From Squalus acanthias (taxonomy: Eukaryota), in contig CM059449.1 of the NCBI GenBank assembly GCA_030390025.1, forward strand, positions 13,454,001 through 13,518,000: a stretch of 64,000 nucleotides of DNA, given 5' to 3'. Under the pieces are notes generated by a model. It did not search any database. It was not told the origin of the DNA and saw only the letters and a list, made by a program, of their open reading frames with translations. How positions within the stretch are numbered: the stretch's first letter is position 1; every line of letters starts with the position of its first letter. This document shows, piece after piece, positions 1-64,000 of the stretch. The position numbers and the translations under genes are program-made.

Positions 1-165
1 TCTAACGTCTCGTTCGAAAGACGTCACCTCCGACAGGGCAGCGCTCCCTCAGCACTGCACTGGGAGTGTCCGCCTGGATTTTTGCGCTCGAGTCTCCAGA
101 GTGGGACTTGAACCCATGACTTTCTGACTCTTGAAGTCAGAGTGCTACCCACTGAGCTGCAGCCA
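1..165 (-). mobile_element. Deu-domain tRNA-SINE (SacSINE1-like), 5' part
   Basis: Reverse complement shows tRNA A/B boxes (gctcagtgggtagc..ggttcaagtccc) and the body shared with other copies. Confidence 0.75.
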
Positions 166-320
166 AACCTTCCCTCGGGAGATTGAGCTGTCGGTTGGGC
201 TGGGGGAGGGGCACTTACCAAAACATCTTTCGTTCCAAGCTGCTTGTGGGGGAGGGGGTTGGATCTCTCTTTCCCTCCTCTCCTGAAGGCTCTGATTCTT
301 GCTGACTGCCCTCAGATGAT

Positions 321-1012
321 GGTTGGTGTTCAGAGGGATCTAGGTGTCCTTGTACAGAAATCACTGAAAATTAACCTGCAGGTACAGCAAGCAATTAGGA
401 AAGCAAATGGTATGTTGGCCTTTATTACAAGAGGATTTGAGTACAAGAGTAAAGAAGTCTTACTGCAATTATAAAGGGCCCTGGTAAGACCACACCTGGA
501 GTATTGTGTACAGTTCTAAGGAAGGATATACTTGCCATAGAGGGAGTGCTATGAAGGTTCACCAGACTGGTTCCTGGGATGGAGAGATTGAGTAGACTGG
601 GCCTATATTCTCTAGAGTTTAGAAGAATGAGAGTTGATCTCATTGAAATATACAAAATTCTTACAGGGCTTGACAGGGTAGATGCAGGGAGGATGTTTCC
701 CCTGGCTGGGGAGTCGAGAACCAGGGGTCACAGTTTCAGAATAAGGGGTCGGCCATTTAGGACTGAGATGAGGAGAAATTTCTTCACTCAGAGGGTGGTG
801 AATCTTTGGAATTCTCTACCCCAGAGGGCAGTGGAGGCTCAGTCGTTGAGTATATTCAAGATAGAGATCGATAGATTTTGAATATTAAGTGAAAATCAAG
901 GGATATGGGGATAGTGCAGGAAAGTGGAGATGAGGTAGAAGGTCAGCCACGATCTTATTGAATGGCGGAGCAGGCTCGAGGGGCCAAATGGCCGCCTCCT
1001 ATTTCTTATGTC
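321..1012 (+). mobile_element. CR1 LINE 3' fragment
   Basis: QRDLGVLV..ANGMLAFI..YSLEFRRMR..RNFFTQRVVNLWNSLP with stops and a deletion; CR1 3' tail. Confidence 0.9.
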
Positions 1013-1332
1013 TTGCTGCAATTGCCTTGTATGGAGGTGGTGGGGAAGGAGGGACATCCTTCACTCATTGTGCTTGCTGCTCCATGTTTCTTTGTGTCTG
1101 ACCATGGAACATGGACTGAGCTAGGATTCGGTTCGGTTCCCTGCCACTTTCTTCTCCAGCTATTCAGGCGGCAGTCTTATTCCAGTGTCCATACAACAAG
1201 TGAAAGGGCCTAATTGAAGTAGAATTATTTAATGGATTGGAATATTTGGTTTTATTTTAGTTTTCCTGTGGTGGGGGAAGTAACCAGCTTTCACTTGGCA
1301 GCTGCCTGTGAGGGTGTAAACTTCAGCTCATA

Positions 1333-1795
1333 CAAAGCTCTGCTGCCCGTATCCTAACACCAAGCCCCATTCACCCATCACCCCTGAGCTCGCTGACTGA
1401 CATTTGCTCCTGGTCCGATAACGCCTCTTCTCATCCTGGTTTCAAATCCCTCCATGGCCTCGCCCTCTCCCTATCTCTGTAACCTCCTCCAGCCCGATAA
1501 CCCTCAGATTTCTGCGCTACTCTAATTTAGCCTCTTGCATATCCCCAATTTCCTTCGCTCCACCATTGGCAGCTGTGCCTTCAGCTGCCTGGAACCTAAG
1601 CTCTGGAATTCCCTCCCTAAACCTCTCCACCTCCTTTTAAGACGCTCCTTTAATACCTACCTCTTTGACCAAGCTTTTGATCACCTGTCCGAATATCTTA
1701 TGTGGCACGGTGTCAAATTTTGTTTGATAATCACTCCTGTGAAGCACCTTGGGATGTTTTACTACATTAAAGGCGCTGTATAAATACAAGTTGTC
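1333..1795 (+). mobile_element. L2-clade LINE 3' fragment
   Basis: RSTIGSCAFSCLEPKLWNSLP..FNTYLFDQAF and the characteristic 3' end aaaggcgctgtataaatacaagttgt. Confidence 0.7.
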
Positions 1796-1936
1796 CGTGG
1801 TGTTGAGGGAAGAGGTGTCGGGCGCTCGTTGTAAAGGGATTTCAGTCACTGCCGGCGTGTTCCTGCGACTGGTTAGTAACCACTACCTTGATTTCTTTTA
1901 ATGAGTTTTTTTTCCTCCACCTTTTTTAATTTTCAG

Positions 1937-2053
1937 GTCTTCAAGAAGCTTCCGGACTACACGCTGATCCCGGCCTCCTGCACAGAAGTGGCAAAACTGG
2001 GGGCAGCCCTGAGCTCCTGCTCGATTCTAATCAATAAGAAGTTTGAGTACTAG
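1937..2053 (+). CDS. DDAH2: Terminal coding exon of dimethylarginine dimethylaminohydrolase 2 (upstream exons lie outside the window)
   Basis: Polypyrimidine acceptor ttttttaattttcag|, phase 0, reads VFKKLPDYTLIPASCTEVAKLGAALSSCSILINKKFEY*. Aligns without gaps to the last 38 aa of human DDAH1 ([38 protein letters not shown]) and DDAH2 (..VPVSCSELEKAGAGLSSL..), both recalled from memory. PxSC and GAxLSS, with Ser at the nucleophile position, are DDAH2-type. Too short for the ORF track. Confidence 0.88.
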   Translation, partial: VFKKLPDYTLIPASCTEVAKLGAALSSCSILINKKFEY

Positions 2054-2960
2054 AATTGATTGGATCCCCTCCCCCAGCCTTAACTCCACAGTGGAATAGA
2101 GTAGAAATGGCTCTGATTTGATGGATACCAGGGATATGAGGGATACACACTGGAATGTTTGGATCAGGAACCCCCCCCCCCCCCCACCCCAAAAATGAAG
2201 TCTGATTCTTTCACATAGACTAGAGATTGAGAGCTCGTCTCACCAAGGTAATCGGGGCCCAACCTGCAGCAGATGCGAGTTTGAGCAGAGCCAAGCTTTA
2301 TTGTATCAGGCTTGAGATGGTGGGTGTACCAGTGACACCTAGGGGTAGAACCTCAATTACTGCAGCCACACTGGCTCTGCTCTCGGGGGCAAACATTCCC
2401 GTCTCCACTTCCCACTTAATGTTCCAATTAGAGAATGGGTGTGGTCCTCTCCTCGATCTTTGAAATTCTGGCTCAGCTCCTAAGTTTGGATCTCCTTGTG
2501 TTGTTTTTTCTGGGATTTGTGTTCGATTTCTGATCTGGATATCGATGAAGCACCGAATCTTTGCTGAGCGGGAGATGTCTCCTTGCTGAAGCTTGATCCT
2601 CTCCAATCCTAGACACACTTCCGCGAATAGCTCTGGATCTCTCTCTCATCTGGGTTTTCCTCAATTTTTCTGTCCTTTCTGGGCAGATTGCCCAGGACTC
2701 GAGTATTTGAAGGCTGTTTTGTTTTTCCAGTCTGCGGCTGGTCAGGCATATTCTGGGTTAAATATCGTGGGAGGAAGAGACAATATCACATTCCTGAAAC
2801 TAGGCATCATCCCAAACCCAGCTGTGGCCAAACTCACTCTGACTGAATCCAGCGCCGCTGTATCGAAACCCTGTGTGTGGAGGACTTCAAGATGAACTTG
2901 TTGTTCTAACATTCTAGAAGCTTCCTGCAGAACATCAGGCAATGTCCAGCCTTCCCTTTA

Positions 2961-3025
2961 AATAAATGTGTTCGTCATTCAGTAGATTGTTCATCTCGCT
3001 GCTTTGTATTTGGCCAAAAAATAAA
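2961..3025 (+). terminator. Candidate DDAH2 polyadenylation signals (AATAAA at 2961 and 3020)
   Basis: Two AATAAA hexamers about 0.9-1 kb after the stop, followed by GT/T-rich sequence. Confidence 0.4.
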
Positions 3026-3489
3026 TGTATGGGAGGGAAAGTAACTTCAAATCAGCTTGTGCCTTTTGGAAATTTGTAGGACTTTTCCAAATCCCATTGA
3101 TTCTGTGGTCTCCATTATTTTGTATGCAGGTTGATTCCTGTGCTAAAATAGTGGACAGATGTGGCGCTCTTGTTTTGCCCCTTCCGCATTCACAATGCTC
3201 AATGAGCAGTCCAAGGTTTTTTTTTGCGGGGGGGGGGGGGGGGGGGGTTCAAACGACTATTCAGTAAAAAGGGGCAGCTACCTCTTAATAGTGCTTTTAT
3301 TTTTCAAATTGCATTCAGAATGTTTACACACATTGGGTGTATGTTTTCAAATTGCCGCCCAGGTGTACAACTGGATTAAATGGAAAATTGGGCAGTTTCT
3401 ATGCCGATCTGCAATACCAGTTTTACACCCAAGTCCCCAATTGAAAATTTAACCCCCATTATCTTGCAGTGAAGGAGGCTCCAATCTGG

Positions 3490-3587
3490 AATAACAGAAA
3501 ACGCTGGAAAATCTCAGCAGGCCAGGCAGCATCCGTGGAGAGAGAAAGAGTTAACGTTTCAGGTCGATGACCTTTCATCAGAACTCA
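3490..3587 (-). mobile_element. Penelope-type pseudo-LTR fragment with minimal hammerhead motif
   Basis: Minus strand gagttCTGATGAaaggtcatcgacctGAAAcgttaactc; flanked by 10-bp direct repeat tccaatctgg. Confidence 0.7.
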
Positions 3588-3621
3588 TCCAATCTGGGGT
3601 TGGAGGTTAAGTGCCCGGTGC

Positions 3622-3640
3622 TGCCAGCAGGTGGCGCTGT
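3622..3640 (+). promoter_or_regulatory. Candidate CTCF site between the convergent DDAH2 and receptor B 3' ends
   Basis: tgCCAGCAGGTGGCGCtgt is an exact match to core CCASYAGRKGGCRS; a weaker inverted site lies at about 3677-3696. Confidence 0.5.
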
Positions 3641-5023
3641 TGCCCGGTGGAAAAACTTAAAATTTGTCACTCTGTGCAACAGCACCACCTAGAGTTGGGG
3701 AATAGTGTTACAACGCACCGCTCTGCTTTCTGGCCCTCTTCCAGTAATTCGCGTCTGAGAAAATGTCCTCTTTTAAAATGAGCAATCCTGTGAGTAGTGC
3801 GTCCATTAATTTGGACAAACTGCAGGTGTCCTGTTGCTGTTTTTCCTCTTGCAACATAATTGAGAACATTTCTTGTGCAAGATTTCTACATCTGCTGGAG
3901 AAAGATGGAAAAGTTTCTTGAGAAAATTAAGTGTGCCGTGTAAACTTAAATTTCCTGTTTGAATCTTTGCAACAGCAGTAATACATAGCGTGTGGTATGC
4001 TCTGCGCCAGATCCCTCGGGAGAGAGAAATCACTGGGTCTGTCTTTTTTAGTGTCTAGCCCAAGTTCTGTGTGCGACCCTGGGCCTGTGAGCATTGACTG
4101 GCTGTTTGCAGGAAAGCCCACACTCGTTCTTTCCTGCAGGGGGAGACACTGCATAGTGAACTGGAGTAGGAACCCTGGCTCCGTTATGGTCCCCACAGCA
4201 TCTTCCTTACACCCCCCGCCCCCCCCCCCCATCTCATCTGGGATCAGTTCGACCAATTGTAGAGCCCCAACCACTGCCCTGGCTGAAATCGGTGTGGAGA
4301 GGGGAAAAAAAAATGTTCTCCAACCTTTACACATTTGTCCATAATATAAATGACACATTCATTGAAGGACTGTCTGTCTCCTTAGTAGATACTTCTTTTG
4401 AGGGCGGTGTGAGCTAACAGCAGTTTAATGAAGTATCGTGTTCGGTGTGGCCTGATCCACTTCCAGTGTGTCGCCTCGTTCCCTCCCTGGATTCGGATCC
4501 CGTGTTGTGGAAGAGCCAAATCACATGGTGCTTTTCTTTGATGCCTGATATCTAGCTTTTGTACCGCCTCTCCTTTGTAAGCAAGTCTTCTGACTTTAAT
4601 AAATTTGAGAATCTGCATCGAAAGTCTCTGTGCAGTGTTCCTGTGCTGTGTTTTCTTTGTGTGTATGGAATACAGGATTAGGCCCTCAAGCCAGTCCCAC
4701 CATTCAAATAGATCATGGGAGTTATCCACCTTCATCCCATAATCTATCACTCAGTTTTGAAATTTTCAATTGACCTGAGCCTCCACAGCTTTTTGGGGAG
4801 AGCCCCAGAGTTCCACAACCCTGTATGAAGTGCTTCCTGATATCACTCGAATGGCCTAGCTCTAATTTTAAGGTTATGCCCTCCTTTTTTGGATTTCCCC
4901 ACCCCGAGGAAATTTCTCTCAAATCCTTTACATCCAAAATGCCTCCATTAGATCACCCCCTCAAGGGAACACCCCTTAGGGAACACAAGCCTAGTCTATG
5001 CAACTTGTCCTCCATAATTTTTT

Positions 5024-5700
5024 GGGCCGGATATTCCGATCCCTACAGGTGTGTACGCGCTGTGTACACACCCGTAGGGACATCGGAAATGCTGGTTTCA
5101 AGGCATGCACTGCGCATGTGCTGAAAACCGGCATTTCAGATCTGTCAAGAATCCTCTTGACAGATCGGACGCCTGCCCTGTAGAAGGGCCTCTGCGGACA
5201 GATAGTTCCGCTTTCTGGAGCACCTCTGCCTGCAGAAAACCCTTGGAAATCTTACACCTGGTAAAAGCAGGCGTAAGGCCTGCTTTTACCAGCATAAGAT
5301 TTGAAAAAGTAAAAAAATTAAAAAAAAATTCACTTTTTAAAGTATTAAATAAGTTTATTTTTAGCCCTGTAAAAAAGTGTTCAAAAAATTAAATTTATTT
5401 AATTGTAATTTCAACTAATTTCAAATTTGTGATTAAATTAAATTTTCAACAATGTTTTAAAGTGTGTTTGGGGTGATCTCCATTCATACACTTGACAGAT
5501 CGACCTGTCAAATATATGAAGGGAGATTTCCTTCTGATTGGCTCCACGTGATCCCAGGGCTGCTTGCGAACCGCATGTGCCTCTGGGATACATGGGCCCT
5601 GTGCATTTCGAGTTGGAGAGGCCCAGGAGTGGAAGTGTCCGGACCTCGGGAGCCCTCTGAGTGCATAGATTTTTTTTTTTATATTTAAAAATACGGCCCA
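5024..5700. mobile_element. Non-autonomous TIR element (Harbinger-like MITE)
   Basis: Ends gggccggatatt.../...aaatacggccc; body shared with copies at 22006, 40812 and 61540. Confidence 0.65.
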
Positions 5701-5704
5701 ATCC

Positions 5705-6790
5705 TTTTAGCCCTGTGCATCTGTGCTGCACCCCATCAAAGGTCAGTATATCCTCCTGAGGTGTGGGCCCCAGAACTGAACGCAGTGCTCCCGATCTGGT
5801 CTAAACCAGAGCTTTGTACAACTGCACCATAATTTCCACCCTTTGTGTTCCAGTTCCCTTGAAAGGCCAACCTTGCATTAGCCTTAATTTTTTTTGCACC
5901 GTCCACTTCTGTTATTGATTTCTGTACATGGATTCCTAAATCTCTCTCTTCATCCACAATTCCTAATGTCTCACCATTTAGAAAATGCTCTGATCTTTCT
6001 GGAGTCCAAAGTGGATGATCACTTTCCCCACCGTGAACTCCATCTGCCACACTTTTGCCACTTGCTTGATCTATCAACATCCCTTTGCAACTTTCAGCTC
6101 CCATTTTCATTACTTACTGTGTTATCTAACTTGGTGTCATCAGCAAACTTGGATACCCAGCTCTCTTCCTTCATCTGTGTCATTGAGAAATATAGTAAAA
6201 AGCTGGGACCCCATATTGATGCCAGGGGACATGTGCCACTTGAGTACATACATAATATCCCTACTGTCTCCTATCCCCTAACCAATTCCCTACTCATGTC
6301 AATTGCTTACCTTCAATTCCATACACTTGCAGTTTTTTTTGTTGCTAACAATCTTTGTATGGAACCTTATTGATTGCCTTCTGCTGTCTATCTAAACATC
6401 CATAGACACTCCCTTATCTACCATGTTAGTGACGACTGCCTCAAATTCAACTAGGTTAGTTAGACATGGCTTACCCTTTACAAATCCAGGCTGGCTCTCC
6501 GATTTGTCCAAGTGATCAGTTGCTCGGTCCTTAGTAACTTTTCTAGTAACAAACCACACCGCTGTTGAACTAATGGGTCTCTAATTTCCAGGTTTCTCTG
6601 TCACCCTTCCTAAATAATGGAGTAACATTGGAAATTTTCAAATCCAAGGGGACAATAACTGAAGCAAGAGTGTTGGAAGATCATAACATCTGCACTATGC
6701 CAGCCTTTTAATACCCTGGGGGTGGAAACAATCAGTTCCTGGAGATTTGTTGCTCTTCAGTCCCATTATTTTCTCCATTGCCATTTTATT
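5705..6790 (-). mobile_element. Old degenerate CR1 LINE fragment (RT region)
   Basis: Decayed KFADDTK and RDLG motifs on the minus strand. Confidence 0.7.
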
Positions 6791-7254
6791 AACTTGTATC
6801 AAATCAATAAGTTCCGCCCCCACACCCCCAAACTCAATTTATTTTTTTCCTCGATTCTCTTGTGCCATGACCTTTTCTGGGTGAGGATCTGGTCCTGGTC
6901 CTCCTGGCTGGACTCTGCAGAATGCTTAGCATTAACTTTTCTCTCTTCCAGAATACAGCCACATGTTTATAATGCAATTTTAAGACTATTTTTCCCACAC
7001 CATCTTGCGTTTAAAATTTGAACAAAATGTACAAAAACAATTAAAAGTGCAGAAAAAGTCTTTAAGGTACATTTCCAAGAAAGGTTCATTTCCAAGAATT
7101 CATATTCATACATATATACAGATCGATGTACAAGGATTTAGGTTATGTGTAGGTCATCACTTTCATGTTAATGCACAGTGGTTATGGGTCACAATATAGC
7201 TCCACAGTCAAATACTAATCTGACTATAAAATGAGGTCAAACAAATAGTATAAA

Positions 7255-7677
7255 AAGAAAGAAAGCTTTGCTTTTATATAGTGCCTTTCACGACCTCTGC
7301 ACACCCCAAAATGCTTTGCAGCCAATGCAGTAATTTTGAAGTGCAATCACTGTTGTAATGCAGGGAAACGTGGTAGCAAATTTGTGCTGAGCAAGCTCCC
7401 ACAAACCGCAATGTTGGTTGTGGGATAAATATGGGCCAGCACACCAGGGAGAACTCCCCAGCTTTTCTACAAACTAGTGCTGTGGGATCTTTTACATCCA
7501 CCTCAGAGCAGACTGTTCAACATCTTATCCAAAAGGCAGCACCTCTGACAGTGCAGCACTCCCCCAGTATTGCACTGGAATGTCAGTCTGGATTTAGTGC
7601 TCAAGTCTCTGGAGTGGGACTTGAACCCACAATTTTCTGATTCCAAGGCTCTGGTACTGCCACAGAGCCACAGCACT
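7255..7677 (-). mobile_element. Deu-domain tRNA-SINE (SacSINE1-like)
   Basis: Full head-body-(ctttc) tail, similar to the copy at 17364. Confidence 0.75.
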
Positions 7678-7851
7678 AATGCGATTACTAATTACATTAT
7701 GAATGTTTCTCCTTTGCATTTCTTAATGCTAATTTCTGATGTTCCAGAATCTATTAAAATTGTGACATTATTAAAGGACACTGTTTGGATACAAATGGCC
7801 CAAGCATTAACGACCGTATTACATCAATCAATTTCTCCTTCGTAGACCCGT

Positions 7852-8043
7852 TCACTTCAGTGCACAGATTTGCTTGGTTTTCATGATCCTATTGGGTGTA
7901 GATTGGGTGCAGACAGCAAGATCCCACTGGTTTGAAGGGCTGGATCTTCTGGTGATCGGTGAGTTCACTGTGCAGTAGCTAGAAGAGGCAGTGTTGTTGC
8001 TATATGGCAGACTAGTCTCTTGTCTGAGACGAGGAGGTAGTGC
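7852..8043 (-). CDS. Receptor B exon 5, terminal cytoplasmic exon with SH3/SH2-binding motifs
   Basis: Acceptor tttgtaattgtaactcttag|, phase 0, open for 63 codons: ALPPRLRQETSLPYSNNTASSSYCTVNSPITRRSSPSNQWDLAVCTQSTPNRIMKTKQICALK*. Joining to exon 4 creates PALPPR. Confidence 0.72.
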   Translation of the reverse strand, partial: ALPPRLRQETSLPYSNNTASSSYCTVNSPITRRSSPSNQWDLAVCTQSTPNRIMKTKQICALK

Positions 8044-8674
8044 CTAAGAGTTACAATTACAAATAAAATCACATTTTTACCGATTCTATTTGCATTTCTT
8101 CAAACCATATTTTTTATTTTTATTTTGAGTGGTGAGAAATATCAACCGGAGAGAACAAATTTGTTCAGGAAGAAAAGTCAGGGACCTTTAATTGTTAAAA
8201 GAAGTACAATCGCCAGCATCGTCCGAAAGATTTAAAAATGACAATGAGGACTTCAAAATCGAATGGAATAACTTGCATTTATATAGCGCCTTTGGTGACC
8301 TCGGGACATCCCATTGCTTTACAGCCAATGAAGTATTTTTGAAGTGTAGCCACTATTGTAATGTAGGCAACACGGCAGCTGATTTACGCACAGCAAGATC
8401 CCACCACATTCAGCAACGTGCTAACCCCCAGATAATGGCAGTGTAAATGGACATGGGCCAGACGCAGAACAGGCGGAGTCGCGTTCGGTGCCTGGTGTAC
8501 GACACGCGCTGAGTGTCAGCTTGAACTCCAAGTGGGCAATTTTACCCTAACCCACCCGTCGGGAAGCTAACAGGATCGGGTACAAGAGTCTTTCCACCCA
8601 GAGGAGACAGTTCCACCAACCAAGTGGATCTAATATGCAGGACTATAATATTTAAATAATACAAATGATCTTAC

Positions 8675-8703
8675 TGGTAATGACTCCTGAAATTCAATTC
8701 TTT
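8675..8703 (-). CDS. Receptor B exon 4, short cytoplasmic exon
   Basis: Acceptor ttcctgttcatattccag|, donor CCA|gtaaga, 29 nt, phase 1->0; (E)RIEFQESLP. Bridges the phases of exons 3 and 5 exactly. Confidence 0.72.
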
Positions 8704-8804
8704 CTGGAATATGAACAGGAAATGTTATGCAGTTACATAAGGCAGACAAGGTATCATTGTTCTCAATCAGTAGTGTTTACTTTTTCATTTTCTCCCCACC
8801 CCTC

Positions 8805-9252
8805 AAGTCCAGAACAAAGCAGCCCGCTTGATTGGCACCCCATCCACCACCTTAAACATTCACTCCCTCCACCACCGGCATACCGTGGCTGCAGTGTGTA
8901 CCATCTACAAGATGCACTGCAGCAACTCGCCAAGACTTCTTCTGCAGCACCTCCCAAACCCGCGACCTCTTCCACCTAGAAGGACAAGGGCAGCAGGCGC
9001 ATGGGAACACCACCAAGTTCCCCTCCAAGACACACGCCATCCTGACTTGGAAATATATCGCCGTTCCTTCATCGTCGCTGGGTCAAAATCCTGGAACTCC
9101 CTCCCTAACAGCACTGTGGGAGCACCTTCACCACACGGACTGCAGTGGTTCAAGAAGGCGGCTCACCACCACCTTCTCAAGGGCAATTAGGAATGGGCAA
9201 TAAATGCCGGCCTTGCCAGCGATGCCTACATCCCATAAACGAATTAAAAAAT
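8805..9252 (+). mobile_element. Non-LTR retrotransposon 3' fragment (RTEX/L2-CR1-group-like)
   Basis: IGTPSTTLNIHSLHHRHTVAAVCTIYKMHC..SWNSLP..FKKAAHHHL plus A-rich tail; near-identical copies at 19158 and 34475. Confidence 0.7.
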
Positions 9253-10547
9253 CCCTCCTCCATTCCTGTCATGAAGACACTGACTTTGGCTGGGCACAGT
9301 GCCAGGCGTGCCTGCCTGTCTGCAATACCTGATCCAAATGGCCATTCTTCATATATAGTCTGTAAACAGGAAGGTTAGAATTCTCCCATCAGCATTTCAC
9401 TCGCAGGCTCCAGGCACCTATTGGGAAATTCGAATCGCCAACCCATAATTTTTCCAAGTAAGGGATGACACCCAGAACATAGGAACAGGAGGAGGCCATT
9501 CAGCCCCTCGAGTCGGTTCCACCATTCAAATAGATCCTGGCTGATCTGTATCTTAACTCCATCTGCCCACACTGGTTCCCTAACCCTTAATACCTTTGCC
9601 TAACAAAAATCTATCGATCTCAGTTTGGAAATTTTCAATTGACCCTCAGCCTCCACAGCTTTTCGGGGGAGAGAGTTCCAGATTTCAAATACCCTTTGTG
9701 TGAAGAAGTGTTTGTTGACATCACCCCTGAACGGCCTAGCTCTAATGTTAAGGTTGCGCCCCCTTGTTCTGGGCTCCCCCCACCCCAAGATCTGTGGAAG
9801 GGGGAGAACCAACAGCACAGCTGAAGAGGTCTTTGTTTCGGGCTATTAAAAGAGTGGTCACACAGTGAATTTATTTTGGAGAGGAAGTGTGGGCGAAGTG
9901 AAGGAGAAAGCAGCTTCCGGCATTGTAGTGGAATGAGTGGGGTGACCATATGGAGTTCCATGAAAGATGTGGGTGGACATATGGCTGGAGGAGATTCAAC
10001 ACATGTCCAGCGACTTAACAGAAGGATGGGCATCTTGAGGTCCATGCTGTGTAGTCAGGCAGCCAATGGAGTTCGTCAATGATAGGGATGATGAATAAAA
10101 AGAAGGAAAAGAATTGCATTTATATAGCGCTTTTCACAACCTCAGGGATCCCATAGCGCTTTACAGCCAATTAAGTACTTTTGAAGTATAGTCACTGTTG
10201 TAATGTAGGAAAACGTTGTTAGGTAAGGGTATTAGGGAGTGTATGGAGTAAATGACGGGTAAATGGAGTTGAGATATAGATCAGCTATGATCTAATTGAA
10301 TGACGGAACAGGCTCCAGGGGCGTAATGGCCGACTAATGTTCCTATAAAATAATATGGGGCTTTTGTGTGACAGAGGTTTCATAGTGAAGTGATATCGAT
10401 CAACTAGAGCTTGTGAAGGGTGGCAGAAGCTAGCCAAGAGATGATTAGAGGAATCTGTTCGTGAGGCAGTGAAAGTCTAGATTAAGGGTTCAGTCCCAGA
10501 GGGAGTGAGAGAGAGAGAGAAAAAAGGATGCAAGCGGGTGATTTTCT

Positions 10548-11010
10548 GAAGAAAGACTTGCATTTATAAAGCACCTTTCACGACCACCGGACGTCTCAAA
10601 GCACTTTACAGCCAATGAAATACTTTTGGAGTGTAGTCATTATTGTCATGTGGGAAACGCAGCAGCCAATTTGCACACAGCAAGCTCCCACAAACAGCAA
10701 TGTGATCATGACCAGATAATCTGTTTTTGTTATGTTGATGGAGGGATAAATATTGGCCGGGACACCGGGGATAACTCCCCTGCTCTTCTTCAAAATAGTG
10801 CCGTGGGATCTTTTACGACCACCTGAGAGAGCAGACGGGGCTTCGGTTTAACGCTTCATCCGAAAGACGGCACCTCTGACAGTGCAGCACTCCCTCAGCA
10901 CTGCACTGGAGTGTCAGCCTAGATTTTTGTGTTCAAGTCCTGGAGTTGGACTTAGAACCCACAACCTTCTGACTCAGAGGCGAGGGATGCTACCAACTGA
11001 GCCACAGACA
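10548..11010 (-). mobile_element. Deu-domain tRNA-SINE (SacSINE1-like)
   Basis: Full-length match to the other copies. Confidence 0.8.
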
Positions 11011-11835
11011 CAGTTGGGCGTTAGCAGTATGAACTGTCAACTTAAGTATCTCCTGCATCTCTTTAAGCTTCTCCACAGTGGGGAAATATCATCCTTGTGA
11101 CTGACTGGATGGGGGCAAGAGGATTTTACTCAGGATTGAACAGGATGCTAAGGTTGCACACAAGCTGCTTCACACTAAGCGATTGCTGGGAGGATTGATG
11201 GGACTGAAACCCGAGGTATATAACTGTCAGAAGTGGAAAAGGATGGATTCAGTTTTGGCGAAATTTCGGCTAATTCATTATTTGCTATCAGATGATCAGG
11301 CAACGGCCACAGTGGAATCAAAGGTGCTGGAGAAATGCTTTTGAGCGTTATCAGCATGAACTGTCAACTGAAGTATCTCCTGCATCTCCTTAGATTTCTC
11401 CATCGGGGCTCTTTCAAAAATGAATAAAGCTAAAAAAAGGTTTAGGGTCAAACCTAACTCTACTATGCATTTGTTTCAGGTGTTAGCCTTTCCCCCTTAC
11501 GTTTGTTTACTCAGTCATTGCTGGCGACCTGATTGGGTGGTACCTTAGACTCACTGAGCTCATCCATGAGTGAATTCCTTGCACGGTTTGAGTCTACAGA
11601 GCTTGCTAAAGGCGACAATGGCACATTGCTTGTGTTGCCATAGCCAGCTGCCCAGCTACAATGTATAACTGTGCACACGCTGGGAAGAATGGAGACTCCT
11701 CTCCACTGTTCGGTGAGCACTTTATGTGCTGTGCTGGTTATTCATGATAAACTGCACGGCCAGTTTCCCCACAATTACAGACAGCTATTTATAGTTTATA
11801 CACTTGGAAAGCTCATGTGACGTGCAGCCTAGCAC

Positions 11836-12548
11836 CTGGATGTCCTTTCACACCAGTCACTGAAAGCAAACATGCAGGTGCAGCAAGCAGTTAGGGAGGC
11901 AAATGGTATGTTGGCCTTCATTGCAGGAGGATTTGAGTACAGGAGCAAGGATGCCTTACTGCAGTTATACAGGGCCTTGGTGAGACCACACCTGGAGTAC
12001 TGTGTGCAGTTTTGGTCTCCTTACCTAAGAAAGGATATACTTGCCATAGAAGGAGTGCAGCGAAGGTTCACCAGACTGATTCCTGGGATGGCAGGACTGT
12101 CGTATGAGGAGAGATTGGGTCGACTTGGCCTGTATTCACTAGAGTTTAGAAGAATGAGAGGGGATCTCATTGAAACGTATAAAATTCTGACAGGGCTAGA
12201 CAGACTGGATGCAGGGAGGATGTTTCCCCTGGCTGGGGGGTCTAGAACGAGAGGTCACAGTCTCAGGGGTAGGACATTTAGGACTGAGATGAGGAGAAAT
12301 TTCTTCACTCAGAGGGTGGTGAATCTGTGGAATTCTCTACCACAGAAGGCTGTGGAGGCCAATCACTGGATATATTTAAGAAGGAGATAGATAGATTTCT
12401 GGACACAAAAGGCATCAAGGGGTATGGGGAGAGAGCGGGAATATGGTATTGAGATAGAGGATCAGCCATGATCATATTGAATGGCGGAGCAGGCTCGAAG
12501 GGCCGAATGGCCGACTCCTGCTCCTATTTTTCCATGTTTCTATGATTC
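11836..12548 (+). mobile_element. CR1 LINE 3' fragment flanked by a 50-bp duplication
   Basis: ORF 11872-12390 ([13 protein letters not shown]..); flanks 11786-11835 and 12549-12598 are near-identical. Confidence 0.9.
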
Positions 12549-13066
12549 TATTTATAGTATAGACACTTGGAAAGCTCAGATGACGTGCAGCCTAGCACAA
12601 AATGGACAATCAGTCAGAAAAAAGCACAGCGTTCGACTTTCAATAATGCGATTAAAAAATGTGCACAGATAATTACCGTATGTTTCATCTCTTCTCGATA
12701 GTTTAACCGTATGTGACCTACAAGATAAGAGCAAGTTAAATGCAATTATATACTGCACATTGCTAACTTCTAAATGTTAATTGATACATAACTAATGATG
12801 TATTATTCTGTTACATACCATTTAAACCTTGTGATCACTAAATTAAAAGGAAAGATCGTAAGATTAGAAAACTTTACAAATACTTTTTTTTAGTTTCTTG
12901 GCGTTTAACAGAGTAAATAACAGCTATATTGATCGTTACATAAACACAGATGTAACTAAATGGCATCATTTTCATAATCATGGCCATGTTTGCCACAAAT
13001 CTGTAATCACAGATATGCCTCACAACGAACAGAAACACCGCAGTCACATCTGCATAAAAACCTTAC

Positions 13067-13207
13067 CTTTGCTTTGATGGTAGAGCCGACAGAGCAGGAC
13101 CAGGATCACAACGGTGAACAACCCCAGCGCTCCCAGCAATCCCAGCGTCAGTGGAAGTGCTCGACCGTCGGTTGAAACGCTCGGTGGGGGACAAACAGTT
13201 GCCTTCT
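13067..13207 (-). CDS. Receptor B exon 3, Cys-containing stalk plus uncharged transmembrane helix
   Basis: Acceptor ttgtcttgtcccag|, donor AAG|gtaagg, phase 1-1. (K)KATVCPPPSVSTDGRALPLTLGLLGALGLFTVVILVLLCRLYHQSK. Confidence 0.88.
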
Positions 13208-13777
13208 CTGGGACAAGACAACAAAGATGGCTTATTTCACAACTCACTGTTTAGTCATTCATCTTCTAATCTGAAACATCTACAGAAACCGCAATGGGGA
13301 ACGTGCATTTTTATGGCAACTGTAGCTTAGAGGTTATGTTACTGGACCAGTCAATCCTAACAAGCCTGGACAGATGGTCCAGCTCAAGGCATGAGTTCGA
13401 ATCCCACCACGGCAGCTTAAATTCAGTTAATTAAATAAATCTGAAATAAACAAAAGTTAGTATTATAGAGTCATAACGGCACAGAAGGAGGCCATTCGGC
13501 CCATCGAGTCTGTGCCGGCTCTCTGTAGAGCAATCCAGTCAGTCCCACTCTCCCGCTCTATCCCCGTAGCCCTGCAAGTTTATTTCCCTCAAGTGCCTAT
13601 CCAGTCTCCCCTTGAAGACATTGAGTGTGTCCGCTTCCACCACTTGTGTCGGCAGAGAGTTCAAGGTCCTCACCACTTGCTGCGTAAAAAAGTTTTACCG
13701 CACAGCCCCCCTGTATCTCTTGCCCAAAATCTTAAATCTGTGTTCCCTAGTCAAATATGATCTGCCTTTTACAAATC

Positions 13778-14473
13778 CGATACGTTGCAGGAAAGGATGC
13801 CCCAGAGCATGGTACATCGGCGAGACCATGCAGACACTGAGACAACGTATGAATGGATACCGCACAACAATCGCCAGGCAGGATGGTTGCCTCCCAGTCG
13901 GGGAACACTTCAGCAGTCAAGGGCATTCAGCCTTGGATCTGCGGGTTAGCGTTCTCCAAGGCGGCCTTCGAGACACACGACAACGCAAAATCATCGAGCA
14001 GAAACTGATAGCCAAGTGTCCGCACTCATGAGGACGGCCTCAATAGGGATATCGGGTTCATGTCACGCTACAGAACGTGACTTGACATCGTTGTCTGTCT
14101 TTCCAGTTTTTAAAAAACCAACACGAAAAAACAAACCCAAAAAACAAACCCAAAAAGGACGGGGAGAGAGGAAGGGATATGGAGAGGATATGCAGACAGC
14201 AGGATTTGACACGTTGGACCCCCTGGGACACATCTCATTGTCTTTGCTGTGCTCTTGGTGTGTCTTTGATGTAAGGAAAGATTGTATCTCTGCATTTTCT
14301 GTGTTTATATTCTGTGAACTTTTGTAGATTGACTCATTGTAACTTTACCTGAAGAAGGGGCGATCGATAGCTCCGAAAGCTTGTAATTTTAAATAAATCT
14401 GTTGGACTATAACCTGGTGTTGTGCGACTTCTCATTTTTGTCCACCCCAGTCCAATGCCGGCATCTCTGCATC
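13778..14473 (+). mobile_element. Penelope-like element 3' end: GIY-YIG endonuclease remnant plus pseudo-LTR with hammerhead
   Basis: IRCRKGCPRAWYIGETMQTLRQRMNGYR..VGEHF..RKIIEQKLI is the PLE GIY-YIG signature; CTGAAGA..GAAAGCTT at 14349-14382. Confidence 0.85.
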
Positions 14474-16235
14474 ATTTTACAAATCCATGTTGGCTCTCCT
14501 TAATTAGCTTAAACCTCTCCAAGTGCCCATTAATTTTTTCCTTGATTATTGTTTCTAAAACTTTACCCACCACTGATGTTAAACTGACTGGTCTGTAGTT
14601 ACTAGGATTGTCCTTACACCCTTTCTTGTACAATGGTGTCACATTTGCCACTTTCCAATCCTCAGGCACCACCCCCGCATCTAGGGAAGATTGGAAAATT
14701 ATGGCAAGCCCTTCTGCTATCTCCTCCCCCAATTCCCTTAGCAACCTGGGATGCAAGCCATCTGGACCAGGCGACTTATCCACTCCAATCATACCCAGCC
14801 TTTCTAGTACATCCTGTCTATCAATTTTCACCCTTCCATTGCTTCTACCTTTTCCACTTCTACTGACATTTTGTCAGCATCCACCTCCTTAGTAAACACC
14901 GATACAAAGTACTCATTGAGTATTCTAGCCTTGCCCTGCGCCTCTAAGCATATATCACCTTCTTTGTCCCTAATAGGCCCCACCCCGCCTCTTACTACCT
15001 GCTTACTGTTTACATGCCGGTAGAAGATTTTTGGGCTCCCTTTTATGTTAGCTGCCATTCTACTCTCATATTCTCTCTTTGCCAATCTTATTTTCAAATG
15101 TGAGAAGTCGCACAACACCAGGTTATAGTCCAACAGGTTTATTTGAAATCACAAGCTTTCGGAGCGCTGCTCCTTCATCAGGTGAAGTCACCTGACGAAG
15201 GAGCAGCGCTCCGAAAGCTTGAGATTTCAAATAAACCTGTTGGACTATAACCTGGTGTTGTGCGACTTGTCACATTTGTCCACCCCAGTCCAACACCGGC
15301 ATCTCCACATCAATCTTATTTTCATCTTCGCTTCCCCTCTCAACTTATTGTATTTGGTCTGGTTCTCCCTTGAAGAATTCACCTGACATGCATCATACAC
15401 CCTCTTTTTTTGTTTCATCATCTTCTCTATCTCCCTCGTTATCCAAGGAGCCCTTGCTTTGGTTCTCTTACCCTTCCCTCTTGTTGGAATGTACCTAGCC
15501 TGTACTTGGAACATCTCCTCCTTAAAGATCACCCACTTTTCTGTTACAGTTTTTCCTGTCAGTCTTTGGTCCATTTCACCCTGGCTACATCCTTTCGCAT
15601 CCCATTGAAGTTAGCCCTATTCCAGTTTAGAAGTTCCACTCTCGATTGTTCCTTGCTCCTCTCCATTGCTAATATAAATCTTATGATACGATGATCACTC
15701 GTACCCAAGTGTTCTCCCACAGACACTTGGTCGACCTGGCCCACCTCATTCCCCAGCACCAGATCGAGCAATGCCTCCTTCCTAGTTGGGCCAAGAACAT
15801 ATTGGTCAAGGAAATTCTCCTGAACACATTTCAGAAATTCCTCCCCCTCCTTTCTCTTTAGCCTAGCATTATCCCAATCAATATTTGGGTAATTAAAGTC
15901 CCCCAATATCACCACTCTATAGCTCTTGCATATCTCTGCGATTTCCCTGCAGATTGCTCCTTCTCACTATTTGGAGGCCCATAGAATACCCCCAATAGCG
16001 TGATCATACCCTTTTTGATCCTCAACTCTAACCAAATGGATTCTGTCCTTGTTCCCTCAAGAACATCCTCCCTTTCCAACACTACAATGCCTTCCTTAAT
16101 CCTTAATCAGCACTGCCACCCCACCTCCCTTTTTTCCTTCCACATCTTTTCTGAACACCTTGTACCCTTGAATATTAAGTGCCCAGTCCTCACTGTTTTT
16201 AAGCCACGTTTCCGTTATTGCCACAACATCATATC
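14474..16235 (-). mobile_element. CR1 LINE fragment (endonuclease to RT start), interrupted by a Penelope palindrome
   Basis: ILGDFNYPNIDW..LDLVL..SDH and KSPGPDGLHPR..NYRPVSLTS..QHGFVK. Confidence 0.88.
15097..15310. mobile_element. Penelope-derived palindromic insertion with hammerhead motifs on both strands
   Basis: About 85-bp inverted arms around gaagt; 14-bp TSD caatcttattttca (15083-15096 / 15311-15324). Confidence 0.82.
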
Positions 16236-17363
16236 AGTTCAACAATGGTGACCATGAAACTACCAGATTGTTGTAGTGAAACCCATCTGGTTCACTAATG
16301 TCCTTTAAGGAAGGAAATCTGCCACCCTTACCCGATCTGGCCTATATGTGAATCCAGACCCACAGCAATGTGGTCGATTCTTAACTGCCCTCTGAAATAG
16401 CCGAGCAAGCCACTCAGTCGTACCAAACCACTATGATGGACTGCAGCGGTTCAAGAAGGCTGCTCACCACCACCTTCTCAAGGGCGATTCGGGATGGTCA
16501 ATAAATGCCGGCCTTGCCAGCGGCGCCCATATCACATGAATGAATATTTATAAATATATATATATAGCAGTGTTTCCTATAAAGTCAAGTTATTTAAATC
16601 ATTCTTGGTGTGATTCGCACAATACACTATAAAACATTGCAGGGGCTGTAAACTCAATAAAACCATTAAACACTCCCGAGGAATTAACTTAATGAAACTA
16701 AGTGTTCCTGTATCATTCACCCAATGCAAATATTTCAGGTTTAGTAACTCACAGGAGTGTAGAATCGGACCGAGTTGTAAAACCAGTGTTGCGCCCGATC
16801 CCGTCAGTTGCCCGATGGATGGGTTAGGTTAATATTGCCTCCCCCCCACCCCCCCAATTAAACTATTTGATTTCCCTTGGGCCAAAACGATATGGAACTA
16901 TTACACGCTAAATTGGATTTAGCACAATGAAGGTGTCAGACATTCCTGGGAGCATTAACCCAGTAAAGCTACTAGACTTTCTCCCGGCCATTAAGTCAGA
17001 CCATTAACTCAGTTAGACCAACTCTGGGCCATGACCATTACGGAAATTAAACTATAGAGTTACAAATGCGGATTGGAATGGACACGGAATTAATTTCTGG
17101 TTACTATCAGATTCAGCAGTAAAGCCAAGGCATCAGAATAGATGTAACTTGTGCAATATCTATTTTTTGTGGGGGCAGATATTACACCTTCTGTTCCCAC
17201 CATTTGTCTCCCTTGTAGCCCAATGAGAAAACGGCTCAACACGGCTCCAACTGCTCAATTTCCCCCTCCTCCCCCCCCACCCCTTTTACACAGTGGGGAA
17301 GCAGCAAGTCTCTGCTGAAGGTGGAGATCGGGAACCCGGGGCAGGGGTGGGGGTGGGGAAGGA

Positions 17364-17835
17364 GTGTCAGCTGTGGCTCAGTGGGTAGCACACTCACCTC
17401 AGAGTCAGAAGGTTGTGGGTTCAAATCCCACTCCAGAGACTTGAGCACATAAAGCTAGGCTGACACTCTCAGTGCCAGTGCTGAGAGAGCGCTGCACTGT
17501 CGGAGGTGCCGTCTTTCAGATGAGAACTTAAACCGAGGCCCCGTCTGCTCTCTCAGGTGGACGTAAAAGATCCCGTGGCATTATTTTGAAGAAGAGCAGG
17601 GGAGTTATCCCCGGTGTACTGGCCCATTATTTACCCCACAACCAACATAACAAAAAACAGATTATCTGGTCGCTATCATATTGCTGTTTGTGGGAGCTTG
17701 CTGTGCACAAATTGGCTGTCGTGTTTCCCACATTACAACAGTGGCTCCACTTCAAAAATACTTAATTGGCTGTAAAGAACTTTGAGACGTCCGGTGGTCG
17801 TGAAAGGCGCTATATAAATGCAAGACTTTCTTTCT
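17364..17835 (+). mobile_element. Deu-domain tRNA-SINE (SacSINE1-like), full length
   Basis: gtgtcagctgtggctcagtgggtagc (A box)..ggttcaaatccc (B box)..ggcgctatataaatgcaag tail. Confidence 0.82.
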
Positions 17836-17879
17836 TTCACTGTTTAGGCTGGTGCTTCACCGCATTACAGCACCACGCC

Positions 17880-18395
17880 AACAACAACAACTTGCATTTA
17901 TATAGCACCTTTAACATCGTAAAACGTTCCCAAGGCGCTTCACCTGAGCGATTATCAAACAAAATTGACACTGAGCCCAAGAAGGAGATACTAGGACAAG
18001 TGACCCAAAAGCTTGGTCAAAGAAGTGGGTTTTAAGGAGTATCTTTAAGGAAGAGAGATTGTGGTGGAGAGGCGGAGAGGTTCAGGGAGGGAATTCCAGA
18101 GCTTTAGGGCCTAGACCGCTGAAGGCACGGCCGCCACCGGTGGGGTGAAAGAAATCGGGGATGTGCAAGAGGCCAGAATTGGAGAAACAGAGTTCTCGGA
18201 AGGTTGTAGGGATGGAAGAGGCAATAGAGATAGATTGGGGCAAGGCCATGGAGAAATTTGACAGCAGGATGAGAATTTTAAAATCGAGGCATTTTCTCCA
18301 CTTAGAGCCAATGTAGGTCAGCGAGCACAGGGGGTGATGGGTGAACGGGACTTGGTGCGAGTTGAGATAAGGGTAGCAGAATTTTGGAGGAGCTT
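17880..18395 (-). mobile_element. L2-clade LINE 3' fragment
   Basis: Reverse complement of the 1333-1795 family with (caa)n tail. Confidence 0.68.
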
Positions 18396-18651
18396 AGATA
18401 CGCTCAATCTAATTCAAGTTGGATATGTGCCACTTTCGGGAATTTAATTATCGACCAGTCAGATATCATTACAATTTGATTTACTTTTCTTCTTGAAAGA
18501 CCAAAGACCTGGTGTGCTTTAAAAGTGATATTGACACACGGACACAATTCACAAAACCGAACTGTAATCTCTTAGCACAGCACATGTACAGCCATACCAA
18601 TGCCAAAATATTGGTAAATTCTTGCAATGAATTCCGATCTTTTCTACTCAC

Positions 18652-18990
18652 TGTCAGTTATTATAAGTTGTGTTCCTGTCCCGTTTCCTTTCCCAACGTT
18701 CACAATTTCCACCTCGCAGTAGTAAAAATCCGAGTCCATCTTCGCTAAAGTGTCGATTTCAAGGAAGGCCATTTTTTCTGCAAACAATTTCGACCCTGAC
18801 TTCGTTATCCGGCTCTGATAGAAAGGATTCCGATCCAACACTTCCATGTTTTGTGAGGCCCGCCTCCAAACAACTCGTCCGACAGTACTATTCGCTTCAA
18901 AAGTGCAGTTCAGCTGCACCGATCCTCCTTCTGTTACATTAATGGCATCTGGGGACTGGAACACTCTGATCTCACTCATCAACCCATTGT
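18652..18990 (-). CDS. Receptor B exon 2, VJ-type Ig V domain, NKp30/NCR3-like
   Basis: Acceptor atttatactctag|, donor A|gtgagt, phase 1-1, 339 nt. (D)NGLMSEIRVFQSPDAINVTEGGSVQLNCTF..VGRVVWRR..EVLDRNPFYQSRI..DSDFYYCEVEIVNVGKGNGTGTQLIITD. Has the canonical Cys/Trp/DxxxYxC and a J-like GxGT; resembles recalled NKp30 motifs IGSVTWFR / EVRNGTPEFRGRL / YVCRVEVLGLGVGTGNGTRLVV. Confidence 0.93.
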
Positions 18991-19157
18991 CTAGAGTATA
19001 AATGGAACAATGCAATCTGTCAATAGTGACCTACAGATTTACAGACCAGTACTTAGTTCTGTCTGCAAGGGTGAAGCTCCAATTAAAATGTCTTTTAATA
19101 TCACTGAATTATGCTCTGGGGTGTCCTTTTATTAGAATTACCTTCATTGTATTTCTT

Positions 19158-19877
19158 GCCATCAACATCCTGGGACCGGGGTGTGGGGGGGGGGGGTGGG
19201 GGCGGTGATGGGAGAGGGTCACCATTGACCAGAAACTCAACTGGACCAGCCACATAAATTCTGTGGTTACTGGAGCATGTCAGGGGCTGGGTATTCTGCG
19301 GCGAGGGGCTCACCTCCTGACTCCCCAAAGCCTCTCCACCGCCTACGAGGCACAAGTTAGGAGTGTGATGGAATGCTGTTCATTTTCCAAGACAGGTGCA
19401 GCTGCAACAACACAGATGATAGGGACACCACCCTGGACAAACCAGTTGGCTTGATTGGCACCCCATCCACCACCTTAAACATCCACTCCCTCCAGCACCG
19501 GCGCACCGTGGCTGCAGTGTGTACCATCTACAAGATGCACTGCAGCAACTCGCCAAGACTTCTTCGGCAGCATCTCCCAAACCCGCGACCTCTTCCACCT
19601 AGAAGGACAAGGGCAGCAGGCGTATGGGAACACACCCACCTCCAAGTTCCCCTCCAAGTCACACACCATCCTGACTTGGAAATATATCGCCAATACTTCA
19701 TCGTCACTGGGTCAAAATCCTGGAACTCCCTCCCTAACAGCACTGTGGGAGCACCATCACCACACGGACTGCAGCGGTTCAAGAAGGGGGCTCACCACCA
19801 CCTTCTCAAGGGCAATTAGGTATGGGCAATAAATGCTGGCCTTGCCAGCGACACCCAGATCCCAAGAATGAAAAAAT
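19158..19877 (+). mobile_element. Non-LTR retrotransposon 3' fragment (RTEX-like)
   Basis: ORF 19373-19819 is the same family as 8805; upstream YEAQVRSVME motif. Confidence 0.7.
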
Positions 19878-20084
19878 AGGATCTATATATCTGGGCATGA
19901 AGTAGCTCAACCTGTCAATTAAATTATGATAAATTAATCCCAGACAGATTGATGATTATGGGAAAGGATTTATTTCCCAAGGGGTACAGGTTAGAAGTTA
20001 ACAAGTTAGGTGTAAGAGGTGGTCAGGCAGAAACTATTCACCTAACGAGTAACAGATTCGTGGAAACCCATAGGAGTGGGCAGT

Positions 20085-20545
20085 AAAGAAAGACTTGCAT
20101 TTGTATAGCGCCTTTCATGACCACCGGACGTCTGAAAGCACTTTACAGCCAATGAAGTACTATTTGAAGTAGAGTCACTGTTGTAATGTGGCAGCCAATT
20201 TATGCACAGCAAGCTCCCACAAATGGCAATGTGATAATGACCAGATCATCTGTTTTTGTTATGTTGGTTGAGGGATAAATATTGGCCCAGGACACCGGGG
20301 AGAACTCCCCTGCTCTTCTTCGAAATAGTGCCATTGGATCTTTTACGTCCACCTGAGAGGGCAGATGGGGCCTCGGTTTTAACGTCTTATCCGAAAGACG
20401 GCACCTCCAACAGTGCAGCACTCCCTCAGCACTGCACTGGAGTGTCAGCCTAGCTTTATTGTGCTCAAGTCCCTGGAGTGGGACTATGAACCCACAACCT
20501 TCTGACTCAGAGGCAAGTGTGCTACCCACTGAGCTACAACTGACA
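20085..20545 (-). mobile_element. Deu-domain tRNA-SINE (SacSINE1-like)
   Basis: Full-length match to the other copies. Confidence 0.8.
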
Positions 20546-20716
20546 TTAAATACAAATGGATTCAAGAGACAACTGTTGTGGTTTTTGGAGAAGGAAGCGT
20601 TGATGTGTCAAAAAAGGATAGTTTTGGGGGAATAGTGATCACTTATTCTCCAAAATATCCATGCACTTAGGAAGAAATCAAACTAATCCAAAAACAGCAT
20701 TGAGCCATATGCCATT

Positions 20717-21027
20717 TCACAGAATCCCCACAGTGCAGATAGAGGCCATTTCAGCCCATCGAGCCTGCACTGACGCATATCCCACCCTATCGCCGTAACC
20801 CCACGGATTTAATCCCCCCCCCTAACACTAAGGGTCAATTTATCATAGCCAAATCAACCCAACCCGCACATCTTTGGACTGTGGGAGGAAACCGGAGCAC
20901 CCGGAGGAAACCCACGCAGACACGGGGAGAATGTGCAAACTCCACACAGTCACCCGAGGCCGGATTCGAACCCGGGTCCCTGGCGCTGTGAGGCAACAGT
21001 GCTAACCACTATGCCACCGTGCTGCCC
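20717..21027 (-). mobile_element. V-domain tRNA-SINE (HE1-like)
   Basis: tRNA head plus V core gtggagtttgcacattctccccgtgtctgcgtgggtttcctccgggtgctccggtttcctccca on the minus strand. Confidence 0.82.
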
Positions 21028-21383
21028 CAAGCCAGCTTTCATTAACAGTGGTGTCATTCCATGAGGTCTTTTCCCAGTTCCTGCAGGCAACTTTTGGAAA
21101 TTATAGTACAGAGTCGGACAGACCTGACTGAACAGCGGTCTATATTCGGGAACATTAGGTTGCATAACATTAGAGGAATTTGTCATTTTAACAGTTCTGC
21201 TTCATTTTCACAAAGTTGATTTTTTTTTTTGTAAAACTCTTCCTCATTTTTCAATTTTGCTATGACAACTGCTTCCCCGACCCTTTAAAAACAATCTTAT
21301 TGCTCCTCCGCTTAAAACCGGATTTCCACACCTTCTCCCTCCTCTCTGCATCAGCGCCGTTAATTATTATACTAACTTACTGA

Positions 21384-21512
21384 AATGAGAAGTCGCACAA
21401 CACCAGGTTATAGTCCAACAGTTTTATTTGAAATTACTGTTGGACTATAACTTGGTGTTGTGCGACTTCTCATTTTTGTCCACCCCAGTCCAACACCGGC
21501 ATCTCCGCCTCA
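21384..21512. mobile_element. Internally collapsed Penelope-derived palindrome (hammerhead part absent)
   Basis: tgagaagtcgcacaacaccaggttatagtccaacag and its inverse; TSD taacttactgaa. Confidence 0.75.
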
Positions 21513-22005
21513 TAACTTACTGAAGACTACCAAACAGTGAAACTCCTCGCTCTTCACTTGGTAGCATCTAACCACTGCTTCACCATTTACTCCTTTCTCT
21601 CTCCTGCTGGGGGGATATTTCACTTCTGTCATCTTTAATCTTTTAACTCGGAAATCCGTCCTTTCTATTTCGTCAAGTGTAAGTATGGAAACCTTGACTA
21701 AGTGTTGAATATGAATCGTTTACTAATGGAATAAGTTGTGTCTAATGCAAAGACTATGAATTATCGAGTAGAAGGTATAACATGTAAAATACTTGAATGG
21801 TCATCGACCTGAAACGTTGACTCTGTTTCTCTCTCTACAGATGCTGCCTGACCTGCTGAGTATTTCCAGCATTTTCTGTTTTTATTTCAGATTCCCAGCA
21901 TCTGCAGTGTTTCGCTTTTGTATTCATGCATCACATAGTCGCTTAGGAGTCCAGATGTTCATTTATTTGTAGGGTTAAATTTTAGAAGGGTCCCTTTAAT
22001 TAAAT

Positions 22006-22761
22006 TGGGCTGGATATTCCGATCCCTACGGGTGGGTACGCGCTGTGTACCCACCCGTAGGGACATCGGAAATGCCGGTTTCAGGCATGCACTGCGCATG
22101 CGCTGGAAACCAGCATTTCCGATCTGTCAGGAAAGCTCTTGACAGATCCTCCGGCTGTCCTGGAGAAGGGCCTCTGCGGGCGGATAGTTCCGCTTTTTGG
22201 AGACCCTCCGCCTGCAGAAAACACTTACAATTCTTGTGCCTGGTAAAAGCAGGCATAAGGCCTGCTTTTACCAGGATAAGAGTTGAAAAAAGTTTTTTAA
22301 AAAATTTCCACTTATTTATCATTTAAAAATACTTTAAAAAAAGGTAAGTTTATTTTTAGCCCCGTAAAAAACTTTAATTATTTTTTTGAAAAATTTAAAG
22401 TTTTGTTTAAAATAGTTAATTTATTGTACTTTCAAGTCATTTTAAAAATCTGATTTAAAAAAAAATTTATTTAATGTTTTACTATGTTTTGGGGGTGATC
22501 TCCATTCATATATTTGACAGGTCTTCCTGTCAAATGTATGAAGGGAGATTCCCTTCTTTGATTGGCTCCCCATGGCCCATGTGATCCCAGGGACGCTGCG
22601 AACTACCTGCGCCTCTGGGATACGTGGGCCCTGCGCTCTTGCAGTTTGGAGAGGCCCAGGAGCGGAATTGTGCACCTCCCGGGAGCCCTCAGGTAAGGGC
22701 ACAGATTTTTCAGATCACAGGCCTCCGCCCGCGGGAGGCCTGCGATCGGAATATCTGGGCC
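22006..22761. mobile_element. Harbinger-like MITE
   Basis: TIRs gggctggatattccgatc / gatcggaatatctgggcc. Confidence 0.7.
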
Positions 22762-22897
22762 AATAATCTTTAATGGAAGTTGAGGGCATTCGCTTGGAGG
22801 AGAACGTTTAATGTGTACAATATATAACCTGGAATGGTCTGCCTGAAAGGATGGCAGAAGTTGACTTAGAGGTCATTTTCTGAAGGGAATTGGATAA

Positions 22898-23663
22898 ATA
22901 GAAAAGCAGAGTATTTTTTAAATGGTGAGAGATTGGGAAATGTTGGTGTTCAGAGGGACCTGGGTGTCCTTGTACACGAATCACTGAAAGTTAACATGCA
23001 GGTACAGCAAGCAATAAGGAAAGCAAATGGTATGTTGGCCTTTATTACAAGAGGTTTTGAGTATAAGAGTAAAGATGTCTCACTGCAATTATATCGGGCC
23101 CTGGTGAGACCACACCTGGAGTATTGTGTACAGTTTTGGTCTCCTTACCTAAGGAAGGATATACTTGCCATAGAGGGAGTGCAATGAAGGTTCACCAGAC
23201 TGGTTCCTGGGATGGGGGGATTGTCCTATGAGAGAGATTGAGTAGACTAGGCCTATGTTCTCTAGAGTTTAGAAGAATGAGAGGTGATCTCATTGAAATA
23301 TACAACATTATTACAGGGCTTGACAGGGTAGATGCAGGGAGGATGTTTCCCCTGGCTGGGGAGTCTAGAACCAGGGGTCACAGTCTCAGAATAAGGGGTT
23401 GGCCATTTAGGACTGAGATGAGGAGAAATTTCTTCACTCAGAGGGTGGTGAATCTTTGGAATTCTCTACCCCAGAGAGCTGTGGAGGCTCAGTCGTTGAG
23501 TATATTCAAGACAGAGATGGATAGATTTTTGAATATTAAGGGGATCAAGGGATATGGGGATAGTGCGGGAAAGTGGAGATGAGGTAGAAGATCAGCCATC
23601 ACCTTTTTGAATGGCTCAAAGGGACAAATGGCCGGCTCCTGCTCCTATTTCTTATGTTCTTAA
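22898..23663 (+). mobile_element. CR1 LINE 3' fragment
   Basis: ORFs 22933-23187 and 23238-23582, CR1 RT C-terminus. Confidence 0.9.
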
Positions 23664-23984
23664 GTTCTAATTGAAAAGGAAAACATTTGCAGGACTGTGG
23701 GTAAAGAGTGTGGGAGTGGGTCTAATTGGATCGTCTCTTTCAAAGAGCCAGCACTGGAACAATGGGCCGAATGGCCTCCTTCGGTGCTGTCTGGTTCTAT
23801 CAAGTTGGCCTAAAGATAACTGGATTGAACGCAAGGTAACCCAGCACAGTAAAATAAAACAGGTTACTTCATTATGTATCAGTTCTGCAGAAGGCAACAG
23901 GCGGTCCAACCAAATACTGGTACACTCGTTAAAGCCTCAATACATCTAGAATTAAAAGGTGAACATAAGAAGACAGCGACTCAC

Positions 23985-24042
23985 CGACATGTAAAAGTAT
24001 TGTCACCAAATTCAAGAACATCCAGATGTGACTAGCTGGCAT
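23985..24042 (-). CDS. Receptor B (NKp30/NCR3-like single-IgV receptor) exon 1, signal peptide
   Basis: gtcaaaATG context; MPASHIWMFLNLVTILLHV+G then donor gtgagt; 58 nt, phase 1, matching the V-exon phase; same length as the receptor A leader. Confidence 0.8.
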
Positions 24043-24799
24043 TTTGACGCTTTCTGTGCAGGAGACGACCAGCTCACGTCTGACCTGCAGGCACGCAAAG
24101 TGCTGCTGTAAGCAGTCAGTAATCATCCCACCGCAGACACTGACGTGTATGGGAAGAAAAACTGTGGGGGTTTCATAACCCTCCCCAAAAAAATCACGAA
24201 TTACGATTATTAATTTTCCAATTGTGGCGGGAAGCAATATTTTAAGAATAATTAGGCAAGAACGCTACTTTAATGTTACACAAGCATCACCCAATACAAT
24301 TGAGGCAGAAGATTAACGGGTTAGAGTTCACTTTAACCCTTCAACGCTGTGTACGCACCGGGAGGCGGAAATTCATCCGAAGTTTCATTCAGATAACAGT
24401 GTGCACGGGGACAGCGCTCAAGTGTCGAGGCCAGTCTGAAATGTGAAATTCCCATGGGTGGAACTGTGCAGCCATAGCCTCCGTGGCCGGGTTACCCCCC
24501 TGCCAGCTCGCATTTGATAAATGGATGCCTCCGGTTAGATAGCCCACCGGTCCCGTCCTGTCTTTTTGGCGTCAGGGTGGCCCTCTCGCTTCAGAAGAAA
24601 AAAACGATTAAAAAAAAAACCCGTAAAACTATTAGGGCAGAATTGTAAAAGTGTACGGTTATCGGATTCACAAAGTAGGTTTGAACTTCATGACACATTC
24701 ATATAAATATACACAAAATTTGCAAAGATTAAAATATATATATCTATTCAGCAACCTATGCAAAGGACGTCGGTCCACAGCAGAAGATTTGAAATATCA

Positions 24800-25720
24800 G
24801 AAAGACTTGCATTTCTATAGCGCCTTTCACGACCACCGGACGTCTCAAAGCGCTTTACAGACAATGAAGTACTTTTGAAGTGTAGTCACTGTTGTAATGT
24901 GGGAAACGTGGCAGCCAATTAGTGAGAAGTCGCACAACACCAGGTTATAGTCCAACAGTTTTATTTGAAATCACAAGCTTTCGGAGCTGCTGCTCCTTCG
25001 TCAGGTGAAGTAAAGGAATACAAATCGACAAAGCATATATAGAGAGAGAACAATGCCTGTGAAGCGTACAATGTCAGACGACTACATTTAATCCTCCTGA
25101 CTGCCTTTTGTCACACCTCGGCAGATAAACAATCAGGTCAGCCAGGAAGGCACCACAGCAAAGACATAGCAAGATGCAACTGAGACAATGAGGTGGGGTT
25201 ACAGGGGGTCTAATGTGTCAAAAGCTGCAGTCTGTATGGAAAACGATAAACTTTAACATTTTTACTTTTTTTTTACTGGAAATCACATCTGTGAACAAGC
25301 CAACGACGACTTGAGTCTGGATGACTCTACGTCATGTATCGTGACATGAACCCAAGATCCTGGTTGAGGCCGTCATCATGAGTGCGGCAACTTGGCTATC
25401 AGTTTCTGCTCGATGATTTTGCGTTGTCGTGTGTCTCTAAGGCCACCAATTAGCACACAGCAAGCTCCCACAAACAACAATGTGATAATGATCAGATAAT
25501 CCTGTTTTTGTTATGTTGATTGAGGGATAAATATTGGCCAGGACTCGGGGATAACTCCCCTGCTCTTCTTCGAAATAGTGCCATGGGATCTTTTACATCC
25601 ACCTGAGAGAGCAGACGGGGCATCGGTTTAATGTCTCAGCTGAAAGACGGCACCTCCGACAGTGCAGCATTCCCTCAGCACTGCACTGGGAGTGTCAGCC
25701 TAGCTTTATGTGCTCAAGAC
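24800..25720 (-). mobile_element. SacSINE1-like SINE interrupted by a Penelope 3' fragment (about 24923-25445)
   Basis: SINE halves separated by a pLTR and the reverse complement of the GIY-YIG C-terminus seen at 13960-14060; TSD ccaattag. Confidence 0.78.
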
Positions 25721-26372
25721 CTGAAAGTAAGGTAAGTTTAGCGATTTGGAGATGCTAATTTATAAGAACATAAGAAATAGGAGCAGGAGTAGACGAATCG
25801 GCCCCTCGAGCCTGCTCCACCATTCAATGAGATCATGGCTGATCTGATCCAACCTCAACTCTAAAGAACACAAGAAGCAGGAGCAGGACCAGGCCACTCG
25901 GCTCCGCCACCCACAGGGCCTTGACCGATCCGAACTCAAACTCATGTCCAATTTCCAGCCCGCTCCCCGTAACCCCTGATTCCCTTTACTTCTAGGAAAT
26001 GGTCTATTTCTGTTTTAAATTTATTTAATGAAGTAGCTTCCACAGCTTCCTGGGGTAGCAAATTCCACAGACCCACTACCCTCTGAGTGAAAAAGTTTCT
26101 CCTCATCTCAGTTTTGAAAGAGGAGCCCCTTATTCTAAGATTATGCCCCCTAGTTCTAGTTTCACCCATCATTGGGAACATCCTCACCGCGTCCACCCGA
26201 TCAAGCCCCTTCACAATCTTATATGTTTCAATAAGATCGCCTCTCATTCTTCTGAACTCCAATGAGTAGAAACATAGAAACATAGAAACATAGAAAATAG
26301 GTACAGGAGTAGACCATTCGGTCCTTCGAGCCTGCACCGCCATTCAATGCGTTCATGGCTGAACATGCTACC

Positions 26373-29307
26373 TCAGTACCCCATTCCTGCTTTCTCGCCA
26401 TACCCCTTGATCCCCCTAGTTGTGAGTGTTATATCTAACTCCCTTTTGAATATATTTAGCGAACTGGCCTCAACAACCTTCTGTGGAAGAGAATTCCATA
26501 GATTCACCACTCTCTGGGTGAAGAAGTTCCTCCTCAGCTCAGTCTTAAATGGCTTCCCCTTAATCCTTAGACTGTGACCCCTGGTTCTAGTTTTCCCTAA
26601 CATTGGGAACATTCTGCCCACATCTAATTTGTCTAAACCAGTCAGGATTTTAAATGTCTCTATAAGATCCCCCCTCATTCTTCTGAACTCCAGAGGATAC
26701 AAGTTCAGTTGACCCAATCTTTCTTGATATGTCAGTCCGGCCATCCCAGGAATCAATCTAGTGAACCTTCGCTGCACTCCCTCAATAGCAAGAATGTCCT
26801 TCCTTAAGTTAGGAGACCAAAACTGTGCACAATACTCCAGGTGTGGCCTCACCAAGGCCCTGTACAACTGCAGCATCACCTCCCTACTCCTGTACTCAAA
26901 TCCCCTTACTATGAAGGCCATCATTCCGTTTGCTTTCTTGACTGCCTGCTGCACTTGCATTCCCACCTTCAGTGACTGATGTACCATGACACCCAGGTCT
27001 CGTTGCACCTCCCCTTTCCCTAATCTGCCACCATTCAGGTAATAGTCCACCTCTCTATTTTTACCACCAAAGTGGATAACCTCACATTTATCCACATTGT
27101 ACTTCATCTGCCATACATTTGTCCATTCACCCAACCTGTCCAAGTCACTCTGTAGCCTCCTAGCATCCTCCTCATTGTTCACACTGCCTCCCAATTTAGT
27201 GTCATCCGCAAATTTGGAGATATTACATTTAATCCCTTCGTCCAAATCATTAATATATAATGTAAACAGCTGGGGTCCCAGCACCGAACCCTGCGGTACC
27301 CCGCTGGTCACTGCCTGCCATTCTGAAAAGTACCCATTTACTCCTACTCTTTGTTTCCTGTGTGCCAACCAGTTCTCAATCCACGTCAACACATTACCCC
27401 CAATCCCATGTGCTTTAACTTTGCTCACCAATCTCTTGTGTGGGACCTTGTCGAAGGCCTTCTGAAAGTCCAAATACACCACATCTACTGGTTCCCCCCT
27501 GTCCACCCTATTGGAAACATCCTCAAAAAATTCCAGAAGATTTGTCAAGCATGATTTCCCTTTCACAAATCCATGCTGACTTGGACCTATCATGTCGCCA
27601 CTTTCCAAATGGTCTGTTATGACATCTTTAATAATTGCTTCCATCATTTTACCCACGACCGATGTCAGGCTGACCGGTCTATAATTCCCTGCTTTCTCCC
27701 TCCTTCCTTTTTTAAAAAGAGGGGTTACATTGGCCACCCTCCACTCCATCGGAACTGATCCAGAGTCTAAGGAATGTTGGAAAATGATCGTCAATGCATC
27801 CACTATTTCCAAGGCCACCTCCTTAAGTACTCTGGGATGCAGACCATCAGGCCCCGGGGATTTTTCAGCCTTCAGTCCCATCAATTTCCCCAATACCTTT
27901 TCCCGACTAATAAGGATTTCCCTCAGCTCCTCCCTCTTACCAGATCCTCTGACCCCTTTTATTTCCGGCAGGTTGTGTGTGTCCTCCACAGTAAACACCG
28001 AACCAAAGTACTTGTTCAATTGATCTGCCATTTCCTTGTTCCCCATTATGACTTCCCCTGTTTCCGACTGCAGGGGACCTACATTTGTTTTTACTAACCT
28101 CTTTCTTTTTATATATTTATAGAAGCTTTTGCAGTCCATTTTAATGTTCTCTGCAAGCTTCCTTTCATATTTTATTTTCCCTGCCCTAATCAAACCCTTC
28201 GTCCTCCTCTGCTGAGTTTTGAAGTTCTCCCAGTCCCCGGGTTGCTGCTACTTCTGGCCAATTTGTATGCAACTTCCTTGGTTTTAATACTATCCCTGAT
28301 TTCCCTTGTTAGCCATGGTTGAGCCACCTTCCCTTTTTTATTTTTACGCCAGACCGGGATGTACAATTGTTGTAGTTCATCCATGCGATCTCTAAATGTC
28401 TGCCATTGCCCTTCCACTGATAGCCCCTTAAATATCGCTTGCCAATTTAACCTCGCCAATTCACGCCTCATACCCTCAAAGTTGCCCTTATTTAAGTTCT
28501 GGACCATGGTCTCTGACTTAACTGTTTCCTTCTCCATCCTAATGTAGAACTCCACCATACTATGGTCACTCTTCCCCAGGGGGCCTTGTACCACAAGATT
28601 GCTGATTAGTCCTTCCTCATTACACAACACCCAGTCCAGGATGGCCTCCCCTCGAGTTGGTTCCTCAACATATTGGTTTAGGAAACCGTCCCTTAAACAC
28701 TCCAGGAAATCCTCCTCCACCGTATTGCTTCCAGTTTGAGTAGCCCAATCTATATGCATATTAAAGTCACCCATGATAACTGCCGTGCCTTTTTTGCACG
28801 CATCTCTGATTTCCTGTTTCATACCCTCCCCCACCTCACTACTGATGTTTGGAGGTCTGTACACAACTCCCACTAACGTTTTCTGCCCTTTGGTGTTCTG
28901 CAGCTCAACCCATATTGATTCCACATCCTCCAAGCTGATGTCCTTCCTAGCTGTTGCATTAATCTCCTCTTTAACCAGCAATGCTACCCCACCCCTTTTC
29001 CTTTTATTCTATCCTTTCTGAATGTTGAATACCCCTGGATGTTCAGTTCCCAGCCTTGATTGTTCTGGAGCCACGTCTCTGTAATCCCAATCACATCGTA
29101 TCCATTAACATCTATTTGCACAGTCAATTCATCCACCTTATTACGGATACTCCTTGCATTAAGACACAGAGCCTTTAGGCTTGTTTTATTAACATCCTTT
29201 GTCCTTTTAGACTTATGATTTAGTATGGCCCTTTGTGTTTCTTGCCTGTGTTTACTCGGCCTTCCCCTATTGTTTCTCACCCTTCTAACATTTGTTTCTG
29301 ACTGCAT
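26373..29307 (-). pseudogene. CR1 ORF2 (APE endonuclease plus reverse transcriptase), broken by two frameshifts
   Basis: Pieces 28984-29307, 28190-28981, 26373-28193; ITETWL, GDFN, SDH, YRPVSL, GVPQGSVLGP, FADD. Confidence 0.9.
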
Positions 29308-29354
29308 ATTACTTCCCCCTGTTTCGCTACATAGGTTCCCATTCCCCTGTCATA

Positions 29355-30299
29355 TTAGTTTAAATCCTCCCGAACTGCTTTAGCAAATATTACCCTGAGG
29401 ACATCGGTTCCAGTCCTGCCCAAGTGCAGACCGTCCCTTTTGTACAGGTCCCACTTCCCCCAGAACTGGTTCCAATGCCTCAGGAATTTGAATCCCTCCC
29501 TCCTGCACCACTGCTCAAGCCACGTATTCAATCTCACTATCCTGTTCTCTCTATTCTGATTAGCACGTGGCCCTGGTAGCAATCCAGAGATTACTACCTT
29601 AGAGGTCCTACTTTTTAATTTAGCTCCTAGCTCCCTAAATTCTGCTTGTAGGACCTCTTCCCGCTTTTTACCTATATCGTTGGTACCTACATGCACCACG
29701 ACAGCTGGCTGTTCACCCTCCCTCTTCAGAATGTTCTGCAGCCGCTCCGAGACATCCTTGACCCTTGCACCAGGGAGGCAACATACCATCCTGGAATCTC
29801 GGTTGCGGCCACAGAAACTCCTGTCTATTCCCCTTACAATTGAGTCCCCTATCACTATAGCCCTACCACTCTTTTTCCCGCCCTGCTGTGCAGCAGAGCC
29901 AGCCATGGTGCCATGAACCTGGCTGCTGGTGCCTTCCCCTGGTAGGCCATCTCCCCCAACAGTATCCAAAGCGGCATACCTGTTTTGGAGGGAGATGACC
30001 ACAGGGGATTCCTGCACTACCTTCCTGATATTGCCCTGCTTCTTGGTCACCCATTCACTGTCTGTCCTAGCCTTTACCTGCGGTGTGGACAACTCACTAA
30101 ATGAGCGATTCACCGAGTTCTCGGCATCGTGCATGCTCCAGAGTGAGTCCACCCGCAGCTCCAGCACCGCCATGTGGGCTGTCAGGAGCTGCGGCTGGAC
30201 ACACTTCCCGCACACGTAGTTGTCAGGGACACTGGAAGTGTCCCTGGTTTCCCACATGGCACAGGAGGAGCATGAAACGGGTCCGAGACTTCCTGTCAT
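29355..30299 (-). CDS. CR1 ORF1p (Zn-finger, leucine zipper, SGNH esterase-like domain)
   Basis: CSSCAMW..CGKC, LELRVDSL, VIGDSIVRG, CLPGARV, VHVGTND, DGLHL; intact 314 aa. Confidence 0.88.
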   Translation of the reverse strand: MTGSLGPVSCSSCAMWETRDTSSVPDNYVCGKCVQPQLLTAHMAVLELRVDSLWSMHDAENSVNRSFSELSTPQVKARTDSEWVTKKQGNIRKVVQESPVVISLQNRYAALDTVGGDGLPGEGTSSQVHGTMAGSAAQQGGKKSGRAIVIGDSIVRGIDRSFCGRNRDSRMVCCLPGARVKDVSERLQNILKREGEQPAVVVHVGTNDIGKKREEVLQAEFRELGAKLKSRTSKVVISGLLPGPRANQNRENRIVRLNTWLEQWCRREGFKFLRHWNQFWGKWDLYKRDGLHLGRTGTDVLRVIFAKAVREDLN

Positions 30300-33200
30300 G
30301 ACTTAACCCTTATGTTACTTTATTACTAAAATTTAAACTTATTTATCTTAGGTCCAGGAGTTAAGTCCCTGAAAACAAAATATAAAATCGAACCTACCTT
30401 TTAAATTCCCTCTACCCCTAAAGGTTAGAGGAGGTGGGAGGGTGGGAGTCACTACTAGTGTAGTGTCTCGGGTTTAGCAACCGCTTCACCTATATACAGG
30501 TACCAATGAATTGGCCCCGCCCCCTGCCTTTGAAAAAGCCCGCGAAGCTCTTTCCCCGCTAGGGAAAAAGGCCACGTAGGTGAGTTTAATGACTCACCTC
30601 AGGCCTCCGCCGCTCCAACCAGGTCCGCTCCTCCTTCCCCGCTGCCGACCGCTCTGTGGGAGAGAGAAAGAAAGGCTCCTCCTCCCCCGCTGTCGACGCT
30701 GGTCTGAGTCCCAATCTACTCAACCTCTCCTCATATGTCCACCCCCTCATCCCCGGAATTAACCGAGTGAACCTTCTTTGTACTGCCTCGAGAGCAAGTA
30801 TGTCTTTTCTTAAGTATGGACACCAAAACTGTATGCAGTACTCCAGGTGCGGTCTCACCAATACCCTATACAACTGCAGCAATACCTCCCTGTTTTTATA
30901 TTCTATCCCCCTAGCAATAAAAGCCAACATTCCATTGGCTTTCTTGATCACCTGCTGCACCTGCATACTAACTTTTTGATTTTCTTGCACCAAGACCCCC
31001 AGATCCCTTTGTACTGCAGTACTTTCCAGTTTCTCGCCATTAAGATAATAACTTGCTCTCTGATTTTTCCTGCCAAAGTGCATAACCTCACATTTTCCAA
31101 TATTGTATTGCATCTGCCAAATCTCTGCCCACTCTCCCAGCCTGTCTATATCCCCTTGTAGGTTTTTTATGTCCTCCTCACTCTCTACTTTCCCTCCCAT
31201 CTTTGTATCATCTGCAAACTTTGATATGTTACACTCGGTCCCCTCCTCCAAATCGTTAATATAGATTGTAAAGAGTTGGGGACCCAGCACCGACCCCTGC
31301 GGAACACCACTGGCTACTGGTTGCCAGTCCGAGAATGAACCATTTATCCCAACTCTCTGCTTCCTGTTAGATAACCAATCCTCCACCCATGCCAGAATAT
31401 TACCCCCAATCCAGTGATTTTTTATCTTGAGTAATAATCTTTTATGTGGCACCTTGTCGAATGCCTTCTGGAAGTCTAAATACACTACATCCACTGGTTC
31501 CCCTTTATCCACCCTGTACGTTATGTCCTCAAAGAACTCGAGCAAATTTGTCAGACATGACTTCCCCTTCATAAAGCCATTCTGACTTTGTCCTATTAAA
31601 TTATGTTTATCTAAATGTTCCGTTACTGTCTCCTTAATAATAGACTCCAAAATTTTACCCACCACAGATGTTAGGCTAACTGGTCTATAATTTCCAGCCT
31701 TCTGCCTACAACCCTTTTCAAATAAGGGTGTTACATTAGCAGTTTTCCAATCTGCCGGGACCTTTGCTGAGTTCAGGGAGTTTTGGAAAATTATTACCAA
31801 AGCATCCACAATCCCTACTGCCACTTCCCTCAAGACCCTAGGATGTAAGCCATCAGATGCAGGGGATTTATCCGTCTTGAGTCCCATTATTTTACTGAGT
31901 ACCAATTGCTTAATAATTTTAATCGTATTTAGCTCCTCCCCCACTAGAGCCCCCTGTTTGTCCAGTGTTGGGATATTCTTAGTGTCCTCTACCGTAAAGA
32001 CTGAAACAAAATATTTGTTCAGCATTTTTGCCATCTCCATGTTTCCCACCATTAATTTCCCGGTCTCATCCTCTAAGGGACCTACGTTTGCCTTAACCAC
32101 CCTTTTTCTTTTTATATAACTATAGAAACTCTTGCTATCTGTTTTTATATTTTTTGCTAATTTATTTTCATAGTCTATTTTCCCTTTCTTAATCAATCCT
32201 TTAGTTACTTTTTGTTGTCTTTTGAAGACTTCCTAATCTTCTATCCTCCCACTAAGTTTGGCTACCTTATATGTCCTTGTTTTTAGTTGGATACTTTCTT
32301 TAATTTCTTTACTTAGCCATGGATGGCTGTCATTTCTTTTACACCCTTTTTTCCTCAGTGGAATATATTTATTTTGAAAGTTGTAAAATAACTCCTTGAA
32401 TGAACACCACTGCTCATGTACCGTCTTACCCTTTAATCTATTTTCCCAGTCCACTTTAATCAATTCTGCTCTCATGCCATCATAGTCTCCTTTATTCAAG
32501 CTCAGTATGCTTGTTTGAGAACCCACCTTCTCACCCTCTAATTGGATATGGAATTCAACCATGTTATGGTCACTCATTCCAAGGGGATCCTTAACTAGGA
32601 CATTATTAATTAATCCAGACTCATTACACAGTACCAGGTCCAAGGTTGCTTGCCTCCTTGTAGGATCAGTTACATACTGCTCAAGAAATCCATCCCTAAG
32701 ACACTCAATAAACTCTTCCTCAAGGCTGCCCTGCCCAATTTGATTTGTCCAGTTAATATGATAGTTAAAATCCCCCATAATTATAGCTGTTCCCTTATTA
32801 CATGCCCCAACAATTTCCTGATTAATACTTCTTCCAACAGAGTTGCAACTATTAGGAGGCCTATATACTACGCCCACCAGTGTTTTTTTCCCCTTATTAT
32901 TCCTAATCTCTACCCAAACTGTTTCATTATCCTGATCTTTTGACCCAATATCATTTCTCTGTATTACAGTGATTCCTTCCTTTATTAACATAGCCACCCC
33001 CCCTCCCCTTCCTTCCTGCCTGTCCTTCCTGATTGTTAAATACCCTGGCATATTTAATTCCCAGACGTTGTCACCCTGCAGCCATGTTTCTGTAATGGCC
33101 ACAAGATCATACCCATACATAGTTATTTGTGCCGTTAACTCATCAATTTTGTTACGAATGCTACGTGCATTCAGATAAAGAACTTTCAAATGTGTTTTGC

Positions 33201-34474
33201 GACACTTACTTGCTGCTTTTTCCTTATTTAACACTTTACCTTTTACTCCATACCTTCTGTCCCTTCCTGACATGCTTTCCTCTGTCTCCCTGCTCAGGTT
33301 CCCAACCCCCTGCCACATTAGTTTAAATCTCCCCAACAGCACTAGCAAACACTCCCCCTAGGACAGCGGTCCCGGCCCTGCCCAGGTGCAGACCGTCCGG
33401 TTTGTACTGGTCCCACCTCCCCGAGAACCGGTTCCAATGTCCCAGGAATTTGAATCCCTCCCCCTTGCACCATTCCTCTAGCCACGTATTCATTTGAAGG
33501 GGGGGATTTAAAGGCTGTAGATTGCGAGATGATGAGAAGGTGGAGGAAGGAGCAGAGTTCCATTGCCGTGAGCTCCTGGGACATTCAAGGCGAGAGAATC
33601 TTGATTTCAATACAGTAACAATTCAGAGAGGAAGGTGATTGAGAAGGATGGCAAATTAGGAGTTCAGGCTGTACAAGAAAGGGAATTTCAGAGGAGTGTC
33701 CGTCATAGTATAGGAATGACCATAAACCACCATGGCAACAGGATTGTGTTTCACAGGGAATTCTTCACAAAGAATATTCATAAAAATGTGTTTTGTAGTG
33801 GCTAAATTTTGACAATAGCTTTGATTGAAGATATATTAATCTCTGACTGTGTCAAATTCAAAGGTTACAGTCAGTTTGATGGCGCAGCCCCCGTTCCTAC
33901 TCTATTGGTGTTTAATAAGATCCTCTTTTGCGTCGGTTATGACAGAGGATCAAAGCAACACTCACAGTGCGCCGCTTAATTCAACGCAGTTCAGCTGCAG
34001 AGAGATATGAAACCTTTGTACTTTTTCGGTATCAGTTGTTCAAATTAGGGAAGCAACGTCTGTAGAAAAGATCAAGTCAAGGAACGAACTTGTATTCTAT
34101 CATTGCTGCATTTACAAATTGCAATTCTCACCTGTTTTATCTCGTCCATCCATCGACACCCGGCTACCGGAACTTCCGTTGCAGATTCATACCAGGGGAA
34201 GGGTTGAGAACATTGCCAGCTCCTCCGTCCACCACAAGATCAAAAACACAACCCAATGATACCCTCAGACAAAGTGGCAAGAAGTCTGTGCCAGCCCCAT
34301 CTGTCCCTCAAATCCATCTTCTCCCTGAAACATTAAGCCAATATGAATCATTATGCCACAATTATGCTGACTGGTTAATTATATGAATGTATGCTCCTGA
34401 AATGCCCTTTAATAGAAAGACTTGCATTGAAATAGCGCCCTTCACAACCTCAGGATGCCCAAGCGAGGGCTGGA

Positions 34475-34965
34475 TGAGTGCAGCTCCAACAACACTCAAG
34501 AAGCTCGACACCATCCAGGACAAAGCAGCCCGCTTGATTGGCACCCCATCCACCACCTTAAACATTCACTCCCTCCACCACCGGCGTACCGTGGTTGCAG
34601 TGTGTACCATCTACAAGATGCAATGCAGCAACTCACCAAGGCTACTTCGGCAGCACCTCCCAAACCCGCGACCTCTTCCACCTAGAAGGACAAGGGCAGC
34701 AGGCGCATGAGAACACCACAACCTCCAAGTTCCCCTCCAAGTCACACACCATCCTGACTTGGAAGTATATCACCGATCCTTCATCGTCGCTGGGTCAAAA
34801 TCCTGGAACTTCCTCCCTGACAGCACTGTGGGAGTACCTTCACCACACGGACTGCAGCAGTTCAAGGAGGTGGCTCACCACCACCTTCTCAAGGGCAATT
34901 AGGGATGGGCAATTAATGCCGGCCTTGCCAGTGATGCCCACATCCCATGAAGGACTGAAAAAAAA
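34475..34965 (+). mobile_element. RTEX-like LINE 3' fragment with poly-A, flanked by an about 180-bp duplication
   Basis: WMSAAPTTLKKLDTIQDKAARLIG..; flanks 34296-34474 and 34966-35149 are similar. Confidence 0.75.
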
Positions 34966-35434
34966 CCCGTCTGTCCCTCAAATCCGCTCTGCATTGACCC
35001 GAAGATTTGAAGCCAATACGAATCATTATGCCACAATTATGCCAACTGATTAATTATATGAATGTATGCTCCTGAAATGCCCTTTAATAGAAAGACGTGC
35101 ATTGAAATAGCGCCCTTCACATCCTCAGGACGCTCAAGCGAGGGCTGGACCTGTTTCTGGCTGAGGAGGAGATCATCTCTTAAAGAAGGTGGGCACTGCA
35201 GGGAATTCAGGGCCAGAGTGATCTCCTGGACTAGTTTCGATCACCTGGATGGGTCGGAGAGGAATTTCCCAGATTTTCTTTTCCCAAATTGCCCTGAGTT
35301 TTTTATCTGTCTTTTGCCTCTCCCAGGAGATCACATGGTTTTGGGTGGGGGTGGAGTGTGTATGTTGTGATATCGCAATTGTGTGGGACAGGCTGGATGG
35401 ACCAGATGGTCTTTTTCTGTCTGCCATTGTTCGT

Positions 35435-36587
35435 AAAAGCACTTTACAGCCAATTAAGTATTTTAAAGTGTAGTAATTGTAATGTAGGAAATGCGGAATC
35501 CAATTCGTGCACAGCAAGCTCCCACAAACAGCAATGTGATAAATGACCAGATAATCTGTTTTACTGATATTGGTTGAAGGATAAAGATGGGCCAGGTCAC
35601 CGGGGAGAACTCCCCTGATCTCCTTCGAAATAATGGCCCAAAAATTCATCCCGGTGCGCGAGAGTACGCACTGCGTACTCTCGCGTATTCTCTCTCCAAT
35701 TGCCGGTTTTCTGCATGCCCTGCGCATGCGCTGAAAACCGGCAATTGCTCTTTTGAAAAGGGGGCGGTTCCTCGGTGCATCGCGTGCGCGCTACAGGCTG
35801 CGCGCACGCTGTGCACTTCATGCTTTGGACGCGCAGGTAAGTACTGAAGATTTTAGAAATGTAAAAAGGAGGAGTAAGACCCACTTTTAACAAGGTAAGT
35901 AGTGAATTAAGTATTTTTTTGAATTTTTTTTTACAGGTATATCTTTTTTAGAGACATTAAAGACAGGTAAGTTTATTTTTATAACTTTTTAAAAGATTTT
36001 AAATTTTTTCAAAAATTTTATTTTTTATTTAAAATGGTTAATTTATTTAACTATACTTATTTTATTAATGTGATGGTTTTTAAAAAAAATTTAATTGAGG
36101 TTTAGCTGTTATTTTGGGGGGGTGTAAGATTCATAGATTTCACAGCCGTGCTGTGAAACTTATGAATGGAAGATGGTGTGCTGCCATTGGCTCTAACTGA
36201 GTCACGTGATCCCACAGCTCGCACGAATTCACTACGCCGGTGGGGGACGCAAGCACTGCCCGGCTGATGTCTAGAACATCAAGTTCGTGCGAGCTGGATC
36301 TGAAAAAGCACAAGCGGAGTGAGAGATCGCGGGGAAGGCTTACCCCCGCGGGAACAGAGCGAGATCAATTTCTGGGCCATTGCCATTGGATCGTTAAAGT
36401 CCACCTGAGAGGGCAGACGGAGCCTCGGTTTAACATCTCATCCCAAAGATGCCCCCCCCCCCCCAATAGTACTGCACTGGAGTGTCAGCCTATATATTAT
36501 TGTGTTCAAGTCTCTGGAGTGGGGCTATGAACCCCACAACCTTCTGACTCCTTGGCGAGAGTGCTACCCACTGAACCACGGCTGAAC
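35435..36587 (-). mobile_element. SacSINE1-like SINE interrupted by a Harbinger-like MITE (about 35634-36378)
   Basis: SINE resumes after TIRs tggcccaaaaatt / aatttctgggcca. Confidence 0.72.
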
Positions 36588-37099
36588 ATCGAAATGTTGA
36601 AAAGCATTAATATGTAAGCTTGTGAATGACTCTTTTTCAGTCCTTAAAAGGTAATCGACTTGAAGGTTAATAAAGATACTCTTGTGGGCTACTTTCCACA
36701 TTCCATGAAAGCGGGAAAGGCCACTTCTGTGCTATGAATTCCGTGCAGCTTAGCACACAGAGAAGTGAAATCTTTCTGGTCATGTTCAAAACTACTAAAA
36801 AGAGAAGCCATGCATAAAGAAACGCCAAGATTAAACTGTGTAGTCACAATGAGACCGACAAACAGCTTTTTCCAAAGTTTGTATCATTCTTTAATCCAAA
36901 CTACCTCTCTGGCACCCATATCTATTCACTAGGGTCCCTTATTCCGCTCGTTGTCCCCTTCACTCACAAAATGCAATCTTGCCCCTGCTTATAGATACCT
37001 AATGGTGCACAATGCTCTATATACCGATATTTTTCTTTTCTCTCTCACATGACAGCTGTCTTTCATTCTGCCAGTGCCATTTAACCTTCATCTAGAGCC

Positions 37100-37395
37100 A
37101 TCTTTTGTTTCTTTACTTGTCCTATTACCATCTCCCTTTGCCTTGCACCATTATCCCTTTTGTCTCTTAATCTCTCCTACCTTCCGTCCTATCACAGACC
37201 TTCCCTCTTTGTTCCTTCCTCCCCTCCCCCTTTTCCCGGCCTCTACACTTGTTTAAAAACCTGTTCCATCTCCAGCTTTTTCCAGTTCTGACGAAGGGTC
37301 ATCGACCTTTCTGTTTCTCTCGCTCCACAGATGCTGCCTGGCCTGCTGAGTATTTTCTGTTTTTATTTCAGATTTCCAGCATCCGCAGTATTTTG
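37100..37395 (+). mobile_element. Penelope-type pseudo-LTR fragment (hammerhead partly deleted)
   Basis: ttctgacgaagggtcatcgacc..cacagatgctgcctggcctgctgagtatttt; same family as 3490 and 21797-21925. Confidence 0.62.
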
Positions 37396-37808
37396 CTGCT
37401 GCTCCATATACCTGTTGCCATGTGAACTTGAGAATAAAAGAGGTGTTCCAAATGATGAGGGTTTTTGACAGAGTGGACAGGGAGGAGGGTCGGTAACCAG
37501 AGGACACAGATTTAAAATAATTGGCAAAAAAAGTCAGGAGGTGGGGGGGAGGAGGCGGGGCGGGGGGGAGGTGAGATGAGGAAAATTTGTTTCACTCAGG
37601 GGGTTGCTATGATCTGGAATGTGCTGCCTGAAAGGGTGTTGGAAGCAGATTCAATAATAACTTTCAAAAGCACTCTTCTACCACTGAAAACAGCTTCTCC
37701 TTATTTTCTCTGTCAAAACCCTTCATGATCTTGAACACCTCTACCAAATCACTGTTTAACCTTCTCTGCTCTAAGGAGAACAACTGCAGCTTCTTCGGTA
37801 TCTCCACA

Positions 37809-39838
37809 TAACATAAGAACATAAGAACATAAGAAATAGAAGCAGGAGTAGGCCAATCGGCCCCTCGAGCTTGCTCCGCCATTGAATAAGATCATGGCTG
37901 ATCCGATCCTAACCTCAAATCTAAAGAACACAAGAAGTAGGAGCAGGACCCGGCCACTCAGCCCCTGGGCCCGCTCCGCCACCCACAGGGCCCTGACCGA
38001 CCCGAACTCAGCCTCATGTCCAATTTCCTGCCCGCTCCCCGTAACCCCTAATTCCCTTTACTTCTAGGAAACTCTATTTCTGTTTTAAATTTATTTAATG
38101 ATGTAGCTTCCTGGGGCAGCAAATTCCACAGACCCACTACCCTCTGAGTGAAGAAGTTTCTCCTCATCTCAGTTTTGAAAGAGCAGCCCCTTATTCTAAG
38201 ATTATGGCCCCTAGTTCTAGTTTCACCCTTCCTTGGGAACATCCTTACCGCATCCACCCGATCAAGCCCCTTCACAATCTTATATGTTTCAATAAGATCG
38301 CCTCTCATTCTTCTGAACTCCAATGAGTAGAGTCCCAATCTACTCAACCTCTCCTCATATGTCCACCCCCTCATCCCCGGGATTAACCGAGTGAACCTTC
38401 TTTGTACTGCCTCGAGAGCAAGTATGTCTTTTCTTAAGTATGGACACCAAAACTGCATGCAGTATTCCAGGTGCGGTCTCACCAATACCTTATATAACTG
38501 CAGCAATACCTCCCTGTTTTTATAATCTATCCCCCTAGCAATAAAAGCCAACATTCCGTTGGCCTTCTTGATCACCTGCTGCACCTGCATACTAACTTTT
38601 TGATTTTCGTGCACTAGGACCCCCAGATCCCTTTGTACTGCAGTACTTTCCAGTTTCTCGCCATTAAGATAATAACTTGCTCTCTGATTTTTCCTGCCAA
38701 AGTGCATAACCTCACATTTTCCAATATTGTATTGCATCTGCCAAATCTCCGCCCACTCACCCAGCCTGTCTATGTCCCCTTGTAGGTTTTTTATGTCCTC
38801 CTCACTTTCTACTTTCCCTCCCTGATGTTTCTCAGCCCTGCCATTATTCATCAAGTGCGGTGTCCAGAATTGAACAAATTACATTAGCTGGTGCCTCACC
38901 CATGCTTTATAATGGTTTTGCATAACTTCCTTGCTTTTGTACTCTATGGGCTAGAAATTCGGCTCCTTTGCACCTGCCGTTAGTGCCTCCGGGGGTCGCT
39001 AACAGGCCGCAAAGGGCTTATCGCCCGGAGCGAGGCAAAAAAAGCGCCTCCCGAGAGATTCGGTGGGGCATTGCTGAGGCGTTACCCGATAGCGCTGTGC
39101 CCCCGCCAGTAGCAGCCGCTGGCGATGACGTGGCAGAAATTCGGCAGCGCTCCATGAATCTGCCACGGGCGATGTCAGCACCAGCCTCGCGGGTCACGAA
39201 CCAGGCCGACCTCCACTCACGGGGCGGTATTTAAAGGGGAGGTGCGGCCGCGACCCGCGCCGCCATTTTCTCTTTTTGGCCGATCTCCAGGCCGGCCCTC
39301 CGTGGTGGGCCGTGGCGTTGTCCTGGCTGCCAGGCACCATGCTGCCCTGGTGGCCGAGTGTGGGTCATCGGAGGCCCTGCAGTGTGCGCAATGGCCCTCC
39401 CCTTTAACTGATGGGGAGGGGCGTGGAAACACGGCAGCGCTCCACGAAGCCTCCACCAAGCGCTGCCGATCGCGCCCCGACATCGCCTCGGTTACCGGCC
39501 CAACAGGAAGTGGAGCGCCCGAGATTGCACTCCACTTCCTGTGCGGGGCGGTAAGCCGAATTTAGCGGTCGGGGCGGTACTTCCGCGCCCAGCACTAAAT
39601 GTCCGGCCTTAACTCGGTTAACGCCCCCAAATGGGGTGTAAACCAATTTTGCGCCCTATGCCTCTATTAATAAAGCCAAGGATCCCATATGCTTTTTTTA
39701 ACAGCATTCTCAACTTGTCCTGCCACCTTCAAAGATCTGTGTACATACACCCAGGTCTCGCTGTTCCAGCAGCCCCTTTAAAATGTTATCATTTAGTTTA
39801 TATTGCCTCTCCTCATAATTCCTACCAAAACGTATCAC
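37809..39838 (-). mobile_element. Adjacent CR1 fragments; the second is interrupted by a GC-rich MITE (38948-39656, TSD tat)
   Basis: ORF 38048-38854 is CR1 RT; actctat|gggctagaaatt...gcgccc|tatgcctct restores CR1 sequence. Confidence 0.82.
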
Positions 39839-40392
39839 TTTTGGCTGAAGGTTCTCATCCTTGGGTTCCTCTTTTGTGTGAGTTCTGAAACCAGCACAGA
39901 CCTTTCCACGGGGTTCAATACAGCTTAGTGGAAGGGAAATGGGACATCTCATCATTTCTGAGTTGTTGTTTAAAAGGGGAACCGACACAAGGTCAACATG
40001 TTAGCCTAAATACTTTCACACTTGAGAAAAACAACCTTTTTGAAAGGGCCACATTACACCCAAACCTTGCTTTTAACTTACTAAATGCAAAAGTTGGACG
40101 CAAATATTTGAGACTTTTAAGAAAACCAACCTAAAAGCGAACACATTTTGTCTGGTTTTCCCCAAATTTTAAATCAATGTAACTCATAATTCAGCATAAA
40201 TGGATGTAACTGAGAACTCTTGTGCACCCCCCTACTTCCTTCGACCCACCACTGGCGGCTGTGCCTTCAGACATCTGAGCCCGAAGCTCTGGTATTCCCT
40301 CACCAAACCTCTTCGCCTCTCCATCTCCCTCCCCTCCTTTAAGACCCTCATTAAAGTTTACCTCATTGACCGACCAAGCATTTGGGACGGTT

Positions 40393-40725
40393 TCTTCTTC
40401 TTAGGCAGTCCCTCGGAACCGAGGATGACTTGCTTCCACATTAAAGATGAGTTCTCAGGTGACTGATGAGTCCAATGCGGGACCTACAGTCTCTGTCTCA
40501 GGTGGGGCAGACGGTGGTTGAAGGGGCGGGTGGTTGGGGTGCTTGGGTTGACGTGCGCTCCTTCCGCTTGCTCCCGGCGAAGAGACTCGAGGTGTTCGGC
40601 GCCTTCCCGGATGCTTCTCCTCCACTTTGTGCGGTCTTGGGCCAGGGATTCCCAGGTGTCGGTGGGGATGTTGCACTTTTTCAAGGAGGCTTTGAGGGTG
40701 TCCTTGAAGCATTTCCTCTGCCCAC
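40393..40725 (-). mobile_element. RTE-clade LINE 3' fragment
   Basis: KKCNIPTDTWESLAQDRTKWRR; (aag)n tail. Confidence 0.8.
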
Positions 40726-40811
40726 CAGAACAAACGGGGATGGTTTATTATGTTAAAGGCTCTATATAAATGCAAGTTGTTGTTACTGAATAATTCCAAT
40801 AAAAAACACAT

Positions 40812-41579
40812 TAGCCTGTATTTTCCGACTCCTATGGGTGCGTATGAGCTGTGCACACACCCGTAGGGACCTCGCAAGTGCCGGTTTCAGGCATGTGAAG
40901 TGCATGCGCTGAAAACCGGCATTTCCGGTCTGTCAAGAATCCTTTTGACAGATCGCACGCCTGCCCTGGAGAAGGGCCTCTGTGGGGGGAGAGTTCCGCT
41001 TTCTGCACAACCTCCTCCCACTGAAAACATTTAAAAATCTTACACCTGGTAAAAGTAAGGCCTGCTTTTACCAGCATAAGAGTTTAAAAAGTAAAAAAAG
41101 TCATTTTTTTTCACGCTTTTATAATTTAAAAATACTTTTAAAAAAGGTAAGTTTATTTTTAGCCCCGTAAAAAACTTTAATTGTTTTTCAAACAATCAAA
41201 TTTTTGTTTAAAATATTTAATTTAATGTAATTTTAACTAATTTTAAATACGTGATTTAAAAAAAAAATGTATTTAATGTTTTAGTGTGTTTTTTGAGTGA
41301 TCCCCATTTATACATTTGACGGGTCTACGCAGAGAGATCTCGCAAAAGTATGAAGGGGGATTCCCTTCTTCCATTGGTTCCCCATGGCCCACGTGATCCC
41401 AGGGACGCTTGTGAACCACCTGCGCCCCTGGGATACGTGGACCTCTGCACGTGCGCGCACCAGGAGAGGCCCAAGAGCGGAAGTGTCGGGACCTACGAAG
41501 CCAGCAGGTAAGTTCATAGGTTTTTTCCAGATCGGAGGTCTCCGCACGCAGGAAGTCTCCGATCGGAAAATCCGGGCCA
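40812..41579. mobile_element. Harbinger-like MITE
   Basis: Same family as 5024 and 22006; right TIR gatcggaaaatccgggcc. Confidence 0.68.
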
Positions 41580-41606
41580 TTATGACCCACTGCTGGTCAC
41601 ATTATC

Positions 41607-42020
41607 TCTTCTCTTAGGCAGTCCCTCGGAGCCGAGGATGACTTGCTGCCACATTAAAAATGAGTTCTCAGGTGACTGATGAGTCCAATGCGGGACCTAC
41701 AGTCTCTGTCACAGGTGGGGCAGACGGTGGTTGAAGGGGCGGGTAGGGTGCTTGGGTTGACAGGCGCTCCTTGCGCTGCCTGCGCTTGGCTTCCGCTTGC
41801 TCCCGGCGAAGAGACTCGAGGTGTTCGGCGCCTTCCCGGATGCTTCTCCTCCACTTTGTGCGGTCTTGGGCCAGGGATTCCCAGGTGTCGGTGGGGATGT
41901 TGCACTTTTTCCAAGGAGGCTTTGAGGGTGTCCTTGAAGCGTTTCCTCTGCCCACCTGGGGCTCTCTTGCCGTGCCGGAGTTCCGAGTAGAGCACTTGTT
42001 TCGGGAGTCTCATATCGGGC
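41607..42020 (-). mobile_element. RTE-clade LINE 3' fragment
   Basis: RLPKQVLYSEL..GGQRKRFKDTLK..CPTCDRDCRSRIGLISHLRTH (C-terminal C2H2). Confidence 0.85.
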
Positions 42021-42446
42021 ATTATACTAGGTGCACGTTAGACAAAGTCGAATCATTTGATCCCCTATTTTTTCTGTAATCAGTAGCCAACTCCAACTAC
42101 GAAGCGATCCCGTTTACTTTGTGCTGATCTGGTTGGAAGGAGACGTTTCCGTCGCCTGTCGCCAGCAAACAGCTCGATTCGTTGACTCCAAGTGACTCAT
42201 GGTAAATGGCAGGATGCAGGCGAATGGCCAATCGCTTGTAGTTGATGTACAGATAATTCCATTACAAGGCAGTCAGAGGTCGCTGAGCTTATAAACACAC
42301 TGCCCAGCGAATGAGAACTGGGGATCGTACTTGGATTTGCTTTAAATTAATAATGCCAGGCAATTGTTTGAAATGTGACTCTGTGGTGCACACAATATCA
42401 CGGATACGGTTCTCTGCCCAGTTGATTAAATTCACCGACATGCTTT

Positions 42447-42825
42447 TAGAAACATAGAATCTAGGAGCAGGAGTAGGCCATTTGGCCCATCGAGCCTGCT
42501 CCACCATTCAATACGATCATGGCTGATCATCCAAATCCAGTACCCTGTCCCTGCTTTAATCCCCACAGTACACATATCCCACCCGACCCCCGTAACCCCA
42601 CGTATTTAATTCCCCCTAACATATCCCATCCTATCCCCATAACCCCACATATTTAATCCCCCCCTAACACTAAGGGTCAATTTATCATAGCCAAATCAAC
42701 CTAACCCGCACATTTTTGGACTGTGGGAGGAAACCGGAGCACCCAGAGGAAACCCACGCAGACACGGGGAGAATGTGCAAACTCCACACAGACAGTCACC
42801 CGTGGCCGGATTCGAACCCGGGTCC
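42447..42825 (-). mobile_element. V-domain SINE (HE1-like) with CR1-derived 3' tail
   Basis: V core plus tail shared with CR1 3' ends. Confidence 0.8.
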
Positions 42826-42962
42826 GAGTTGACAGCATTGTTCAGTGGGTAATATTATGCCCAACGTGAACTTTTCTTGTGTCAGCCTCCATCTATTTAA
42901 ATACAGTGTGAGGCAGATGACTGATTGCTCAGGACAGATTCAGTGATGCCTCGATATGTTTT

Positions 42963-42982
42963 GTTGCCATCTGGTGGCAGTA
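42963..42982 (-). promoter_or_regulatory. Candidate CTCF site between receptors A and B
   Basis: Minus strand ctgCCACCAGATGGCAAc matches the CTCF core, in non-repeat sequence. Confidence 0.42.
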
Positions 42983-43204
42983 ACGCGTTACTACAGTATA
43001 CAACGGTGGCGTGTACTACAGTGTTTATTAAAAATATATTCTCCACAATGCGCTGGCCCCAGTGCAGACGCTGTACCATGGGCACCATAAGCCCTCTCGT
43101 AATTCGGCAGTTGCTATTGTTCGTGCGTTAGCCCGGAGAAAGTATGTTGGCAGACTGTTTGACTACAGAGGATAGGTCTGATGCTGTCCTGATCCAACAC
43201 ACAC

Positions 43205-43657
43205 AAGAAAGAAAGATTTGCATTTATATAGCGCCTTTCACAACCTCAGGACGTTCCAAAGTCAATTAAGCACTTCTCAAGTTTAGTCACCGTTGTACTG
43301 TAGGAAACGCGGCAGCCAATTGTGCACAGCAAGCTCCCACAAACAGCAATTTGATAATGACCGGATAATCTGTTTTAGTGATGTTGATTGAGGGATAAAT
43401 ATTGGCCCCAGGACACTGGGGAGAACTCCCCTGCTCTTCTTCAAATAGTGCCGTGGGATCTTTTATGTCCAACCTGAGAGGGAAGACAGGGCCTCGGTTT
43501 AATACCTCATCTGAAAGACGGCACCTCCGACAGTGCAGCACTCCCTCAGTACCGCACTGGAGTGTCAGCCTGGATTTATGGTGCTGGAGTGGGACTTGAA
43601 CCCACAACCTTCAGACTCAGAGGAGAGAGTGGCTGCCCACTGAACCACGGCTGACAC
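43205..43657 (-). mobile_element. SacSINE1-like SINE
   Basis: Full-length match to the other copies. Confidence 0.8.
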
Positions 43658-44219
43658 AGGGGTAGAAGTTCGTCCTGAGTTGTGGCCCAATATCGGCTGG
43701 TACCGAACTTGCCACCCATTATGCTCACCGTCCGATGTTGAGTTCCATTGTCTTCAATTGAACTGAATATCAAGCAGGGTAGAAGCAGCAGCCGATGTGA
43801 TCCGCCCGCTTGGCGCTGCCGCACCGAATTTCTACCCCACCCTCTCACTTTCCAGAATGAGTCATTGGATAGCTTTCAAGAGTGAGAGCTGGCTGTTGTT
43901 CCCAGACCAGCCCAGAGTCACTCAAACCAGTGGGAATCCCCCACCCCGAGCTGTTCCCCAGTTCAGATCAGATAACTCAGAGATTCACTTCTGTGGCTGG
44001 AAGCGCTTTTGATAACTGTGGGAACCACTTTAGAGGTGGGGAGATCTGTCAGGGGATGTGAAAACTGGAGTGTATGAGGCTCAAAGCCCAGTGGGCAGTT
44101 CTGTATGCTGAGAGCTGGACTCTGACTAAGATACAGATATATTGGATGGATTCTGACTGAAAAGTTTGCCAAAGTTGGATTAGGATGGGTATTAGCAGAG
44201 AGCGTGGACTGGCCAAAAC

Positions 44220-44685
44220 AGAAAGAAAGACTTGCATTTATACAGCGACCACTGGACATCTCAAAGCGCTTTACAGCCAATGAAGTACTTTTTTGGAGTG
44301 GAGTCACTGCTGTAATGTAGGAAACGCAGCAGCCAATTTGCGCACAGGAAGCTCCCGCAAACAGCAATGTGATAATGACCAGATCATCTGTTTTGTCAGT
44401 GATGTTGATTGAGGGATAATTATTGGCCCAGGACACTGGGGATAACTCCCCTGCTCTTCTTCGAAATAGTGCCATGGGATCTTTTACGTCCACCTGAGAG
44501 AGCCGACGGGGCCTCGGTTTAATGCCTCATCCTTAAGACGGCACCTCCGACAGTGCAGCACTCCCTCAGCACTGCACTGGAGTGTCAGCCTGGATTTACG
44601 TGCTACAAGTCCCTGGAGTGGGACTTGAACCCACAACCTTCTGACTCAGAGGCAAGTGTGCTACCCACTGAGCCACAGCTGACAC
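44220..44685 (-). mobile_element. SacSINE1-like SINE
   Basis: Full-length match to the other copies. Confidence 0.8.
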
Positions 44686-45745
44686 TACAGAAATAGTTAC
44701 AATGAATGATCTGGCCGTATCAGAGGACCTAGTGGCAGAATACTCTATGGAAAGTGCCTGTGTGTCTCATCAGTAGGGATAAAATGAAACTGGCGCCACT
44801 TGAAAAATTAAAATGTTTCACTGAAGCAACCGTCCCTCTTTCTCCATGGAGGGGCAGAGTGCTACACATATGGGAACATAAGAAATAGGAGCAGGAATAG
44901 GCCATATGGCCCTTCGAGTCTGTTCTGCCATTCAATAAGATCATGGCTGATCTTCTACCTCAAATCCACTTTTCTGCCCGCTCCCCATATCCCTTGGGAA
45001 CATCCATCGAGCCAAATACATGGCGCATCTTTAATGCAAGTAACGCCCCACCATAGGAATTTCAGACCAAGTCAGGGCTGGAGTGGACGGTCCGCCAAAA
45101 GTCCCGCCCTGCTACTCGTCCAGCGGTGAAGTAGGTTTCCAGGAAATTCAAGACGCAAGGGTGAGATTTCCCAGACATTGTGTCACCAGCAGGGCATTGC
45201 ACATAGCAGGTGGCATGTTAGAAAAAAACATAAGTGCATTGCATTCGATTTTCCATCCATTGTCACTAATGGGGAAAACGTGCTGCCAGTGTACCCGCGA
45301 TTTTGCCAGAGTTTGCCCGCTACATGAGACCTTGCCCGTGGCCCAGAGGGTAGTCCATGCCTCCCCATCTCTCCATTTTCTCAATCTGTTCGATATTATG
45401 ACCAGTAGCAAGTTTAAATTTCCATTTTGTCTGTCAGATCGCCCATTCTCCTCTTCAGCAAGACGTGTGGTCCTCAAGAGGTGTGTTTCTGAACTTGCTC
45501 CAACCTGTTAATGTTTTCAATATTTCATACGCTCAATCTATTGGCACAAATTTGCTGCTGTTCATCCTGTCCCAAACAAAGATGATCCATCCTTCCCCTT
45601 CAACTACCACCCTATTGCCTTTATATCGATGTCTGCTAAAGTTTTTTCAGGCTACTATTAACACTCAAATAATCTACCTATATATAAACTATACATGGCA
45701 TATATATACCTACAGTTCTCCAAATTGCTATCTGCTTTGTGAGAA

Positions 45746-46310
45746 ACCACACTTGGAGTACTGCGTGCAGTTCTGGTCGCCATATTATAAAAAGGATATA
45801 GAGGCACTGGAGAGGGTGCAGAGAAGATTTACAAGGATGATACCAGAAATGCGAGGGTATACATATCAGGAAAGGATGAACAGTCTGGGTCTCTTTTCTC
45901 TTGAAAAAAGGCTGAGGGGTGACCTAATAGAGGTCTTTAAAATTATGAAAGGTTTTGATAGAGTGGATACAGAGAGAATGTTTCCACTTGTGGGGAAGAG
46001 CATAACTAGAGGCCATCAATATAAGATAGTCACCAAGAAATCAAATAGGGAATTCAGAAGAAACTTCTTTACCCAGAGAGTGGTGAGAATGTGGAACTCG
46101 CTACCACAGGGAGTGGTTGAAGCGAATAGTATAGATGCATTTAAGGGGAGGCTAGACAAGCATATGAGGGAAAAGGGAATAGAGGGTTATGGTGATAGAG
46201 TTAGATGAGGAAAGACGGGAGGAGGCTCGAGTGGAGCATAAATGCCGGCATGGACTGGTTGGGCCGAATGGCCTGTTTCTGTGCCGTATATCCTATGTAA
46301 TCCTATGAAA
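45746..46310 (+). mobile_element. CR1 LINE 3' fragment
   Basis: [28 protein letters not shown]; (atcctatgta) tail. Confidence 0.88.
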
Positions 46311-47825
46311 TGTGCACATTTTTGAATGTAAGACTATGATTTTAATATCTCCCCATTCTGCATTAAACATAGAAGATAGGAGCAGGAGTAGGCCATTCGG
46401 CCCCTCGAGCCTGTTCTGCCATTTAATGAGATCATGGCTGATCATCCAAATTCAGCACCCTGTCCCTGCTTTCTCCCCATATCCCTTGGTCCCTTTAGCC
46501 TTAAGAAATATATCCAACTCCTTCTTGAATATATTTAATGAATTGGCCTCAACTGGCCTTCCTGGAGGATATGACAGTTCAGTGATTATAACACAGGATT
46601 ACAATGGCAAAAGTATTTAGTTCAAATGCCAACAATAAAAATTGTGAGTTTGAATTGAAGGAATCTGAGAATTTGTGGGCTAGCACCAGACAAGACCGTG
46701 AAAGCTGTCAGATTGTTGAGTTTCAAAAACAGATTCATTCGTGAGTCTGGCCTACATGTGACTCCAGTCCCACACTACATGGTTGCCTCATTAATGTCCT
46801 CAGGGCACCTAGGAATGGGCGGTAAACACTGCTTTGGCAGCATCGACCACACCCCAAGCGGAAATAAGACAATAAAACACATCTATAAATTCTTTTAAGA
46901 GGAGACTCATCTCTAAACTTAAAGCATCCAAGTGGTATTAAAGTGTAAATACAATAATTAGTATTGTAATTTGCTTATTTTAAAAAAAAATCTTAAATCT
47001 ATTGACTTAAATTTACTTGAAATGGACCATATTGAAATGGGCAATCATAAAGTGGGACAGTTGTCATAAATCAGATATCTGTCACCCAAAACTGGGTAAT
47101 ATAATTTCAATGTTTTACTGTGTGTTCCACAATGTGGAAAATCGAATCCTGCTTTTTAATGAAATATCAGACCTCATTTCAAAAAATGTGTTGCACCAGC
47201 CGATATCCCATGGCCTTACTTATGGTGAGTCGGTGAATACTCTGTTTTATAACAACAGGGGTGTGATCAACAAAGTGCGACTAGGAGAGTGTTACATGAA
47301 ATAAATATGACATTCACAGGAAGTGCTCACTGTATGGAACAATTTTAATATATGATAGATATAACGTGCAGCAGAAACCATGAAAAATAAAGGCAGAACG
47401 CATAATTATCTTTTCACGATGTGGAACATTTTAACACATTCGCAAAATAGTCATCCACTGTCATAATCTCGCAGCATTTATTCCTTTATGTCTGGTTTAT
47501 GGTGCGAATCTGTTTAAGTATGTCAGCTCGGTACATAAGCAGAAAACAGGAGGTGCATCAAGCCTGTTTCTTCCACCGATCCTGTACCAACCCTCCCATC
47601 ATTAAAGTGATCACACTTATTTAATCTTCTGATGGTAAACTCTACGTAAATATTTCCTGATCATCCAAGGTAATAAAAAAGAATCCTGGAATCCTGACAT
47701 CACCACAATTCAACCTAGGCTGCTACCTCCCAGAAGTAACATACAATACCATTCCCAATTAGTCATGTAATTATATTTACGCCTCCATTTTTTCATGCAG
47801 TTAATTCGTCAAAGTTAACTGTTTT

Positions 47826-48265
47826 TGAAAGAAAGAAAGACTGACTTGCATTTATATAGCGCCTTTCATGACCACCGGACATCCCAAAGCATTTTACAGC
47901 CAATGGAATACTTTTGAAGTATGGTCACTGTTGTAATGTAGGAAACAGGGCAGCCAATTTGCGCACAGCAAGCTCCCACAAACAGCAATGTGATAATCTG
48001 TTTTTGTTATGTTGATTGAGGGATAAATATTGGCCAGGACACCAGGGATAACTCTCCTGCTCTTCATCGAAATAGAGGGCAGATAGGGCCTCGGTTTAAC
48101 GTCTCATCTGAAAGACGGCACCTCCGACAGCGCAGCACTCCCTCAGCACTGCACTGGGAGTGACAGCCTAGATTTTTGCGCTCAAGTCTCTGGAGTGGGA
48201 CTTTGAATCCACAACCTTCTTGACTCCAGAGGTGAGTGTGCTACCCACTGAGCCACAGCTGACGC
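47826..48265 (-). mobile_element. SacSINE1-like SINE
   Basis: Match to the family with a small internal deletion. Confidence 0.78.
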
Positions 48266-48724
48266 TACATTTTGCTCGATATATCTACATATGGAAAATA
48301 TTTTTATGAAGCAGAATTTATTTTAAACAACGAGTTATTTAGACCGGTCTCTCTCTATTATTTGGTGATGTTCCTTTGAACTGTAGCCTAGCAAGTGTCC
48401 AAAGTTTGGACCCACAAAATAAAACAGCCACATTATTTATAGATTGCATTTTGTTAGGTATTTTCAAGAGATTATAATATTAGTAGCTTTTTCCTGTCAA
48501 TACATAGTTCAACATTAAGCACAATAAAAATATAGGAAGATTAAATAAAACCACAATGTAACACCATCTCAGACCGTGCAGCAAGTAACAGGGTGTTTAC
48601 AGTCCAGTTAGGCAACGTTTTAGTAAAACTTCTTCAAACGTTCCTCAAAACATGAGTCAGAAAAGAAAGAAAGACTTGCATTGATATAGCGCCTTTCATG
48701 ACCTCAGGACGTCCCAAAGCGCTT

Positions 48725-49170
48725 AGGAACATAGGAACAGGAGGAGGCCATTCAGCCCCTCGAGCCTGTTCTGCCATTCAATGAGATCATGGCTGATCTG
48801 CTCCATATACCCGCCTTTGGCCCATATCCCTTAATACCTTTGGTTAACAAAATGCTATCAATCTCAGATTCAAAATTAACAATTGATCTAGCACCAATTT
48901 CCATTTGCGGAAGAGAGTTCCAAACTTCTACCACCCTTTGTGTGTGGAAGTGTTAAATAATTTCACTCCTGAAAGGTCTGGCTCTAATTTTTAGACTATG
49001 CCCTCTAGTCCTAGAATCCCCAACCAGTGGAAATAGTTTCTCACTATCTATCCTATCTGTTCCCCTTAATATCCTGAAAATGTCGATCAGATCACCCCTT
49101 AACATTCTAAATTCTAGGGAATACAACCCTAATTTGTGTAATCTCTCCTGGTAACTTAACACTTGAAGTC
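48725..49170 (-). mobile_element. CR1 3' fragment inserted in a SINE tail
   Basis: YSLEFRMLRGDLI..RTRGHSLKI; SINE tail sequence on both sides. Confidence 0.78.
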
Positions 49171-49635
49171 CTTTACAGCCAATGAAGTACTTTTGAAGTG
49201 TAGTCACTGTTGTAATGTAGGAAATGTCATGGTAAATATTATTTTTTAAGCAAATAAAACCATTCATCTTTGGGCGAAGTATGCATTCATGATGTAAAGG
49301 TCACAAAGTTTGTCCCGAGTTCCATGGTGGGGGAGAATTAATAGTTTATTCCAAATGAACCTCCATTTCATTGTTACTTCTGGATCACCAATCTTCTCAT
49401 GCAAAGATAGATACTTTGGAGGTGGCAGATTTCGTAATCGGACCTTATTCGCTATAACGATTCATTGGCTGTTGACATGTAAAATGATAGTTAAACATCA
49501 TAAGTTGGACAGTCAATGCCATACAGTAAAAGATATCACATCGTAATTTACATTTGATAAGCGGACGCTGTGGGGGCCCTCACATTCTAGTTTATTTTTT
49601 CCCTCTGTATTTTAATTGCGGTTAGATTTGCTGTT

Positions 49636-50225
49636 ACATAAGAACATAAGAAATAGGAGCAGGAGTAGGCCATTTGGCCCTTCGAGCCTGCTCCACCATT
49701 CAATAAGATCATGGCTGATCTTCTACCTCATCTCCACTTTCCTGCACTATCCCCATATCCCTTGATTTCCTTAATATTCAAAAATCTATCGCTCTCTCTC
49801 GTGAATACACTCAACGACTGAGCCTCCACAGCCCTCTGGGGTAGAGAATTCCAAAGATTCACCAGCCTCTGAGTGAAGAAATTTCTCCTCATCTCAGTCC
49901 TAAATGGCCGACCCCTTATTCTGAGACTGTGACCCCTGGTTCTAGACTCCCCAGCCAGGGGAAACATCCTCCCTGCATCTACCCTGTCAAGCCCTGTAAG
50001 AATTTAGTATGTTTCAATGTGATCACCTCTCAATCTTCTAAACTCTAGAGAATATAGGCCTAGTCTACTCAATCTCTCCTCGTAGGACAATCCCCCCCAT
50101 CCCAGGAACCAGTCTGGTGAACCTTCGTTGCACTCCCTCTACGGCAAGCATATCCTTCCTTAGGTAAGGAGACCAAAACTGTACACAATACTCCAGGTGT
50201 GGTCTCACCAGGGCCCTATATAATT
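49636..50225 (-). mobile_element. CR1 3' fragment
   Basis: ORF 49728-49967; (cataagaa)n tail. Confidence 0.88.
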
Positions 50226-50476
50226 ATGTTGTATGTCCATTGTTGTTCTAAGTTAATGCCTAAGGGAGAATGTTATTGGATTTTCGATTTTGGACAAACT
50301 TTCAGAAGTTTGGGGCTGGGGGGGTGGAGAAAGATTCTAAGTACATGGAAGAGATCAAGGACTATATTAAATTACAAGCATCAGAGTGAGTGGAAGGAGA
50401 AAGGACCATTCGAGCCATCCTGCACATTCCTTCCAATGGCCCTTGTACAACTTCGATTGTCAGCAGTCTCTTCTGA

Positions 50477-51405
50477 ACTAGGTGGGAAAACAAATTGTGT
50501 GGAGGACACAAAGAATCTCCAAAGGGATATAGATCGACTAAGCGAGTGGGCAAAAATCTGGCAGATGGAGTTTAATGTGGGAAAATGCGAGGTTACCCAC
50601 TTTGGTCGGAAAAATAAAAAAGCAAATTATTATTATTTAAGTGGGGAGAGATTACAACATGCTGAGCTACAGAGGGATCTGGGGGTCCTTATACATGAAT
50701 TACAAAAAGTTAGCATGCAGGTACAGCAAGTAATTAGGAAGGCAAATGGAATGTTGTCCTTTATTGCAAAGGGAATGGAGTATAAAAGTAGGGAAGTCCT
50801 GTTACAACTGTACAGGGCGTTGGTGAGACCATACCTGGAGTACTGCGTACTGTTTTGGTCTCCTTATTTAAGGAAGGGTATACTTGCATTGGAGGCAGTT
50901 CAGAGAAGGTTCACACGGTTGATTCCGGAGATGAAGGGGTTGTCTTATGACGAAAGGTTGAGCAGGTAGGACCTATACTCGTTGGAGTTTAGAAGAATGA
51001 GAGGGGATCTTATTGAAACATATAAGATTCTGAAGGGGCTTGACAGGGTAGATGCAGAGAGGATGTTTCCCCTCGTGGGGGAATCTAGAACTAGGAGGCA
51101 TAGTTTCAGAATAAGGGGGCACCCATTTAAATCGGAAATGAGGAGGAATTTCTTCTCTCAGAGGGTCTTGAATCTTTGGAATTCTCTTCCCCAGAGAGCT
51201 GTGGAGGCTGGGTCATTGAATATATTTAAGGTGGAGATAGACAGATTTTTGAAAGGTAAGGGAGTCAAGGGTAATGGGGAGCGGGCAGGGAAGTGGAGTT
51301 GAGGCCAAGATCAGATCAGCTATGATCTTATTGAATGGCGGAGCAGGCTCGAGGGGCCAAATGACCTACTCCTGCAGCTATTTCTTATGCTCTTATGTTC
51401 TTATG
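50477..51405 (+). mobile_element. CR1 3' fragment
   Basis: LQRDIDRLSEWAKIWQMEFNVGKC..RNFFSQRV; (ttcttatg)n tail. Confidence 0.88.
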
Positions 51406-51544
51406 TACTAATGGCAGAAGGGACAGCTGCCAATTGTGGGGCAACGAGAAGGAGGGATATCCCCACAAGAGGCCAGAGTCAGAAAAACGGTGAGTTCTGA
51501 GGCGTGGCGCTCTTTGATTGAGCAGAGCACAAGATACATACAGC

Positions 51545-51643
51545 TCACGGTATGACTCTTGTCTTTCCCACTAGTCGCTGTCTATGCAACTCGTGGTCTA
51601 AGTCAGTCAGAATGTAGTCCAGCCGCAGCGATGATGATAACAG
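51545..51643 (-). CDS. Candidate terminal cytoplasmic exon of receptor A (one of several possibilities)
   Basis: Acceptor ccaattaatgtttag| after a 139-nt intron; phase 0 gives LLSSSLRLDYILTDLDHELHRQRLVGKTRVIP*. No homology support. Confidence 0.3.
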   Translation of the reverse strand: MLSSSLRLDYILTDLDHELHRQRLVGKTRVIP

Positions 51644-51782
51644 CTAAACATTAATTGGATAGGGAATGGTTAATAATGAACATTACTTTGTTTCCAAATT
51701 TAGCAATGGATATCCCTTGGTCGAACAGACTTCATTCACATATAACCGTTGAGATATAAAGCATCAACAAGCGAGTCCGTAC

Positions 51783-51895
51783 CTTTACCAGACAGGCCAC
51801 AACGCCGAAGAGGAGGAGGAAGACGGTGAGAATGCATTTTCCGACCAGAATCCCACTGGTTGCAGGCGAAATAGATTCATTTCCACAAAGCAGAC
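51783..51895 (-). CDS. Receptor A exon 3, Cys stalk plus Lys-containing transmembrane helix
   Basis: Acceptor cactttccattttag|, phase 1; (R)LLCGNESISPATSGILVGKCILTVFLLLFGVVACLVK; donor AAG|gtacgg (alternative CTG|gtaaag 6 nt earlier, both phase 0). Confidence 0.85.
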
Positions 51896-52524
51896 CTAAA
51901 ATGGAAAGTGCACTGAAGTCGGTGTCGGCAATGACGAACGCGCGGATGGCGCCCTCTGCAAAAACTCAGCACGGCAACCTCAAGACAGTTCCGTTTATAT
52001 TTAAGAGTTGAACGCTCGGGGTGGTGAAGTGGTGACGATACGAATTCTGAAGCATTTCAAGTGCCCGCAGACCCGGAAGCGACGGAAACACCATGAAATG
52101 ACAGTAAACCATGAGTTTTGCCGTTTGTTTCCTGCTCAGTAAAGGCGAGGGATGTTTAGAATGGAATGTCTTTCCACTCGTGGTGCCCAGGACCGGTATT
52201 AAATATTCCCAAATCGAAAGCGGAATAAAAGAGAGAGATTTTGCTGTCCCTCCGCCTGGGATTAACAGAGAGCCTCAGCGCAGCGAATACAGGAAAATCG
52301 GGCAGCGCAAGTCCCTAACTGAGCCGCTTGATTGTATATCCATCAGTCTAAATATGGGGTGGTCTCCCTTACCAGCGTGTGCCCCACCCCGTCCGACTTT
52401 TCTATATTTGTGTGACTCAGGCACAAGGACAGGACAATCTATGAAGCTCTCTGTACACTGATTCAATCGCGCGGTTTACTTCTAAATACAGAAAGACAAC
52501 CCTGTTGTATTTTGTTTCCAAAAA

Positions 52525-53390
52525 AAGAAAAAGACTTGCATTTATATAGCGCCTTTCACGACCTCTGGACGCCCCAAAGCGCTTTACAGCCAATGAGGTA
52601 CTTTTGAAGTGTAGTCACTGTTGTAATGTAGGAAACGCAACAGCCAATTTGTACACTTAAGAGAGAAGAGTAGGCCAGTTGGCCCCTGGAGCCTGCTCTG
52701 CCATTCATGGCTGATCTGATCTTGGCCTCAACTCCACTTTCCCGCCCGCCCGCTCCCCGTAACCCTTGACTCCCCTGTAGCTCAAATATCTGTCTATCTG
52801 AGCCTTGAATATATTCAATGACTCCGCCTCCACAGCTCTCTGGGGTAGAGAATTCCAAAGATTCACGTCCCTCAGAGAAGAAATTCCTCCTCATCTCCGT
52901 CTTAAATGGGCGCCCCCTTATTCTGAAACTATGCCCCCTAGTTCTAGATACCCCCACGAGGGGAAACACCCTCCCTGCATCTACCCTGTCAAGCCCCCTC
53001 AGAATCTTATATGTTTCAATAAGATCATCAGACTCTTATATATTTCAATAAGTTCACCACAGCAAGCTCCCACAAACAGCAATGTGATAATGACCAGATC
53101 ATCTGTTTTAGTGATGTTGATTGAGGGATAAATATTGACCCAGGACACCGGGGAGAACTCTCCTGCTCTTCCTCAAAATTGTGCGATAGGATCTTTTACA
53201 TCCACTTGAGAGGGCGGACAGGACCACAGTTTAACATCTCATCTGAAAGACGGCACCTCCAACAGTGCAGCGCCCCCTCAGTACTGCACTGGAGTGTCAG
53301 CCTAGATTTTTGTGCTCAAGCCTCTGGTGTGGGATTTGAACCCACAACCCTTCTGACTCAGAGGCGAGAGAGAGCGCTACCCACTGACTG
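52525..53390 (-). mobile_element. SacSINE1-like SINE interrupted by a CR1 3' fragment (about 52660-53025)
   Basis: SINE halves flank the CR1 tail. Confidence 0.75.
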
Positions 53391-53624
53391 AAATGGAAAT
53401 GACTGAAATGGAATCCGGGTCTCAGAGGTGAAAGGTCAGTTGTACTAACCACCCAGGCCCTATTTATGCACAGCCATTTGGTTTTCCCTATGGCCTTTCT
53501 GAGCAAGATTACAGATTTAACTCAATTGGGGAAAATTATGGGGCTATACAACTGTGTTTCGAACTTCAGCCTGCTACCAACTGAAGAGACTCACTTTGGG
53601 ACAACACCTGATAACGCGGAAACA

Positions 53625-54415
53625 AAAAAACCCCCAGAAAGGCAGATTATTATCTGAATGGCAATAGATTGGGAAAAGGGGAAGTGCAATGAGACCTGGG
53701 TGTCCTTGTGCACCAGTCGCTGAAGGTAAGCATGCAGGTGCAGCAGACGGTTAAGAAGGCAAATGGTATGTTGGCCTTCATAGCGAGAGGATTCGAGTAC
53801 AGGAGCAAGGATGTCTTGCTGCAGTTGTACAAGGCCTTGGTGAGACCACATCTTGAGTACTGTGTGCAGTTTTGGTTGCCTTATCTGAGGAAGGATGTTC
53901 TTGCCATGGAAGGAGTTCAGTGAAGATTCACAAGGCTGATACCTGGGATGGCAGGAGTGACGTATGAAGAGAGATTGGGTCGATTGGGCTTATACTCGCT
54001 GGAGTTTAGAAGAATGAGAGGGGATCTCATTGAAACTTATAAAATTCTGACAGGACAGGACAGGACAAACTAGATGCAGGAAGGATGTTCCCGATGGTCG
54101 GGGAGTCCAGAACCAGGGGTCACAGTCTAAGGATAAGGGGTAAGCCATTTAGGACAGAAATTAGGAGGAATTTCTTCACCCAGAGAGAGTGGTGAACCTG
54201 TGGAATTTTCTGCCACAGAAGGCAGTAGAGGCCAATTCATTAAATAGATTCAAGAAGGAGTTGGATATATTTCTTAAGGCTAAAGGGATCAAGGGATATG
54301 GGGAGAAAGCAGGGACAGGGTACTGAATTTGGATGATCAGCCATGATCGCATTGAATGGCGGAGCAGGCTAGAGGGGCCGAATGGCCTACTCCTGCTCCT
54401 ATCTTCTATGATTCT
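53625..54415 (+). mobile_element. CR1 3' fragment
   Basis: ORF 53708-53923 and downstream RT C-terminus. Confidence 0.87.
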
Positions 54416-54795
54416 AAAACGCCACCCAGTAATCGAGACTGAAATGGAATCCAGGTCTCGGAGGTGAAAGGTCAGTTGTACTAACCACCCAGGCACTATT
54501 TATTCACCTTAAGGTCAGATACATTTACATTTCTTGTTATGCTTTACTTGAGGCTCTGTGTTATTTCCGATTCTTCCAACTTTGCTGCTTACCTTAACAA
54601 GACAGTAAATGAGCCTCAATAATACATTTACATAGAAATCGTAAATATAAATTTTATTAATGAATTAATCCAAATCTGGCTTCTTAAGGTTACAGCCAAT
54701 GCTTTTTTTTTGACATTTCCTTTCCCCTTTATACATCTGAGCCATTCAGGAATAAGTACTTGTTCTGTAAAGGAATCAGTCCATTTGCTACTTAC

Positions 54796-55140
54796 GTTTT
54801 ACTTCAAGTTTGGTGCCGTTCCCGATGCTGGTTTCCCCATTCATTGCTTTCACCATGCAGTAATAGGTGTCAGAATCGTGCCGTCTGAGGTCGGAGATTT
54901 TGATGAAAATTTTCCTTTCAATGAAATGGCTGGGGTTAGACTTCTCCAGTCGGTTCCTAAGCAGCAAGTCGCCATCTAAATCCGTCACGTTTTTTGTGGA
55001 CGCACCGCGTGACCAGAAGACTTGGCTGACGGGCCTCTCGACCAGGTCATCCCCATAGCTACAGTACAGCGTCACCGAGTCTCCTTCTGTTGCATTTACA
55101 GACTGAGGGGACTGCAAAACCGTGACTCGCGACTGACCGG
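54796..55140 (-). CDS. Receptor A exon 2, VJ-type Ig V domain, NKp30-like
   Basis: Acceptor poly-T+cccag|, donor C|gtaagt, phase 1-1, 345 nt. (A)GQSRVTVLQSPQSVNATEGDSVTLYCSY..VSQVFWSR..RNRLEKS..IKISDLRRHDSDTYYCMVKAMNGETSIGNGTKLEVK, with canonical V-set residues and J-like GNGTKLEV. Confidence 0.93.
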
Positions 55141-55994
55141 CTGGGAAAAAAAAATCCAACTATTAGAAGCTTTAAAGGGCAATTGTAACCTAAACCGGCC
55201 ATTGGGGAAATGACTGGTGCAACGCTGGGTTTCCACCCCACTTGGTCTTCGTCTTCTTTCGGATGGTGGTGGCAAAGCAAATCAAATGTCAATATCCAAG
55301 TCAGATATCCAGGCCAAAGTTTCCTGTGAAACAGCGGAGATGTCGTGTAGGCCACCTGCGAATTTCCTCTGAGGGCAGTGCACGAACCAGGACATCAACG
55401 CTGCGTTCCTTGATTCGAGATATTTCGCATTTTGAGTGAGAGATGCCTTCGATGTTATGTTGGCATGTTCGATGGTTGGGCCTGCATCTAGTTCTCTTTG
55501 GTCCTGAAGAGGGCCGTTCGATTTGCTTGGTTTGCTACTGTCACCGGGTGGTCGATTTAACGACAAGTTCGGTGTCCTTTGGAACGACATCAGTTGTGAT
55601 CAGGGTGGGCCGCAAGAAGGCTGTCATCATCCGCCCTTGCTTGGTCTTACTCTCCAGTGGAAAGTCACATTGGGCGGGGGTATAAAACCAGCGGTCCACC
55701 CGACTCTGTGGGTTTCCCCCCCGCGAGTTAGGTTAAAATTACCATTTGTTTCACATCAGAACGAAGGCATGGTTTTCTATTAACATCGTAAATCTCCTAA
55801 ACATTGTCTTGCACAAACTTAATGTTACCGCTCTTAAGGCTTTCGAATCGGGTGGGCGTATTAACTATTTGTCCCGCTGGATCTTCCTCACGGTGACTAA
55901 TTGCTCCAACAGATTTTTTGTTCATATTTTGTCATATTGTCAGCCTAATTTTTACATATTAATGTTCTTGAGAATAACGGTTATGTACGGAGCC

Positions 55995-57345
55995 AGTTAG
56001 TTAGAGGAATACACTTCAAGAAGACATAGACAGGCTGGTGGAATCGTGCACACGTGGCAAATGAAATTCAACGCAGAGAAGTGTAAGGTGATACATTTTG
56101 ATAGGAAGAATGAGGAGAGGCCATACATATGAAATGGTACGATTTTAAAGGGGGTGCAAGAACAGAGAGACTTGGGGGTGTTTGTGCACAAATCTTTGAA
56201 GGTGACAGGACAGGTTAACAAAGCATAAGGGATCCTGGGCTATATAAATAGAGGTCATGATGTGGAGATGCCGGCGTTGGACTGGGGTGGACAAAAATGA
56301 GAAGTCGCACAACACCAGGTTATAGTCCAACAGATTTATTTAATTTTATAAGCTTTCGAAGCAGTTCGCTCCTTCGTCAGGTAAGTTAGCAATGAGAGAA
56401 TCTCCCAGAATTCACAATTTAAACCCAGACAAAATCTATTCACATTATTCGCTACAACAAAGAGCACAGCCAAGACAATGAGATATGCAGCCAGCAGGTG
56501 GTTTGACATGTTGGACCCCCTGGGACACATCTCATTGTCTTGGCTGTGCTCTTTGTTGTAGCGAATAATGTGAATAGATTTTGTCTGGGTTTAAATTGTG
56601 AATTCTGGGAGATTCTCTCATTGCTAACTTACCTGACGAAGGAGCGAACTGCTTCGAAAGCTTGTAAAATTAAATAAATCTGTTGGACTATAACCTGGTG
56701 TTGTGCGACTTCTCATTTATATAAATAGAGGCATAGAGTACAAAAACCAGGAAGTTATGCTAAACCTATATAAAATACTGGTTCGGCCCCAGCTGGAGGT
56801 ATTGTGCCAAATTCTGGGCACCACACTTTAGGAAGGATGAGAAGGCTTTGGAGAGGGTACAGAAGAGATTTACTGGAATGGTTCCAGGGATGAGGGATCA
56901 CAGCTACAAGGATAGACTGGAGAAGCTGGGGTTGTTCTCCTTAGAGCAGAGAAGGCGAAGGGATTTGATAGAGGTGTTCAAAATCATGGAGGGTTTAGGT
57001 AGAGTAAATAAAGAGAAACTGTTTCCAATGGCTGAAGGGTCGAGAACCAGAGGGCACAGATTTAAGGTGATTGACAAAAGAACCAGAGGCGACATGGGGA
57101 AAAACTAGTTTACGCAACGAGTGGTTAGGATTTGGAATGCACTGCCTGATAGGGTGGTGGATACAGATTCAATAGTAGCCTTCAAAAGGGAATTGGATAA
57201 ATACTTGAAGGAGAAAAAATTGCAGGGATATGGGGAAAGAGTGGGGGGAGTGGGACTGACTGGATTGCTCTTCGAAAGAGCCGGCACAGACTCGATAGGC
57301 CGAATGGCCTCCTTCCGTGCTGTACTATTCTATGACTCTATGATT
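55995..57345 (+). mobile_element. CR1 3' fragment interrupted by a Penelope-derived long hairpin
   Basis: WQMKFNAEKCKVIHF..ERVQKRFT..RTRGHRFKV. Confidence 0.83.
56255..56718. mobile_element. Penelope-derived palindrome: 190-bp near-perfect inverted arms, 44-nt loop, hammerhead in each arm
   Basis: Arms 56295-56484 and 56529-56718 (one mismatch by eye); TSD tatataaatagagg (56241-56254 / 56718-56731). Confidence 0.88.
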
Positions 57346-57431
57346 CAATTATTCTATGAATTTCTCTGTGCGCTATAGGGAATGAAAATGTAAATCAGTT
57401 TATAAAGAACAAGTTCACGATTTCATTACAC

Positions 57432-57975
57432 ATGAGACCACATTTGGAATATTGTGTGCAGTTCTGGTCACCTCACTATAGGAAGGACGTAGAAGCATTG
57501 GAAAGAGTGCAAAGGAGATTTACCAGGATGCTGCCTGGTTTGGGGGGGAGGTCTTATGAGGAAAGATTGAGGGAGTTGGGGCTTTTCTCTTTAGAGCGGA
57601 GGAGGATGAGAGGCGACTTAATAGAGGTTTATAAGATGATGAGGGGGATAGATAGAGTAGATGTTCAGAGACTATTTCCTCGGGTAGAGGCAGCTGTTAC
57701 AAGGGGGCATAACTATAAGGTGCATGGGGGGAGATATAGAAGGGATGTCGAGGTAGATTCTTTACTCAGAGTGGTTGGGGTGTGGAATGGACTGCCTGCT
57801 GTGATAGTGGAGTCGGACACTTTAGGAACTTTCAAGCGGTTATTGGATAAGCACATGGAGCACACCAGAGTGATAGGGAGTGTGATAGCTTGATCTTGGT
57901 CTCGGACAATGCTCGGCACAACATCGAGGGCCGAAGGGCCTGTACTGTGCTGTACTGTTCTATGTTCTATGTTCT
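57432..57975 (+). mobile_element. CR1 3' fragment
   Basis: ORF 57432-57893; (gttctat)n tail. Confidence 0.88.
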
Positions 57976-58721
57976 ATACACATTAACTTTCATCGTGTTT
58001 CTCCTTCACATGAAATCAGGATTTGATTAATTTAAAAAGTTGTATATAAAAATGTGACACAAGCCGATAAGATAGGTAAGAATTATTTTGAATAGTACAA
58101 TCACAGCCAGCTGCTATTTTGCAATAAGTTAATGTAGGTAACGATAAACATGTTAAATAATTTAATATATCTTGCTAAAAGGCTATACATTAACTTTCAT
58201 TCATGCAAAATGTCCTACTCAATAAACAACTGCTATTTTGGTTGCAGCGTTTAGATTACAACAGCATAGGGGCATTTATTGTTACTCCTGACCCGTGGAA
58301 GTCTAGGGTTTGAAACTGGTCGTATAAATCTTATTAAGAAAGCCAATATATCTCACAAAGTGAAGTTAATGCTGTAACAACAGGGAGGTAAAAAGTCACG
58401 CTATTACTTTGTTGATTAATAGCACCTATGGCAGATTGCAAATCATGAGTTACAGAGGGCATATGGCACAGAAAGAGACCATTCAGCCCAACCAGTCCAT
58501 GTCGGCGTTTATGCTCCACACGAGCCTCCTCCCGTCTTTCCTCATCTAAATCTATCAGCATAACCCTCTATTCCCTTCTCCCTCATATGCTTGTCTAGCC
58601 TCCCCTTAAATGCATCTATACTATTCGCTTCAACCACTCCCTGTGGTAGCGAGTTCCACATTCTCACCACTCTTTGGGTAAAGAAGTTTCTTCTAATTCC
58701 CTATTGGAGTTAATTGGCACG

Positions 58722-58842
58722 TCAATCAATCCATTCATTGCTAATCAATCTCTGGTACGTTATCAATCAAACAATCATGCTTTCAATCAATCAATCGGCC
58801 AATCAATGAAGCAATCAGCCTTGATTCAATCATTCAATCAGT
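58722..58842 (+). repeat. Degenerate (AATC)n microsatellite
   Basis: Repeated tcaa/aatc units. Confidence 0.65.
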
Positions 58843-58861
58843 CAACTGGTCCCCTTATATT

Positions 58862-59157
58862 TAAGAACATAAGAAATAGGAGCAGGAGTCAGCCATTTGG
58901 CCCTTCGAGCCTGCTTTGCCATTCAATCAGATCATGGCTGATCTTCTACCTCATCTCCACTTTCCTGCACTATCCCCATATCCCTTAATATTCAAAAATC
59001 TATCCATCTCTGTCTTGAATATACTCAACGACCGAGCCTCCACAGCCCTCTGGGGTAGAGAATTCCAAAGATTCACCAGAAGAAATTTCTCCTCATCTCA
59101 GTCCTAAATGGCCGACCCCTTATTCTGAGACTGTGACCCCTGGTTCTGGACTCCCCA
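58862..59157 (-). mobile_element. CR1 3' fragment
   Basis: Reverse complement of the 321/22898 subfamily tail. Confidence 0.82.
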
Positions 59158-59691
59158 TTTCTATTTGGAAGGATGGAATGTAATAATACGTACTGTTAAT
59201 TCTTATTCTAAATTATACCAGGGTGTGGAAGACCGAGATCATACATGACAACTCGATCTCGGGGACAAACGTCTAAAATTCATTGAACTGCTAAAACTCT
59301 TGCTCAGTGCAGTATGACTCCGTTCCCAGGGACGAGAATTTGGGGACCGCCAAAATAGGATGGGGACCCCGGGCCCTTGAGCGGGAGCCTGTGCACCGGC
59401 TACTGTTTCCACAGTACTGATGATAATTAAAATCTCCCTATGGAAAAAGATATGCCATATAAATAATTATTAAGCCATTACATTTAAATTATTTTCTCGC
59501 TCATAATAACCATCACGCATATTTTGAAGCCTTCTTGAAGCTGCATATTTCGCTAGTTTCTGTATCGTGTGGATCTCTCAACCAATCGACTTTTAATTAT
59601 ACGGGTAAACTACCTGTAATTCTGGAATAAAGAACAAATCAACGGGAGGAATAGAATTAAGGAGCAGTAATAGTGAAGAAAATAGACTTAC

Positions 59692-59749
59692 CATATAATA
59701 AAACCAGCAGCATTAAATTGACGCCAATGATTTTATTGAGTGCAGTCAT
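59692..59749 (-). CDS. Receptor A (NKp30/NCR3-like single-IgV receptor) exon 1, signal peptide
   Basis: agaaagATG; MTALNKIIGVNLMLLVLLY+G then donor gtaagt; 58 nt, phase 1. Confidence 0.82.
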
Positions 59750-60991
59750 CTTTCTGTTTCCTCAAATAGACACCACAAAGATAACCCGACACTCTGAAGC
59801 CACTCGTGCTATTGAAGTTTTTTTTAAAGACACACAAGGTCAGTATCATGATGGGTGTCGGTGATGAAGGCGTGCCCTTTGCGCTAGACTCCACGTGGTT
59901 CAAGCATAAGGCCGCTTAATCACACTGTATGATGTGCCACTGAGACTAAGAGGGTGCCAAGTTGATCTCGGTCTGAACCACAGTGGAGGATTGATGTCCC
60001 TTGCTGTCACTGGGCCAGGAAGGAAGGAAGGGAGGGTGGAGGATATGAGTCACTGCTCACTCTGACCATAACACTTAACCGTTGTTTGTGCCGATGCCCC
60101 AGAGGATTTAACTGTCCAAATAATGTTCTCTGAGATAAAGCATGAAGGAACGAGACAGCACGCCCATGCAACTGTATCCTAACATGCATTTGGAAAGGAG
60201 GGAAAGGGGAAGAAACAGCATTCCAGATATCCCAACGTGTTAGATCTCTTTCTTGGATAGCACGTCTGGTCAATGTAGAATTTCCCACACAACGAGGTGG
60301 GGAGTCTCTTGTGTGCGGGTTTAGACCTGCGGGTTAGAATCGCCCTCCTCTCTGAGCATTCGATTTCGGGGTAGATTTTAAATTTTCTTCCCCGGGTCTT
60401 ATGATTGTCCTTCCCACAGATTTAAATGGAAATTCAAATGGGGCAAACGGGTGGCCAATTTACACACCTCAGTTTATTTAACACCCGGACGGTAAGCTGA
60501 AAATCTACCCCAAATTGTCCTCAAGTTAGTTTGGTGCAGAGAAATATATAAAGCGGTCACGTGTCTTTTTCTGATAGCCGTAAAATTATCTTCCAAATTG
60601 CTGCATTTTCAACTTTTCTTTCCACATTTCAATATGTGCCCCATGCTCTTTTCTGTCCCGAATTAAAATATCATTTAAACGTAAGTGTGCTTGGCAACTT
60701 AGGCTGCAGCTGATAGACGCTGCAGGAATGTTTGTTGGTGTTAAGTTTATAGATGTGTTCCTCTCGTTCGAGACGTCATTATTCTAAAGGGCACTGTCAC
60801 AATTCTTCACGGTTATTGTGTTCCCCCCGTTAAGAACAGTATTGGAGCTCTCTGAACCGGTATTATAATTAAAACATGTATATTCAAGTTAATAACCTTT
60901 TTCATATGGTAATTTGATCCAGGAAAAAAAACAATCAGATGATATCGTATGTTTTGTGTAAAAAAAATCTATTTTACAGGAAGCAAACTAT

Positions 60992-61436
60992 AGAAAGAAA
61001 GACTTGCATTTATATAGCGCCTTTCACGACCTCAGGACGTCCCGAAGCGCTTTAAAACCAATGAAGTATTTTTGAAGTGGAGTCACTGTTGTAATGTGCG
61101 AAACGCGACAGCCAATTTGTGCACAGCAAGCTCCCACAAACAGCAATGTGATAATGAACAGATATTCTGTTTTTTTTTAGTGATGTTGATTGAGGGAATA
61201 AATATTGGCTGGGACACCGAGGAGAACTCCCCTGTTCTTCAAAATAGTGCTGCGGGATCTTTTACATCCAGCTGAGAGAGCGGACGAGCCTTGGTTTAAC
61301 GTCTCATGTGAATGACGGCAGCTCTGACAGTGCAGCACTCCCTCAGTACTGCACTGGAGTGTCAGTTTCGATTTTTGTGCTCAAGTCTCTAGGGTGGGAC
61401 TTAGAACCCACGACCTTCAGATACAGAGGCTGACAC
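60992..61436 (-). mobile_element. SacSINE1-like SINE
   Basis: Match to the family. Confidence 0.78.
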
Positions 61437-61539
61437 TACTCACAGCTCGACTGACTGTGACAGACTGACCATTAAGCGTTTTAGTGGACTTATTTCTATT
61501 ACAATGGTTTTCGAGTTGCAATTACGATTTAAAAATCAT

Positions 61540-62700
61540 GGGCCAGAAATTCGGGTCTCCACGGGTGAGTACGCGTTGGGTACTCACCTGTGGCAACACG
61601 GTGGCATAGTGGTTAGCACTGGTACCTCACAGCGCCAGAGACCCAGGTTCGAATCTGACCTCGGGTGACTGTCTGTGTGGAGTTTGCACATTCTCCCCGT
61701 GTCTGCGTGGGTTTCCTCCGGGTGCTCCGGTTTCCTCCCACAGTCCATTTGGCTATGCTAAATTGACCCTTAGTGTTAGGGGGGGATTAAATATGTGGGG
61801 ATAGGATGGGATATGTTAGGGGGAATTAAATACATGGGGTTACGGGGGTAGGGTGGGATATGTGTACTGTGGGGATTAAAGCAGGGACAGGGTACTGGAT
61901 TTGGATGATCAGCCATGATCGTATTGAATGGTGGAGCAGGCTCGACGGGCCGAATGGCCTACTCCTGCTCCTAGATTCTATGTTTCTATGTAGACCCAAC
62001 GAAAGTGCCGGTTTCGCGCATGCACTGCGCATGCGCTGGAAACCGAACTTCCGTTCCCCTGAAGGAATGGGTTCAGAGGTCGAACGCGTGCGCCGGAGAG
62101 GCAGCGCGCACGCAGCGAACTTCGGTTTTTTTTCAGGTTTCTCCGTGAGGGTAAGTACAGAGAAGCTGCGTGGGAAAAAAGGAGGCGCAAGGCCTGCTTT
62201 TAACAAGGTTAGTGGTGAATTAAGTACAATTTAAACATTTTTTCAACAGGTTTATCTTTTTTACATACTTTAAAGAAAGGTAAGTTTATTTTTAGCACCG
62301 TTAAAAAGTGTAATTAATTTTTTCAAAAATTTAAATTTTTGTTTAAAGTAGTTAATTTATGTAATTTATACTTATTTTAAAAATGTGATGTTTTTTTAAT
62401 TTATTTGAAGTTTTAGTGAGGTTTTGGAGCCGATCTCTCTTCATAGATTTGACAGGTCTTCCTGTCAAAATCTATGAATGAAGATTCCCTGCTCCGATTG
62501 GCTCTCCATGGCCTACGTGATCCCAGGAGACGCTTCGAACTAACTGCGCCCCTGGGATACGCAAGCACTGCGCGCTGGCAGCTGCAGGAGGCCCAGGAGC
62601 CGAATTCCACGTGGGCCCGAAGCACAACGGCAGGTGCGGTATGTAACTACGCGCGCGATTCTTGCACCCGCGGGAAGCCGGAGAGCCGAATTTCTGGCCC
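61540..62700. mobile_element. Harbinger-like MITE with a nested HE1-like V-SINE (about 61592-61990, +)
   Basis: Perfect 17-bp inverted termini atgggccagaaattcgg / ccgaatttctggcccat. Confidence 0.78.
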
Positions 62701-62744
62701 ATTATTTATTATTTTCCGTGTCCTCATTTTGCCATAACACCATA

Positions 62745-64000
62745 GACCACGGGAGATTCAAAAGGTGAGCGAGAGCAGCTGGAGAGCGCGAGACCTCGGG
62801 AGATTCAAAAGGTGAGTGAGAGCGGCTGGAGAGCGCGAGACCTCGGGAGATTCAAAAGGTGAGCGAGAGCGGCTGGAGAGTGCGAGACCTCGGCGGCTGA
62901 TTTAAAAGGTGAGCGAGAGCGGCTACAACGGACCGGTGAGTGTAAAGAAGGACTGTAAAAGGTAATCGAAGTGTGACATCACAGAAAGCAGGTAAGTGAT
63001 TGGTTGGTGAGTATTTCTCTATTTCTCGCTTTTTTCCAAACTTGGGCGTCTATATTTAAGTGCCTTGCTGTAGATTAAAAGATATACGTGTTCCAAATTT
63101 TATAACTAATTAATTAATTAACTGAGATGGGAGACCAGGCAATGTGTTGTTGTTGTTGCATGTGGGAGCTGGTGGACACCATTGAGGTCCAAGGCGACCA
63201 CATCTGCAGCAAATGTTGGCTGCTGGAGGAACTTCGGCTCAGAGTTGATGAGCTGGAGTCTGAGCTTCAGATACTGCGACACATTAGGGAGGAGGAGCGT
63301 TACTTGGACACTAAGTTCCAGGAGGCAGTCACACCCACTAGAGTAATTACTTCCAATTTGGCCCATGGTCAGGGACAGGAGGGTGTGACTACAAGCGAGG
63401 CAGGTATTGGGATCCAGGAGGTAGTGATGGAGGAGCCCAAGGCCTTGTCTAACAGGTCCGAGATTCTTCTTCTCTGTGTGGATGAGGGCAGGGACTGCAG
63501 GGAGGATGAGCAATCTGACCACAGCACCGTGGTACAGGGAGCCATTCAAGTGGGGGAGTAAAAAGAAATGTTGTAGTGAGAGGGGACAGTATGGTTAGGG
63601 GGATAGATACTGTTCTCTGCAGCCGAGAGCGTGAGTCCGGAAGGCTGTGCTGCCTGCCCAGTGCCAGGGTTAAGGACATCTCCTCTGGGCTGGAGAGAAA
63701 CTTGGAGTGGGAGGGGGAAGATCCAGTTGTCATGGTCCACGTAGGTACCAATGACATAGGTAGGACATAGAATGAGGTTCTGCTGAGAGAGTATGAGCAG
63801 CTAGGGGCTAAATTAAAAAGCAGAACCACAAAGGTAAATATTATTTAAATGGAGTGAGACTATAAAATGCTGCAGTACAAAGGGCTCTGGGGGTCCTAGT
63901 ACATGAAACACAAAAACTTAGCATGCAGGTACAGCAAGTAATTAGGAAGGCTAATGGAATGTTGGACTTTATTGCAAGGGGTATGGAGTATAAAAGTAGG
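62745..64000 (+). mobile_element. CR1 5' portion with frameshifted ORF1, joined at about 63835 to RT-region sequence
   Basis: CCCCMWE..CSKC..LRLRVDELESEL; GDSMVRG..VHVGTND*; then ..KLSMQVQQVIRKANGML. Confidence 0.82.
62750..62924 (+). repeat. 47-bp tandem repeat (about 3.7 copies) in a CR1 5' UTR
   Basis: cgggagattcaaaaggtgagcgagagcggctggagagcgcgagacct at 62750, 62797, 62844 and 62891. Confidence 0.85.

Follow-up and report, generated by a model that had tools for sequence, protein, structure and literature searches.

Two tandem NKp30-like (NCR3) receptor genes of probable activating and inhibitory type in Squalus acanthias

Two intact receptor genes on the minus strand

We analysed a 64-kb stretch of Squalus acanthias DNA (hereafter the window), which carries two intact tandem receptor genes, referred to here as receptor A and receptor B. 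As the earlier note proposed, they are same-strand neighbours, and when read on the minus strand both follow one plan: a 58-nt phase-1 leader, a single VJ-type V exon, and an exon encoding a Cys stalk and the transmembrane (TM) segment. The genes are separated by approximately 25 kb of LINE-rich DNA, and LINEs are abundant in both the introns and the intergenic DNA of the span. In this reading, all 11 exons have AG/GT splice flanks and consistent phases. Besides A and B, no further non-repeat genes were found in the window, nor was any classical MHC class III marker found within its 64 kb; shark NCR3 is stated to be MHC-linked in an excerpt of one published source (PMC12227049). The features are as follows.

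Receptor A gene, 59749-49445, minus strand: four exons
A exon 1, 59692..59749, minus strand: leader, 58 nt, ATG at 59749, phase 1 out, donor GTAAGT
A exon 2, 54796..55140, minus strand: VJ-type V-set domain, 345 nt, phase 1 in and out, ending GNGTKLEVK (Pfam V-set 5.2e-12)
A exon 3, 51783..51895, minus strand: Cys stalk and TM with Lys, 113 nt, phase 1 to 0
A exon 4 (probable), 49445..49468, minus strand: PMNRYSE plus TAA, located by tblastn with orthologue tails
Receptor B gene, 24042-7852, minus strand: seven exons
B exon 1, 23985..24042, minus strand: leader, 58 nt, phase 1, donor GTGAGT
B exon 2, 18652..18990, minus strand: VJ-type V-set domain, 339 nt, phase 1 in and out, ending GTGTQLIITD (Pfam V-set 3.1e-08)
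B exon 3, 13067..13207, minus strand: Cys stalk and uncharged TM, 141 nt, phase 1 in and out
B exon 4, 12819..12837, minus strand: 19-nt micro-exon, whole codons ITRFK, phase 1 to 2, AG and GT flanks
B exon 5, 12677..12717, minus strand: 41-nt micro-exon, SHTVKLSRRDETY, phase 2 to 1
B exon 6, 8675..8703, minus strand: 29-nt micro-exon, RIEFQESLP, phase 1 to 0
B exon 7, 7852..8043, minus strand: last 63 codons plus TGA, containing YSN and the ITIM-like SSYCTV

Within 55100-62000, exon 1 of A was the sole candidate to satisfy a strict search (ATG, hydrophobic stretch, phase 1 and donor), and 17 of its 19 leader residues are identical to those of the Cetorhinus orthologue P0002. Orthologue proteins set the start of exon 3 at 51895 and ruled out an upstream in-frame acceptor after 51956. 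The earlier note had recognized the TM Lys of A, which stands, and had identified no Tyr-motif tail; a probable last exon of seven residues is added here. When orthologue tails were searched by tblastn against the 27.7 kb from A exon 3 to B exon 1, three of the four gave their best match at this exon, two beginning exactly at 49468 (E 0.043 and 0.75) and the third at 49444, just beyond the stop (E 0.094). This weak but consistent evidence suggests a short last exon of A at 49468-49445; the cytoplasmic end of A comprises fewer than 10 residues.

The leader of B aligns with the 19-residue leaders of B-type proteins from Heptranchias, Scyliorhinus, Chiloscyllium, Ginglymostoma and Stegostoma. B had been described as a five-exon gene with a tail of about 80 residues, a model that missed the 19- and 41-nt micro-exons; the gene has seven exons and a tail of approximately 100 residues, encoded by four small exons (19, 41 and 29 nt and the last). 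Each micro-exon was the top-scoring candidate in its search by BLOSUM score: exon 4 among three AG-N19-GT candidates in the intron (17 versus -5), exon 5 among 12 open candidates of 19 in all (35 versus 8), and exon 6 among nine open candidates of 20 in all (29 versus 2). Exon 4 aligns with an I-x-R-L-K segment of the orthologues, exons 4 and 5 are found in every full-length orthologue, and exon 7 aligns with orthologue tail ends through Q-E-T, Y-S-T-[VI] and S-N-Q blocks. Since exons 4 and 5 total 60 nt, the earlier, shorter join stays in frame, and it could exist as an isoform.

These gene models bear on an alternative in which either gene, or both, has fallen silent or is decaying within a large cluster of rapid turnover, so that the intact frames would be a snapshot and no evidence of function. 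Several observations fit such decay: exon 4 of A ends in a stop where orthologues continue for 9-30 residues, four orthologues share a C-terminal Tyr and the usual stop position, both of which B has lost, and the introns and intergenic DNA are filled with LINEs. Furthermore, no spliced RNA is available among the 24 S. acanthias runs listed, none of which is on record as RNA; reads from four runs yielded only repeat-derived contigs and a single unspliced contig that matches the window exactly over 7910-8089. However, none of the 11 exons is interrupted, their splice sites are canonical and their phases match, the V domains retain their Cys-Trp-Cys core and J-like motif, and three micro-exons, which would be expected to be lost quickly without selection, are intact. 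A short A tail also appears to be tolerated, as the Cetorhinus orthologue has a tail of nine residues. We therefore regard decay of either gene as very improbable.

V domains and their shark orthologues

The V domain of each receptor is encoded in one exon with a J-like G-x-G-T-x-L end. The two domains share only 40 of 109 residues (37%), in agreement with the earlier view that they are strongly diverged and do not result from a recent duplication. Against solved structures, the B domain matched human NKp30 best, four sequences of which took the top four places (E 4.1e-10 to 5.6e-10), and the first non-NKp30 match, TCR alpha, followed at 2.9e-05, about five orders of magnitude behind. For the A domain, NKp30 reached 35.6 bits and did not stand out from pIgR (39.8), an scFv (36.7) and an scTCR (36.1), and a profile of A-type proteins, which spans leader, stalk and TM besides the V domain, ranked Ig light chains at the top, NKp30 being absent from the best 60 of 2727 matches. 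As indirect support for A, the nurse shark NCR3 protein QTT61901.1, its nearest lineage, had the four NKp30 sequences as its best solved-structure matches (E 7e-10). The best non-orthologue matches of A were shark NCR3 proteins, in a collected protein set that is biased because it was gathered with B as the query.

NCR3-like proteins from Cetorhinus, Scyliorhinus torazame, Heterodontus and Mustelus show 65-75% identity to the A domain (P0002, P0004 and P0141 are so named, P0003 by its UniRef name only). We built a V-domain tree of 39 rows and 116 columns, without Ig or TCR outgroup, in which A and B each fell into a group of their own spanning several shark orders: an A clade of six rows (support 98/98) and a B clade of ten rows (88/98) that includes the nurse shark NCR3 QTT61903.1. 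The nearest non-orthologue of A, QTT61901.1, with 46% V identity, was placed as sister of the A clade (95/77, not starred), and the Xenopus laevis Ig-like protein P0097 was placed without resolution. The B clade includes, and the A clade adjoins, shark NCR3 proteins named as such by their authors; NKp30 ranks first in the structure comparison for B only. Membership of the NKp30/NCR3-like family is supported for both receptors, their orthologues being named NCR3 or NCR3-like and grouping with or next to nurse shark NCR3. The ancient origin that had been proposed is likewise supported by the breadth of both clades, and the tree indicates that A and B are old separate lineages.

Membrane spans and cytoplasmic tails

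A Lys lies at the same position, within the outer third of the TM, in six of six A-type rows. The minus-strand reading confirmed an uncharged TM in B, and seven of the eight B-type rows carry no TM charge, the remaining one being a Heterodontus protein with an Arg in the outer TM. The contrast noted in S. acanthias, of a charged span with a short tail in A and an uncharged span with a long Tyr-bearing tail in B, is thus kept among the orthologues.

All three tail motifs reported earlier for B, namely ITIM-like, YxN and PxxPxR, are present in the sequence, the first two as SSYCTV and YSN in the last exon and the third running from the 29-nt exon into the last one. YxN and PxxPxR are not conserved, both being missing at the aligned positions in all six orthologues when the alignment was read by eye. 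A Y-[SC]-[TN]-[IV] motif, by contrast, aligned in 7/7 full B-type tails, and in S. acanthias B it conforms to the ITIM consensus (S/I/V/L)-x-Y-x-x-(I/V/L) as SSYCTV in exon 7. The idea that an NKp30-type receptor with such a tail was undescribed is not supported, as nurse shark QTT61903.1 (P0158) has the same architecture. Annotations from sturgeon, lungfish, frogs and axolotl also include NCR3-like proteins whose tails carry YxxV/I.

The Tyr motif of B might instead serve as a YxxPhi sorting or endocytosis signal or as another SH2 docking site, which would make B a co-receptor or a scavenger-type receptor. The conserved core is merely Y-x-x-[IV]; the residue at -2 of the conserved Tyr, which helps to define an ITIM, is S, L, P, P, P, P and R across the seven sequences, that is, Pro or Arg in five of them, and a canonical ITIM occurs anywhere in the tail in only four of the seven full B-type tails. 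Across the seven aligned tails we found no second conserved ITIM or ITSM, and a C-terminal L-T-Y motif present in four of them is absent from S. acanthias B. Nevertheless, the S. acanthias motif fits the ITIM consensus, comparable tails of other shark NCR3-like proteins contain the clear ITIMs VEYATI, VVYATV and VQYSAL, and a neutral TM combined with a long Tyr-bearing tail is the usual inhibitory design. A non-inhibitory role thus appears unlikely to us, and we favour an inhibitory-type B.

Comparison with known receptors and proposed working

The two receptors present opposite signalling modules in one cluster, with a Lys-bearing TM and a seven-residue last exon in A versus a neutral TM and a tail of approximately 100 residues in B. 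This invites comparison with KIR2DL/2DS, Ly49, SIRP alpha/beta and PIR, in which an ITIM-type tail and a basic TM with a short tail likewise occur at one locus. Such classical paired receptors have near-identical ectodomains and recent, recurrent origins. True pairing in the KIR, SIRP or PIR sense would mean that A and B bind the same or overlapping ligands, for example B7-H6-like ones, and jointly set an activation threshold. Besides the adjoining of opposite designs on one strand and the conserved TM contrast, a Mustelus read-through gene model (P0156) repeats the A-then-B order, a complete A-type protein being followed by a B-type leader and V domain, and A-type and B-type proteins lie on one contig in Cetorhinus and likewise in Heterodontus. 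Forcing A and B into a single clade was also not rejected (p-AU 0.183). Unlike the near-identical ligand-binding domains of classical pairs, however, the A and B ectodomains are just 37% identical and belong to lineages kept separately across shark orders. Because of this divergence and separate evolution, a shared ligand cannot be assumed, A and B do not constitute a classical paired receptor, and the paired-receptor label in its usual sense, which the earlier note had proposed, is not retained. We consider true pairing a distinctly remote prospect and treat A and B as neighbouring paralogues.

Both receptors resemble human NKp30 in overall build, with one V-like domain that has a J-like end, followed by a stalk and a single TM; in A, a basic TM residue is likewise combined with a short tail. 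In an excerpt of PMC5371597, NKp30 is described as carrying a TM Arg and pairing with TCR-zeta/FcRgamma, whereas receptor A carries a TM Lys. B departs from NKp30 in that its TM lacks a basic residue and that NKp30 has nothing comparable to the long Tyr tail. Human NCR3 is a single gene, whereas the shark genes form a multigene family. The closest precedent for the Lys of A is human NKp44 (NCR2), whose TM Lys pairs with DAP12 according to the same excerpt (PMC5371597) and which also has a single V domain; its V domain belongs to an unrelated lineage, and we claim no sequence relationship.

Within sharks, the nurse shark NCR3 proteins of the family named by Kinlein et al. (2021, Immunogenetics 73:333) are, like A and B, single VJ-type V receptors. 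QTT61903.1 resembles B, with 58% V identity, a stalk Cys, a neutral TM, micro-exon-type tail segments and a Y-S-T-V motif. The three nurse shark proteins examined (QTT61903.1, QTT61901.1 and QTT61898.1) all have a neutral TM, without the TM Lys and minimal tail of A; the family reportedly contains five further subtypes. In Xenopus, non-rearranging V-type genes linked to MHC class III, termed XMIV, are reported to include some with ITIMs, which would embody the same idea as B.

In summary, we put at roughly 75% the probability that A and B are intact tandem members of the elasmobranch NCR3 (NKp30-like) family, A of activating type and B of inhibitory type, belonging to old paralogous lineages. 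Receptor A is predicted to be a type I membrane protein whose single VJ-type V domain does not rearrange and which has a stalk Cys and a TM Lys. Like other basic-TM immunoreceptors, it would depend on an ITAM adaptor with an acidic TM to reach the cell surface and would signal activation, following the basic residue-adaptor rule outlined in the same excerpt (PMC5371597). Given the Lys precedent of NKp44, a DAP12-type partner seems more likely than the Arg/CD3-zeta arrangement of NKp30. Receptor B shares the leader, V and stalk plan of A, but combines it with a neutral membrane span and a tail of about 100 residues, whose Tyr motif, once phosphorylated, would recruit SH2 phosphatases and lead to inhibition. 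As old paralogous lineages lying side by side, A and B would each probably have their own ligand preference.

A more speculative extension, which we hold to be doubtful, is that the tandem A-then-B arrangement is an elasmobranch functional module predating the split of the living shark orders, in which A derives from an inhibitory-type ancestor and is co-regulated with B. Under this proposal, A would have lost the micro-exon tail and gained the TM Lys, its sister lineage QTT61901.1 being of inhibitory type; it would pair with a DAP12-like adaptor instead of CD3-zeta/FcRgamma and, together with the ITIM-like B, would set thresholds for B7-family ligands. If true, this would represent the oldest known inhibitory-to-activating receptor transition. 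As they stand, receptors A and B are a new example of the already described shark NKp30 (NCR3) family, rather than a new kind of system.

Two NCR3-like genes and their relatives

The window is free of N runs, and scanning its six frames revealed a pair of V-like open frames, at 55159-54791 and 19030-18647 of the minus strand. Both frames matched the Pfam V-set domain, with values of 5.2e-12 for the first, belonging to receptor A, and 3.1e-08 for the second, belonging to receptor B. The exon models of the two genes were fixed by natural proteins of other cartilaginous fish, mostly automatic gene models themselves, searched exon by exon; in all searches the queries were single exons or natural proteins rather than a joined spliced model. 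A script run on each exon separately, without joining them, found AG and GT flanks at 11 of 11 exons, with phases in agreement.

Exons of receptors A and B
59749-59692, minus strand: receptor A leader, 58 nt, phase 1
55140-54796, minus strand: receptor A V exon, 345 nt
51895-51783, minus strand: receptor A stalk and membrane-span exon, 113 nt
49468-49445, minus strand: receptor A probable last exon, seven codons and stop
24042-23985, minus strand: receptor B leader, 58 nt, phase 1
18990-18652, minus strand: receptor B V exon, 339 nt
13207-13067, minus strand: receptor B stalk and membrane-span exon, 141 nt
12837-12819, minus strand: receptor B micro-exon, 19 nt
12717-12677, minus strand: receptor B micro-exon, 41 nt
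8703-8675, minus strand: receptor B micro-exon, 29 nt
8043-7852, minus strand: receptor B last exon

The tandem described in the earlier note was thus largely right as observed, with the tail of receptor B now corrected and a last exon of receptor A added. Receptors A and B are intact and belong to the NCR3-like family of sharks; in membrane span and tail they are built in opposite ways, and this difference is conserved across orders.

The receptor A V frame matched three proteins of eight candidates, from Cetorhinus maximus and Scyliorhinus torazame, all carrying the name 'natural cytotoxicity triggering receptor 3(-like)' in NCBI or UniRef, and the receptor B V frame matched one partial Cetorhinus model of four candidates. 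A full HMMER scan with the receptor B V exon returned 296 proteins at E<=0.001, six of them at E<=1e-30, and its close single-V matches were NCR3-like or uncharacterised proteins from Heterodontus, Stegostoma, Chiloscyllium and Pristis. Using the Heterodontus protein as query added Heptranchias, Scyliorhinus canicula, Mustelus asterias, Chiloscyllium plagiosum and the nurse shark (Ginglymostoma) protein QTT61903.1, which its depositors named natural cytotoxicity triggering receptor 3.

Among all solved structures, four human NKp30 sequences were the top matches of the receptor B V domain (E 4.1e-10 to 5.6e-10), followed by a TCR alpha chain at 2.9e-05. For the receptor A V domain, NKp30 scored 35.6 bits, on a par with pIgR, scFvs and a single-chain TCR, and a profile of A-type proteins (orthologues of receptor A in other sharks), which includes leader, stalk and membrane span, placed Ig light chains first, with NKp30 not among the top 60 of 2727 matches. 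The first match of receptor A beyond its orthologues was the nurse shark NCR3 protein QTT61901.1 (46% identity), ahead of the B-type proteins, the orthologues of receptor B, within a set biased by having been gathered with receptor B as query. QTT61901.1 in turn had NKp30 in all top four places among solved structures (E 7e-10). The family placement of receptor A rests mainly on its nearest relatives. At the sequence level the NKp30-family reading holds.

A V-domain tree of 39 rows and 116 of 137 columns, built with IQ-TREE and without an Ig or TCR outgroup, contained a starred A-type clade of six rows (98/98) and a B-type clade of ten rows (88/98) that takes in QTT61903.1 and a sawfish fragment. 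The A-type clade was sister to QTT61901.1 (95/77, not starred). The backbone lacked resolution, a single clade of A and B was not rejected (p-AU 0.183), and the tandem may or may not go back to a local duplication.

Membrane spans and cytoplasmic tails

To compare membrane spans, the most hydrophobic stretch of 21 residues was taken from every protein. A lysine occupied the same place in all six A-type rows, namely the window exon, Cetorhinus, two S. torazame proteins, Heterodontus and the N-terminal part of the Mustelus protein, whereas seven of eight B-type rows lacked a charged residue in the span. The contrast between an activating-type and an inhibitory-type receptor, proposed in the earlier note, is thus conserved among the orthologues as far as their sequences go. 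The B-type exception, P0006 of Heterodontus francisci, has an arginine in the outer part of the span and keeps a long ITIM tail, recalling receptors that combine a basic membrane residue with an ITIM.

According to PMC5371597, a basic membrane residue finds its partner in an Asp of the adaptor, which may be DAP12, TCR-zeta or FcRgamma, lysine going with DAP12 (NKp44) and arginine with TCR-zeta or FcRgamma (NKp30, NKp46). Receptor A would accordingly depend on an ITAM adaptor with an acidic membrane span, and its lysine suggests a partner of the DAP12 type, by analogy with NKp44. For receptor B, signalling would run through the conserved tyrosine motif and would most likely be inhibitory. Both receptors may form disulphide-linked dimers by way of their stalk cysteines.

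The third exon of receptor A could also be opened from an upstream in-frame acceptor (after 51956); this start was rejected, as in orthologue proteins the exon begins at the equivalent of 51895. Reading this stalk and membrane-span exon as a TCR-beta-like connecting peptide was likewise dropped, since a phmmer search of its 37 residues against all solved chains returned nothing at E<=10. Within the 27.7 kb from receptor A exon 3 to receptor B exon 1, the probable last exon was the best tblastn match for three of four orthologue tails; two matches began exactly at 49468 (E 0.043 and 0.75) and the third at 49444 (E 0.094), just beyond the receptor A stop. A TAA stands in frame after its seven codons, so that this exon encodes 7 residues; A-type orthologue tails run 10-31 residues beyond the 21-residue membrane window, corresponding to 9-30 encoded after the stalk and membrane-span exon. 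On the minus strand at 49406-49468, the frame past the TAA still resembles the longer Scyliorhinus and Heterodontus tails, suggesting that the tail was secondarily shortened in S. acanthias.

The 19- and 41-nt micro-exons of receptor B had been missed in the earlier note, and every full-length receptor B orthologue includes them. As a control, the intron concerned was combed for all AG-N-GT candidates of equal length, and each was scored against the orthologue segments. The 19-nt exon scored 17 against -5 for the runner-up (three candidates), the 41-nt exon 35 against 8 (12 open candidates of 19) and the 29-nt exon 29 against 2 (nine open candidates of 20). Because the 19- and 41-nt exons together measure 60 nt, the shorter join proposed earlier is in frame and could be an isoform. 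Joining exon 3 directly to exon 7 was rejected: it reaches a stop after ten codons in phase 1, and the orthologues have the intervening exons.

Aligned exon by exon, the tails of the window gene and six full-length orthologues all share the tyrosine motif Y-[S/C]-[T/N]-[I/V] (7/7). In the window it reads SSYCTV and matches the ITIM consensus; across species, position -2 of this tyrosine holds P in four tails and S, L or R in the other three, and a canonical ITIM occurs somewhere in the tail in four of the seven (window, Heterodontus, Ginglymostoma, Stegostoma). The tyrosine that ends the 41-nt exon forms Y-x-x-I/V across the next junction, again in four of seven tails. Four B-type orthologues carry a C-terminal L-T-Y motif; Heptranchias, S. 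canicula and the window are without it, and in the window a cysteine lies near that place and the reading frame continues past the usual stop. The YxN and PxxPxR motifs pointed out in the earlier note are not conserved: by eye, the column aligned with YxN is without tyrosine in 6/6 orthologues, and PxxPxR is lacking at the aligned place in the same number. An ITAM was also considered for this tail and rejected, as inspection of the orthologue tails by eye found no conserved YxxL/I pair at ITAM spacing.

Arrangement of the tandem and public sequencing runs

Receptor A lies upstream of receptor B on the same strand, with approximately 25 kb between the stop of A and the start of B. Two LINE copies lie in tandem in this intergenic DNA, with open frames for reverse transcriptase and endonuclease and an ORF1 of esterase type.

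LINE features between receptors A and B
26376-28247, minus strand: first copy, reverse transcriptase ORF (RVT_1, 1e-34)
28193-29008, minus strand: first copy, endonuclease
29358-30302, minus strand: first copy, GDSL-esterase-type ORF1
30589-32232, minus strand: second copy, reverse transcriptase
32236-33357, minus strand: second copy, endonuclease

A tblastn search of the window with 22 family proteins detected no family exons beyond the 11, except a weak frame at 54539-54607 (minus strand) in receptor A intron 2. Its likeness to the 3' end of the receptor A V exon is weak (E 0.4-0.85) and extends from the Y-x-C motif to a degenerate J-like motif, with DNA about half identical to the exon end; a partial duplication may have left it as a relic, or the likeness may be due to chance.

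In Mustelus asterias, the 337-aa protein P0156 starts as a complete A-type protein and continues directly with a leader and V domain of B type. It is a read-through annotation merging two neighbouring genes, indicating that the A-then-B order recurs in Mustelus. A-type and B-type proteins also share one contig in Cetorhinus and in Heterodontus. The V domains of A and B are only 37% identical (40 of 109 residues) and separately conserved, which argues against the label of 'paired receptors' given to them earlier; ligands that differ or only partly overlap are expected.

The interval 7800-13300 was matched by 24 public sequencing runs, none on record as RNA, with a best word share of 0.31. Contigs of four runs (X1, X2, X5 and X7) were nearly all repeat-derived. 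In these four, none of the 15 read joints examined (of 15 + 684) matched an exon junction, and depth over receptor B exon 3 was zero. A 180-letter contig of X1 is identical to window 7910-8089 and continues through the acceptor of the final receptor B exon without splicing, so that this run contains same-species DNA or pre-mRNA. The run data neither support nor refute splicing of A and B. The intron between the 41- and 29-nt exons of receptor B (8100-12600) consists mostly of repeats, which show very high summed contig depth in all four of these runs, from three organisms.

Relation to known NCR3 genes and meaning

Shark NCR3 is described as a non-rearranging, MHC-linked VJ-domain gene in the available parts of two papers (PMC12227049; PMC10751288), the first citing eight nurse shark GenBank entries (MT914154-914161) in its methods. 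The accessible portions of these two and of PMC10450919, PMC12272517, PMC6514059, PMC12619710 and PMC5371597 hold no description of membrane or tail features of shark NCR3, of the lysine form or of the A-B tandem. Among the sequences found here, three nurse shark proteins (QTT61898.1, QTT61901.1 and QTT61903.1) all have neutral membrane spans and a tyrosine in the tail, and two have YxxI/V, as VEYATI in QTT61901.1 and as PVYSTV and LTYAQV in QTT61903.1. These three belong to the set of Kinlein et al. 2021, who reportedly described eight divergent nurse shark NCR3 subtypes and their MHC linkage, and whose text or supplements may cover the features in question. For Xenopus, Ohta et al. 2006 reportedly described V-type genes with ITIMs in the class III region.

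Sturgeon, lungfish, frogs and axolotl also have annotated NCR3-like proteins whose tails carry YxxV/I, and together with those of the nurse shark they take away the novelty that the earlier note had tentatively suggested for the receptor B tail. The tandem does not represent a novel type of receptor system. Public records already contain the family, its range of forms among sharks and the tail of B type.

With our analysis, two members of the NCR3 family from one more shark have exact models with comparative support, among them three micro-exons of a kind that ORF-based annotation misses. In several shark orders, NKp30-like lineages with a lysine-bearing span and short tail, and with a neutral span and tyrosine-bearing tail, have existed together, apparently as neighbours, thereby making the timing of activating and inhibitory wiring in the NKp30 family testable by ordinary adaptor and phosphatase assays.
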